Position numbers and translations under genes: made by a program. Under the pieces are notes generated by a model. It was not told where the DNA came from, made no database searches, and saw nothing but the letters and a program-made list of their open reading frames with translations. This document shows positions 1 to 64,000 of a stretch of 64,000 bases of DNA, in pieces (the first letter of the stretch is position 1; each line of letters starts with the position of its first letter). This stretch comes from Perkinsus olseni (lineage: Eukaryota): positions 1 through 64,000 of the forward strand of contig JABANN010000067.1 in NCBI GenBank assembly GCA_013115125.1, given 5' to 3'.

Positions 1-502
1 CTCAAACACGTAGTATGTGCTGAATTAGACTGATTTTTGTGATTTGCATATCGAATTGGAACACCCTGTAGAGACTTTAGGAAAATCTTCAACTCAAAAG
101 CGAACTTCGTTGAAACTGATAAATCTCGGGCTGATTCCTCGACGATGAAGCAGAGCACAGGTTCTTCTACTCGGCTCAGCGCAAAGTCTGAAGATATTCT
201 CTTCATTCAAGCTTAGCCCGCTTAGATGGTGACTCGGGAGCGTCTTCAACGTCTCTCCTTGACGCCCCGTTCGAGAGGGCCAACCTGAATAATGCGTCTT
301 CAGAATACATGGGGTTTTTTTCCACGATTGAGACAAGCACCACTCTCAGAGTACGAGGTAGACTACACCCGCAAATCTACAGCGTTGGTGCCACCAACTT
401 GGGGGGCTGCGCTAGTCACGATCATACGGAAAACTAGTAGTGTGCTGGTCGCTGTCACTGCGGCAGTCAACCGGCCACTGCCGGCAACCGGGGGAGTATC
501 AC

Positions 503-2246
503 TCACTCGCCCTCAACTAACCGTCCGTTTCCAGATTGGACCTCTCGCGGGTTTGGGCCCTCCACTGAGGCAGGGAGCACTGCAGCTCGGAGAACCTGAA
601 CGGTGAGAGACGCTCGCTAACTACTGGTAGCCTGACTAACTGTTAATAACTATCAGTGGTTCAAAATAGCCATTGGATGAATTGTGAGGTACTTACGATT
701 TCTCCTGAGCCATTCAGCCAACCAAGCGCCTCGTTCTTGATCTCAGTCAGCGGTATCAATGCCGGGCATCCCCAACTCTGACCCGTGTCATTGAAGGTGT
801 GGATAGTGGTCCAGGCCTGAAAGGTGACCCCTATCTCCTGAAGATGTTAACTAGAACATGTCGATACTGAGAGCCACCGCTGACGTGTTTAATGACGGTG
901 ATAATGTCGTGCTCTATACAATGAGCCCTACAATGCAATAGCCCCAAGCCATGAAGTTCCGAATAAACTCACAACAGTCTTCTTGACATCTTTATGATTC
1001 AGCAGCTTTATCCTTAATATGACCTCATTCCTCTTATCTGAAAATGGCCCCCAGAATTTAGCCAGCACTGCTAACTAGGTGAAGACAGCCAGTCAAGTCA
1101 GTCTTGTCAGCCTCAACCATGAAAGGACATTCGCTCCGGGCGATGCTGCATTTCTTTCCTGAGCCATCCCGTGTGCCGGTCAGATACCCCGCTCCCCCCA
1201 CCTCGAGCGTCCAGGAGGTGAATATACACGGCGAGATGCTGCTGCCCATCTTCGCACACGATACCGCCGGGGAAAACTGCCAACTGAAGCGGCATTCACC
1301 GTATTTGTATGGCGAGGATGCACGGAAAATTGTACAAGAATAGAAAGACCCACCTGGAATTTATAGTTTCCCTTCCATGTCGGCGGGGACTTGAATTCAT
1401 CACCCGGATCATACTCTTGACGACCATCAAAGCGGACCTCATGCCACTCGGGCTTCAGGGGATTCGGGTCCGTTTCGACAATGGCAGCTCTAGATCTGAA
1501 TACCTGATCACAAATGCCAAACAACGCGAACCGCAATACCCGTTTGGCGGGTATAGTCTGAACTGAACGGTATATTGTGCCTCAGTGGACCACCGCAGCT
1601 TAACAACTCGCGGCAAGTATCGGTACTCACCAGTTTGCCTTCCTGATCAAGCCAGCCGTTCTCCTTCGTTAGCTCAGATCGCTTGATGAATCTCGGTCTT
1701 CCCCAACCGAGTCCAGGGTAAATCATTCGAGTATATTCGTTTACCTATCATGAAAGACCTATGGTGGCATCCGTGATCCATGGTGAGTGTCTTATTCAAG
1801 CGATTGTTGGATTCGTTTGACGAAGGAAGTACTGTGATTCACACCGAAACAGGCGCTAGTCACAAACGCCGAAAGCACTACTATAGATTTATTGGTATCA
1901 TCATGATTAACCAGTTCAACTACGAACGCCACGATGGTGCCGAGAGGGAAGTCAGCGGGCGAGCCTGAATGTGACAGTGAGATATGGAGGATCGGGAAAT
2001 GCGGCATGCACAGCTCGGCCACCTTTCTTCTCGGTAAAATGCGTGTAAGCGCTTAGATACTTTGTCTCCCCGCGGTTTCCACTCGGATACACTTGCATCT
2101 GCTCATAGAACACTTGCACCCGGTGGCATGGGTACTGTGGTAACCGCAATGCGGCTTAGGGGAGAACCTACGTGATAGTTGAATGAATCTGTCGCCATCA
2201 CCGGGGAATATACAGTAGTGTCTTCAAGGGCAACCTGGAACTCCAT
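503..2246 (-). CDS. Tandem MATH/TRAF-domain protein, copy 1 (multi-exon; 3' end uncertain)
   Basis: Exons read MEFQV..SPVMATDSFNYH / GSPADFPLG..VELVNHDDTNKSIV / MIYPGLGWGRPRFIKRSELTKENGWLDQEGKL / conserved exon / LAVFPGG..LAVYIHLL / WTTIHTFNDTGQSWGCPALIPLTEIKNEALGWL / VLRAAVLP..GPNP. The pattern SP..F, V(Y/F)PxG..LxxY, LxNxxD, HxF...WG...GWL is typical of MATH domains and occurs twice. Confidence 0.75.
1351..1471. repeat. Ultraconserved exonic block, copy 1 (reference)
   Basis: CACCTGGAATTTATAGTTTCCCTTCCATG...CTTCAGGGGATTCGGGTCC; the minus strand encodes DPNPLKPEWHEVRFDGRQEYDPGDEFKSPPTWKGNYKFQ followed by a GTG splice donor. Confidence 0.95.
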
Positions 2247-3199
2247 GGTAGACAAAGAGTAATAGCACTGACGATACGGCTCAGGGTATGAGCCTCGAAA
2301 GTACTTTTTGACCCGGGCGGATACAGCGAACACTCTGAGAGCTGAATAACGGCAGCACGATCCGGCTCGGTCCGAGCCGCTCGGATTGTCAGACAGTTAG
2401 GCGAGGGTGACCATGGTACGCACTCAAGTATATAAACCACAGTCGAAGCCTCTGACATGAAGGCTAGGGATATTTTTTTTATCAATGTTGGCTTGTTACT
2501 CCGGCTCGGAACCTAGATAGTGAGGAACACTTAGTTGTGCAGCACGTCTCGCCGCACGCGCCTAAGATATTGCCGAACTACATTTTGCTAGAGCACTGCA
2601 CATCGACGATGCCCGGGAGGTCGTCGCATGAAGTGCTGGTAACCTGACGATGGGGTTTTCATAAAGCACTCCGCAAGACGCGCATAACTCATAAAGCTAA
2701 ACACGGAGTGCCTTTGCTTGATTGAGTGGGCTACTCCGGAGCAGCGAGCATGCTACATGAAGATGCGCTCCTCCTATATCTGACTCTGGCCGGCTTCCTC
2801 GGGGGCGAAACTGCCGAACTGCACGCAACACTCAATAGGTTGGACAAATTAAAGTGCGCCTAGAGTCCTACTAATCAGCCTTCTGCCTTGTTGCCTTGCA
2901 CGAATTAACTTCCGTCCAAGTAACTCCCGATAGACCTGAACGTTTTATTTCCCTGGGTTTATCGGCTTGTCACAGCATAGTGTAGCTACGTTACTCCCGT
3001 TGAGATAGTCCTACCACACTCTCCTCAGACGAGCTCGTACGGGCAGAGGAAAATAGGCCAATGTGCATTTGGAGGAGCATTTGATGAGAATGTGAAATAA
3101 GGTTCTACTGTGAGTCACAGGCTGTTACTCGGTGATTCCTGGCCAAATAATAAACTACGTGCAATCGGCCAAGTGCGGAGGAACGTTCGATGAAAGAGG

Positions 3200-4420
3200 A
3201 ACTATCCCTGGGCTTACAACTGATTCGCTGACATCTTCGTGGTTTAAGAGAGTGATCCTCAACGCTAAGGATTTAGGAGCCTCAGGCTCTGCCGCGCTTT
3301 CGTTGCTTGCTAATGTGAGTGAACTCAGCGGCCACATATCAATGAAATTGTCCTATACCTACTCCCTAGCAGATGGACATAGACTACCAGACCCCGGTCT
3401 CCATCACTTAATGCCGGACCCCCCGGAAATACTGCTAACTGAGGTAAAATGAGAGTTAGTACTGAAGGGAGAGCAAGAGCCGATGCTACAGACATGATCC
3501 AATCTAACTTGCCCCACCTGGAATTTATAGTTTCCCTTCCATGTCGGTGGGGACTTGAATTCATCACCCGGATCATACTCTTGACGACCATCAAAGCGGA
3601 CCTCGTGGCACTCGGGACTCAGGGGATTCGGGTCCTTTTCGACAATGGCAGCTCTGGCTCTGAATACCTAGAAACAGGTGAGCTGACAACGGATGGTATT
3701 TTCTTGTGAAACGTATCGCACCCACAAACAAGCGCCTTCCTACGTAGGTGAGGAAATCAATAGTACTCACCAGTTTGCTTTCCCGGTCAAGCCAGCCGTT
3801 TTCCTTCGTGAGTTCAGATCGTTTGATGAAGTTCCTTTCTCCCCAACCGAAGCCAGGGTAGATCATGCGATTGGATGCATTGACCTACAGTAGTACTCCT
3901 GCACTCACGATATCTCGTGCTTCGATTGGTCATCGTCAGTAACGAATTGTAGCTGAATGCTTCAGACGAGGAAACGATCCCATGAACATTACAACGGATT
4001 CTCGGGGTTCATTGTGATTAACCAATTCGACCTCGAACTTCACGTTGACACCGAGAGGGAAATCTGCTGATGAGCCTGAGGAAGGAAGATAAAGGACAGA
4101 ACGTCGTTCTGAGAATGAGCTAACACCGACATACGACAGAGTTGATACTTGAAATGCTGACAAACCCTCTGATCTGGCCCACCTCTCTTTTCAGCGAAAT
4201 TCATAAATGCCCCCAAACACCCTTCCTCTCTGTTTCTTCGCCCCTTGAGATACACCTATACCTGTTCATGAAATACTTCTGCTTTCAACGGTCCTGGGCT
4301 TAGCAGGTCTGCTCCAGCATGGGGTACGAATGGTTACGTAAAATCCGAAAGATTCCGCCGCCATGACTGGAGAAGTGACAAAAGTATTGACTTGGTCGAC
4401 CGGAAGGAAGAGACACCACG
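3200..4420 (-). pseudogene. Tandem MATH protein copy 2, probably pseudogenised
   Basis: Homologous exons present (FVTSPVMAAESFGFY; VYLKG..GCLGAF; MIYPGFGWG..GWL; conserved exon with W>C; LAVFPGG; LRITLLNHED). The first exon frame has an upstream TAA and no ATG, and I could not find the final HxF..WG..GWL exon. Confidence 0.55.
3515..3635. repeat. Ultraconserved exonic block, copy 2
   Basis: About 5 mismatches to copy 1 over 121 bp (counted by eye). Confidence 0.95.
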
Positions 4421-5375
4421 TAACAAGTTGTTACTAACAACAGAGGGCGAGGGGCGTCTCTGCTTCTGAATTTGACAAGGGTGCCCTCAGTTTGGATGCC
4501 TTGATAACACCCATAGCAGCGAATCGCTCCCAGTAATAAGAAGCACACGAGCCTTGTGTCACAAGGAGACCTACAGCGGGTCACTTCACAGGGACAACGA
4601 GGAGGCGCTTTTGCCATGATCGGATGTGCCCCTGTGGATAGAGGAATTCCGAAAAGCAGTAACCTCAATGCTGACTGATAATTCGGCTGGTGCTACCACA
4701 CATTTCCGACACATACGATATTTCGAATGCCTCTCCTGGGGCTTGAAAGATTCTACGGCCTAGGTAAAAAAAAGGTAAGCTCGAGATCGACGCTTGGTTT
4801 CTGGTGCTGCTGCGGTTGGAAAAAAGACAATATCGGTGAAACACTTAGAAGAGGATGTTGGAGTGAAGATACGATTCTTCGTGAGCGCAATTTCCGATGT
4901 GGCGGATGCCGTCTCTGATGGGGGACGGTCAGCTTCGAGTGATTAAAACGTCTGGATGTCGTGAAGCGTTCCAGACCTTGCGAACTGCACTCAAGACGCG
5001 AGCTTGCGAGACAAATTGAAATGCTTCCTTCGTTGAGGCGATCGGCTTCAATCAAAAGACTGTCATTGCAATCGCAACCTCCACCTGCAGCAACTCATTC
5101 TTCCGGCTTCACTTCTTCAACAATCCAGCTTCCATTGGAGCTTCCTCCTAAGGACCTGAACACAAGCCGGTCACTTGTATCCAAAACCGTAGAATTAACA
5201 ACTGGTCGCGAGATACTATGACAATCCTACCTTTCCTGCAATATTTCATCCGCAGCTCCTGGCGACGAGCTTGTAGAAGGAAACGCGGTGGACGAGGACC
5301 TGGAAAACCGATTTGACATGCTTCGTGTCGGAAGAACTCTGTGACACAGGGCATGTGCCATGAGCGGAGAGGCGC

Positions 5376-7170
5376 TCACTCCGTAATCGTAGGCTGAACA
5401 ATAACTCCCGATGGATTTGGACCCTCGGCTGCCGCAGGTAGGACGGATGCCCTCAGAACCTGAACCAAACGACGCTGCCGTATATTCCACCAAGACCTTC
5501 CACGATGTACCAGCTCTCCCTTGTCATCGAGCCATCCTGACCCATCTGTCCTCAGCTGGTTGATACCAATCAAGTGGTGGCATCCCCAACTAAGATCGCC
5601 TACATCGGTGAAGTTGTGCGTGGAGAACCATTTCTGAGGGAAAACCGCTCATGCCATAGTAAGATCCGCCTTCTACAGAGGACACCAGCGAGGGTTAAGC
5701 GTGCTGCAATGGCCCGTTGCCAATGGGCAATTCAACTCAATTGAGCCCGACCGGCTCGAGAATCTACTCGACGAATACCGTAATACATTTCGTCTGGAAA
5801 ACACACTAGAAAATGTGGACGGCGCTCTGCGTGTACCTACGATTGACTTGTTGGCATCTTTGTGGTTCAACAGGGTGATTCTTAGGGCGACAAAATCAGA
5901 AGCGGTAGTACCTGGGAGGAATGAAGACCGGCGGTTCTAGTGCGGTTACTTGCTCATATCATACGGAAGTAAAAGTAAAGGCGGGAGACGGACGAGCATC
6001 TGTGCTTATCCCATGTCATCAAACACATCCCACCTCTCTTCCCTAGTAAATGGATATACACTGCAAGACCTCGCTCCCCAGCATCACATTCCAGTCCTCC
6101 GGGCAATACTGCCAACTGACTCAAGGACGGATTTTGATGAATGCTCAACCCAATCATATGTCGAGGATGCTCCGAGGCGATGCTCGCGAACCCCCGCTGA
6201 GAGGTCTCCCACCTGGAATTTATAGTTTCCCTTCCATGTCGGTGGGGACTTGAATTCATCACCCGGATCATAATCTTGACGACCATCAAAGCGGACCTCA
6301 TGCCACTCGGGCTTCAGGGGATTCGGGTCCTCTTCGAGCACGAGAGTCCGAGCTCGGAATACCTGAGGAATATCAGGTGGGCTCGCGCTATATCGTTTTA
6401 GCTCATATCCGGGCAAACTGGAGAAACCTTTCTGAACAACTGCTGCAAAGAAAGGTGGGGAATTCTCAGCGCCATGCGTTCGTAGTGCCAGAAAGATGAT
6501 GGACGTACCAGTTTCTTCTCATCATCCAGCCACCCCTCTTCAGCCGTGAAATTCGCTTGGTATGCAAAACTGTGCCATCCGCAAGATAGGCCTGGATAAA
6601 TCCTCCGAGTGATAGTCCTCACCTGAAGTGGGCCCGGGTTCCACCCAGAGCCATAGCTCAACCTGTGTTGATGTCTCAACTCACGATAGACTTCGTCGGG
6701 TCCTTGTGATTAACAAGGTAAACCTCCATTCTTATGTTCTCCCCAAACGGGAACGAGCCAGATGAGCCTACCGCGACGGATTTGGTGACCAGCATGGAAG
6801 TTTGTGCGATGGCTCACTGAGCCAGGCTCAGAGATGATCGACGGTTCTCAGCCTGGCTTACCCGTTTTATTATAGATCTTGAAGTAGACCCGTAGCCTGT
6901 CAAAGTCTGTGATGTTCGTGCTAGACCAATGACACGTAGTCACTTCGACCTAATTGGAAAGGAAACGTGGATTCACGAGCCATCATCCGGTGAGCGAAAG
7001 CGTCTGACGAGGACATTTCATACGATTCCCTTTGCGACACATACTGCTTGACACAAGAGGCTCACCCGGAAGTTGAATGAGTCCGTTGAAATGGTTGGAC
7101 TCGTGGTGCATTGGTTGCTCTTTAGAGGAACTTGGAATTCTACGGTAGGAATGGAGAGATCGTGGTCACC
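5376..7170 (-). CDS. Tandem MATH protein copy 3 (ends approximate; tail may extend toward ~4750)
   Basis: PTVEFQV..TSPTISTDSFNFR; IYPGLSCGWHSF..EEGWLDDEKKL; conserved exon 6210-6330; LAVLPGG..LAVYIHLL; LNHKDANKSIV; WFSTHNFTDVGDLSWGCHHLI..GWLDDKGEL; VLRASVLP..GPNP. Confidence 0.75.
6210..6330. repeat. Ultraconserved exonic block, copy 3
   Basis: About 2 mismatches to copy 1 over 121 bp. Confidence 0.95.
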
Positions 7171-8077
7171 TGAAAGAGGAAATTTGGAAACGTTATGGAC
7201 ATGACATTCGAAGGATGATGCAGCCACGCCCGAACTCAGTTCGGCGAACTGTTCATATCAGGCTTTAACGAAGCGAGTCGACGGCGAGCGAGATACCGTC
7301 GTGGTGACTGTCTTACCCTGGCCGGAGTTGCAGTCGGGTGGCAGGATGAACCCCATGGAGGGCAAAAGGGAGACTGTCGGCAGTGCAAGTATTATTACTA
7401 CTCAAAGTGGACTTCATTCGAGTGCACGCACGCTATCCCAGCGCCAACTCAATGGAGGGTAGCAGACTTGAACACACAGGACCCATACTGTTCCAAGAAA
7501 TATGAACACTATGATTAGAGTATTTCATAGCTCGGCGAGCCTCTGAGCTGCACATGGTAAACCAACCTCCGAATGATGCTTCATAATGGTGAGTGAGAGA
7601 CAAAGTCGATCTGGATGCTCGCCGAACTTTTATCATCCGACTATGAACTACTATGGTCGGTGCCTTCAGCGACCGACCCACCTCGGGCAAACACCACTTA
7701 CCATACGATCTCACCGCACTCGCTTAGCTACCCCAGCTCCTGGCCTCATAGGCCTGCCCCAAACCAGACCACAGTGGCGAGGGACCTTGCGTCGCGGTCT
7801 GTGTGCCCACAGCTTCCTCCAACTCCAATCAGTACTCCTGGAAATATGCTGGAATGTTCAATTCAAAGCCTTTTCGACTGAAACTGATGAATACTCAGGT
7901 TAGTCCGCTGATAACAATGAGGGCTGAGATCAAAGTCCGGGGCGCTTCATTGGGGCTTCGCTCTTTTGGCCAAGGACTCAGAAACAGCTTCTGGAGAGCC
8001 ACTGGCACTGTTCGACCTGATGGAAGCGTATTACAACAACATTTAGGAAGGATAGTATATCAGAACTCGCTCCACAC

Positions 8078-9890
8078 TTACGCTCTTCCTCTACGGCGGA
8101 TCTCTCGGGGGTTTGGGCCTCCCACCGACGAAGGTAACACCGCAGCACGTAGGACCTGCGAACGCCCATTCGATGCTGACTCATTCGGAATGAGCGTAGA
8201 GCGTCAGCATGGCACGAGCGTTGTGACGATACAACCGTTCCTCAGCAGGTAACAATTGGTCAAGACCCAGGTCGTACAATCTTTCCTTTCCCATTGAGCC
8301 AACCAAGGCCTCCCTTCTTAATATCCTCTAGAGGTATCAATGTAGAGCATCCCCAACTCTGGCCCATCTCGTCGAAGGCGTGAACGGAGGTCCATGTCTG
8401 AGAGGTGACGCTGATCCCTTATAAGAAGGAATAATACTCCAGGAGTATGCTACTGAGCGAGTACAAGCTCTGCCATAGTGCAGGTGCATTAGCGACAAAG
8501 TGACTCAATCAACGCAGCCGGTGAGGTTAGAACAACTCACGATAGTTTTTGCAGGATCCTTATGATTCAGCAACTTGATCTTCAGCGTGAGGGAATCCAT
8601 AGCGTTGCTCCCTGAAAAGCCTATATAACGGAGCTGTTGAACCTCCGGAAGAGCTGGTGAGCACTCTCAACGGACGAGAGTTCCGCCGTTCGTACGAGAA
8701 GCGCTCACGGGAACTGTTTTAAGGTTGTGAACCCTAGCGCCGGGTGTTGCAATCATAGCGACCCAACTGTTCAGTGCAGTTGTCCAATACACCAAGTCCG
8801 ACTCGGTGTTGAAGATCACCTCGCGATTCCAGTAGGTGAACATACACGGCAAGGCTTCGCTGCTCATTGTTGGGCTCGATACCACCTGGGAATACCGCTA
8901 ACTACAGAGAGATATCAAAAATGGGATACACGAAACCGTTAGTCCTATCACGGCTGCCACCTGGAATTTATAGTTTCCCTTCCATGTCGGCGGGGACTTG
9001 AATTCATCACCCGGATCATACTCTTGACGACCATCAAAGCGGACCTCATGCCACTCGGGCTTCAGGGGGTTCGGGTCCTTTTCGACAATGTTAGCTCTGG
9101 CCCGGAATACCTAGAAACAGGTGAAGCGATTACGCAGGGACGACAAGACGATAAAAATGACTTGAAGTTGATCCCGCGGTAGCAACACCAGCAAGACGAC
9201 ATAGGAATTTAGTATGAACACCAACTCACCAATTGGCTTTCCTTGTCCAGCCAACCGTTCTCCTTTGTTAGCTTTGATGTGTTGGCGTACTCCTTCCATC
9301 CCCGTACAAGCCCGGGGTAGATCATTTGAGTAGAGCGAAGCACCTTCAGTGATAGTGATGGCTCAATAAGACTCGTGCTTCGGCTCATGGTTACTAGCGA
9401 CTGATACGAGTCCTGAATCGCGGTTGCTGTAGATATTACGACAGATTTCTGCGGGTCATCATGATTGACTAACTCGATCTCGTACTCCACTTCCTTACCG
9501 AGAGGAAAGTCGACTGAGGAGCCTGAGAAGTCAGGAATGAAGTGGGTCAGCATGAGAGTACGGATTGTAGACACCAATGGTGTCACAGCATGGTCTGTCG
9601 ATTCACCTTTCTTTTCGGCAAAACCCATGAAAGCGCCCAGGCATCCATTTTTCGCGTTGACTCCACTAAGATACACCACCACCTGCTCAGGTAACACTTT
9701 CACAGCACGAGGCGAGGGGGATATCACCGAGGGTTTCGAAGGGCGTGTTACAGGTCTACTCACTAGCCTAAATTCCGCGTGTGGAGGTTCGAACGCTCAC
9801 GTGAAAGTTGAATGATTCCGCTGCCATCGCTGGAGAGGTGACCGGTATGCTTTGGCTGTTAGGGTCGACTTGGAACTCCATGGCAGACAT
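8078..9890 (-). CDS. Tandem MATH protein copy 4 (3' end uncertain)
   Basis: MSAMEFQVDP..TSPAMAAESFNFH; VVVYLSG..GCLGAFMGF; EIELVNHDDPQKSVV; MIYPGLVRGW..GWLDKESQL; conserved exon 8958-9078; LAVFPGG; WTSVHAFDEMGQSWGCS..GWL; VLRAAVLP..GPNP. Confidence 0.78.
8958..9078. repeat. Ultraconserved exonic block, copy 4
   Basis: About 1 mismatch to copy 1 over 121 bp. Confidence 0.95.
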
Positions 9891-10734
9891 ACAACAATGA
9901 CACTGGGGGCGAGTCCCAAGGTATGAACATGTCGTGAATACCGGGTGTTTCACAACCTTCCCTGTGTTTTTCTCCCCGAGGTGAACCTCAACCTCTTTTT
10001 TGACCTCGAGCTTATATTACCAGGAACGTCTACTTCAGTGGGAAGAATTGCATTCAACTCCATAGCACGAAAAGATAAAGCAACTGAAATCGAGTCCAAC
10101 TTCGCCGGGCAGTTCGGGGAATCCTCAAGTTCACAGCGTGTTTGGAGAAATGTTATTCTTTGTACGACCACTTGACTCCATAATCGACAACGACAACTGT
10201 GGTCAGACTCACAGCTCAGAACAAGACCTAGGGTAGGCCACTCACCATTCGTGGCACGAAATGGTGGTTGCACGTGCAAAAAGCAGTCGGTACACTCGAA
10301 GTGCTGCGAGTGTCGCTGAGACACAGAATAGAGACACTTACCTTGACGAGTAGGTACGCTTTTCGTATGGAAGTGGGCTACTGCGCAAACGGCGGAAAGC
10401 CGACACGGGAATTTCAATCGATACTCAACTCAAAGCCGCGCTGCACTGCCACTGATAAATATCCGGAAAACGCATCGACAATCATGTTGGGTGATATCAG
10501 AGCCTCGAGAAATGTGCTTCATTCGAGCTTCACCCTCTTGGGCGAGGCCTCAGGAGATTCCTTGAGACCTATCCCTGGGAAGCCGCCGGTGGTGCTCGAC
10601 CTTAGAAATACTCCTCCACAGTATAATGGTGTGATGCATCCCTCCCACAAACCCGTTCGATCATCGAGCAAGGCAGAGGTAGAAGGCGAGTCTTAAGTCT
10701 CGATTCCTGCTACTCAAAGAACGCTATAAAACGT

Positions 10735-12465
10735 TACCTTCTGGCTGAGTGCCGTCCTCTACACTGAACCTCCACTGGGTTAGGACCTCCTACTAAGGCA
10801 GGGAGTACCGAGGCTCGAAGGACCTGGACATTAAAACAACCCATGGATGCAACGTGATGCTTAGTCAGGTTGGTCGCTGAGATACGGGATACTCACTATC
10901 TCTCCACTCGGATTAAGCCAACCGAGCTTTTCTTGTTTGATCTCATGTATAGGAACCAATGCAGGGCATCCCCAACTATGGCCGAGCTCGTCGAAGGTGT
11001 GAACAGCGGTCCAGGTCTGAGGGCCGTGTCTGTTTCGTCAGCTAGTGGGCGTTGGTAAACTAAGTCGACTACTATGGTGATACTACTGGCCCGCTGTTGG
11101 TGTTTCAGGTAACGCTAGAGATGCGGGGGTGGAAGAGCCATCGCAATGAGCGCACACTGCTTTCATCACCAGCCAAAAGCTCTCAACAACACCTACAATA
11201 GTTTTTTGGGCATCCTTGTGATTCAGCAGCTTCACCTTCACTTTCACGAAGTCAATAGTGTTGATCTCTAAAATGCAAGAACGATGCCGAAAAACCAACA
11301 GTCCTTGGCAGGGCCTCAGTTGAATCGCTCGGCTCGATCGGCGCCCTCATCACCGCAATACGCGAGTCGACCATCGTCACGTGGCACGGTTTTATTCGAT
11401 GACTCGGCATACCACCTCGCGTTCCTAATAGATGTATGTATGCAGCAAGGCACTGCTGCCCATCTTCGGATCTGATACCGCCGGGAAATATTGCCACCTG
11501 AAGACATTACTGAAGAAGCGTGAGAGATAATTTGTGCCAGTACCTAGGCTCACCTGGAATTTATAGTTTCCCTTCCATGTTGGCGGAGGCTTAAATTCAT
11601 CTCCCGGATCATACTCTTGACGACCATCAAAGCGGACCTCATGCCACTCGGGCTTCAGGGGATTCGGGTCCGTTTCGACAATGCTAGCACTGGCTCTGAA
11701 TACCTAAGAGCAGGTGAGAGAGGTGACGAAGTTCACATGCCGATGCGCCCGAGCCGACAACCTTGCTCTATATGGTACCCCGCTTCAAGGCAGTAAAAGT
11801 GCACCTATTGCAACTCGCAGTGCAAGTCTAATGAGCAGAAGAACCGCCTGGAGAACCTATACGCACCAATTTGCCCTGCGAGTCGAGCCAGCCTTTCTCT
11901 TTCGCCAGCTCAGATTTCTTCAGGAACTTTCTCCATCCCTGCCCCAGACCAGGGTAGACCAACCGAGTGCGACGGCGTACCTGCAGATATGCCTGTGCCT
12001 TGAGTCACTCGTTCAAGGCCAGTGGATCGCAAACTCCGACTAATACAATTGATTTTTGAAGGTTATCATGATTAACCAGCTCGATCTCGAGCTTCATGGG
12101 AGTCCCGAGGGGAAAATCATCTGAGACACCTAACAAACGAACAAGTCAAGTAACCGAGGGTGCTCAGGTACAGACGATCGACGGGCTGTTCTTCGTAACA
12201 CACCTTGTTTCTCAGTGAAATGCATGTAGGCACCTAGGTATATATCCTCGGAGTTGTGCTTGCCCTCGAGATGCACCGCCACCTGCTCATAGCACATTCG
12301 TGCTTCACGTGACTCGAAGCATCCTCAATTAGGGAAGAGATACCCCATCCGGCAGATGATACAGGAACTTACACAAAAGTTAAAGGAGTCTGCCGCCATC
12401 ACTGGAGACTTAGTAGCGTATTTATTTTTGTCCTTATGGACGACCTGGAACTCCAGAGTAGGCAT
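10735..12465 (-). CDS. Tandem MATH protein copy 5 (3' end uncertain)
   Basis: MPTLEFQV..KSPVMAADSFNF; IELVNHDN; VYPGLGQGWRKF..GWL; conserved exon 11551-11671; AIFPGG..LAAYIHLL; VKLLNHKDAQKTIV; HTFDELGHSWGCP; VLRASVLP..GPNP. Confidence 0.75.
11551..11671. repeat. Ultraconserved exonic block, copy 5
   Basis: About 5 mismatches to copy 1 over 121 bp. Confidence 0.95.
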
Positions 12466-13738
12466 GGAACAATCTACTTACTACAATTTACTTGGGCCGC
12501 GAGGTCCCAAGTAAACAACAAATCATTCCGGATATCGCTACGAGTCACATAAAGGATATCGCTACGACATAAAGTGCTTCTATTGCTCTGACCAGTTGGG
12601 CAACCTCGGAGCGTTGAATTCCGCGCGAAAGTCTACATCTTCTTTGTCGGGTTTCCTCCTTCCGTATGATAGACGGAAAAGACGGCATCAATTGAGTGAG
12701 CGATTCCCGTCAAATTTACTAGGCCGCGCGCAGTAGCGCGCATGCTAAGGCGTCGAGACATTCCCTGAAACACTCACGCCAGGATCCCCGACCAGCCGCG
12801 CGTTCTGTTGACGAAGTCATAAAATTCAATGTGCGAATTGCAAAGATGAGCCTGCCCCGGTCGACATCAACGCAGAAGGTCACCACTCGAGCAAACTGTC
12901 TTTAAGTATTATGCTGGGTTCCTCTAGCCGCTACTTATCATGAAAGGAGCCTCATCTGGCACCGCGAAGATACGTCTCTCGAAGATCACTCACTACGCGC
13001 AAATACAGAAGACAAGTCCAAGATGGGTTCTTGGAGGAATTCAATGAGAGAGAACATAACGCAGGAAGAGTTCGAGCGCTCGTTTCTAAATGTGCAACCT
13101 AACCTCTAGATGACATATTTCTCTGAACTCCAATAACTGATCACAAGGTAGTGCCACACTACCTAGGAGTAGGCCTGGACTACTTACCTACACTCGCACC
13201 TCCTGAAGTTATTCAGGATCTCTTCAGTAACTCCTCAGAAAAAGAATACTAGCTTACAACAGCTAATCAATCAGGCGAGCCACTCTCAATCGATATCCGA
13301 AAATGTGTATCACTGTTTTATCGTTTATTCGATGAGTGACACCTGATAAGAACTCCAAGGCTGCATCACAGTGCGCCCTTTCCGAGTCGACAGCAACAAA
13401 ACAAGCCTAAAGATGAAACCGGGAGCATTGCTTCATTTTGATCTCTGGGAGAGAAATCGCTCCAGATGAGGCATGCATGTTTGTGGATCAATCATTTTCC
13501 ACTTTCTTTTCCTCAACAACCCATTCTCCGCTGGAACTCCCGTCACCACTAACAGACTCAAAATGTGAACGCTCAGCTGAGTTCACAGCACGCTACCTTA
13601 GCTGTGGCGTTTCATGATCAGATACTGGCAGTGAATTGATACTGTTGGGCGTAATAGTTGGCGAGTCGGGCCTGGAGAAGTGTTACAACTTTTGTATAGA
13701 AATAAATACGGGCTGCCTAATCGGCCTAGCAAGCAGGC

Positions 13739-15211
13739 TCACATGGTGTTCTTCGATGCAGCAACCATTTCGGCTGGGTTCGATCCTTCGACCGTAGCTG
13801 CCTGGACAGAGGCTCTCAGGATCTGACTCGACATAACATCACATTATGCAATCCACATGAGCACTTCGTAAGAAGCCCACAATTTCTCCAAACTCGTTCA
13901 GCCAACCCTGCTCCTGTTGATATAGCTGTTCCACGTCAAGTAGGTGAGGGCATCCCCAGCTTTGCTTTTCTCCATCATTAAAGGTGTGGGTGCAGAACCA
14001 CTTCTGAATAACGGATAGTGTCGATGTATGTAGTCAAGGATGCCACTCGAGAGCTCCCGAGGCACCCACAACGCTTTTGCTAGGATCTTCGTGGTTCAGC
14101 AAGACAATCTTCAACCCCAAAGAATCCGATAGGAAAGTATCTGGGACCAAAAAGCAGAAATGCCAGATATCAGCCTCTAAATGTAAATGCTCACCCACCG
14201 CTTTTCCCTAGTAGATGGATATATGCGGCAAAACTTCTTTCTCCCTCGTCCTCTAAGCCTCCGGGGAAGACCGCTAGCTGAGGAAAGAACTTCTCCGAGA
14301 GAAGGTAGGGCTGCGACTAATGGGGCAAAAGGTTTGTGTGCGCGAAATCCACACTGAATCAAGAAAGAGAGTGCGCCATGGGAGGGCCCATCCACCTGGA
14401 ATTTACAGTTTCCCTTCCATGTTGGCGGGGACTTAAATTCGTCACCCGGATCATACTTTTGACGACCATCAAAGCGGACCTCATGCCACTCGGGCTTCAG
14501 GGGATTCGGGTCCTTTTCGACAACGTTAGCTCTAGCTCTGAATACCTGGGATTTTCGCTACGCAAGTAACCAGCGAGTATAGGTGGACACAGCACGCACC
14601 AATTTGTCTTCTTGGTCAAGCCAGCCAATCTCTTTCGTGAGATCAGATATTTTGGCGAAATCGTTCCATCCACGATTGAAGCCGGGATAGACCATTTGAG
14701 TACATGACTTTACCTACAGCAACATCCTCCGGAACCTTTCGAGAAAACTCGCGCTCCGGTTCCGTGCCGTTAGTAGAAGATAGTCCCCGCTTATGACGGC
14801 TGCCACGAATATTACGATAGACTTCCGAGGATGAATCAGATTAACCAGTTCGATCTCGAATTCCATATCACTACCGAGGGGGAAGTCGATCGAGGAGCCT
14901 GGGAGAGACACGAGTTTGTGCACACAGTAGACAGCAGGTTCCGCCAACTCACCTTTCTTCTCGGTGAAATTAATGAAGACGCCTACACCTTTTCCCTCTT
15001 TATTGGGTCCTCCGATAGGATACACTTTCACCTGGTGAGCATTCATTCCTCCAATTCCATTAGATTCATAATCAAAGATGTAGAGAATACTGGCCTTCTC
15101 AACAGTACAAGTACTCACTTGGAAGCAGAAAGAATCCGCTGCCATTACTGGGGATCTAATGCCGGATGTGCTCTGGTTGCTGGGGTCGACTTGAAACTCC
15201 ATCGAGGACAT
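13739..15211 (-). CDS. Tandem MATH protein copy 6
   Basis: MSSMEFQVDP..RSPVMAADSFCFQ; VKVYPIGG..GVGVFINF; FEIELVN; MVYPGFNRGWNDF..GWLDQEDKL; conserved exon 14393-14513; LAVFPGGLEDEGERSFAAYIHLL; SWGCPHLL..GWL; ILRASVQAATVEGSNP..M-stop. Confidence 0.78.
14393..14513. repeat. Ultraconserved exonic block, copy 6
   Basis: About 5 mismatches to copy 1 over 121 bp. Confidence 0.95.
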
Positions 15212-17486
15212 GGAATAAGACCTTGGATGCCGCTACAAAGACAGTTAGGATTCCGACCACCAAACCCTGTGGTCAAGCTCTGTTTGGGAACTCGATAGCA
15301 CGCGTGTAAGGCGTTGTATCGTCTTCAGTACGCATGCGAGTGTTTAAACCTTAGTTTCTGGCGAGAATAACGACAGAAGACTCCAGTTCGGCTGCATTCG
15401 CGGGTCCACTAGATAACCATTTTCCTGATTGGGGATCCAAGCAGCGGTTCAGCTGGTCCACTAGAGAGAACCGTCACCCTGTGTACGTGTTCAAGAGTCT
15501 CCATGAGGTAAGCGCAACAAAGACGAGTCAGCTAGGAACCATGAGGTATTGAGACACCTCAGACCTTAGCAAAGCCGGTAGCTCTAGTTGGCATCAGCTA
15601 GCTCTACTGATCGTCGTCAAGTTGATTAGATCCTACATAGAGTTGAAGGAGTGAGAATCACAGTCAATGTGAAGCTCTCGGTACAGAGTCTGCGAGGCAG
15701 AGATCAGCAGTATCGAACAAGAAGGTAGCAGCCTCACATTGTAAGGCGTAGAAGACCGGGTAATCACACAGCTACCATACCCTACACGCATGTGCCCTCG
15801 GCAGCGAATACGCCAATAATTCTGCCACGAGTAACGGTCACAAATGCAGTCAACAGCGGATGAATTTCATGATTTCGGCACGGGAAAAATTCACACGTCG
15901 ACCAGGGATACTTAGAAGCCATGTTCTGGATGGGTCGCTAGTCGATGTACTAGTCAGTATTGGCTGGACGATCAAAGCAACGGCTAAAGTCCACGACCGC
16001 ATTTGACACGGCATCGTAATGCAGCGGCCTAGCATGCAGAGGACCAGCCAGCGGCACCTGCCGGATGCATGAACTATTTGAAAATCGCACAGACCAGCGA
16101 TAGATACTATATGAGCGGACACTTTCGCGACGCTACAGAAGTCGCTGAGATTCGTGTCGCAGAATAAAACACAGGCAGCGTATCTCTCGTAGGTAACTCT
16201 TGTTGGATGGAACTTAATGACCGTGCCAAAGTGGGAAAACGCATATGGGGAACTCAAAGCCGTATTTCACTGTAACTGATGAATCTATGAATGGAAGAGG
16301 AATCGGATAATCCGATTCGGATTGGAGTCTGACAAAATGCGCTTCACTCTTTCTTCACTCTCTTAGCCGACGACTCGACAGTATCCACAGCTGCTCTCCT
16401 CGCGGAACCGTTTGTGATGCTCGACCTGAGAGATAAGTATTGAGGATTCTTCGAGAGCCCACTCTGCTGCAGCATTGCCCATCAGGCACGGGACTGCCCG
16501 CGATTCTTCGCGGATATCCAAGTCGAGCAGAGAATGCCGAGGAATCTATAGGGCTCATTGCTGTCAACGCCAGTGCGTCATGAAGTACATCCTCCCAACT
16601 TACCGCTCTCCCCTAAACTGGAACTCCAGCGGGTTCGGACCTTCATCCAGAGAGGGGGACACGGAGGCTCTAAGAACCTGTACCATGCAAACGACCCCGA
16701 ATGGATACGACCACCAACTTAGCGTTAAGTAGCTACGACTACGCGAGAGACTTACTATCTTTCCTTTCACATTAAGCCAACCGAGAGCTTCATTTCTGAT
16801 CTCGCTTAGGAGTACCAGAGCAGGGCAGCCCCAACTTTGACCAATGCCATCGAAGGTGTGGATAGCAGTCCAGGTCTGAGACGTGAATATAATGACTGGC
16901 CAGCTACGTGTGTCGGCATCTGAGATCTGTCGACATATGACAGCTGTCTGAGCATGTGTGAGCTGATCTATATGTCGGTATTCTTTGCTGCCACTTGCTG
17001 CCGCGAATAAGGACTCAGCGGGTAAGTATCAGCCAACGCCAGAGCGGCGCATGGAAGTGGGAAGCCAGCGTAATGAACTCGGCAGATGCTCTTATACAAA
17101 CTCCCGCAAACTGAAATCGCCTGAACAAGCTTACAATTGTTTTCTGCTCATCTTTGTGATTCAGTAGCTTCACTTTGAGCTTGGCGCTATTATTGGATGA
17201 TCCCAGGGAACCTAACTGGCAGTTGCACACGGGAAAGCTTGCTACTCTGTATCAACCGCACTACCCCGTGGGAGATGTTTCTCAATCTTGCAACGCTAGC
17301 GCCGTCGAGTGTGCTTTAATCATTGCATGCCACTTTTTAGCTCACCTCGAGTTCCTAGCAGATGGATGTAGGCGGCAAGATACAGCTGCCCATCCAGGAT
17401 GGGCCATCCTCAGGTCTGATACCGCCAGGGAACACTGCCACCTGACAACCTAATGATAGGGGCTGCAGGGAACTATTACAGGGGAT

Positions 17487-17588
17487 CACCTGGAATTTAT
17501 AGTTTCCCTTCCATGACGGTGGGGACTTGAATTCATCACCCGGATCATACTCTTGTCGGCCATCAAAGCGGACCTCATGCCACTCGGG
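17487..17588. repeat. Ultraconserved exonic block, copy 7 (shorter, ~102 bp)
   Basis: About 4 mismatches to copy 1; identity stops ~18 bp before the retroelement insertion. Confidence 0.93.
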
Positions 17589-17606
17589 GCTCACGGGTTT
17601 CGAACC

Positions 17607-17792
17607 TGTGAGAACTGTTACGTCTCTTTTTGTGTAGTTGTCTCCATTTGTGTGTGGAGCACCCTTTAGCCTGACGCTAGCACGCTAGTGGGGTTGCCAC
17701 ACTGTATATAGATAGTTAAGTTCAGACTTGTCAGCACTGTGTGTGTTGAGTTATCCTTCAAGCGGCCTATCTACTCGGCAACTTCCTCCACA
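17607..17792 (+). repeat. Putative 5' LTR (186 bp)
   Basis: TG...CA ends with imperfect inverted termini (TGTGAGAA / TTCCTCCACA), immediately followed by a TGG-starting PBS-like sequence; its 3' end resembles that of the solo LTR at 21846-22042. Confidence 0.75.
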
Positions 17793-19180
17793 TGGCGCTC
17801 CACGATGGGTTACGACCAGCTTTCTTGGAACTCGCCGAGTCGGTTACAGAGGCGATCTTTCTGAAGGACAAGGAGGTTAACTTAGGAAGGGTTCCGGAGA
17901 AGTTCATTAATGATGTGGTTAATATTGTTTCTGCGAGTAGTGACCCAGTTGAGTGGGCCAATTTGGAGAAAGCAGTAACAGGTGGCCTTCCGGAAGTTGT
18001 GCAACTGATTTTCGGTACCGTCGACGAATTGCCTGGCATACTTCCTGTTTTCGGTCAGTTCGGACCTTACGTTCTGCCATCGATCGCTGATCAAGTGGCT
18101 GACAAGGTGGACGTGTCTGAGGATGGTATGAGGGTACTCCGAGTTAATAAGATCAATGCGTCCCGTACGCTAACTACTGATGTTCATAGTGTATTTGTTC
18201 CGGGATTTGCTGATCGTTGGAAGTCGATGGCTAGACACCTTGCTGCTGCTAAAGCCGAAGAAGCTGAGAAATTGAAGGTGAAGCAGCCTACCGGTGGAGA
18301 TTACGTGATGAAGAAGGAGGATGGCCAAGACTTACAAATTGAGGATTTGAGAGTGAAACGCCAGGACGAGGTGGTATTACCCTATGAGGTGAAGAAGATG
18401 ACTCGTGCTGAGTTAGGTGTTATGCTTAAAGAAGTTGATCGGGTACCTGTTAGTACTGATACTATCTTTCATGGTCTCAGCGATGGCACGAAGTCCCTCA
18501 GCAGATTTCATGTGGAAGTTGATGATATGGCTACGCGTCGGCATTGGGGTGCTGCACACGTATTCCATTATCTTTCGCGTGTTATTGAGAGGTCGTTGTG
18601 GACTCTGATTGACGTTAAGGTCAAGAATGATTTGGATATATCAAGTTATGTGGAAGGGGTTCGCTTGGTATGGTCTAACTTACAAACAGTTTGTGGTGGT
18701 ACAGTTGAGGCTGAGAAGTTGCTGACTCAGATGCTGGTACTATCACAGAAGCCGAGTGAGTCTACTATGAGTTACCTCTCAAGAGTCTCGGAGTATAGGC
18801 TCCAATGTCAAGCAGCCAATGTCGCCCACTGTGATGATGACTCGTATTATCAGGTGTTGTCGAGACGGGGTATGCTTTCGCCGACTCTCGCTACTCAGAG
18901 TACTATGTTGGTAGCGCCTGATTGGGTGACATGGGTCAGGGGTGTGGCTATGCTGGAGCAGCGACTTGGCGCCATAGTGAAGAAGGAGATTGCTAGCGCG
19001 GCGAAGGGCGCTAAGGATGGTAGGGTTGCTTCACCTGTCATTGATTTGACCGCTGCCCAGGTCAATGACGACTCTGCTGAGGGTGGAAAGACGAGTGGTG
19101 CAGCGGGGTCCAGTAGGAGTACTTCAATGAACAAGAAGTGTTATTGTTGTGGGAAGCTTGGGCATTTAGCACGGGACTGA
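17792..19180 (+). CDS. gag: Retrotransposon Gag-like protein, C-terminally truncated
   Basis: 462-aa intronless ORF with an MHR-like QKPSESTMSYLSRV segment; it ends CYCCGKLGHLARD-stop, a CX2CX4HX4C knuckle lacking its last Cys. Confidence 0.85.
   Translation: MALHDGLRPAFLELAESVTEAIFLKDKEVNLGRVPEKFINDVVNIVSASSDPVEWANLEKAVTGGLPEVVQLIFGTVDELPGILPVFGQFGPYVLPSIADQVADKVDVSEDGMRVLRVNKINASRTLTTDVHSVFVPGFADRWKSMARHLAAAKAEEAEKLKVKQPTGGDYVMKKEDGQDLQIEDLRVKRQDEVVLPYEVKKMTRAELGVMLKEVDRVPVSTDTIFHGLSDGTKSLSRFHVEVDDMATRRHWGAAHVFHYLSRVIERSLWTLIDVKVKNDLDISSYVEGVRLVWSNLQTVCGGTVEAEKLLTQMLVLSQKPSESTMSYLSRVSEYRLQCQAANVAHCDDDSYYQVLSRRGMLSPTLATQSTMLVAPDWVTWVRGVAMLEQRLGAIVKKEIASAAKGAKDGRVASPVIDLTAAQVNDDSAEGGKTSGAAGSSRSTSMNKKCYCCGKLGHLARD
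17793..17809 (+). other. Putative tRNA primer-binding site TGGCGCTCCACGATGGG
   Basis: TGG directly after the LTR-terminal CA, complementary to a tRNA CCA end. The cognate tRNA is not identified. Confidence 0.6.
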
Positions 19181-19336
19181 CAAGTCTGAACTTAACTATC
19201 TATATACAGTGTGGCAACCCCACTAGCGTGCTAGCGTCAGGCTAAAGGGTGCTCCAGTGGAGCAAGTGGAGCAAGTGGAGCAGCTCCACACACAAATGGA
19301 GACAACTACACAAAAAGAGACGTAACAGTTCTCACA
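19177..19336 (-). repeat. Inverted partial copy of the 5' LTR (first 128 bp plus a 32-bp insert)
   Basis: Direct reverse-complement match to 17607-17734. Confidence 0.95.
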
Positions 19337-21105
19337 GAACCCCATCCTACAGTGTGGGCTCTAGCTCTGAATACCTAGAAAGACGGCAGGCTCTATCGCG
19401 ATTAGTGCGGCTCGAATCGCAGAACAGTAGTGTACGAACATTCACAGGAGTAAAAGCAGAAGCAATATAAATGAGAATCCAGTTAGTTGATGCTGTTTCT
19501 CATCAGAGTGCGACCATTAGCCATCTTTAGCATAGAAAACGAAGAAGAATGCTCATTAGAATACCAATTTGCCGTCCTTGTCGAGCCAACCATTCTCCTT
19601 CGTGAGTTGTGAATTCTCGACGAATTCATCATATCCCCAACTCAGGCTAGGGTACACAAACCGGGCATAAGACTCTACCTACGGTGCAAGAGCGACCCAT
19701 CCTTCAACACACATCATCAGCGGGTGCATCACAAATAAGCTAGCCCCCCTCAGAGGAGGATCGCACGCTGATGGCAGGCCGTCTCTAGTCAGGAATTATT
19801 ACAATGGACGCTCGAGGGTTGCTATGATTAAGCAGATCGACTTCGACCTTCACTTTGTGGCCGAGAGGAAAGAGGTCCACGCTGGCTGAAATCGAGGACC
19901 TCTACGCTCACGTTTCAGCGTGAGAGGGAAACACAGTAATACAAGAGGCAGAAAGCCAGCTCGGGTGCCATACCAGTCCTTTGATGGAAACTCGTGTATA
20001 CACCCAAAAAAGCGTGCCTTGTGTTACCCCGACCAAGGTGCACCCTAACCTGATCATCAAAGGGCGCTCGTGCTCGATATGCTCGGTGTACATTCCGATA
20101 CAGATAACTTGGCATGAAAAATTACGCAGAAGTTGAAGCAATCCGCCTCCGTCATCGGAGAAGTGCAAAGCGGCTTGGACTGGCCAGGGTCGACTCTAAA
20201 CTCTGCCAAGGACATGAAAGGATACAACTGATACTTTACTCAGACGATAAGTATCACAAGAGATGAGCGCCGCATCCGCCAAGTAGACCAACCGCGCTTG
20301 GTAGCGACCTCACAAATTTGTAGGTGTAGAAAACCAGGTGATTAGGCGTCTGGGACGCCGGACTTCCACATGCCGCTCGATGAAAAAAATTCCCCCTACG
20401 TCGAAGTTGAGAGCTTGTTCGGCCGGTTTACTCGGCGCTGTCTTCCGAGACGGAGGAAGGCAGTGGCTAGTAGGTGCACGGTAGTGCACTCGAAGGCCAC
20501 AGCGACGTGTAGCGTACACCAATTCTAGTTGAATTTTCGATCGTTTCGTTGACCTCTCGCCCACCCTGGTAATCTGGTCTGACCGTCTCTTGATTCATCA
20601 GTGAATGACCCATCACTACCGCCGAGTACGCAGGTACGTCCTGCGGCCTTCGGGCCTGCGCCCCACGATCAGGGAGGAAGAGAGCCGGGTAACACATAGC
20701 AACATCACACTTACGGTCGGAACCGTAAGCAGTCACTGACTCGTAACTGCGCTTAACGTGTTGAACACGAGTGGAATGTTAACCGAATGGATGATGGTGA
20801 GATGAGCCACGTCGACACAGGCATATTTCGCCACTGGGCAGTGTTCAGCAAGGAACTTTTCTATAGGCTATAGGCTGCCCGATATCTGGGTTAATTTGAA
20901 ATACTACCCGACAAGTGAATAGATGGTTGAAAAGAATAAAATCAAATCAAATCAGAGGATCATCTAGACAGGCTAATTCATCCAGATGGTGGCTCAACTA
21001 AGTAGGGAAGACCGGTCTCGTACAAAGCGGACAGATGCTCGAGTGTTGTCTGAGCCACACTGAGAAAATAGCATGACGAACGGAGTCGGCAGCAGTTCGA
21101 CTCAC

Positions 21106-21195
21106 CGTCTATACATTCCTTATGGTATACGTGCTTGCACGGAAGAATTTGACATAAGTCTGCCCCCTCGAAGTGAGCCAAGCATATAGCACAGC
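21106..21195 (-). CDS. RING-H2 finger exon of a spliced gene spanning roughly 20.8-21.6 kb
   Basis: Exon between AG and GT reads CAICLAHFEGADLCQILPCKHVYHKECID (C-x2-C...C-x-H-x2-H-x2-C). Confidence 0.8.
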
Positions 21196-21822
21196 TGGAA
21201 GGAAACGACTTCTAATGTTCTAGGCTAAACATTTTCACCTCTTTTCGCTGCGGCAATCGAGAGGCACGCTACCATACGGCAGAAGTCGCACATGGCTCTG
21301 CTGCTTCGTCGGCTCATCCTCCTCGGCAGTGCTATAACGAAGCGTTCCCGCATATCCGACGGTGCAGACTTACTCATGTTCTCTGGTTCTCCCATTCTCT
21401 TGATGGCGATGTCTCCTGAAATCTCTCATAGCGTGACGTGTAGCCAGTCGCACCATTCTGAAAGGGTTCACGCCAGTGCGCACATATCTCAATCAGGAAT
21501 GCAACAGGCTCTTCTGAGACTCCTCACACAAATTGTGGAATCTCATTCCTTGTCGCTGGCCTCCAGAATACTGGCCAATCGACTAAGTAGATGAACCCCG
21601 GGCTACATGTACACCCCTCCACAAATTCTTAGCATAAGTGGTGTGCGACCCCTAATACGTTCATCGAGTCGAATTGGGATCTGAAATTTCAGTATAACAC
21701 CCTACTAGATCCTGTACACCTCTCCGCCAACGCCTATGATCTCACTCTACCGACCCACAGAGATCCAGCTTAACCTCACTTTTTCAACTCCACACAATCT
21801 TAGCATGATGAGCTAGCACTCC

Positions 21823-22075
21823 AGATGAGCTATCTCTATACACCCTGTGAGAGAACGATACTAAAGCAATTGTATTGTGTGCGGTTCTGTCTCTCTGTGT
21901 GGCTCTGTCTGCCGTATCCAAAAGGCTGAGCTAAGCTTAAGTGTTCCTATATTGCTAAGTAATCATTAAATAAGTTAACCCTCAACTTTTGGGGTATTGT
22001 GTTATTTATCAATGGTCACGCCTACTGCAAGTTCCTCTGACACACCCCTCAGGGGTGTATAGAGATAGCTCATCT
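21823..22075. repeat. Perfect 24-bp inverted repeat with a 3-nt loop, split by the solo LTR
   Basis: Removing the LTR and one TSD gives AGATGAGCTATCTCTATACACCCC-TCA-GGGGTGTATAGAGATAGCTCATCT. Confidence 0.9.
21846..22042 (+). mobile_element. Solo LTR (197 bp)
   Basis: TGTGAGAG...CTCTGACA termini; 5-bp TSD CACCC at 21841-21845 and 22043-22047; both ends resemble the LTR at 17607-17792. Confidence 0.85.
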
Positions 22076-22899
22076 ATAAGCCTCCATAGTAAGTACCATC
22101 TCATGACGGCTTCGATCACTTCAGACCACGGAGTTTCCGAATCAATGCAGGACCTACGAGCGCAGTCCGCCAGTCGCGTAGCTCGACAGTTGAGTCGGAC
22201 ACACCAAATGCATATGACAACCAGTCCAAGGTAGGGAGCCTTGTCAAGAGCAGTTCTCCACAGGGGAGGCTGTGGTCTGAGAAGAAAATGCTGGGACGAA
22301 ACAAAGCGACCATCATGAATACAACACTGCTGGAGGTATCAGATGAGCGCCAACTCTGCTTACCTTCCAGCCTCCCGTTCCCCATCAACATGTAAGACGA
22401 TAATCATGGCGGGAGCAAGAGAACTAGAAGGAAAGAGAGGCTCCTCAGGAGCCGGATACGATACGATTATACATTCCATATAGCTGACATTCCCGGACTC
22501 CAAACGGAAACAGGGGAAGCGATTCGGAGCCCTGGGATGGTCCTCATCATCCACCGCAAACGTCGAAGAGTTCAATCCGAAAAATGCATATCCGGGGAGT
22601 GCCAAGACTAACTCGGCATCCGACTAGAAGTACAGAGCCTGGTGAGGGAAAGCATGCCACATTAAATGCGCCACATTCATGAAGGCCGGCTCAACTGACT
22701 CAGTTGACACCTCCAAGCGAAACCAGAGTTTCACGCCAATCAACACCATAAAGCTTCTCCAGACACTCTTCAGGAAATGCCATTGCAGATAAATTGAGCT
22801 CTCGTATGGAAACGATACCTGGCAGCACGTACTTTGCATCAGCTCAGCCGCAATATCTCGCGAGACAAGTTCTAGGGATGACCGGGTTATCGAACGACG

Positions 22900-25800
22900 C
22901 CGACTGCACACGATAGAGATTGGCTCATCCTGACCCACTAGTCTTATGAGGAACCATGCACCCCATCAGTTTCAGGTCTCTCACCGCCCACCAGTCCTCG
23001 TCGTACCTGAGAGATAATTCCCTCACCATTGTTCGGAGACAGAACGAGACATCCTGACTACAAGTCCAGGTGAACTGAAACGAAGTCTCTCGAGTCATCC
23101 CGCTCATCTGATGAGAACCGCACGGGGTCCCATCCAGAGTAGTCGGCACAAATGCGGAGGACTTTGGAATCCCTGAAACACTTAGCCGGCCCCAAAATCG
23201 CGATTATAAGGGAGACTTATCACCACTGATCCACAGCTGCAATGTATCTCCTCCGACCACCGGCAAAAGTCCGTCTAGAAAGCTCCTCAGCAATCCTCGC
23301 CCAGTCCCTAGAGTCAACCACGAGGTCCACATCTCGGGTATGTGGGAGATGGTCATTATCGCGAACGGCACCTAGAGGACGCAAATTGAAATCCGAGTTG
23401 CATGAAAATCTTACCAAGCAATGTCCCATACATTGCCATATATGATACTCCTAGGGAATCGACGACCTCTAGTACGTCTCGAAGTATTTGGTGGAGAAGA
23501 TCCGAACAGCATAGCGTGCCAAGGTTGGGAGCCGCATCAGATATCTGCATTCGTCATCAGCACACCAAGTTGGGTGATCATGGACTATCACCCCATCTCC
23601 GAGTCGTTCCCGATAGCTCTTGTTGCACTCCCCCACTCTGCTACACGGAGGTGTTCGGCAGAGAAGGTCTGCGGAAGTACTCGCACCTAGCGGCTCACTG
23701 ATCGTCGGGAGAGTCACTACTCCCGCTGAGAGCGCGCTGTAGACCCGGGCCTGGTGAATGGCTCTCAAAAGGGTATCAGGAATTCGCTGACTGTCGCTCG
23801 TGGCGTTCTCGAGTTGTCCCCGGATATATTGCTTGATAACAGCAATAGTAATGGCGATCTGCAGACACTCAAGCCACTTGCCAGTAGCTAGAGGGAGGAC
23901 GAATGGTGCCACCAGAGGCACCCAAGGCAGTACCTCGTTCAGTGTATCGTACAGGCGTTGAACGAATGTCGATGGCCGCGATGTCGGACGATACAAAGGA
24001 GAAAGTTCTACCGCAGAATCTACGAGTTTTCGGGTGCCAATTGTCCACGTGCTCAGGTCGAAGTAACCTTCCCTAGTCACACCACCGGTGACCCATAGGT
24101 TCTCTTCGTAAACTGCAGCACCCGCAGCCAGTCGAACGCCTTGAGGGAAGGTGGGGGACTTGTACCACTTAGGGTGGGACGCAGACAAGTCAGCAAGAAA
24201 GATGCTATCTAGGCCCACCACAGCTACCCAGTAGGCTTCCTCCAGTGATACCAATGTGGGGTTTGTGTGGATGGATCGGAAGGGTATAGGAGAACAGGAC
24301 CATCGAGCAAGGGATGATTCGGCTGCGCAGAAGAGGCCAGAATCGACAGCGAGTACGGCGACTTTATCCATTGCCATAGCTGAGCTGATGCACCCCTCGA
24401 ACGGTAACTCGATCTTCTCTTCTTCCCAATAGCTCTCACTATTGCGAGTCCAGGCGTCTCGCAGGAGAATCCCATCCCAAGATCGACCAGACAGGATCGT
24501 GACGATTCCGGAAGAGAGTTCTATCGATCCGTGGCAGTATCTCTTGACCACCCTGTCAGGAACTCTATTCGCAATACAAACGACCGAACCGTTGTCTTTA
24601 AGAACGCACTTCGTTGATACAGGCCGGTCGAAATCCGTGAGTCCACCGAATATTTCCACGGTATCCCCTTGCGACACTGCCTGGTGGTAGCTGGAAGCAT
24701 CGACATGCCCCTCGACAGACAAAGACTGCCAATGCTTGATCGAGTCGTTGTAGAGCCATACATCGGCAAGCCGTCCCAATGGAATATCTCGGAGTACCAC
24801 CGACCCATGCCGCCCGTTGAGACCAACTTCACGAGACATGTACGAATTAGTAAAGGTATTGTTCACAAGGCCATGACCTCCAATAAGGAGGAGACGGCCT
24901 TCGACGACCACTAAACTGTGGCCAGCACGTGGAGACCAATCGGTGGCCCGATAGCCGACACGGCACCATTCTTTTGAAGGAGCTGGACACTCCCAGGACT
25001 TCACCTTCTTCCTGGCAGCGACGAGTGCAACAGTATTGAACTGCGACTCATGGTAAACTATCCGCGACTCACAACTCTGACTCGACAGCTGGCATCTACC
25101 AGAGCGTACGTCGTAGCTCCCTGACTGACAAAGGCTCTCTTCCAAGCAGTAAGATGAACATTTCTGGAGATCGTTGGTGAAACGATTCAGCAAGTCCTGC
25201 CAAACGTCGCAGCGCGCTCCAAGTGGGATGTAATCGAATTTGCCGGGCAAATCTGAAGGCTGCATCGAGTTATCCGAGTCGCTGGGGCGATACCCACCGT
25301 GAAGGGGGCAAGTAGACACACTGTTAGGTAGGGGAGTCATACCATCGTATGAGAGGCCACGAGCCCAAACGACGCCGATGGCTAAGTATCGCAGCCCATC
25401 ACAAGCAGCACACTGCTGGGGAACCGTGACACGAGGTGTCCATACCGGAGCTGGGTATTCCTGCTGACGCACTTCAAGTGCCTCAATGAGATCTGTGGAG
25501 CCGATGACTTTGAGAGCCTTCGAGAGAGCAGGCGCGTCTATGAGCAGGCTAGACAAGACTAGCCAAAGCCGCTCCTCCTCGGAGTGAGCCCACGCACTTG
25601 CCGATGCTGGCCGACCGATGTTCCTGGACGAACCCACCGATGGCATGCAGGCCTGTCTTATCTCGCGAGATTGAGCTCGGATGAGCTCTAAGATCATCGA
25701 TGACTCTGCACCAACGCCAGCTGGGCATACCAGGACATATTTTCTGACAGACTGTGCCAAGGAATGATGCACCGGTGGTACGCACGAAGAGTCGCGCCCG

Positions 25801-25946
25801 GTAGACCACGGTGGCCTCGTTTGCCAGGACGTAAAATCGAAATCAAAAGTACCCTCCGGAAGGCCAAACTTGGAGCTCGGTTCGTAGTTTGGCGTGTGTG
25901 GGAGCAGCTGTTCAACATACAGTGAAAATAGTAGGGAGAACTTCAT
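22900..25946 (-). CDS. Kelch-repeat / LicD-family nucleotidyltransferase protein (3' end uncertain)
   Basis: Long first exon with Kelch motifs (PRAGHSLVVVEGRLLLIGG, VEIFGG, LWVTGG), a PAN/apple-like CSSYC..C..YD..GRCQLS and a hydrophobic segment; later exons read YMAMYGTLLG/AVRDNDHLPHTRDVDL, the LicD signature. Confidence 0.75.
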
Positions 25947-27305
25947 GACAAAGTTCTAAAGTAAAGGAACAGAGTTCTGGCGAGCTCGACACAGAGCCCA
26001 TATTCAAAGTCGAAGGACACGCACTTCGAGCCGGCACCGGTGTTGGACCCCAAACGGATACACGCGGATTATGAACAATCAACCATCAGTGATAGACTAT
26101 AAGATTTCCCTTGAGTTTTGAATGCGACTTACCAATCACGGATGCAGGCTTGACATGGTTGCTGTGCGATTGTGGTTAGTAACCACTGCCAGTGGTGACC
26201 ACTGAGTGTTCCACTGGCTGAGTCCGAGCGGAGTGAAATCGACCCAACGATGCTGGAACTATCCGGAAATGAATGCCGTGTAATACTGCACAGACATTCT
26301 TGATAGTAAAAAAAGATTGGCTGGGAGTGCTCGAGAGCGACTTGGGACTCAAGAAAAAGCCAACAAGTAATGCTGTCCCGGAGAGCCACTCGGGGGTCGC
26401 AGTGTTCTACACTTTGAACACAACTCTGCAAACCAGAGTTCTACAGCAGGGCATTATCCAGCGTCACCATTGCTACGGACAACAAAGTTCATCCGAGTTG
26501 TTATTGACTATCACGAAATGGCATGAGCATGCTCGGAATTGCCTTTATCGAATCATCTTCGTTGACCCTGATGACGGCGACTCAGCGAATCTGACTACTT
26601 CTTCCTTGGCTTCCAACGTGGCGGTGACTCAGCCCCGGACGCTGTTGAGTGCTGGTTCCAAGACTGCAAACACCTCTGGGCTGAAAACACAAGAAGATCC
26701 TCAGTGAGTAACGCACCCTTTGCCAAAGAAAGGCGGGATGCCACTTTGGCCCCTCGATGCTCTCTTCTAAACCAACAAGTCAAAGGGCGCTGCACTAACC
26801 GCGACGTTATACTGTTCCGACTAGCTCAAAGTTCGTACTTTTACGAGGGTAGCGATGATCCTGCGAGGATGCTGTATGTTTAAATCGCTGATCCTATCTT
26901 GCTCCGACACGAAGCTACGGTAGAGCTGAGCTAAGTAGCGGGTGATGAGAAAAAACCGAGTAAAGATTGGACTCCAAATGGCAAAACCCGGGTGTTGTGT
27001 TCTCAATCAGTCAGCCTCATCACAATGCTGCACGACGAGGTTATTCACTTCCAGTGAAACTCTGCATCTACACACTGAGAGCTACACATGATAAACTTCA
27101 TATTGATACTAAACACAGATCCGAGCGGTACTGATACTGATAAATGCTCAAGAAAAAGAGCGATGACTGCGTCGAAGCGACTGATGTATGGATCATGCTG
27201 AACTCCGGGAAGTATGACGAAATCAAGTTCATTCGAGCTTCACTACTTTGCTCGACAACACGGAAGAATTCCCGGTTGGGTCGTCATTCGACCTGAGGAA
27301 TGCAG

Positions 27306-29374
27306 TCAGATGACGTAAGCAGCAGTAGCCGCGAATATCCGAGGCAAGCAGGAATGACCCTCAACCGCGACTCTGTGGTGTAGGCAATGCTGGTCCACGA
27401 TCGTATGCTCTCTCCCAATCCACTTTCTCTTTCGAGACAGGAGCTCCCGCGGGTCAGGTCCTGCCGGTGAGGCGGGAAAAATCGCAGCTCGAAGCACCGA
27501 ACAATTCACCACTGATGAGTCACCAGTATCCTGTTGTGATTGCGTCTACTGCAGAAGTCATCAGAATGGGATAGAAGTCCAGACTCAGTCTACACAAGTC
27601 TGCAGAAGTTGCACACTCACAACTTCTCCTTTGGCATCAAGCCAACCAAGGTCTGTGGCGGTGAGTTCTTCAATATGCAATAATGCGGGGCATCCCCAAC
27701 TCTGTCCTATTTCATTAAAGGTGTGGACGGAAGTCCAGGCCTGAAACATTAACCCGATCAGACCTTAGTACCACTGCGAATGTACACTGCAACGCGCTGT
27801 CCACGATACAATGATTCTTCGTGCTGGGCGAGGCTCGCTGAGCGAGCAGAACTCGAAGCCAGGTAAAGTGAGTTCCGTTGACGTTGGGTGATCCGTCACA
27901 GCAGAAATAGCACAACCAGTCCCTAAATTAAAAGCAAACTCACAATAGTCCTCTCGGGGTCTTTATGATTCAGCAACCTCATCTTCAACTTGACAGGGGT
28001 GGTAGCTTGGCCCGCTAAAAAAGCGTGATCGAACTAGCGTCGTTCGATGTGCCGGCGATACACTGCGGCCCGTATCATACCTCGCACTCTCAGTAGGTGA
28101 ATGTATGCGGCAAGGCTGAGCTGCCCATCTTCGGATCTGATACCACCGGGGTAAACTGCCACCTGAACAGACATAGAATGGGATGCGTAGACAAATTACG
28201 AACAATGCGAACCCACCTGGAATTTATGGTTTCCCTTCCATGTCGGTGGGGACTTGAATTCATCACCCGGATCATACTCTTGACGACCATCAAAGCGGAC
28301 CTCATGCCACTCGGGCTTCAGAGGGTTTAGGTCCTCTCCTACGATCTGGGCTCGAGAAACCTAGCAAAAAGCGAGACATTCGATCATGGATTATACCACG
28401 ACGAATACAACTCGAAGTTCGTGTTTGAGTGGAATCTCATCGTTATCATGCATGGGATGAACTCGGATAGATCTCGAACGCACTAACTCGTCATCCTGGT
28501 CAGAACAACCCGTCCCCACCGAAAGCACGGGGGACTTCTCCTGTATGGCAACTTGCCCATTCGGAAGTGTTACCGCAGCCCTTAAGACCTAACAGACAAA
28601 CACTGTGCGATAAACTGAGCACTAATTTTTTGACAAACGAGGAACTGACACCGCATAACTCGGTGTTCCTTAGTTATCACAAGGTTCCCGCCTTCATCCA
28701 GCCATCCCTCCGCGGGATTCAATATTTCAGGTACCGTTAGCAAGTCCCAGCCCATTCCCCGGTTCTTCTCGCAGAATTTGTGCACGCCAGACATTACCTA
28801 CGATGGTTCTAGGGGAATCAGTCAGTCCAGGAACGGACTGATAATCGCCAACACCAAGAAAACTCACTGCAGATGATGGCATAAATCGAAGCTCCACTAA
28901 CAGCAGAATTTGCACAACATTTCCGGAGAGAGAACGACCGAGAACCACTCACTCCGCTTCGTATAACCCACTCACAAATGACTCGCTGAAGTCCTCCTGA
29001 TTGATAACACTGATTTGACATTTAACCCCAGCAAATTGACACTGTAGACCAAACCTGCGAGTAATATCATCAGGAATATCCCGATGGCATTCACGTCACT
29101 GCGAAAAAGCAAGGAACTCTGGGATATAAACCCAATTGACACGTTAATCTATCTCTATTCAGCTTACCTTTCCTTCCTTGCCATTCAACATAAGCAGTTA
29201 AATACCGCGGTACACGCCGTGTATCGCCGCGAGGGAAAACGAGTAACTAGCAGAGCGAAGATTGGGGGACTACTGGAGCAGAAGTTGGAATCGACTAGCC
29301 TCGGGCGAACACCAATCCAACGCCCTCTCTCTGCTTGTGCGACAAACCCGAACCCGAACTTTGAACTGCATCAT
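27306..29374 (-). CDS. Tandem MATH protein copy 8 (displaced; divergent N-terminal domain; start uncertain)
   Basis: LVFPRGD..YLTAYVEW; CQISVINQEDFSESFV; HKFCEKNRGMGWDLL..EGWLDEGGNL; conserved block 28214-28321; AVYPGG..LAAYIHLL; HTFNEIGQSWGCPALL..GWLD; VLRAAIFP..GPDP. Confidence 0.72.
28214..28321. repeat. Ultraconserved exonic block, copy 8 (~108 bp)
   Basis: About 2 mismatches to copy 1, although this gene is otherwise the most divergent and lies ~10.7 kb from copy 7. Confidence 0.95.
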
Positions 29375-30750
29375 GCAGTGAACATCCCGTGATAACAGAA
29401 ATCTCCGTCAAAACACCGCAGCTCGTTTACTGAGCGAACACACTACTAATGAAAGAAGATTGGTTCAATGTTTTAGCAAATACATCGGTTAGAAATATTC
29501 TTCAATATCCTATTATGCTCACCTTGAAAGTGAAGGGCCCAGTGGTTAGTGATGGGGATCGGATATGCTGTTGAAACTTGTACTTTTCGAAGTCACTGAT
29601 TTTGAACTCTAACTCATTGGGACCGCACGGTGGTATCTCACCACCTCTCTGCATCGCTGCATCACCTGAGAGCATGGTGAGGGTGAATACTGAGGTAGTA
29701 CACTAAGAACGGCTCCTACTAACACATCCCTCGGCAACAAGGCTCAGTCGCGGAAGGCACCTTGATGACTGGCGCCTGTTCGTGGATCGGAACTCTGACA
29801 ACACAAAAGAGCATCTGAATTAGGGTCCGAGGGCCCATCAGCAGGGCGGGCATGTTATTCAAGCCCTCACGTGGTCCAATGCAAGATTTCTTCTCCCTCG
29901 CAATAATCGCTTATCACCCGTCTATTACCAGCAGTATCATCATTCTCGCTAGTCGTACAGACTTCCTTCGGGACGTTTGAACTCATCTCGACTGTTCGTG
30001 ATCAATCCTTCAGGCAGCACACGGATGTAGATATCCTCGGCTCGAAAAGAAAAACTTCAAAAATGATCACAACCACAACAAACGTAGTGACTTCATTCCA
30101 CAGCTAAACTAAGGCTTCGCGCGAAGAGGATCCACACCCCCAACTCTGAGAGACTTTGTTTTGAAGGGAAATACTCAGCGCAAGGATGGTGCATGCAGAA
30201 ATGGGAAAGTCCAGTTTCCCGATGTACTCGTGCATCGCTTTTCTGGCGTTTCTCTGAAGTCGCTTCACTGAGTCGCGCCCTACGCAGGATAGGCCGAGCG
30301 GATTCAAAGGTCTAAAAGATAGCCACGTTGGTACTCATTAACCACGGATGTCATCCAAGTGCGATTATTTCCTACGCTCCATTCACTTTAATTGACGTGG
30401 AGCATACTACCCGCAGAACAGGGAATGAATTCAAGATCACAGCAAAGATGGCAGTGCCAATCAGTTGCTCACAGAGAATATTAAACGGTATATTTGATCT
30501 ACCAGATTATGCGTATCGCCCTTGTGTCGTGTGCACCCGGTAACAGTTGGACCATCATATCCCCCATCAATTACTTCTACTAAGCACGACAAAGGATATC
30601 AAACTTCACAACCAGTATCAAAACTAGACCCACTCTAGCAATCAATGACGATGCGCCACGTAATAATCAGCAAGATACGATGCATCAAGCTGTGTACTCA
30701 GTAAAAATGTCTTCACGATAGAAATGGACTATATCATCTTCATACGGGAC

Positions 30751-32600
30751 TTAGTGGTGGTGGACCTCCTCAGCAGGATCAAGTCTGTAGAGGTGAGGCT
30801 CGGCCTTCCTTGCCAAATGCCACTGTTGATCCACGAAGAATTGTTCGCTCTTCAGTTGTGCTGCGGGGGCGGGGAGCTAACACAGCAAGAAATCCAGGTT
30901 TGCAACCGAGAGGAAGTATTCCTCACCCCGGTGGTAACTCCACGCATGTGACCGAGAGTAATCGCCATGTGGATGATATCCGGACGTCGATACCTGTGGC
31001 AACATGGTGACTCGACATACACGATCGCCAGACATACATCCTCGGTGATGCACCAAGCTCTTGCTGAACGATGTTCTCCAACGCGGAGTCAGCTTGACCC
31101 TTGGGCCAGTTCGGGGGCTTCCCCGCGTAAGTGCCCGCCGTGGCCATCATCTTCTCTTCATTAACCTACGACCACCGCTGCAAGGATTGCTGGTCTACCT
31201 CATCCCTACCGTATTGCAGTCGCCAATTGCGAAGATGTTGTGTTGCCCGGCAACCTGACGATCACCAAATTTCTGAAGAAAAATACGGCGAGAGGTCCTA
31301 CGTGGAGATAGTCATCAACTCTAATCCGTCCGCGTTGGTCGAAAGTGTGATCCGGTAGTCCACCACTGCCGCGGAGCCAGCTGGTATTAGGCTCCGCCCT
31401 TACACACGGAACACGTCACCAGTAAGTCTTCTGTATCCAACAATAGACCTACCCTGTACACCAGAAAACTAGATCAGGCTTCGCGGAGCTGCCGTCGGAG
31501 AAATGAACCACTCCGGGGTCTGCGACAGCAGAATCAGCTCGACATATAACGCTGTAGTCCTACTCTTGACGAAAGGCTTATCCTTAAACTGCTCTCTGGT
31601 GATGTCTTGTGTAGTCACCCCGGAGCGTACATAAACCTTTCACACACATGAGCGAGCAACCACTTTCCACCAACCCCTACACCAAGCTCCTTCAGTTCAG
31701 ATTCGACCTGTGAGATAAACTCCGACGGTAAAAACCTGAGGATATGACAATGAAACACGTCCGACGAGAGAATAGAACTTACCCTTCGTGGCCCTTAGAA
31801 GCTCCTGGCTTGAGAATACGATTACCCTTCGTGATGATGCTCAGCTTCTTGCTGGGATACTTCTGATTAATCTCCCCAACAATCTCGATGGCAACCGGCC
31901 CACCACCAATGAACATCTATAGTCCCGGATCACGATACCTCACACGCATCAACCTACTATGTCCTTGGCTTCCTCTATTGCCTTAGCGCTTTCCTCGTAA
32001 AAATCGAGAATCTGCTTGGTCATGGTGTAAGCTACAGAACAACAGGATGGGTCTCCGCTCAGGCCTGGCTTAGCACTCACTGACAGGGGGATCAGCAGGG
32101 CCAGTATTGACTGCTCCTGTAGCGATGACCAGGTAGTCATAGGGGATGGTCTGGCCGCCTTCAACAACCACGGCGTTGTTTGCTACGTCAAGACTGATGG
32201 CCTGATGAAGATCCATCTAATGATGCTTTACACCGCATCCCTCACCGGCTTGAAGATTTGATGTACGTTCGACTTGAACAGAGCGTTCTGCGGGATGACC
32301 ATATGCTTTCCCCACTCCGGCCTCACGCAGGCACGCACCCCGCCAAGCTGAGGGAAGGTCGCACTCTCCCCTTGGCTCCCAAGCGAGTATTACTTTATGC
32401 ACTAAACCTGCATACCGCGCTTCGATCTGTGTAACCCCAGCGAATAGATCTTGAGCCAAGATGGTAGCTCCCTGTCCGGCGTATCCTCCACCTGGGAAGT
32501 GATCATATTGTGCAAGCCCCTCAAGGAAGTTCTCACCAACAACCACAAGCTTCTTGTTGGACTGGAAGTTGCGAGGGACCGTGCTGAACATGCTACCCAT
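30751..32600 (-). CDS. AIFM2/FSP1-like FAD-dependent NAD(P)H oxidoreductase (multi-exon)
   Basis: KKLVVVG/GGYAG FAD-binding motif, FIGGGPVAIEIVGEI NAD-binding motif, NIFAIGDC motif; the N-terminus MGSMFS fits MGxxxS myristoylation. Confidence 0.75.
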
Positions 32601-33183
32601 TCCGAACGGGGGTCAAAAAAATATAGCTGACAACACAACTGCGAAAGATTCCCCTTCGTTGCCCAACTACACGCGGAGTGGAAGGGTGAATATGATACGA
32701 CGTATCAAGTGAAACAAGGTCATATTACAATGTGAGATAAATCGAGTAAGGCGGAGTTATACCGAACCTGAGAGACTTGTGAGGATCTAAATACTTACAG
32801 GGTCCACTCACCTCCTCGCTGCGCTCTGGCATTAGATTTGTGATCACTGGTAGGATTGGTGAGACGGTCTCGATCTTGGCGCATCTTCTCGATCTCTGCT
32901 CGGAGAGTCTGGACATATATTGGCGCGTAACTACATAGACATCACTGTATAACTTAAGTACTTCAAAGATTTCACTGTGGCTTTCCGCAGGAAAGAGAAA
33001 CACCAGGCACTTACACACACATATGATCTCCGACGAAAGACAAGAAGACCTGCAGTAGCTGCCGCATCTTCCCTTCAACCAAAGCTAGCGTCCATGGCTG
33101 CTTCCCTAACGATAGCGACAGCTCCCAAGTATTGCTAGACCGTACGTCCGAAATGCTACCTAGACATCCCCGAGGCAACAACA

Positions 33184-36100
33184 CTACAGCAAGTCGCGTC
33201 CGCGCTGCTTCAGTATTGGCTGGGGAGTCCCGTGCCAGCGGCGTTCTCGGGCTTTTCGGTACTGAATAGCACGCATCATTTCAACCCGAAGGGCTCGGCC
33301 ACACTCTTCACCTTCAGCACCATTCGAAGCCGCAGATGTGGTCTCAGTCGCCTCGTCACCAGCAGCGGGTGATGTTGTAGCACCAGGCACTTGAGACGAA
33401 GGTTCTCCCGCCTTCTTGAGTGCATCCTCAAATGACTTTTGCACCCGAGAGGAAAGCAGCCGAATAACTGCTGTCTGTTGACTCGAAGGCTTCTCAATGT
33501 CTCGCTGGCACCTGATATACCCAGCACTTCACCAGCAGAGTGTAGCGCCTCTCAGCTACCCATTCAGCGCAACAATCATTCGGTCCATCTTGCCATTCTC
33601 AATCAGCTCAGCTCTGATGTCCACACCAACCTAACATGCACGACGGGATACCACAGTAAAGCAGGTGATGCAGCTCGGTACCTCGGACATAGCGGTTATA
33701 ATCTCGTGCAAGAGCTCATCGGACGTCGTCTCCTGCTCGGCTGCATCTCCCGAACTCTCGGACTTTTTTCCAGCCGCAACAGCCGCCTGCCTCCCAGGAT
33801 GCTGCTTCACAGGCATCGTTGCAAGTACCTTCGGTAAAAAAGGTTCGCCGACGTAAGCACGAGCTGCCCTACACTCTTGGCCTCAATAACACGCCAGAGC
33901 CTCTCGAACATCTTCGTCACAACAGCAACATTGGTAGTAAGTTTAGTCGGCAGCTTCAGTTGGTGCAAAACTACAGCGATAGCAGCAAGCTCGGCGGTGG
34001 CCATCAGCTCGTGAGCAAATTGTATCAAACATGAAGTGTCCGGCCTCAGAGGTTCGGGTATCTACCAGATGCATCTTACGTCGACCCCTAAGTAGTAGAC
34101 CTTTCACTACCTCATGGCTGTCATGCAAGGTATCTTTGTCAACACCATGGCAACAAAGCTCGGCTAACTCCAGCAAAAGTAGCCTGACCCACAATTTGTT
34201 AACCAACCGTCTAAAATTCGCCCGCTCACCGGCCAGCCAGTTGATGCATGAGAGCCTCCGACTGAAGGCTGGCGTCCACAATACCGTCAGCGTCCTCGCC
34301 GAGTTTCAACAGGCCATTACGGAACATCCTCTTCGAGGCAGACAAGTCCACAACACCGACATCAATCATCTAACAAAGCCTTAATAGCGCGGCACAACTA
34401 CGCCAGCATCGCTAGCACCCTCATGAAATGCTCGAATTCGAGTTGCCTCCTCTCCTTCATAGACACCTGTACAATAGAAAGGATCAAAAGGCGAGCACTC
34501 AGACGTAGCGGTACCTGTGTGGTCCTGTAGCTCTGCAGCTCAGCCTCGAGGACGTCACACTGCTCGAACAAGAACGACAGAGAATTCACTATCTCCTCGT
34601 GGAAGGCCTTCACAGCATCCTGAACACGGGAAGTACCACGATAGTATAAACTTGGGTAGTTCTACCTCGGCTGACGCATATTCATTTAGCGAAGGCTTCT
34701 TCACTATTTCATTATCGTACCATTCCACCGTCTTCTTGTGCGATGCTGGAGATTCAAGGCGATACAGCATATCCACCACGACCTTGAGCACCTGCACAAA
34801 TCGTTAACGCTGCAACCAGCTGCGGCACATCTTTTGGACCCTACTAGTGATGCCCAGACAGAAGTACCCCCGGGGAGGACTCGGGTGCAGTATTGTCACG
34901 CGTTCTAGGAAGATAGTTACACCGACAACACTAGAGATGCCACACAATCATCGGCATCGGGTTTCGATGAGCGGTTACGGCATAGTCAGAGCGTTGAAAC
35001 ACGCTGCACTTTCTACCACCTACCTGCACGAATGTCTCTCTATCGAAGGCTTGATGCTCTATCTGCTGCTTGAGGAGTTCCAGGTCCAATCGAGAGGCGA
35101 ATTCGGCCTGTCTCGCCTGCAGCAGTACACAATGAACTGTCCACCTGTTGTAGAGGACCAACTTGAGGTAAAAAACTGCACATTCTCGATCGGAGCTCAG
35201 CCAATCTGGCGAAAACGAAGGAGTAGTCCGGCGGTCGCTTCTGTAGGTCTTCTCTGTGCAAGTCCCAGAACGCTCTGCAACAACGACACTGTCGAGATTT
35301 CGGTGCACCAAAAATTCAGCACCTCTTAAAGGTCTTGGCAATTCTGTCAGCCATCTCCTTCTCCTTATCGTCAGTGAAGGCCTGGTTCATGTAGCCAGAG
35401 ACTCCGGACCATGTCAGCTCAGGGCATGTACGGACTAACGGGCCGTCGAATGTTTCCCAAGGAAAAAAGAAATTTGTCCCTCTTACGAGTATGATAGAAC
35501 AGCCATTCACTTGTGACGAATGACAGAGCGTTCGACAGCTGCTTCACATTGCGAAGACCAGCCTCGCCCATCCGGACGTGTACCTCACCGAACCGCATTC
35601 TCAATGACCCGATCTTCGTCTAGCCTTACCTCTGCTATTAACGCGCGAAGACGGTCGACCATATCTGCTGGTGGGTACTGACCATGGGCGGCGATATTGC
35701 GCAGGAGGCTGAGCGGAACCCGTAGCAGCACAACGTCCATTCATTTTCTACCTGTCCACTTCATCAACTAACTTCTGTTTGCTGCGCTTCAGCGAGCGCG
35801 ACTCGTCCAGGAGGCTTTCACTATGGTGTATACTGGTCAGACATTCAGTATACTAACAACCGGTCATTAGTCACAGTACCTCTTTGGAGCGGTTCTGCCT
35901 CCGTGCTCGGTACTGCTCCCAATGGCAGGATTGCCAGACTCGACGTTCGGTTCGGACTCCGTCATGGCTGAAGCTGCCTTGTCAGGCCTAGCAATACGAT
36001 CGACTGGGCTCTCATGTTCGACCAAATTTAGCATTACTCTGTTAGCTTAAGCTCCTCTGGGGCCTGGAATATCTTCCGCGGGGAAGGTGTGGCCTCAATC

Positions 36101-36345
36101 TCCTCCGAAGATACGCTCTCAGCCCTCGACGGATCAATAGGCTGACCGGCGGGGGTGTTGGGTGGCGTAGCGTCACCCTCCTCGGGTTGGGAGGTGCCGC
36201 AATCACTCTCATCCTCGAGGTCCCTTCGATGGGTCTCGTAGACCTTGTAGGCACCATAGCCAGCCGCGGCGACTAAACAGACCGCACTGGTAACCTTCAG
36301 GATCGCGGTAAGGCTTGAGCCACTTGTAGGGCTACCATGTGGCAT
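33184..36345 (-). CDS. TCP11 (T-complex 11)/Sok1-like domain protein with N-terminal membrane anchor (multi-exon, ends approximate)
   Basis: Hydrophobic VTSAVCLVAAAGYGAY near the start; exons ELRSRMCSFLP / EFASRLDLELLKQQIEHQAFD / LYRLESPASHKKTVEW / ERRQLEFEHF resemble the TCP11 domain. Confidence 0.6.
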
Positions 36346-36669
36346 AGTACGGAAGTAACTGGATCAATTCCAAACTGCTACTAGAGTTAGAAAGCATTAT
36401 GGGAGGCCAGGAACGACAGGCGACTGGGATACAACTTGCCAGCGTCACGCGACGAGACACTGAAGGCCTCATATTATTAGAAGATACGAAAAAACGATTC
36501 AATCATATCTTACGTTCTTCGCTCCGCTTCAACCCACCAGCGCACGCCCTAAGTACGACCTTTTTCCGCCTTTGGCAGAGACCGGCTTTGGCTCATCTTG
36601 ATCTTTCTCACCGTATTATCCTTTGCTTACCCGTATTGCAACTCCGCGAGCAGATTTATCTTAGCAGTA

Positions 36670-37384
36670 ATGTCAGTAGCAGCAGCTGACCCAATGGGCG
36701 ACAGCTCTCCTGATGATGCCGACTTCCAAGACTGTGGCAGTGTGGATGCGAGACGAATGGAGGAAGAGTCAATTCAAGAAGATTCGCCGGCTGGATCGGC
36801 ATCACGAGGTGGTAGTAGGCAGAAAGTCGATGATCGAGAGCATGAGCGCTCGGATAACGGCGAAGTGAAACAGGAGGAGGGTGTCAATAATGGCGGCAGC
36901 GGCGGCGGTGACGCTCGTGATTCCCTAGCGAAGGGTGGGCACTCTTCGACGGACGTTGAGACGCCCACCGGGAAAAAAGCTGCCGATCGGACGATTCGAG
37001 CTGACGGAGAAGAGCTTGGCGGGAAAGCTGACGTGCAAGAAGATGATCGCGATGGAGCTGAGCATGAGGGCGAGGTTCCGGACCCCGTCAGCGCAATACC
37101 AGTGATGCCCCCACCCAGTGACTCTTCTGTCAATGAAAACGGTAGTGATGAGTAGCTCGCGAGGCTTGTGGATGCCACTGGTAGGTTTCCCACCGTTGGG
37201 GGAGGATCCGGTGGAGACTGAGAAGAAGATGAAAAAGCAGATGACTTGGGGAGAAACATGGCGGACCTTGACCCTGGCTCCAAGGGCTGCTGGGGTTATG
37301 ATGAAGGTGATGCAGAAGGGCAAGGGCTATCGCGCTGTGATACCTTGGGAGTCTCCTAACATTCTGATCAGCGTCCTGTCGTGA
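36670..37384 (+). CDS. Acidic low-complexity coding segment, possibly the N-terminus of the downstream esterase
   Basis: ORF MSVAAADPMGDSSPDDADFQ... rich in D/E/G/S; linkage to the esterase exons is not shown. Confidence 0.45.
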
Positions 37385-37959
37385 ACGTGTGCCCTCGCGC
37401 ACCCTCATTGTGTATGAAAATGCTTCGCTCTATCGCCGTACAGACTGTACGGTACAGTGGGTATTCACTGTAGATTCACGCGCCGCCGAGAGAGTTATCT
37501 GGGTGACGCTTCTCATAGAATCTCTGGAACGGGACTGGGATTGAATTTTGATGCTCGCTGGGGGTCAGGTTCCGATTCGACGAATGTTCCGGAGACCGAA
37601 GAGACGAACGTGGAACACCCACATGGAAACGTACTCGGGGACGAGGTTGCAGCATAGTCTTACCAGCTGCTGACGTCTTCTAGATACGTCAGTGTGATGA
37701 GTTCAGCGGGGAAAAACGCACCCCGGCACGACTTGCGAGCAGTCCGAGCTATCGCTAATACGACCGTCCCTAACGTCCTTCTCCCTAGTGGTGTGGTGAG
37801 ATCCCTCACTGCCTTCTAGTGATCAGTGGCTTGCTTCTTTTCAGTTCCGATGCAAACAGTATATAGCCTTTCAAGAGCGAGACATGGGGAATCGTCTGCA
37901 CCAGCCCGTTAAAATAGGTATGCCGTCCGATGAACGTTCAATAAGTGAATCCACGCCTC

Positions 37960-39459
37960 GGTAGATTGGATATGGCCGAAGAACGTCACCCCAGACCGAG
38001 ATCAGAGCAGCCATGTTCTCAAGGAGTGCCCCACACCAGAGGAGCTGCAGCACAATACAGTCATCTTGTAGTATAGCCTGCTTCGTTATTGATTGGACCC
38101 CTTTGTCGACTAATAGATACGTCCACGGTGGCGGCTTCTGCATGTGTAGTAGCGGTACGCACCGTCACCTCCTCTACACTCTAGCCCTGAAGACTGAGAG
38201 GTGTATCTTGTGAGTCCCAGGGCCCATATTGGAGCTTCGAACGGGGTATCCCTTCAGGTGTTGTGTGAACTATCGACAACCTCCAGAGATCAGCCTGCTG
38301 GAGTCGACCTCCGACGTGGAATGCATGTAGAGGCTCTCCGACCGACTGCCCGCACTAGTCTCCGTGATAGGTATCGGTATCTCATTTCCAATATGGGCGT
38401 GTCGCCTGAGCGTATTGCCATTGCTGGTGACTCGGCGGGTGGGGATATGGCCGTACTAGCGCTAGTGCAGCTCCGGAATAAGAAAGTAGTGACCAGAGCC
38501 TGCCGTTGCCGTTGACCATACCTAGGCCATTACAAGAACAATACATGTTTGGATCAGATTCCACTGCCAGGCTGTGCCTGTCTGATCTCCCCATGGGTGG
38601 ATTTGGCGGATAAGGTGGACTACTTCGATCAAACTCCGCAACAGACGCCCAGGGTAAGCCCCGAATGAAAAGTTGACAGAATGGCTCGTGCAGCAGAAGT
38701 GATGAGCCCATCGACCTGCTTCCTCTCAGGAGCTTCCTGGGTCGGAGAGTATCACCAGCAGCAGCCGCCGAGGTTCCAACCGACGGCGGAAGAGCAGTTA
38801 TGATCAAGGCGCATACACTTGCGTTGACTACCTTCCAGCCGATTTGGTAGGGTCGACCGAACTGCGGTTACAGAACTTCTCGTCGGCCGATCAGTCGATC
38901 ATCTCAGGTCGTCGACTTTGCGCAACTCGCTATTGGTGACATCTCTGCGGACGATCCACGAGTCTCGGCAATGTACGCCGATTTGCGTGGGCTGCCTGAC
39001 ATGCTGGTGATACTCATGATTCAACTCCTCCCTCGTCATTATCCTCGTCGCAACAGATACATGCGGGTCAGGCGGAGCTTCTTCTCCCTCAAATAGAACG
39101 GTTTGCTGCGAAGTTCTCGGCGCAGAAGTCAGATAGAGTTGAACTCGAATATCGGGAATTCGAGGATATGGTAATACGCTTTACAGCTTCGGTCAAATCG
39201 TTCCCGCACGACGGCGGCCTAGGATGTTGGCGAGTTGCGGTATTAATAGCTGGCTCAAGATTCTTTTGTTCAGGTGCATGTCTTCCAGTTGTTCAGCTTC
39301 TGCTGTGGTCCAGACGAGGCCCCAAACCGTTCATTGTCTGATATTGCAGATTTCGTAAGTTTTAATCCAGGAGGGCCTCCACCGAGCTGCTACCTCCCTC
39401 AGATCCAGCGTCACACACAGCCGCGTTTTGTCTCCGACAATGGCAACCCATTGTCGTAA
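37960..39459 (+). CDS. Alpha/beta hydrolase, HSL/GDXG esterase-lipase family (multi-exon, start uncertain)
   Basis: YVHGGGF oxyanion motif, IAIAGDSAGG nucleophile elbow, LISPWVDL, LRGLPDML, and a VHVFQLF His region. Confidence 0.88.
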
Positions 39460-39750
39460 GGAGCAGCCCCAAGTATCTCTACATTGTTATGGTAGAAGAA
39501 TAGCCGCTCTTGATTTCTGTCAACTTGCACCTTACACAAGGCCTGTGCGCCAAAGTACCATTTTTGAATATTGTTCCTCGGCTCTTATCGTGAGCAATAA
39601 GTCTTTAATAATAATTCACTTCACTCTCAACATCATTACCTGGGATCCATTTCGCGTAGTGTTCAACAGTAAATCAACTGTAACCTCTCAGCCTCCGCTA
39701 TCATCACCCTTTTTTACTCCCTTCTGTGTCCCTCCACTCATGCCCGGTGT

Positions 39751-41033
39751 ATGTCTCGTTATGCGCTTCTGGTGGTAGCTCTCCTCACTATCATTGCCTG
39801 CGTACGCGCCTCGGCCGAAAGCAGCGAGTCGCGGCAGCGCTGGGTGAATGAGATAAACCTGTATCGGTGTATCCACGGACTCCCTCCGCTGCTGTGGGAT
39901 ACGGGGCTAGCGGATACTGCTTCGCAATTTGCCGGGCGGCTGTCCACTACAGGGCAGTCCTTCAGCGATGAACCATCTCGAACAACTTTAGCGTTCGGTT
40001 TCGGTAAATTCCACTGCGGCGATAGATACCGTGAATTCGACCAGACTTGTGCTGTGTGGTTTTGGTACCTTCAATATCTCGACACGTTTGGTCAGGAAGG
40101 CTGCGGATCGGTCACGTTGGCTGAGAGAGCGTGGAGCCCGAGAGATATCGAGGACGTTAAAATTATGCTATCTGATCGGGTTCAATACGTTGGTTGCGCG
40201 TCTCGTGGGCACTTCTATGCATGCAAGTTCGACGGTAACTGCGGTGAGCCTGAACAACCCTGTGGGAAAAACACTACTGAGCTGCAGCACTGTGTTGACG
40301 AGGCTTGCTTCTGGTGTAGGGATAACACCCGAGTCAGCTCTTGTTGGAAATGGAACCCCTATGTTGATCTCGGAACAACTACCACCACCACTACTACTAC
40401 TCGTCCTCTCGTGGATGGCTCCAAGATGTATGTGACGACCACAAGTAAGTAGCACACACTATTGACGAATTCTGATAACTTGGCACTTACCCATTGTTCT
40501 TTCTGGAAACTGCCTTGGCTGCTTCCTGAGTCTCGCCTACGTCAGTTACCCCTTCGCGGACCTCGAATCTCCGAGGCCGAAGCACTCTGCCTACGACAAC
40601 GACAAACAGCACGACGGCTGTTTTGCCGACTAGCGGTGGGTGGACTGACAAAGACGGCCCGATCGCTATGATGGACGAGATATCGGAGGATATTGAGATG
40701 GATACGGTGGATTCTATGGAATCCCACAACTTTTACTGCGAAACACCGGAGCTTGCAACTGCGGCGCATGCCTTTTGTTCAAGTATCCGCCGAGGCTCAT
40801 GGTGCCAGCTGGACCAGACTCCTCCTACTTGTTTCGACGAGAGCCACCTCTGCGGGTGTTTCGGAGACCGGGATGTGCCGCGTGACTTTTACAATCCAAC
40901 AGGGAACTGCTCCGTGTTGGAATCTCATTACTTCTGCCAGGCGGAGACGCGGAATGGACGATGTAACTTCGGGGCTGGTCCGCCTTACTTATGCGAGGAT
41001 TCCGATACAAACTGTGCCTGCGATAGGCTCTGA
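39751..41033 (+). CDS. Secreted CAP/SCP (PR-1-like) domain protein with Thr-rich linker and Cys-rich tail
   Basis: Signal-peptide-like MSRYALLVVALLTIIACVRA; INLYRCIHGLPPLLWDTGLADTA; AVWFWY; VQYVGCA..FYACKF; poly-Thr; two similar Cys-rich repeats in exon 2; intron about 40444-40545. Confidence 0.78.
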
Positions 41034-42077
41034 CAAGCTTTGGTTAACAGCGATTCCAAGATTAGTTTGATTCAGATTCACTCCTTTGTCCAATTCAAAT
41101 CGATTATCTGTCTCATGTAGTGGATGTAACATTGCCATGTCATGCAGCGTCACTAAACACATTTCCCCAACCCAGTGCTGGCCGACTTGTGTTAAAATTG
41201 TTAAGCTTGGGTCTACCAACACTTGAGGCAGCGGATAACGAAATCGAGCATCCCATTTACGAAGCTGAATTTCCCAGAGCCGCGGAAACGAAAGGCCCAA
41301 AAACCATCCACGAATACTGGAGGTTTCAACGTGTATTGAAGTTCCCCTCTGCGAAATCGAAAGTTCTATCGTATCGGAAATGAAGTCACGAAAGAGTTAA
41401 GTGTGGATTTGAAAGTTACAGGCCGAAATTAAGAGTACATTGCCTCCGCATGTCGAACCTCGACTCGAACACAAGACACCCAAGGGTTCGGCTGTCATCT
41501 GGTACCATTTCCAGCTGGACCTCCAAGCATATGGGCTTTCCAGCGGGCTTCCCACTCCTACATGGGAAAGAGTTTCTGATTCGCACATCAACCCCGCCTC
41601 CGCGGATTTGTTGGTTCTATCTCTGAACGAAATACTGAAAAGGTGTGGATAATCCGAAATTAAGAATATGTAATTCTGCCTTCGTCTGCCAGTCAGGAGT
41701 TTAAGGTCGTGAGTCTCGATCGGTAGACGGCCTGCTATCGTGGGGTGAGGCTGATATCGACGGTCTCACCCAGCAGTGAGATCAGCTTGAGATCATCAGC
41801 AGCGAGATCATCAGGTCCGCTTGAGACCAGCTTTCGATTTACGCGCCACATTTCCCTCGCAGCGCACTCCGACACGACACTGTTGTGATGATAGTCATCG
41901 ACGTTGATATGTGCCAACGCGAGTCGATGAGTTGGAATGTTTTTCCATTCTTCCGACTCGGAAATTCAGGGCAACGTAGCATTCAACTAGGGGAGCCCGA
42001 AAGTACTCTCGAACACGACTTCATACACAGCACTGTTCATCCAACAACATGGGAGAATGCAACACATCCATGCCCAT

Positions 42078-45000
42078 CACAGATTACTCGTGTCGCAGCA
42101 CTTCTCAGTTATCTCCTACGGAAGACAAGAAGTGGATGATGCGGGTAACTACCAAGGATACTACGACTTACCTCGGGAACCTTCCAAATGAATATACCGC
42201 CCTCGTGCCCCACACTGACTATCATGCTCTGGTCGGGCGAAAGTGCCACCGAGGATATTGTACCACTATGACCAGCACCAGATAAATGGCACACGCCTGA
42301 CCGCGCGGAAATATAAGCAAGCTGCCTCCCGAGCTAAGTAATTCCCACCTTCGTCATAGTCCCACATCTTGACGATTCTATCTGCTCCGCCGCTCACGAA
42401 GTGAGAACCCGATCTGAGAGGTAAAATGCCCTAGCAAAAAGCCTACTCGATGGGTCGGCCGTCCGGCTACTTCGATATCGAAAGAGTACACAGCTCCGCG
42501 GTTTCCGATCCTTCCAGTATACGAATCGTCTGGCCGTCGAAAGTATCCCAATACGCAATTTTCCTGAGACGTACACACATGAGAATTATTTATGAACCGA
42601 ATGGTACTACCTGTCACTGCCGGTTGTCACCAGCTGTGTCTCGTCCGGATGGTAGACCAAGTTCTTGAACATAGTCGACTCGAAAAGGCACAAGGAGCGG
42701 GTACGGGAAACGAGATCCCATATGCTGCGGAGGACTCGTCAACTCCGTCGGTCGACCGCAAAATGGCTTACATGCAACTCCCATCCGAGCTGGCAGAGAC
42801 CGCCTTTGTATTATCCGCTGTGAGTCTGATGCACCAAACCCGTCCACGGTGTTCCTGTGTAAAGTGCACGTGTCATTTTTCCTCCAGGAGCCAGACTCAC
42901 CTTCAAGCTGGATTCCATCACCTGAGTCTGGCCATTCTTGCCTAACCTCCAGCATCTCACTTCCCCTTCCATGCCACCGGACACTAGCCTAAGATCGCTG
43001 CGTAGAGGAAGAGCGAATATGTTCCTTTCGAGCACTACTTTCCTGTATCGGAACTGCAGGTGATGGCAGTGACACCGTTCTTGTGGGCATCGTTGATAAC
43101 ATACAGCAGCTTACCGGACTGCGGCAAGAAAGCCCGGATTTTACCTGAAATGCGAGAGACTATGAGACCCCCCGGTAGGGGAACCGTCCACTTACCATCA
43201 TGCCATCCAGTGACAATACTGCGACCATCGCGGGCGAAGTCCATACAGTTGCATTCGATATTGGGGACCTGCGAATGCGCTCTCGCTCCATCGAAGAGGG
43301 AGAGTAGCGAGCACTACCTGTATACGCAGAAGCTCCTGTCGAGTCCTCGAGTTCCAAACACGAACCTCTTCCTTGCTGCAAGTGGCGAATACCTAACGCA
43401 GAACTCACAAACTCGGGGAACTGCTCCAAATCTCACCCACTTCTGAAAAATCATGAGGGAAGACAACCTGATTGATTGCTTCATGATGGCACGTGTTGCG
43501 CAACTCAGGAGTCATGACATCCTAACAGACGATACAATGCTCGAGAACGGAGATTTGTCAATCCTACTTGCGGGCTGGCATCGACCCAATAGACGTTGCT
43601 GGATGAGGTTGAGGCAAAGAAATGTGTACTGTCTTCCGTAAGAGCGATAGAAGTGACGCAGCCGAGCACCTAAAGGATGACACTCATCTTCTGACGACGA
43701 CATTGCCGCTAGAATTTGATTCAAGTGGCAACCGGAGCGGAGGCAGCCTGGAGGTTTCCTGCTTCCGTTCGACCAATACAAAACAGAATAGAAATAGTAT
43801 TTCTATTGTGTTCTGTATTCGAAGTTTCTGAAATACGCCAGATGTTGGGGACCGAGGAATCAGTGAACACAACCAAAGCCACTCGGGGCGAGCATACTCT
43901 TATCTAGGAGATGAAGCGAGGCGGTTGCGTAACATCTAGGTAGTCATCTAGTATCTAGTGCTAGTCTCAGTAGGGGAAGACCAGGTGTTGCTGCAACAAG
44001 ACTTGCAACAAGTTTTGCGTGAGACCCCTTGAAATATTCTGCGTAAAATCCACGAAAGAATGAGTGGAATGGAATGAGGTAACTGAGGACGTGAGCAAGT
44101 AAGCCTCACCTTGCAACTAGTAATTATCCTGAAGGTTCGAGTATCGATCTTGGCAATGGTTCCTTCTCCACTGCCGACAATCAAGTCACCTACGAAGGAT
44201 ACCATCTCAGGCGAGGATCTAGATTGCACGCCTTGGTTATGAGCTCACCGTCATCCAAGATCCTTATACAGCTGACGCCTTGACTAAAGCACTGCTTGTG
44301 GGGTCCGAGTCTCTTGTAGATACCGCGCTAGCAAAGCAGTACATCGTAGACGAGTTAAAAACACGAAAATTCTTACATCGACATTAACTTCGAGAATGTC
44401 GCCGCTCTGTGTTCCGCAGTAGGCCAGCTTGTCATCTTTCGAGATGCAGACTGCGGTGATTACCCGTTTGAGATTTCCTGAGATATCCACATATCACCCA
44501 TGCAGGACAGAAGCGGACAACGAAGGAACACTCTGCTACTGGATGGAGGTCTGACCCAGATTTCATATGGGTAATATAAGAAGAACGTAGATGGCACGTC
44601 TCCGATATCGATGCCAACACGCTACTGTCGCTCACCTGTGCTAACTTCTGTCGGATGAATCTTTTTGTTTTTCAGGTCGAGATGCCATAACCTGCACGAC
44701 AATCGTCACTAAGTCTATCACTCAGCGACAATACAGGGCTTCCCAACCTTCACTTCCACACCAACGAATATATTCTATAACTTGCCAGACGCTTGCCCAA
44801 TTGCACTTTCTTCGCCCCGCGCATCTCACCGGATATGATAGTTCCCCCCTGATATGAGATGAAGGTCGGAGTTGTGCAAAAATTTAACCGTGTGGGCCGT
44901 ATCCGTAGCAGCGGGTGTTCCACAGATGGGCTGGCCTGAACGGTGTTACATCGATGTGCAGCGTACGGATCCCCGCGTTCTACCGGATTGCACATCCCAC

Positions 45001-45666
45001 ACGACGAGAGCGTTATCATCCTGACCTCCCAGACTGACGAGGTATTTGTTGTTGTAGGAGAATGATAGAGATGATACGGCCACCTAAGACAAAATTCGAC
45101 TTCGGGAATCGCTCGTTCGGATCAACGGGCTTCACAGACGCCGCTGGTCAAAGAGACGCGGAGAGTCGACCCACCTTATGTAAGCTAAGCTTGTGCAAAG
45201 GCTTCCTTGTGGCGAAATCCCAGATTATCGCATCGGCAGGGAAACCCATAAAGGTCCTCTGGCCAGAGGCGACGAAAGCGCCGTCATCAGAGATTGTGAT
45301 GCAGTTAACCTGTCGTGAGAAACAGCGGCGTCTGAGCATCAGAGCACAGCTGAGTATGGGACCTGATTATCATGGCCGACCATGAAATCTTGGGTCCGCT
45401 CCAGGAGATTGCGGACAACCACTGTACCTGACACGACATCAAGTTCGAGCAAGCGGCAGGGACGCTGTAGCCGACGACGTACATCCTAGCGGATAAAGCA
45501 GGTGCTTGTTATCCGGGTGTAGCTGCATACCATCGATGACGGCACCCTTGAAGCCGATAACGGCTTGAAGTTCCAGCTCGCCATCTTCCACAGATCTCTC
45601 GATTTCTTTGCTCTCCTCAGCAACCCCGGCAGGAGCCTCAGCGGTCACAGATGCCTCGATAGTCAT
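42078..45666 (-). CDS. CFAP52: Cilia- and flagella-associated protein 52 (WDR16), WD40 repeats, multi-exon
   Basis: LELQAVIGFKG..LHPDNKHLLYPLGCT; VASGQRTFMGFPADAIIWDF..LSLHK; SLGGQDDN; KIRAFLPQSGKLLYVINDAH; GHSGTISSVALSPDQSMIVSVGHEGGIFIWK. Confidence 0.9.
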
Positions 45667-45999
45667 GATTGAGGATGTTAATCCAGCCGGAAAGAACATA
45701 CACTTCCATCGCCGCTACACAACAAGACGAGGAGTTGACGATTCAGATGGCATCAAGAGACGTCATGTTCGGAGACATGCAGACATCTTCGACGCAGCTC
45801 TTCAGAGGGGCTTTGCTCCGCCTCTCTGAACGAGCGGCCGTGAAACTGAGGATATTGCAGGGCTTGCCGTTGCATGCTCATCTCGACACTGACTGTTTAA
45901 CGATTCTAGGCGGTATCATCGACGATATCGGGTCCTTTTCGAAGTCTGCATGATGGTCCGGATCCGTTACAAGGAGCTCATAGTTCCACAGGACCCTTG

Positions 46000-47331
46000 G
46001 GGCTTCCCCCGACTCCCCACTCTGAAATCTCGGCATTCACAACTCGGTCACGACTCTGGTTGGTTCACATTATTGGAGGCAAGGTCTTGCGGAGTTTTTC
46101 TCAGGGGTATGATGAAGTAAGAGAGCCAGGAAGGCCAGGTGTAAACTCTCCCCGGCAGCAACGGGGCGTTCCTGTGCACAATGGAATGCCGGTAATCGAC
46201 GCTTCCCCACCGCAGCCATTCCGAGCAAACAGTCCAACAGTCAGCAGTGTGGCGAGCGGAAGTCACTGAAAAGCTCGTGTAACGACGCAGAGATTCTCAA
46301 AGCTCGCTGGCAAGAGGAGAAGGCTAATCCGTGGACAGAACAATACCAGCGCTGCGTCGACAGTGACTTCACCTATCTTTTCCGAAAGGAGGATTGGCAC
46401 CACGCGGGTCCATCGTGTACATAACCACCGGAGACTCATCAGAGTCGAGATCGTCATCAGCCAGTGGAGTTAGATACCCGCCTACAGACCACCGTCAGAG
46501 GACGACCTCCAAGAGAGTCAGCACCTGCTGCGATAGCCCCTCGAGCAACGTGCGTCCTCGGGAGAGGCTGCGGGGGCTCCTCGTCAGCGTCGACGACTAC
46601 TGCCCACATAAACAGTGCAGTTTTATCTGTAAGATTCCCTTCTGGCTGAAGTGAAAAGAGCACTGTTAGCCAATTCAGTTTCGAGGTCCAAAACGAAGGC
46701 CACTACCGGCCGACTTACCGCCCAGTCGCTCTGATTGAGGTACACCCCACACAAAACCTCGATGCTCCGCTGCAGCGCCCCGAAGGCACGGCTGTTATAC
46801 AAGCTTGGCCAGTAACGTTGCCGCAGAGTCTCGTTCGTGAATATCTGATTGACGTGCATCATTGATGCAGCATCAAGACAGCGGCCGCTCGAAGGTTCAC
46901 TTTCCACTGCCATTTCTGAAAAGATAGCGCCGATTTCGATGCAGGGTCTGTAGAGAGAAATGCCCTGTAGCCTTCTAGACCTGACAGGGCGTGCCTTGAA
47001 CGACTGATCTGGTAATTGGGATACCCAGTCCTTCGAGGTCTCGGTAAAGATCTGGTGAAATAAGATCCTCACTAAGAGTGGCGGACTGCCACGCTGTCGA
47101 CCAAAGATACTGTACAGTCACCGTCTCCCGGCCGCGCGAGACGATGAGGAAAGCAGAGGAGCTGACGAATGCCAAAAAGTTGGTTAACTTCATATCTGCT
47201 GTGAGCGCACCTAGATACCTGCGGCCCAGAAGAAAGTTCGGCTCGGAAAGTCCCCACGAAGCTGGATGGCAGGCTCTACTGTTAAATACTATCCTGCCGC
47301 ACTCGTCCGTGGGCATCTCCTCGAACTTCAA
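46000..47331 (-). CDS. Hypothetical multi-exon protein
   Basis: Consecutive minus-strand ORF segments with GT/AG boundaries; no family recognised. Confidence 0.35.
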
Positions 47332-48799
47332 GGCCGAGCATCATCACCAGCACCCGACTAGCGAATTTACCCAACGAAACAGTAGTGACTTATCAGACGT
47401 GGAGAACTTGGTAGAATACAAGAGTCTAAGCTGAAGCACCGAGTCCCTTCTTGGCTTGTTTCTGCAACTTCCGCTTCTTCTTCTCCGCTCGCCAGCCCCC
47501 TTCTAGCACTCCTACCTCGGGTATTGAGCAATCTTCGGCTGTTCGAATCTTGCCTGACAGCGAACCCAACTTGCGCGTAACTCATTACTCAAAAAACGAA
47601 GGATGTATTCGATACGTGTCATCTAAAGACTCGTTCGACCGTTCAAGAATTCAGTTTCTACACCATCTTCAGTACACAAAAGAACCCAAATGCGGGGCAT
47701 GCCACCGCCTGCCAACGAGTCGTGAGGCTATTCATTGAATCCTGACAGTTGTGAGTGGGAGATAATCCAGCCATCAACCGCCATCGATCCACGTCAACGA
47801 GCGTTGGAAAAGGCACAACAGCATCCGTGACAACGAGATCCACTTGGGATCCCCCCTAGTACCTCTCTTCCTAACCTTGCGCTCTGATGCTGCCAGCCGC
47901 TCTATCTCCGCAGTCTCCCGATTGATATCAGCTACTGTCATCTAAACCAATAGCTTGAGAATTTGATTTTGGAGGAAGGTTGATACTACTGTCGGATCGA
48001 CCGCCAAGCGGCGAGCTTCCTTCTCGTCAACTAATGCATTACGACCGCCTGAAAGTGCGGATGAGGCTGGTTCGAAGCAGACAAGTCTAGCAGCCTTAGC
48101 AGGCAGTCGCACTTCCCTTACGATGAACACTACGAATCGCTCTACGCTCGCTCTCAAAGGAAGAACCAAGGCATAATCCGACCAGGCACTACGCTTACGC
48201 GCACTGTGCACGTAAGCGGGCACATACGCCAGAGGCGAGTACGGAAGGAAACGAGCTTCTTACTTTTCTTCGCTTTGACCTTCTTCGGGACTAGACTCGA
48301 AAGGTCCTTAACAGTCTTAACTCGATGACGCTTCCGCTTAACCATCAGGAATCAGAACTGTTAAAGTCAGCGGTGGACACCCAGAAGAGCAAAACACGGA
48401 AAATGCGTAAGCGAAGCTGTACAATGAGGCCGAAGTGTGACAAATAGTAACGATATGGAACACGTGAAATTAAGGAGAGGGAGTCGATGGTGACGACGGC
48501 GTAGCAATACTCTGCGGCGAGGGGTTGAGTATCTGAACGGCACCCTACCAGGAGCATATCGTACTCCCTTTCCGCCTACCCCAGCCAAATGAGTATTGCT
48601 AACTTTCTCTGGTCGAGAAGACGATCGCTTGTTGCGAGTGCCTCTTTGCCGTCCTCCTCGAGTTTTGCGAACAGGCCTGAAAAGCATGCTTTCCATAAGT
48701 TTCCATACTATGAGATGCTTCTCGAGTTGTACCGATGTAAGACTTCCGCTTGCTGGTTACGACCTTCGTTAGTTGCCTTCTGGATATCAGCCATGCTTG

Positions 48800-49797
48800 G
48801 CCAAGTCGTATTGAACCACCTACACGCAGCGGTACCCCAACTCCAGTGAGAAGGTAACCCACATTTCCTTGATGTCGCTATCTAGCGCCTTAGCCATGCT
48901 GGTAATCTCATCAGAGTAGAGCCGACCCAGTATAACCCCGAGGTTGCTACGACCTAACAGGTATAGTGATGAGGCTTGTACGCGTATCGGGTTTGCCTAC
49001 ATGCTGGACATCGTTCCTCATTGGAATATAAATCGCACTGCTGTTTCTTCGGCCGAGGTCCACCACCTGACACAGGGCATCTCCCAAATCCCTAAGACCA
49101 TCACTCCAATACTTGCTGCCTTTCTTGCAGCCCCATCACCGGCTGATGCTGCTTGTTCAGCCGCGGCTTGTGCTCGTTCACACTTGATTTGCTTGACATA
49201 GTCAGGGTGCCGCACCCCTCTACAAGCATGTTCCCGCAGCAGACCTATCGAGTGCAGCTGCACGCAACTGCTGAGACTTCGATATTACTCGAGATATCCT
49301 CATCAATTCCCGGGTAACTCTCGAGGAGATTCGGATCCACCATCAGCGTGGGCCGACTATGTAATAACTGCAAAAGTTGCTGCTTGTCCCGGAGGTCGTA
49401 ATGAGGCCTAAAGTAATGGAGCATGCCGTAACTCTCTTCCGGCCATCGTCATGACCACTACCTGAACTTGTATCTTCTAGTAGTGGGGTCGTAGTCGATC
49501 TTTGGGTTATTCTGCAACATCCCAACCACTGCTGGCTGGCCTATAATCCTCTCCCGCGTTGTCCTGAGAACTTACAGCATCAATCACGTGCCCCTCATAG
49601 TAAATCTATCGAGTAGGTAATGAATTGAAGGTAAAATGAGAGATACTAACATCAGGAAGAACCCTTTCGCGATTCAGTCTGGGGTCTGACATTATCTTTC
49701 CGAGCGGCTTTGACTCCCCATCATAATCGACATAGTGCATGCTATAGCAAATTAATATGACAACCGATATAATGAGTACGAGTATGACGTCACGCAC
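48800..49797 (-). CDS. Hypothetical type II membrane protein (multi-exon)
   Basis: MRDVILVLIISVVILICYSM signal-anchor-like start followed by spliced segments; no family recognised. Confidence 0.35.
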
Positions 49798-51402
49798 TCC
49801 CGAAGCAGGTCTGTGTGATTCTGAGAGGCCTGCTACGAAGCTGCATTCCTTATACTCCTATGCACGATCAGGCAGAAGTGGAGTAATAGATGGTGCTGAC
49901 TTTTCGACGTTAGTTGCATATCGAAGCGGAAATATAAAAGCTCTCAGTACCGACTCAGACACCGCCTACCGCTCTATTTGAGAGTCCGTGAACTCTTGAT
50001 TGGGATGCTGCTTCAGCATATCCAATACGACCTTCACGATGGACTCCACCGGCCGCTGCCCCTTTGCTCCGAACTGATACATTTCCAAAACCGAACTGAG
50101 AGATCACCAATGACCAGAGGGAGCTCAGCGAGTGATGTTTACCACGATCAACAAGGCCTCCCTTGTCTTCACAATGGTGGTAGGGCGAATTTGAAAATTT
50201 TTTGATCCGATCGCGCACGTCATTCTGATCGATTATCCCAGAAGGGTGCTGTTGGGTCGAGCCTTTTATTGCCTTTGCGTACATTGACTCGGAGCGTCCT
50301 TCGACGGATAGGATGGGGTCGGTGGAGCGTCCTCTGCTCTGCCACAGGACTCGTTGAAAAGAATCGGAAAAACACTTCATTTTTTAAGCCTTGCGCTGTT
50401 TTCCATGGCACCTTTAGTACCTGTAAAGCCGCCTCGGCACGTTCCAGTCACCTACGGCACTGCAGTCAGGGACGGGCCTGTAGTCCCCATGGTCCCCGAG
50501 ATACCCCACGGCAATATCTACATGCAGCAGCACCTTTCACGGTGAGTGATGGTCATATACGTTGGAGTCGCGTATCGAATCATCAGGTCGTATCGGTCCG
50601 GCGCTGCCACACTGGAGAACAAGAAGCTCGAGGAGGTAGTAATGAAGATGGGCATCTGAGCTGCATTGTCGACATGCAGATTAAGTGGAGTAATCGCGTG
50701 GATGAGCTGGATGCTCGGTGGCGGGGCAACGGCTTCAAAGGAGAGATTCAATACATACCGTAGCCCGTGGGCCGCCCTGCCATCGTGAGGTGGTGCTTTA
50801 GGTTTGTGGGTCGAGGCATAGTCCGACCGTTGAAGCGGGATATCGATTTGCAGATGAAGACCTTTGCTAGGGATAACCTGCGGCACTTGAACGACACTCA
50901 GATGCCCTCCGAAAACGCCGTAAGACTTGCAAGAAATTCACTGGAATTCATCGAGTTCTGTGTTAGCTAAGCGCCCTTCGGAAGGCAGTGAGTCTATCCG
51001 CCAGCCACGGTAGGCTGCCCCAGCTAGCAGCTGGTCTGCCTAGTATCAACCCGACCCTCGGCACTCGGGTGGAGGCTTTGCCAACACTCCACGGCCTCAG
51101 GGGTAGCCCTGCTCCTTCGCAACAAGTGAGTAGGCTTCTCCATCAGGCTCGACCCTGCTTGATGCCTGGAGGGGAAGCACGCCTTGGGCTTTATGCCCAC
51201 CGAACCCTTGTAGTGCTCGCTTGGCTGTTATTCGTATCTCCTATGTTGGTTGTCAGGTGTCGGGTCAAACATTGCTGGGCACATTTCCCGTTGCCTGTCT
51301 GAGCATGTTCTTCGACCATGAAGTATTAGGAGACGAAAGTTGTCCAATCGTTGTGATTGTTGCGTTGAGGTCCTTTGCCCGAGCGCTTCAGTTTTCATTA
51401 GC

Positions 51403-52603
51403 ATGCCTAAGGTCAAGTCCGGCACTGTATCCTCTCAGCCTTTACAGTCACCTCAATCCTCAGCCCCCAGGCCTCCAGTCGGAGGAGTAAGTTTTCGAGT
51501 AGAGGACGACGGTCGAGGTTTCATTCTTGGCAGGGTATGAATATCATCATCGTTGAGCGGGTTGGAAGCGCAGAGCTCGCACAACTTCGACTCCCTGAGT
51601 TTTGCATCGATCACATGATGTAGCGCTCCCTCAGTTGGGCTGTTCTGTTGAGCGCCGACAAGGCCTTGTCGCTCCTGAGAGCTGACATGAATTATTTTAG
51701 GATGATGTCTCCGGAGGGTAATGTGGATATGATGCTGAAGCACATCAATTCAGCCATCAAGCCCCGGGTTGCGACGACCATGTGAGGTTGCCATCGGGCC
51801 GTTGGCGTGCTTAAACGAGAATAAGGTACGTGAAAGGGAAGGCTTGTCACGGTATCACAGTAGAGGACTGTGAGGACGGCATGGTTATCGAGGTTGACTG
51901 TTGACCTCGGGTGCCTCGAAGCGCTCGGTGAGCCTCCTTGAAGCATTGTGAGTTGTCCGTTAGTTCGCGTATTGTGTTCATCTCGCTGGTTCCCTACTTT
52001 CGTGTCTTTGTGAATAGTCGTTCGCCATTTTCCTATGGACTCGGCTACCGCAGCGCGATATACGACAACAGTAGCACTCCTGCTGGCTGCTTCATTTATT
52101 GCGCTCGCTTGGATCAAGCTTAGACCGTGGTAATGCGGGTGAACTCGCTGCCTGCACTCGAGGTCTCAGGTGGATTCATTCTAGTACTCGTCAGAAGGCG
52201 CTGGATGAGATCTACGAGGAGTACGAGCTACTACGCCTCGCCAGGAAAGTAGGGTTGAACGTGCGTCCGAGGGTGGGCAGCTTTTATCCAATACTGTAGG
52301 ATATTATATATCACTACTATTGGGCCCTCAGTCGGCATGAGGATCGGGAAGCAGATGTCCATGAAGAGCAAGTCCTGGAGATCGATAAGAAGTTGGATCA
52401 ATGCAGGGCGCACTACAGAGCCGTTGAGAGAGGTGGGTGTTCTGTATTCAGGTGTACTCAGGTCTTCTGTCTCAGGTGAACCGTCGCAGCTCCATGAGGC
52501 TCCGCACTTACCGGTAACCGTCTATGGTAAAGGAACGCCGGGAGATGACCTCACTGCTGGTGATGTTTCTGCGCGCATGCGTCAGTCCTCTAAGGCATCG
52601 TGA
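51403..52603 (+). CDS. Hypothetical multi-exon protein
   Basis: MPKVKSG.. start; exons ALDEIYEEYELLRLARK and DIIYHYYWALSRHED.. are bounded by splice signals. Confidence 0.4.
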
Positions 52604-52737
52604 CAGCATCTTGAAGCCCCCCTGTGTTGTTGAGTTCTTCGTGGACGCTAGCGATGTACTGCAGTATCTGTCTTTCTTTCTCACCCTCGAGGGCTCATAT
52701 TATCTAGTCAGTCACTTTTTTCCTGTTTCCTCCGGAC

Positions 52738-53910
52738 ATGTTTCGCAACCCTTATGATACCGACTGCATCACCTGGTCGCCCCAGGGCCGCATCTTTCAG
52801 ATAGAGTATGCTATGGAGGCGGTCAAGCAGGGTACTGCCGTTGTGGCCCTCAGAGGAAAGAAACACGCGGTAGGTTGGGCGCGATCTGCGCTATTTATCG
52901 TTTCTGCGCATAGTTTACTTATAAGTGTGACAGCATCCTTACAGCAGTCAATCGACTGTTTGCGGTATTGCGATCTTATTTCATCATTGTTCTGGCCGGA
53001 AGTCTGTCTCTGTCAGGTACTGTGTGCTTTCCGAAGGAGGCAGTCTGAGCTCGCGTCCTACCAGCAAAAGATATTCCGTATAGGCGATCACATCGGCGTC
53101 GCCATCTCTGGTCTCACCGCCGATGCCCGTAAGAGCACTTTTCTGTTTCCATCTTGTGATAATCCGTTGTAAGGTATGCTCTGCTCCTTCATGCGCGACG
53201 AGTGCCTCTCACATAAGTTCACCTATGACACGCCGATGAGCGTTGGAAGGTTGGTCAGCAAAATCGGTGTTGGTGAGTATCCGTGGGCACCTTGCACGCG
53301 GTCAAGCCGCTATCCGTCCTCAGAATCACAGGAGAAGACCCAGGTGGCCAGCAAGCGTCCGTCCGGTGTTGGCCTTCTCGTCGCGGGCTACGACGAGAAC
53401 GGCCCTCATATCTATGAGACCTGCCCCAGTGGAAATATTTTCGAGTAATACGTCGCCGACCATTAGGTCAGGATTCCCGAAGCGATCGTGGTGGTCAGGT
53501 ATTATGCTATGGCCATTGGTGGTCGCTCGCAGTCAGCCAGGACTTACCTCGAGAACAACTACGAGGGTTTCGACAATATCGAGGACCAGAAGGAGCTTCT
53601 CATGCATGGCCTCAAGGCCCTAGCCAAGACGCTTCAGGATGATGCTACGTGAGCATATCAGTGCGTGCTAGCTTTGAAGGTATGAGAGTCTCGTCATGTT
53701 TTGGCTAGACTGACTACGGAGAACTGTAGCATCGCTATCGTCGGTGAGGAGCAGCCTTTCAAGGAGCTGAGTACCGAGGAGCTACAGGGTCTGATTAGCG
53801 ATCTCGATCAGACCAAGGTGAGTCGCTCGTCGCACAGCTACTGAAGGGTTTACGTTTTGTTGTGTCAGCCTGAAGCGACTGGTGCGGCTCCTATGGACAC
53901 ATCTGAGTGA
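52738..53910 (+). CDS. PSMA1: 20S proteasome subunit alpha type-1 (alpha-6), multi-exon
   Basis: [93 protein letters not shown]. Confidence 0.95.
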
Positions 53911-54795
53911 AGAGTGATAACCAGTAAACACCGGTAGCTCTCGATTGTTACCACCGATTGTTGCTGAACCATAAGTTTCAAACTTCGGTAAAGTTCATTA
54001 TTTGTCGAGTTCGAATTTTAGTCGGGGCCCCTTGGGTGGCGCGACGGACCCGTGTGAAGTTCACACTGTGAACCGGGTACCAGGTAGACGGGTTCCTGTC
54101 CCGTGACCGGGGCCTTAGGTGGGGACCTAAGTGCCTCAGGTCTTCTCCACACCACCCAGTCGACTAAGTTTGGTAATATATAGAAAGGGGTTACACGTGA
54201 GGATCACTGGAGCCATAGTTGATGACTGACGGAATCGTCTCTGATGAGCTTCGATAATTACTCTTTTTTGGGACAAGCCATAGCAGCAGTTGGCGTAAAA
54301 TCTGGTCGTTGGTGTGCAACACATCGTGTGTTGCTGAGCAAGTTGTGAGTTGAGGACCGGGCCTCCACGAAAGGCTAACTGAAAATCTTGCTTGCTTAGA
54401 GTGACTGTGCTTCAAGACCGCTTGTTCCTATATCTAATCGCATATCCTATGTCTAATAACCCGCAAGTTTACTCAGTGATATCACTGATGGACATCACTG
54501 ATCCTGCCTTCGGTCAAGCCAACTAGTGAACCCAACAATTTGATCAGTGAGCACTGGATACATAAATTAAGCCAGTTAGTGGTGGAATTTACTTCACAAC
54601 GAAGTAGTAGTGAGATGATGATTAAGATAACACCCAGCCTCGCCGGGATTATCATAAACAATGATACCAGTAACGATATTTCGATTCTAAACAGTTTTAG
54701 CAGTACAGCAGGTGGTTAAAGAACAGAACACACCCAGACTCCCCGGGTATGAGCGCTCATTAAACCAATAAATCCTGTTGATGATCAACCATCAC

Positions 54796-56586
54796 TTATC
54801 GTCTCTCGAGACCGTTCTTCTCGGGTTGCAAGAAGTTGTTGATGACATCGTTGACCACGACCTCCAAGTTGGCCTTAGCCTGCTCCTCACTCTTCCTGTC
54901 GGACATCTCGCAGTAGTACTTCAGCTTGGGCTCAGTACCGGAACCGCGAAGAGTGACAACGGCATTGTTGTCGAAGTACAATGTGATCATCTGCTGGTCA
55001 GGAGTAGTCGGGAGAACGCTCTTCTTATCGGACATCCTGGAGTCGTAGCCGAGAGTGACATCACGGATACCGGCGATAGTAGAGGAGCCCAAGCTCTTAG
55101 CGTAAGCACCGTTGTTACGGAAAGAGTCGAAGATCTGCTTCATAACCTTGGGGTCATAGCACAAGAAGTAGCCGTTGTTGTTGGCGAAGTAACCAACAGT
55201 CTGACGGAGCTCCTCGAGACGCTCACAGAGAGTGATACCCTTCTCACGACGCCAGTAGTTGGCCATCTCGGCCCACACGGAGGCGGCAGTGACACCATCC
55301 TTATCAGGAACAGCCATGGTCAAAGCGTAACCGATAGCCTCCTCGTAAGCAAGGCAGTGGACGAGCTCGGGGTTCTCCTTGGTGAGCTTGAGGGAAGTGT
55401 TAGCCAACCACTTGAAACCGGTCAAGGTATCAGTGTACTGGCAACCGTAGTGCTTAGCGACAGCGGCGAGCATCTTGGAAGATACAGTCGAGTTGAGAAC
55501 CAAGCACTTCTCAGCGGGGACGCCACGACGGAGAGCCATCAAGATGGAGAAATCGCCGAAGATGGTTCCGATCTCATCACCACTGAACTGATGCCATTCA
55601 CCGTTCTTCTGCTTCTCGCAGGCAGTGAAGCGATCAGAATCAGGATCGTTAGCAATGACGTAATCGCAGTTGTTCTCCTTAGCGAAGGCAAGACACAAGT
55701 TGAGTGCACCCTTCTCCTCGGGATTGGGGAAAGGCACAGTGGGGAACTCCGGATCGGGATGAGCCTGGGGTTCGAAAACCTTAACGCACTCATCAGGGAT
55801 GTTGAACCTCTTGAGGAGACCGGTGGTGAAGGGAAGACCGACACCATGCATGGCGGTGTAGGCGAACTTCAACGTACTCTTCTTGTTCTCCTCGGGGAAG
55901 CGGCAGAGCTCATGATACATCTGATCGAGGTAAGTGGCAAGTACGTCGTCATAGGGGTCAATGATCTTGGAGGTATCCTTAAGATAGCACTCTCCATCAA
56001 CGTTCAGGAGCTCGAGAGCCTCCTTCCAGGGAACGAGGTTCTTGGCAATAGAGGCAGATATGTCACTGTCCATAGGAGGGATAATCTGAGCACCGTTGGC
56101 AGCGTAGACCTTGTAGCCGTTATCCATCTTAGGGTTGTGCGAAGCAGTCACCTGGGCACCAGCACAACAGTTGTTCTTCTTCACCAAGTAGGGGTTGAAA
56201 GGAGTGCAAGTAGTGGCCTTGTCATACAAGTACACCTTGGCGCCCTGGGAGAGGAAGACAGCAGCAGCAACGTGAGCGAAACGCTTGGAGTTGTAACGAC
56301 CATCAAAGCCGAAGACAACACCGCGCTCCGCGAGAGCCTCCTTACCGAACTGACCCTCGAGATACCTGCAGAGACCCTGGGAAGCCTGCATCACAGTGAG
56401 GCAGTTCATACGGTCGAAACCGGCGCCCATACGAGAACGGAGGCCGGCAGTACCGAAGACCAAACGCTTCTCGGGGTTCAAGTGCTGGGCGATATCTTCC
56501 TCGCTAAAGGAAGAGGCCTCATCACGAGTGGCCTTATAGAAATCTAGGGAGAGCCGGTACTGGAGAGCCTCGTTAGATGACGACAT
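54796..56586 (-). CDS. PGM2: Phosphoglucomutase-2/phosphopentomutase-type alpha-D-phosphohexomutase (intronless)
   Basis: FGTAGLR, catalytic TASHNP, metal-binding DPDSDRF, LTGFKW, YEEAIGY, DKDG, RGSGTEPKLKYY. Confidence 0.93.
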   Translation of the reverse strand: MSSSNEALQYRLSLDFYKATRDEASSFSEEDIAQHLNPEKRLVFGTAGLRSRMGAGFDRMNCLTVMQASQGLCRYLEGQFGKEALAERGVVFGFDGRYNSKRFAHVAAAVFLSQGAKVYLYDKATTCTPFNPYLVKKNNCCAGAQVTASHNPKMDNGYKVYAANGAQIIPPMDSDISASIAKNLVPWKEALELLNVDGECYLKDTSKIIDPYDDVLATYLDQMYHELCRFPEENKKSTLKFAYTAMHGVGLPFTTGLLKRFNIPDECVKVFEPQAHPDPEFPTVPFPNPEEKGALNLCLAFAKENNCDYVIANDPDSDRFTACEKQKNGEWHQFSGDEIGTIFGDFSILMALRRGVPAEKCLVLNSTVSSKMLAAVAKHYGCQYTDTLTGFKWLANTSLKLTKENPELVHCLAYEEAIGYALTMAVPDKDGVTAASVWAEMANYWRREKGITLCERLEELRQTVGYFANNNGYFLCYDPKVMKQIFDSFRNNGAYAKSLGSSTIAGIRDVTLGYDSRMSDKKSVLPTTPDQQMITLYFDNNAVVTLRGSGTEPKLKYYCEMSDRKSEEQAKANLEVVVNDVINNFLQPEKNGLERR

Positions 56587-57160
56587 GGTTGATTAATAGA
56601 AATAGATGAGATGAGTAGTGAGGATAGGGCGAGTCGGCCTGGCGACGCTAACGCTGAGCTAAGCAGACAGCTACACAACACTCGAGGAGCAGCGCATGAT
56701 ACAACGGCGTATAACACTGAGTCGAGTCGTCCCAGGATGACCTCGTTGTGATGAAAGGTATCAATGAGCCAAGAGTAGCATGTGAGGGACCGCCAGGGAG
56801 AGGAGGAGTGCCCATGAGAAACGCCTTTTATTGACCTACGCAACATAGAGTAAAAGATCAGAAGCGCCAGCGGACCAACTCTGCCGCGTCCAACTGCTTT
56901 GATACTCGGATACCTCTGAGATGTAGCATGAATACCATCATCGCCTCCGTGACCTCATGAGTATCTTTCCATTACTGTACAACAACGCCGTTCACTTGAC
57001 CGTAGACACGTGGAATGCTGATAACATCAACACGTTTGCAAATCGATCACGATGGCGCAGTTAGTGACGCAAACACAACATACCGAATGGCAGTTGACGG
57101 CTTGGTTTGCACGAGGTTGATGCTTTGCATTGTCGTATTTGAAGTGGCTTTTGAGCGTCA

Positions 57161-59480
57161 ATGACCACCTACTTTCCCATTCGCGAAATTTCTTCCTACT
57201 CGGTCAGGAACTGGACCATCAAAGCCAGGATCACGGCTAAGGTATGGGGAGCATGGATGGATAAGCCCGGGGCGAATATTGCGTTATTCAGTCGACCGTC
57301 CGACACTTCACCAACGCTCGTGGAGGAGGATCGGTCTTCAGTATCGACTTACTCGACAAAGAAGTAAGATCGAGTCCGCTGTAATTCCGGTATATTCGTC
57401 GTTTGGCAGGGCAGCGAGATTAGAGGGTCCTTCTTCAATGCAGCTGCTGAGAAATTTGATAAGATGCTTCAGAAGGGGAAGGTAGACAGATGGTAGATCG
57501 ACCTAGGCGTATCTTCCACCGTCAGGTATATACCTTCACTAAAGGCAACGTGAAAGTGGCTAATAAGAGATATAGCTCTTGCAACCACAACTACGAGATC
57601 GTGTTTGAAGAAGACTCCCAAATAGTTGAGGTTCAGGATGATGTTGATGATCAAATTGAGAAGATCAAGTACGGAGTAAATGGAACTTTGAAACCCTGAC
57701 AGGCCATTGACAGGTATACCTTCTGCCCGGTAAGAGAACTCAAGTCGAAGCCGGTACCGAGTACGGTCGATCTTTTGGTAGTTATTAGGGATCATAGGTG
57801 AGGCGAGGTGCTTGGCGCTATCTTTGAACCCACTGGTGCGGGATTTGCTAGGATTGTGAATGTCGAATATGGGCGGCGACAATGGGAGTTTTGCATGCCG
57901 TGTCTGCGTCAGACCCGCGGGAACTGTCAACTCTAAGAATGGAGCTGAGCTCTTCCGGCGTAATGTGACGGTCTGTGACGAGTCCGGCTGCAGTGTCGAC
58001 GTCACTTTCTGGAATGACTTGGTAATTTTACTTTTCGTCGAACCTTGTTTTCATGTGAGTGTCAGGTCAACGTCGTGGATGAATCGGTATTGCAGACGCA
58101 GCCGGTCGTCGCTATGAAAGGAGTCAGCGTTCGTGACTACGGCGGTAACTGAAGTGTCGTTTTCATGACTCCCACCGTCCTTTACTCAGGCCGAAGTTGC
58201 TCGACTCTGAACTCGACTCAGATCGAAGTTAACCCAGATCTCCCGGAGGCTAAGCAATTAAAGGTGGTATCTTTTATTCACCCTAGTTCCTCTGGGGAAG
58301 TGGTCGAAATCACCTGTAACGTGACCGTTGGTAGTTCTGAGACACTTATGGGGGGCTTCATTGGAACCGTAGTTGCTGTTTTGGACGTCAGATATGGTGG
58401 GCTAACACTGGTTGCTCGATGGCGTTCACCAACCTGTCGCAACAGGGCGTATCTGCTCCAGGGACTGGTGGTCAGTCTATGGTCACTAAGAATATGGTAA
58501 CAGGAATCATCTTTGTAAGTTACTTAATTGTCGTCTGTGTTAGACTATTGCGGAGATGAAGGATGATGTAAAGAACATGGATTTGGGCGGGGCGATGCAC
58601 TCGTATGAGATTGTCGGTCGACTTCAATTCATCACCACCCGGGGAAGGGACGGAAATGACGTGAGATTATTTGTGTAGTGTCCTGTAATCAAGGAAATTT
58701 CTGTTAGATTCCGATCTTCTACATGGCGTGTGACAGTTGTAATCGCAAAATGGCTGAGGGTAGTGACGGTTTCTGTCAGGCATGCAACAGACAGGTGAGA
58801 GTCGGGATTTCTTCTGCTGCTGGTGGTAGTTGCCTACTTGATTCGAGTATTTGGCATCGAAGTTCGTTCGATGACGGTATCATTTCCTTCCCTCATCTTC
58901 TCGAGATGGAGTGTTTTCCACGCAGGTTAACGTAAAGGCTAGATACATGCTACGTTCACAGTTCGTTGACAGCACGGATGACGCATATCTCACGTGCTTT
59001 CATGATCAAGGTAGTCCGTAGGGGATTGGTTCGTCGGGATCTGCTTAGTGGTCGTGTTAGCGCATGCCCTGATCGGGAAGCCCGTTGAGGACTTCGTGAT
59101 GGCGCAGGAAACTGGTAAGAGTGCAGGAGATGAGCTGAAGGAGCACTACTTTGAGAAGGTAGTCTGTTACTGGATATTGCCATGGACTAATATCCTGGAA
59201 TCCAGGCATGGAAGATTCGAGTTCGGGCCAAGGTGGAGACGTATCAGGGAGAACCTCGCCCTCGTATTACGGTGTCCTCTCTGGAGCCTCTCGACCCTAA
59301 GGATCATTGTCAGCGATTGCTCACGGCGATCTATGAAAATGTAGGAAGTGCAGAATCTATGCCGCCTACGGTGTTGGTCAGATTGGTAGGGAAGATGACG
59401 AGTTGCAGAAAGCTAAGATACGCCAATCGATGATAGGAGAAACAGTTCCGATGGAGACAGCAGTGGCCAGTGGGGCCTGA
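57161..59480 (+). CDS. RPA1: Replication protein A large subunit, short form (OB folds A-C), multi-exon
   Basis: NWTIKARITAK; GSVFSIDLLD; EIRGSFFN..FDKMLQKGK; VKVANKRY; VDVTFWND; zinc finger YMACDSCNRK..FCQACNRQ; RAKVETYQGEPRPR. Confidence 0.9.
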
Positions 59481-60819
59481 TAATGTCACGAGTTTCGAAC
59501 TCTGCATGCAAGTCCGCTGTACCGTAATGTTGAGTTGCAAGTCCAAAATCGATTGCCGGGGCGCGCGCTAGTGCTGATGAACATGGCGCGATCATTGCTC
59601 ATGTTCATCGAAGTGCGTTGAGTTGAGTTACTTACATTGGGAGACCTGGAAACTGATTGGTCGGAGTGATATTCGACCACTGCTCATATGCGTAGCAAAT
59701 CCGCCGGAGAACTTATCCTGTGGTCCTTGTTGAGTCTCTCAGTCAGACACGAAAACGACGGGTGATTTACTACCTATTGCGCTTCGTCGAGTGATAGCGG
59801 TGCGAAGGGGCACGTTCTTCGATTGATGGCCGATAGTGGGATATATAGATGTGTTTTGAGCTGTAGTAGTGGGTCTTTGGTTTCCTTATCCGAGAAGCTC
59901 CAAGAGCTCCAGTCGTTCGTGGATAATGTCTGTATGTGCAACATGCGGCCTCTACTTCATGGACATACTGTATGATGGAGTCGAAGTGCATGAACCGGGA
60001 ACAGGGATACTGTAGTACTGGGATGAGGGCCGGTTTCGGTTGATGATAAGAAAAATTGTTTGCTTTAAAAAATGCAGTCTCGTGAAGCCGATGCCCACGA
60101 AAAAATCTTTTCGCTGATACTCGATAATTACGATCGGTGAGTTCATAGGGAACCTCCGTAACCGTTAGAGCCCTGAATGAGCGATTCGCGGAATCTCGAG
60201 CGGTGTGTTCGAGCTTTCCTTAAATCATTGATACTACTTAGTCGGCTTTGGCTCTCCGCGCGCTCAATGATGTGCAGAATAACCTGCCCGTAGTGTGAAG
60301 ATTATACATCCTACGTAGCGCTTACCGAGAGGCGTTCCATGAGGATGTCATCAGTGAATTTCCTCTTTGCCGCAATCCGTCAGCATTTACTGCGGCGTAC
60401 CATAATTGTGTATCTGAAAAATCCCATGCCTCCCCGATATAGCATCAAGGCTCTCTGGGCAAGATCTCAATTCCTGATGCACATGGCCGAGTCCTGAAGT
60501 TTGGGTACACCAGTCGATTGTGTCTGTCGGCGGTCGGGTGGCGGGCCACAGTTATGGTTCTCACGACATGCTGTGCTCAACTGGTATTTTCATTTCGTTC
60601 ATATCGCGGGGCTGCGTCAAATGCCTTCTAACTACAGGCTTATTTCGCACAACGCTTATGTTGGTCTAGTGAATGCTACCTGCACGCTTGCATCGCCTAC
60701 GGATGTTAGCGCGCGTGTCACTCGTGCAGCGAAATGCTTGCTTGGAAGTATACCGCAGAGATTAGTGCGAGTCGGTTGTGAGTTATCTTCCAGGTTCCAT
60801 TGCAACAACTGTTATTATT

Positions 60820-63800
60820 CCTGGCAAGAGTCTGAGCAACGGCGACTGTCAGCTAGGAGCCAAGTTGACCCCAATAAACGGTAAAGACTGGTGGGCTATC
60901 ATCATCGGGGGAATTGTCTAGGTTGAATTGTCATTGGGATGCTGAAGGTCATATTATTGTCAGTTCCGTTTGGTATTATGAACCGCTGATCCGAGATGTT
61001 CCGATTCGGAATATGGACAGGAAAGGTCACTACGACGAAGTGAAGAACTTTAACTCGCTTTGTTTCCGAGTAATAGCGCGACTCTCAGGGGGTATCCCGC
61101 AACCCTATATCGAGGATTCCCTAATCGTCTCAAATCGTGATCACTTTCATATTGAGTAACGAGGTCGGATAGGAGACAGTTCAGACATAACGTCAGGACT
61201 GAAATTTCATTTTCAGACTATCCTACCGTGTACTGATCTACAACTATATCGCACTCCGCAAAAGGATGGAGTCTTGGAGGAGTCGAAGCCGCCCGAGTCC
61301 ATTAGTTTGCTCAGGGTAGTGAAGGGTGGTGATTGGGCGCGCGAAACACGCCTTGCGGCAGGACTAGCTCCTGCTACGCTTTGACGTTCAGTGTCAATCG
61401 TTCAGCGTACGAAAGAGAATCCATTCGTTCTTATGAAGGATATAGCCTGCGCCCGGGTTGTATCATCAATACCACTCGAGAACCTCTGAGTGGGTCGAAT
61501 GTGAGATGAACAATTCTCACGCGGAATAGCGTGAACCGACTGGGACCGGGTAAAATAGGTTGACTCGTGTTTGGAGGTGATCGCTTGGTGCCTGTATTGT
61601 AGTATGGGGTATGTACGCTGAAGATGCCGTGGAAAGTGTACGATACTAGAGCGTTTCGGTTTCACGGTTCTACGGTACATTCGAGTCTTGACCATTCAGT
61701 CGGGGGGAGATACTTTCGCGGAGCGTGACTTGTGCTAAACATAAACGGCCGAGAACTTGACGGATACTAGAGTAGCCTCGCGAAACAATCGTCGACTTCA
61801 GTACATGGAGTGAATACTCCTGTGGATGCAGCACGTGGAGGAGAGCATTCGCGTGCAGGGTGCCTCTCGCTAACCCCGCTCAATTGAGTACTGCCATTCT
61901 AGTCCACGCTCGCAATTATTAGGTTGCCTCCAGTGGATTGAACTTTCTGTCCTATGCCTTTAAGTACAGTGCTGTATTCGCATATTTGGTCGAGGCTTGA
62001 TTAACCGATGTACAAACTGTTAGGAATTCGTATCAGCTGGAGGCCTTAGTTCTGGAGACAAGGCACCCCTAGTCGACTTGAAGCCTCGGTTCGACGCTGG
62101 TGCTGTGAAGGAGAGTAGTACGGGATTCGTCTTTCAGGGTGCTGTGTTGACGCGTCGTGGTTGCTGTCAGGACCGTGGGGAGATGGGCACGACCCAGAAA
62201 CGGGGGATGATATACTTAGCTTTGAAGTAAGCGAAATGTGATTCAATGAGCCAATCTGGATGCCCCGCAGTCCAGTGGGCGAAAGATTTCCGTGTTTTGG
62301 CCTGATATCAGATGGATCTCCCTCGTGGTTATAAGATACCCTGTATGTTGTTCAGTTCCTGGGATCGGTGGAGATGCTCACCAGAGGGAAGAGGAAGGAA
62401 GACTGGTCTTTCCGATTTGGCTATTCAGATGGAGTGTAAGGATGCTGATACTGCAGGGCTTGTTGGAAGATACTCTTACTTCTCAGGTGTATCGATTGGA
62501 ACTCCTTAGAGTTCGAAGTACCTGATGCTCTTCTGGTCACGGAAGAACAGGATGAGGAGATGGGCCTCTGGGCGCTACCGGAGGTACGTTTTATGAGCTT
62601 TCACTCGCCAGTGGCGAGTCACCACAGAATCAACTCTTCCCTCTCGCTTATACGAACGGGAAATTATTCATGATTAGTTCACAATTCGATGATATATCGT
62701 CCTGGGGCCCTCAGCGCTGCATTCGGAATGATGCTGGTTGTCTTGTAGCCGGTCTGATTCGATACTTGTGAGACAAGGAGTTATGGTGTACTAGCGACAT
62801 ACTGGCTCAGAGAAGCGTTGATCAGACTTTGGCGGGAACACTGATGATTTACAGGTGCTCTGCCCACCATGGATGAAGGGAAGATTCGCCTATTACACCT
62901 CCGAGCTGTTGTCATATGACAGCGGACATGCGAGTCCGAATGAGCAAGGGTCTACGAGAAGCACTGGGCCTGGCTCGAGTGGTCAGCAAACACCAGCGGG
63001 CGGAGGAGGCAGGAATAAGATGCTCTTCGCTAGAAGGAAGAGACGTAGGCTCGAAAGCGGGTTAAACGTATTCTGTCTGGATAATTACCGTGCATGTCGA
63101 ATATCGATTCGACTTCGATGCGGGGAAGTTAAGAGATCGATCGTCGTGATACCATCCGCTCGGCCGGTGGTAAATATTTTCATATCCCCGCGGCTCATTG
63201 GCGCCCTTTTGTTCCATTTTGCGTACTCCGCATGTCTGTCTGAAAGCCCGCATCGTTGTGGTGTCCCTGCACCTCTCGGCAGGATCGTTAATTGTTCAGT
63301 ACCCTCGTCGTACCGCCCAATGCCTGGATCGTTACTGCTACCTAAAGGGATGGTTACACCTAATAGGAAGGCTACTCTGTCCACGCTCGCGGCAAGTCCA
63401 GTGACGCCGGGGAGTGTCACGTCCACGACGGTGAGATGAGAGGAGTTTTACTTGTGCGTCATTGTTTATTGCAGCCACCGTTCGTCGCCCAGAGTAAAGC
63501 GGTTCCAAAGGCTACACCTGTCGAAGAGGGTTCCACTCCTCGAAGGAATGGCAAGCCTCCGCCTGTTGCTCCTGCTCCTTCTGTTACCGGGCCGTCTACT
63601 CCGAGCAGGACAGAGGCTAGCATGGCTGCTTTGAAGGAGAAGCTAGCGGGCTTCCAGGTAGAATGCTGTGATGGTGTCATCGTGTCTACTGTTGAATTCA
63701 GGCGAAGGCTAAAGCAGCAGCAGCGGCATCAACTCATCCTGCACAAGTACAGGCTCGCCCTAAGCAGCACGGCATAGAGAACCAGAAGAACGAGGGTTTA

Positions 63801-64000
63801 CGACCGCTCAACACAAGCCCGTGGGCACCTCCGCATCCCCCCAGCAAGGCTGCTGCATCCACCGGGGCCTTCCGAACTCCCACGGAGTGGCAGCAGCGAC
63901 CGACACCGAAGACGCCGCCACGAGAAGTTCAGGCTTCGGGAAGTAATTCGAAACGTCCAGTGAGCCCTACACGACACCATCGTGCGGGCCGGACGGACTT
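60820..64000 (+). CDS. Hypothetical multi-exon protein, partial (runs off the window), Pro/Ser-rich C-terminal part
   Basis: Spliced segments IIVSSVWYYEP.., YIEDSLIVSNRDHFHIE, VLCPPWMKGRFAYY.., low-complexity exons; weak BAH-domain-like appearance, unverified. Confidence 0.4.

Follow-up and report, generated by a model that had tools for sequence, protein, structure and literature searches.

Exon E5 of a tandem array of MATH-domain genes from the mollusc parasite Perkinsus olseni probably stays alike through concerted evolution, in which short-tract ectopic gene conversion acts on a segment under strong protein constraint. Low silent divergence was limited to E5, and the same variants occurred in several paralogues of one haplotype. 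Localised recurrent gene conversion had been one of several options raised in an earlier reading of the DNA letters (the sequence-only reading), and it was supported by the roughly tenfold lower silent divergence, by the grouping of the exon by species, unlike its flanks, and by the haplotype variants common to paralogues. The suggestion of an undescribed system found no support; the finding is one that tandem duplication would be expected to produce. The array is most likely a neat but unremarkable example of concerted evolution.

The MATH gene array

The window, i.e., the whole stretch of 64,000 nt that was analysed, contains a tandem array of seven genes with two MATH domains each (A to G; 203..20215, minus strand), as defined by gene models and by Pfam MATH_2/MATH matches on allelic proteins. 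The gene models, all on the minus strand, place gene A at 2246-203, the truncated gene B at about 4403-3155, gene C at 7356-5095, gene D at about 9890-7947, gene E at 12465-10519, gene F at 15211-13739 and gene G at 20215-16344. An eighth copy with an atypical N-terminal part, gene H, was modelled at 27306..28794 on the minus strand, and a Kelch/PAN gene sits between genes G and H. For the family test, the Pfam models PF22486 (MATH_2) and PF00917 (MATH) were used with allelic versions of the window genes. P0007 scored 85.4 bits for MATH_2 (cut-off 32) and 32.1 bits for MATH (cut-off 21.2), P0020 scored 51.1 and 21.9 bits, above the curated cut-offs, and P0009 scored 52 bits for MATH_2. The allelic proteins resemble MATH/TRAF-like proteins in exceeding the cut-offs of both models, but differ from them in consisting of two tandem MATH domains without a BTB, RING or protease partner domain. 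In protein searches, family members were seen only in P. olseni and P. chesapeaki, and a search of metagenome contigs for perkinsid relatives gave 126 pattern matches, none of which was confirmed. A literature search for Perkinsus together with MATH domain found no paper, and among the matches listed for Perkinsus and gene conversion none concerned the MATH family, as far as titles and the first lines of abstracts tell.

Exon E5 and its edges

The shared cassette is exactly one whole exon, E5, of 150 nt in genes A to G and 144 nt in gene H, on the minus strand throughout. In gene A it lies at 1354..1503, where the E4-E5 junction 1503/1631 of the gene model was confirmed by spliced contigs from runs X8 and X10. 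E5 of gene B (3518..3667) is bounded by an AG acceptor and a GTG donor and matches annotated P. olseni proteins at 100%. For gene C (6213..6362), the junction 6362/6509 was confirmed, and a cassette donor and the E6 acceptor at 6115 are joined in one contig. The spliced contigs came from two runs presumed to be RNA. The only spliced joint across genes (6115 with 11554) was dismissed as ambiguous mapping, as one of its sides is only 22 nt long and common to every copy. Gene models also placed E5 at 8961..9110 in gene D, whose core matches the gene A core at every position; at 11554..11703 in gene E, with a gene-specific S>P change that is kept in the alleles of other assemblies; at 14396..14545 in gene F, with E>K and Y>C; and at 28217..28360 in gene H. 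In gene G the exon is split in two by an inserted transposon, with a 3' part of 116 nt at 17490..17605 (gene model) and, beyond the inserted element, a 5' part of 34 nt at 19341..19374; together they make 150 nt in frame.

The eight same-strand copies that had been read from the letters at 1351, 3515, 6210, 8958, 11551, 14393, 17487 and 28214 were recovered by blastn, with 91.1-95.0% identity to the first copy over 116-157 nt. A 90-nt probe with at most three mismatches matched five of the eight, against 0 expected by chance. As described earlier, differences from the first copy were few (0-5 nt per copy in a 99-nt core), and W>C, Y>C, Y>H, S>P and E>K were all found, with E>D and T>S in addition. 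The sharp stop within the intron was also seen, all eight copies losing identity at +3/+4, after GTG and a G or A. The other edge fades: copies A to F are alike across the whole exon (84.8% identity in its first 17 codons), and the similarity of G and H is lost about 116-124 nt from the donor. The block does lie at the junction of the two MATH domains, where E5 encodes the last strand of MATH1, the linker and the first strands of MATH2. The AlphaFold model of P0007 (10-row alignment), with a mean pLDDT of 60.7 and values below 50 for residues 129-155 (the linker and first MATH2 strand), served for secondary-structure placement only.

Silent divergence in E5 and in the neighbouring exons

Across all paralogue pairs, E5 showed a dS of 0.29 and a dN of 0.082, and 977 of 1133 same-residue codons (86%) were identical. 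Exons E3, E4 and E6-E9 showed a dS from 1.5 to saturated, a dN of 0.29-0.45 and identity at 32-56% of same-residue codons. The sequence-only reading had named a comparison of dS along the paralogues as a check, and in this comparison the silent divergence of E5 was about ten times below that of the neighbouring exons. Third positions varied at 12 of 50 codons in E5 versus 155 of 176 in the other exons (five complete genes; Fisher p = 7.5e-18). The neighbouring exons were strongly diverged (55-64% identity), and introns 4 and 5 aligned about as poorly as shuffled sequence, both in line with what had been noticed by eye; the introns scored 0.53 and 0.59 against 0.47 for shuffled sequences (sd 0.18), a crude global alignment score that indicates only a near-shuffled level. 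Intron 5 holds no sequence common to any pair of copies, and in intron 4 about 16 nt are common to B, D and E only.

Two other descriptions did not hold. The block is not nucleotide-frozen, with a core dS of 0.18 versus a dN of 0.022, so that silent change is eight times faster than replacement, and third codon positions are less conserved than the others, E5 identity at positions 1, 2 and 3 being 0.899, 0.935 and 0.833. The variable sites of the core comprise 9 silent and 7 replacement sites. By these core values, silent sites behave as unconstrained sites would in young copies. For A-D and C-H, which are not adjacent, core dS is 0, without a silent difference between C and H.

Protein-level purifying selection and codon preference might alone preserve E5, with no exchange between copies. 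In both species no other part of the protein is as well conserved as the E5 segment, whose 50 cassette residues account for 30 of the 57 invariant columns in alignment A1. However, identity of same-residue codons at 32-56% in the flanking exons versus 86% in E5 makes codon preference too weak as an explanation. In addition, some residues are fixed in the eight P. olseni copies and different in the three P. chesapeaki copies, which without exchange would require the paralogues, older than the species split, to have changed in parallel. Contradicted by codon identity and by the E5 species tree (below), selection and codon preference alone are a highly improbable explanation. The earlier statement that protein-level selection does not explain the pattern is correct for the silent sites, but not beyond them.

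An assembly or polishing artefact may also be considered for the E5 identity, as short-read graph contigs break within the cassette and a collapse is conceivable. Nevertheless, the cassette was seen in proteins annotated from five assemblies of P. olseni and one of P. chesapeaki, every copy retains private differences, and contigs with the cassette, from four further runs of three studies, map to the region. We regard an artefact as practically dismissed.

Grouping of E5 by species

The cross-species data were at the protein level and came from three P. chesapeaki copies in the annotation, including one within the fused gene model P0002. The three copies have residues of their own in common in E5, and at least four residues distinguish the two species in all copies. 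A segment of 17 residues, GDEFKSPPTWKGNYKFQ, is invariant across both species. Core protein identity was 0.91-1.00 within P. olseni (28 pairs), 0.88-0.97 within P. chesapeaki (3 pairs) and 0.76-0.85 between the species (24 pairs), with no overlap between the last range and the within-species ranges. For the C domains, identity was about 0.5 within P. olseni, within P. chesapeaki and between the species alike. The E5 tree was split by species with a support of 96/92 and rejected a clade of C, F and the P. chesapeaki copy Pc_11 (p-AU 0.0018). The C-domain tree grouped Po_C, Po_F and Pc_11 (95/94) and rejected the monophyly of the P. chesapeaki copies (p-AU 0.017-0.022). From these protein comparisons, the flanking domains indicate that the paralogues arose before the two species separated, and E5 alone appears to be grouped by species. 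Two points temper this support for conversion: the cross-species evidence comes from proteins of the three copies described above, and some constraint may act on the silent sites of E5, for which P. chesapeaki was compared as protein only.

Variants common to several paralogues

At codon 14, all window copies have N, and T was found in the alleles of C, D, E and H from other P. olseni assemblies. Those assemblies also have an E>A change in alleles of both E and B, and silent sites 111 and 123 are common to E and F. A mosaic is indicated in the 5' part of E5, where A, B, D/F and E between them carry all four combinations of sites 19 and 32. On the other hand, a self-written test of the Sawyer/GENECONV type, whose statistic is the longest run of agreeing variable sites, gave no pair with a global p below 0.05 among 10 pairs, and homogenisation of the whole family leaves such a test with little power. 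The best pair was A-E, with a pairwise p of 0.037 and a global p of 0.145. Two further points stand against conversion. A purely DNA-level process might sometimes spill into the introns, but intron sharing was near zero, and the island of homology covers only 100-150 nt, a short length for homologous repair to work efficiently in yeast or mammals.

Nucleotide-level signals in E5

The sequence-only reading had also proposed an overlapping DNA or RNA element. E5 would then hold a family-wide signal in its nucleotides (for example a structured RNA, a splicing control, or a site targeted by small or antisense RNAs) that co-evolves with its reader in each species. The stop of identity exactly at the E5 donor in all eight copies is compatible with selection acting on mature RNA. 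No copy has a silent change in the last 26 nt of E5, but this absence is not significant (about 2.3 expected by a rough estimate). No Rfam match at the gathering score was obtained across the 64-kb window, and the predicted fold of E5 was no stabler than shuffles (z = -0.20; 86 of 200 shuffles folded equally well). In all eight copies the two remaining sense frames are interrupted by stops, and antisense frame 0 is open in A to F with stops in G and H, so that there is no conserved second frame. Core silent sites evolve eight times faster than replacement sites, and the residues that distinguish the two species in all copies, at least four in number, mean that the E5 sequence is not fixed. All eight copies share one orientation, and blastn found no inverted copy in the window. 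These results did not support an overlapping element, and we consider a nucleotide-level signal very unlikely.

Exchange between the N- and C-terminal domains

Homogenised E5 might instead be maintained as an in-frame crossover anchor that lets N- and C-terminal MATH domains reassort within the array, with conversion as the means and shuffling as the selected function. Separate trees of the two domains, which had been proposed earlier, were incongruent for gene F. The N-domain tree placed D with F (88/92) and rejected C+F (p-AU 0.026), whereas the C-domain tree placed F with C and Pc_11 (95/94) and rejected D+F (p-AU 0.003). This disagreement indicates at least one exchange between the two halves. 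In DNA contigs from two other isolates, genes C and F are fused at homologous positions of E8, showing that the array does rearrange, and the atypical N-terminal part of gene H lies upstream of a normal cassette. However, the groups tested for incongruence were picked after the trees had been seen, the breakpoint of the exchange cannot be assigned to the inside of E5, and the sole polymorphic rearrangement seen, in E8, is outside the cassette. Moreover, one ancient exchange would be produced by any island of homology in a tandem array, without selection for shuffling, and the incongruence of gene F is the expected trace of crossing-over in the only shared homology. The proposal of a recombination anchor found partial support, as history only and with groups chosen post hoc, but no selected shuffling function was demonstrated, and such a function is unlikely. 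If the anchor were true, the incongruent trees and the C/F junction contigs would be traces of its action, the anchor would have a parallel in the homology blocks of Plasmodium var genes (below), and a parasite of molluscs with commercial importance would have a way to diversify its domain combinations.

Proposed mechanism and comparison with known systems

In the preferred reading, gene conversion under protein constraint, ectopic short-tract conversion among the members of the array would overwrite E5 again and again. The adjoining exons and introns would be too diverged for pairing and would drift further apart. Protein constraint on E5 probably preserved nucleotide identity sufficient for continued conversion, and the unconstrained downstream intron would impose the hard edge. 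We infer break repair from a paralogous template as the mechanism, and this account of the exon-sized limits is likewise inferred.

The homology blocks of the Plasmodium falciparum var genes are in-frame recombination points, at which exchanges yield chimeric but intact genes. The MATH array resembles them in having short conserved stretches within a diverse multigene family of an alveolate parasite. It differs in that no ongoing formation of chimeras was observed at the cassette and that the MATH genes bear no sign of being surface antigens, in a comparison that did not extend to signal peptides and expression switching.

In the mammalian TLR1/TLR6 pair, one region is more alike between the paralogues within a species than between orthologues, and the rest follows orthology, which the authors explain by conversion that keeps a part under functional constraint from diverging far (Kruithof et al. 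2007, PMC2077338). As in the MATH array, tandem paralogues have one defined region homogenised within species; the array differs in having eight genes versus two and a tract of about 100-150 nt, a single exon, versus about 300 residues, and its comparison spans two species, the second at the protein level only. In KRTAP1, the repeats of one genome are reported to resemble each other more than they resemble their orthologues in related species, and this concerted evolution is ascribed to recombination between copies (bioRxiv 10.1101/282418). In families of this type whole coding regions are homogenised, whereas in the MATH array it is one exon, the other nine or so exons being near or at silent saturation. 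The array is a clean case of how conversion and protein constraint can together hold a single exon constant while other exons reach saturation. It also carries a warning for Perkinsus annotation, as E5 breaks short-read contigs and lies where gene models are fused, for example in P0001, P0002 and P0003.

The cassette is a single exon shared by eight MATH genes

When the cassette of gene A (copy 1; 1351-1510) was searched against the window by blastn, exactly eight same-strand matches were obtained, starting at 1351, 3515, 6210, 8958, 11551, 14393, 17487 and 28214, which confirmed the near-alike copies of the sequence-only reading. The copies showed 91.1-95.0% identity to copy 1 over alignments of 116-157 nt, and all have the same orientation. 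A 90-nt probe with up to 3 mismatches matched 5 of the 8 copies, versus none in 100 shuffles. With the gene B unit as query, the cassette was the sole long high-identity match in the window; the other exons gave 72-82% matches or none, and the introns none. The exons adjoining the cassette are homologous between genes, but with a protein identity of only 35-74% (tblastx). The shared exon is real, and the observation is statistically overwhelming.

Spliced minus-strand gene models were built with the annotated proteins as a guide. Genes A-H each have about 10 short exons in a conserved pattern, and the cassette is exactly exon E5 (150 nt, phase 0); every copy is bounded by an AG acceptor and a GTG donor. 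According to a low-confidence structure model, E5 would encode the final MATH1 beta-strand (LVFRARA), a short linker and the first MATH2 strands; the Pfam MATH_2 match begins at profile position 17, within the cassette. Contigs of sequencing runs X8 and X10 (two studies; runs guessed to be RNA) contained at least 15 spliced joints with CT..AC ends, and those listed were all absent from the DNA runs X7 and X9. Fourteen of the 15 listed joints are predicted introns (four in gene A, ten in gene C), including the E4-E5 junctions 1503/1631 of gene A and 6362/6509 of gene C. The fifteenth connects two genes, with the gene C E6 acceptor (6115) on one side and the gene E cassette donor (11554) on the other. 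It was rejected as a chimera and attributed to mapping ambiguity, because the gene E side has only 22 nt and these are identical in all copies.

In each of the eight copies the identity stops at position +3/+4 of the intron, a sharp end just inside the intron as previously noticed, and no pair showed spill-over into intron 5. Introns 4 and 5 aligned between genes at the level of shuffled sequences, in agreement with their description as unalignable; about 16 nt at the 3' end of intron 4 are common to B, D and E only. In protein searches, the 50-residue cassette translation matched P. olseni at up to 100% identity and P. chesapeaki at 76-80%. All 16 proteins with E <= 0.001 belong to these two species, and a second search with a full-length query found no further species. 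These matches assign the window to P. olseni, an alveolate that parasitises molluscs.

Silent sites of E5 are far less diverged than those of other exons

Over all paralogue pairs, E5 showed 88.9% identity, dS 0.29 and dN 0.082, versus 55-64% identity, dS from 1.5 to saturated and dN 0.29-0.45 for E3, E4 and E6-E9. The neighbouring exons are diverged as claimed, and their dS is not similar to that of the block. Codons for the same residue were identical in 977 of 1133 cases (86%) in E5 versus 32-56% in other exons, and in the five complete genes 12 of 50 third positions varied in E5 versus 155 of 176 in the other exons (p = 7.5e-18). The whole of E5 looks about 10 times younger than its neighbours.

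Within E5, the first 17 codons showed 84.8% identity among A-F, and the core (the last 33 codons, 99 nt) 95.3% across all eight copies. The core has 16 variable sites, mostly singletons, comprising 9 silent and 7 replacement sites; the block is nearly identical, but calling it "nucleotide-frozen" was an overstatement. Third codon positions had been considered as conserved as the others, which does not hold: with dS 0.18 and dN 0.022, silent sites of the core change about 8 times as fast as replacement sites, which is usual for proteins under purifying selection. An overlapping DNA or RNA element, also proposed for the block, was unsupported. No Rfam match was found in the window, the fold of the exon with its flanks was no better than that of shuffles (z = -0.20), and the cassette contains no second conserved reading frame.

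E5 bears the signature of concerted evolution in two Perkinsus species

The comparison with P. chesapeaki was made on proteins, which provide three cassettes, two in annotated protein P0002 and one in P0011. All three carry [N/D]EHEV, REEY and [D/G]IGDEF, and P. olseni carries EWHEV, RQ[E/D/K]Y and DPGDEF at the same sites in the eight window copies and all alleles from four other assemblies, with the variants ECHEV in one copy and AWHEV in some alleles. Core protein identity was 0.91-1.00 in the 28 pairs within P. olseni, 0.88-0.97 in the 3 pairs within P. chesapeaki and 0.76-0.85 in the 24 interspecies pairs, and C domain identity was about 0.5 in all three classes.

In the C-terminal domain tree, genes C and F joined the P. 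chesapeaki copy Pc_11 with supports of 94/94 (E6-E8) and 95/94 (full C part), and holding the P. chesapeaki copies together was rejected (p-AU 0.022 and 0.017). The distinctive C-terminal tail of gene C is also found in Pc_11. This grouping and the shared tail indicate that at least two subfamilies predate the species split. The E5 tree separated the species at 96/92 and rejected the C+F+Pc_11 clade (p-AU 0.0018). In both species, E5 groups by species against an older flanking paralogy, as is classical for concerted evolution.

Alleles were compared through the proteins of five P. olseni assemblies. Every window copy has N at codon 14, where C, D, E and H alleles of other assemblies have T, and E and B alleles have in common an E>A change that lies two residues ahead of HEVRF. 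The window singletons D in gene C and K and C in gene F are absent from some alleles, and the S>P change of gene E is kept in all its alleles. The core is free of silent differences in two non-adjacent pairs, A-D and C-H, two silent variants are common to E and F, and E5 sites 19 and 32 occur in all four combinations among the window copies. In this region, contigs from other isolates differed from the window by roughly 1.4-4.6% (12/840, 17/712 and 29/632 letters), similar in magnitude to the core difference among paralogues (mean 4.7%).

The best explanation, and quite a probable one, is concerted evolution limited to this exon, through gene conversion in a segment under protein constraint. 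The localized recurrent conversion suggested from the sequence fits best with the low dS of E5, its grouping by species and the variants common to paralogues. Protein constraint is strongest in this segment: 30 of the 57 invariant columns of a 10-protein alignment lie within the 50 cassette residues and GDEFKSPPTWKGNYKFQ is invariant in both species. Short-tract ectopic conversion among array members would be confined to the only stretch still able to pair, where protein constraint may have preserved sufficient identity for conversion to go on, and the unconstrained downstream intron would give the sharp edge. Counting against conversion, an island of 100-150 nt is short for homologous repair, spill-over into intron 5 is absent, and a Sawyer-type run test, whose power is low if the copies all resemble each other, was significant in 0 of 10 pairs. 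A metagenome contig scan for DNA of relatives found none. Homogenisation of E5 would be a further instance of an already known kind of concerted evolution, close in logic to the TLR1/TLR6 gene-conversion case (PMC2077338). Our literature search found no paper on the Perkinsus two-MATH-domain family.

A likely exchange between the N- and C-terminal halves

The N-domain tree paired D with F (88/92) and rejected C+F (p-AU 0.026), and the C-domain tree rejected D+F (p-AU 0.003), p-values that are optimistic as the groups were chosen after the trees were seen. At least one past exchange between the halves is likely. The proposed recombination anchor agrees with this incongruence, but crossing-over in the only shared homology would by itself yield such disagreement, which does not demonstrate shuffling as a selected function. 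In X7 and X9 contigs (two other isolates, depth 38-46), gene F-like sequence upstream of E8 switches to gene C-like sequence downstream, at E8 (window 5592 and 13984) with 21 bridging letters. These contigs would come either from another haplotype that carries a C/F chimeric gene and a deletion of about 8.4 kb, or from a third paralogue that is absent from the window.

The gene G insertion and the surrounding locus

A 1.73-kb element (17606-19337) lies inside E5 of gene G. Its terminal inverted repeats comprise 55 nt at 100% and 87 nt at 97%, a 3-bp duplication, GTT as read on the gene strand, borders it, and it contains a plus-strand 476-residue open frame whose end gives a weak CCHC zinc-knuckle match. 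The ends of the element are present in many copies (depth about 600 versus about 60 in two DNA runs). Splicing from the GT of the first GTT to the CAG at the element end would restore E5 exactly, and the annotated allele P0013 is modelled in that way; this splicing was not among the joints listed from X8 and X10 contigs. The geometry is that described for intron-generating transposons ('introners'), and a term search of an introner survey gave no mention of Perkinsus (PMC9860276). E6 of gene G (17346-17441) is 96 nt, versus 76-82 nt in the other copies; the extra 14 nt resemble a local duplication and shift the frame. With the insertion and this frameshift, this haplotype may carry gene G as a pseudogene. 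Its allele P0013 reads through normally.

Gene B has exons through E7, with an E6 of 76 nt, and in its 3' part (2256-3438) lacks E8-E10 before gene A starts. Public models fuse it: P0003 is B plus A, and P0001 combines parts of C, B and A with three cassettes. Gene H (27306-28794) has a normal cassette, an upstream E4/E8-like exon (GWD...GWLDEGGNL) and an additional exon upstream of the cassette resembling the start of E5/E9 (VLRAAV...); a recognisable first half of MATH1 was not found in it. Its domain architecture is rearranged. Between G and H, a minus-strand open frame of 828 residues that matches PAN and Kelch (23469-25955) resembles the N-terminal part of P0002, which runs on into two MATH genes. 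Therefore, the neighbourhood is syntenic between the two species and the P0002 annotation is probably a fusion. Across window 1-20000, graph contigs built from the short reads of each of the four runs end or branch within the cassette; such breaks are a practical cause of fragmentation or fusion in assemblies and gene models of the locus.
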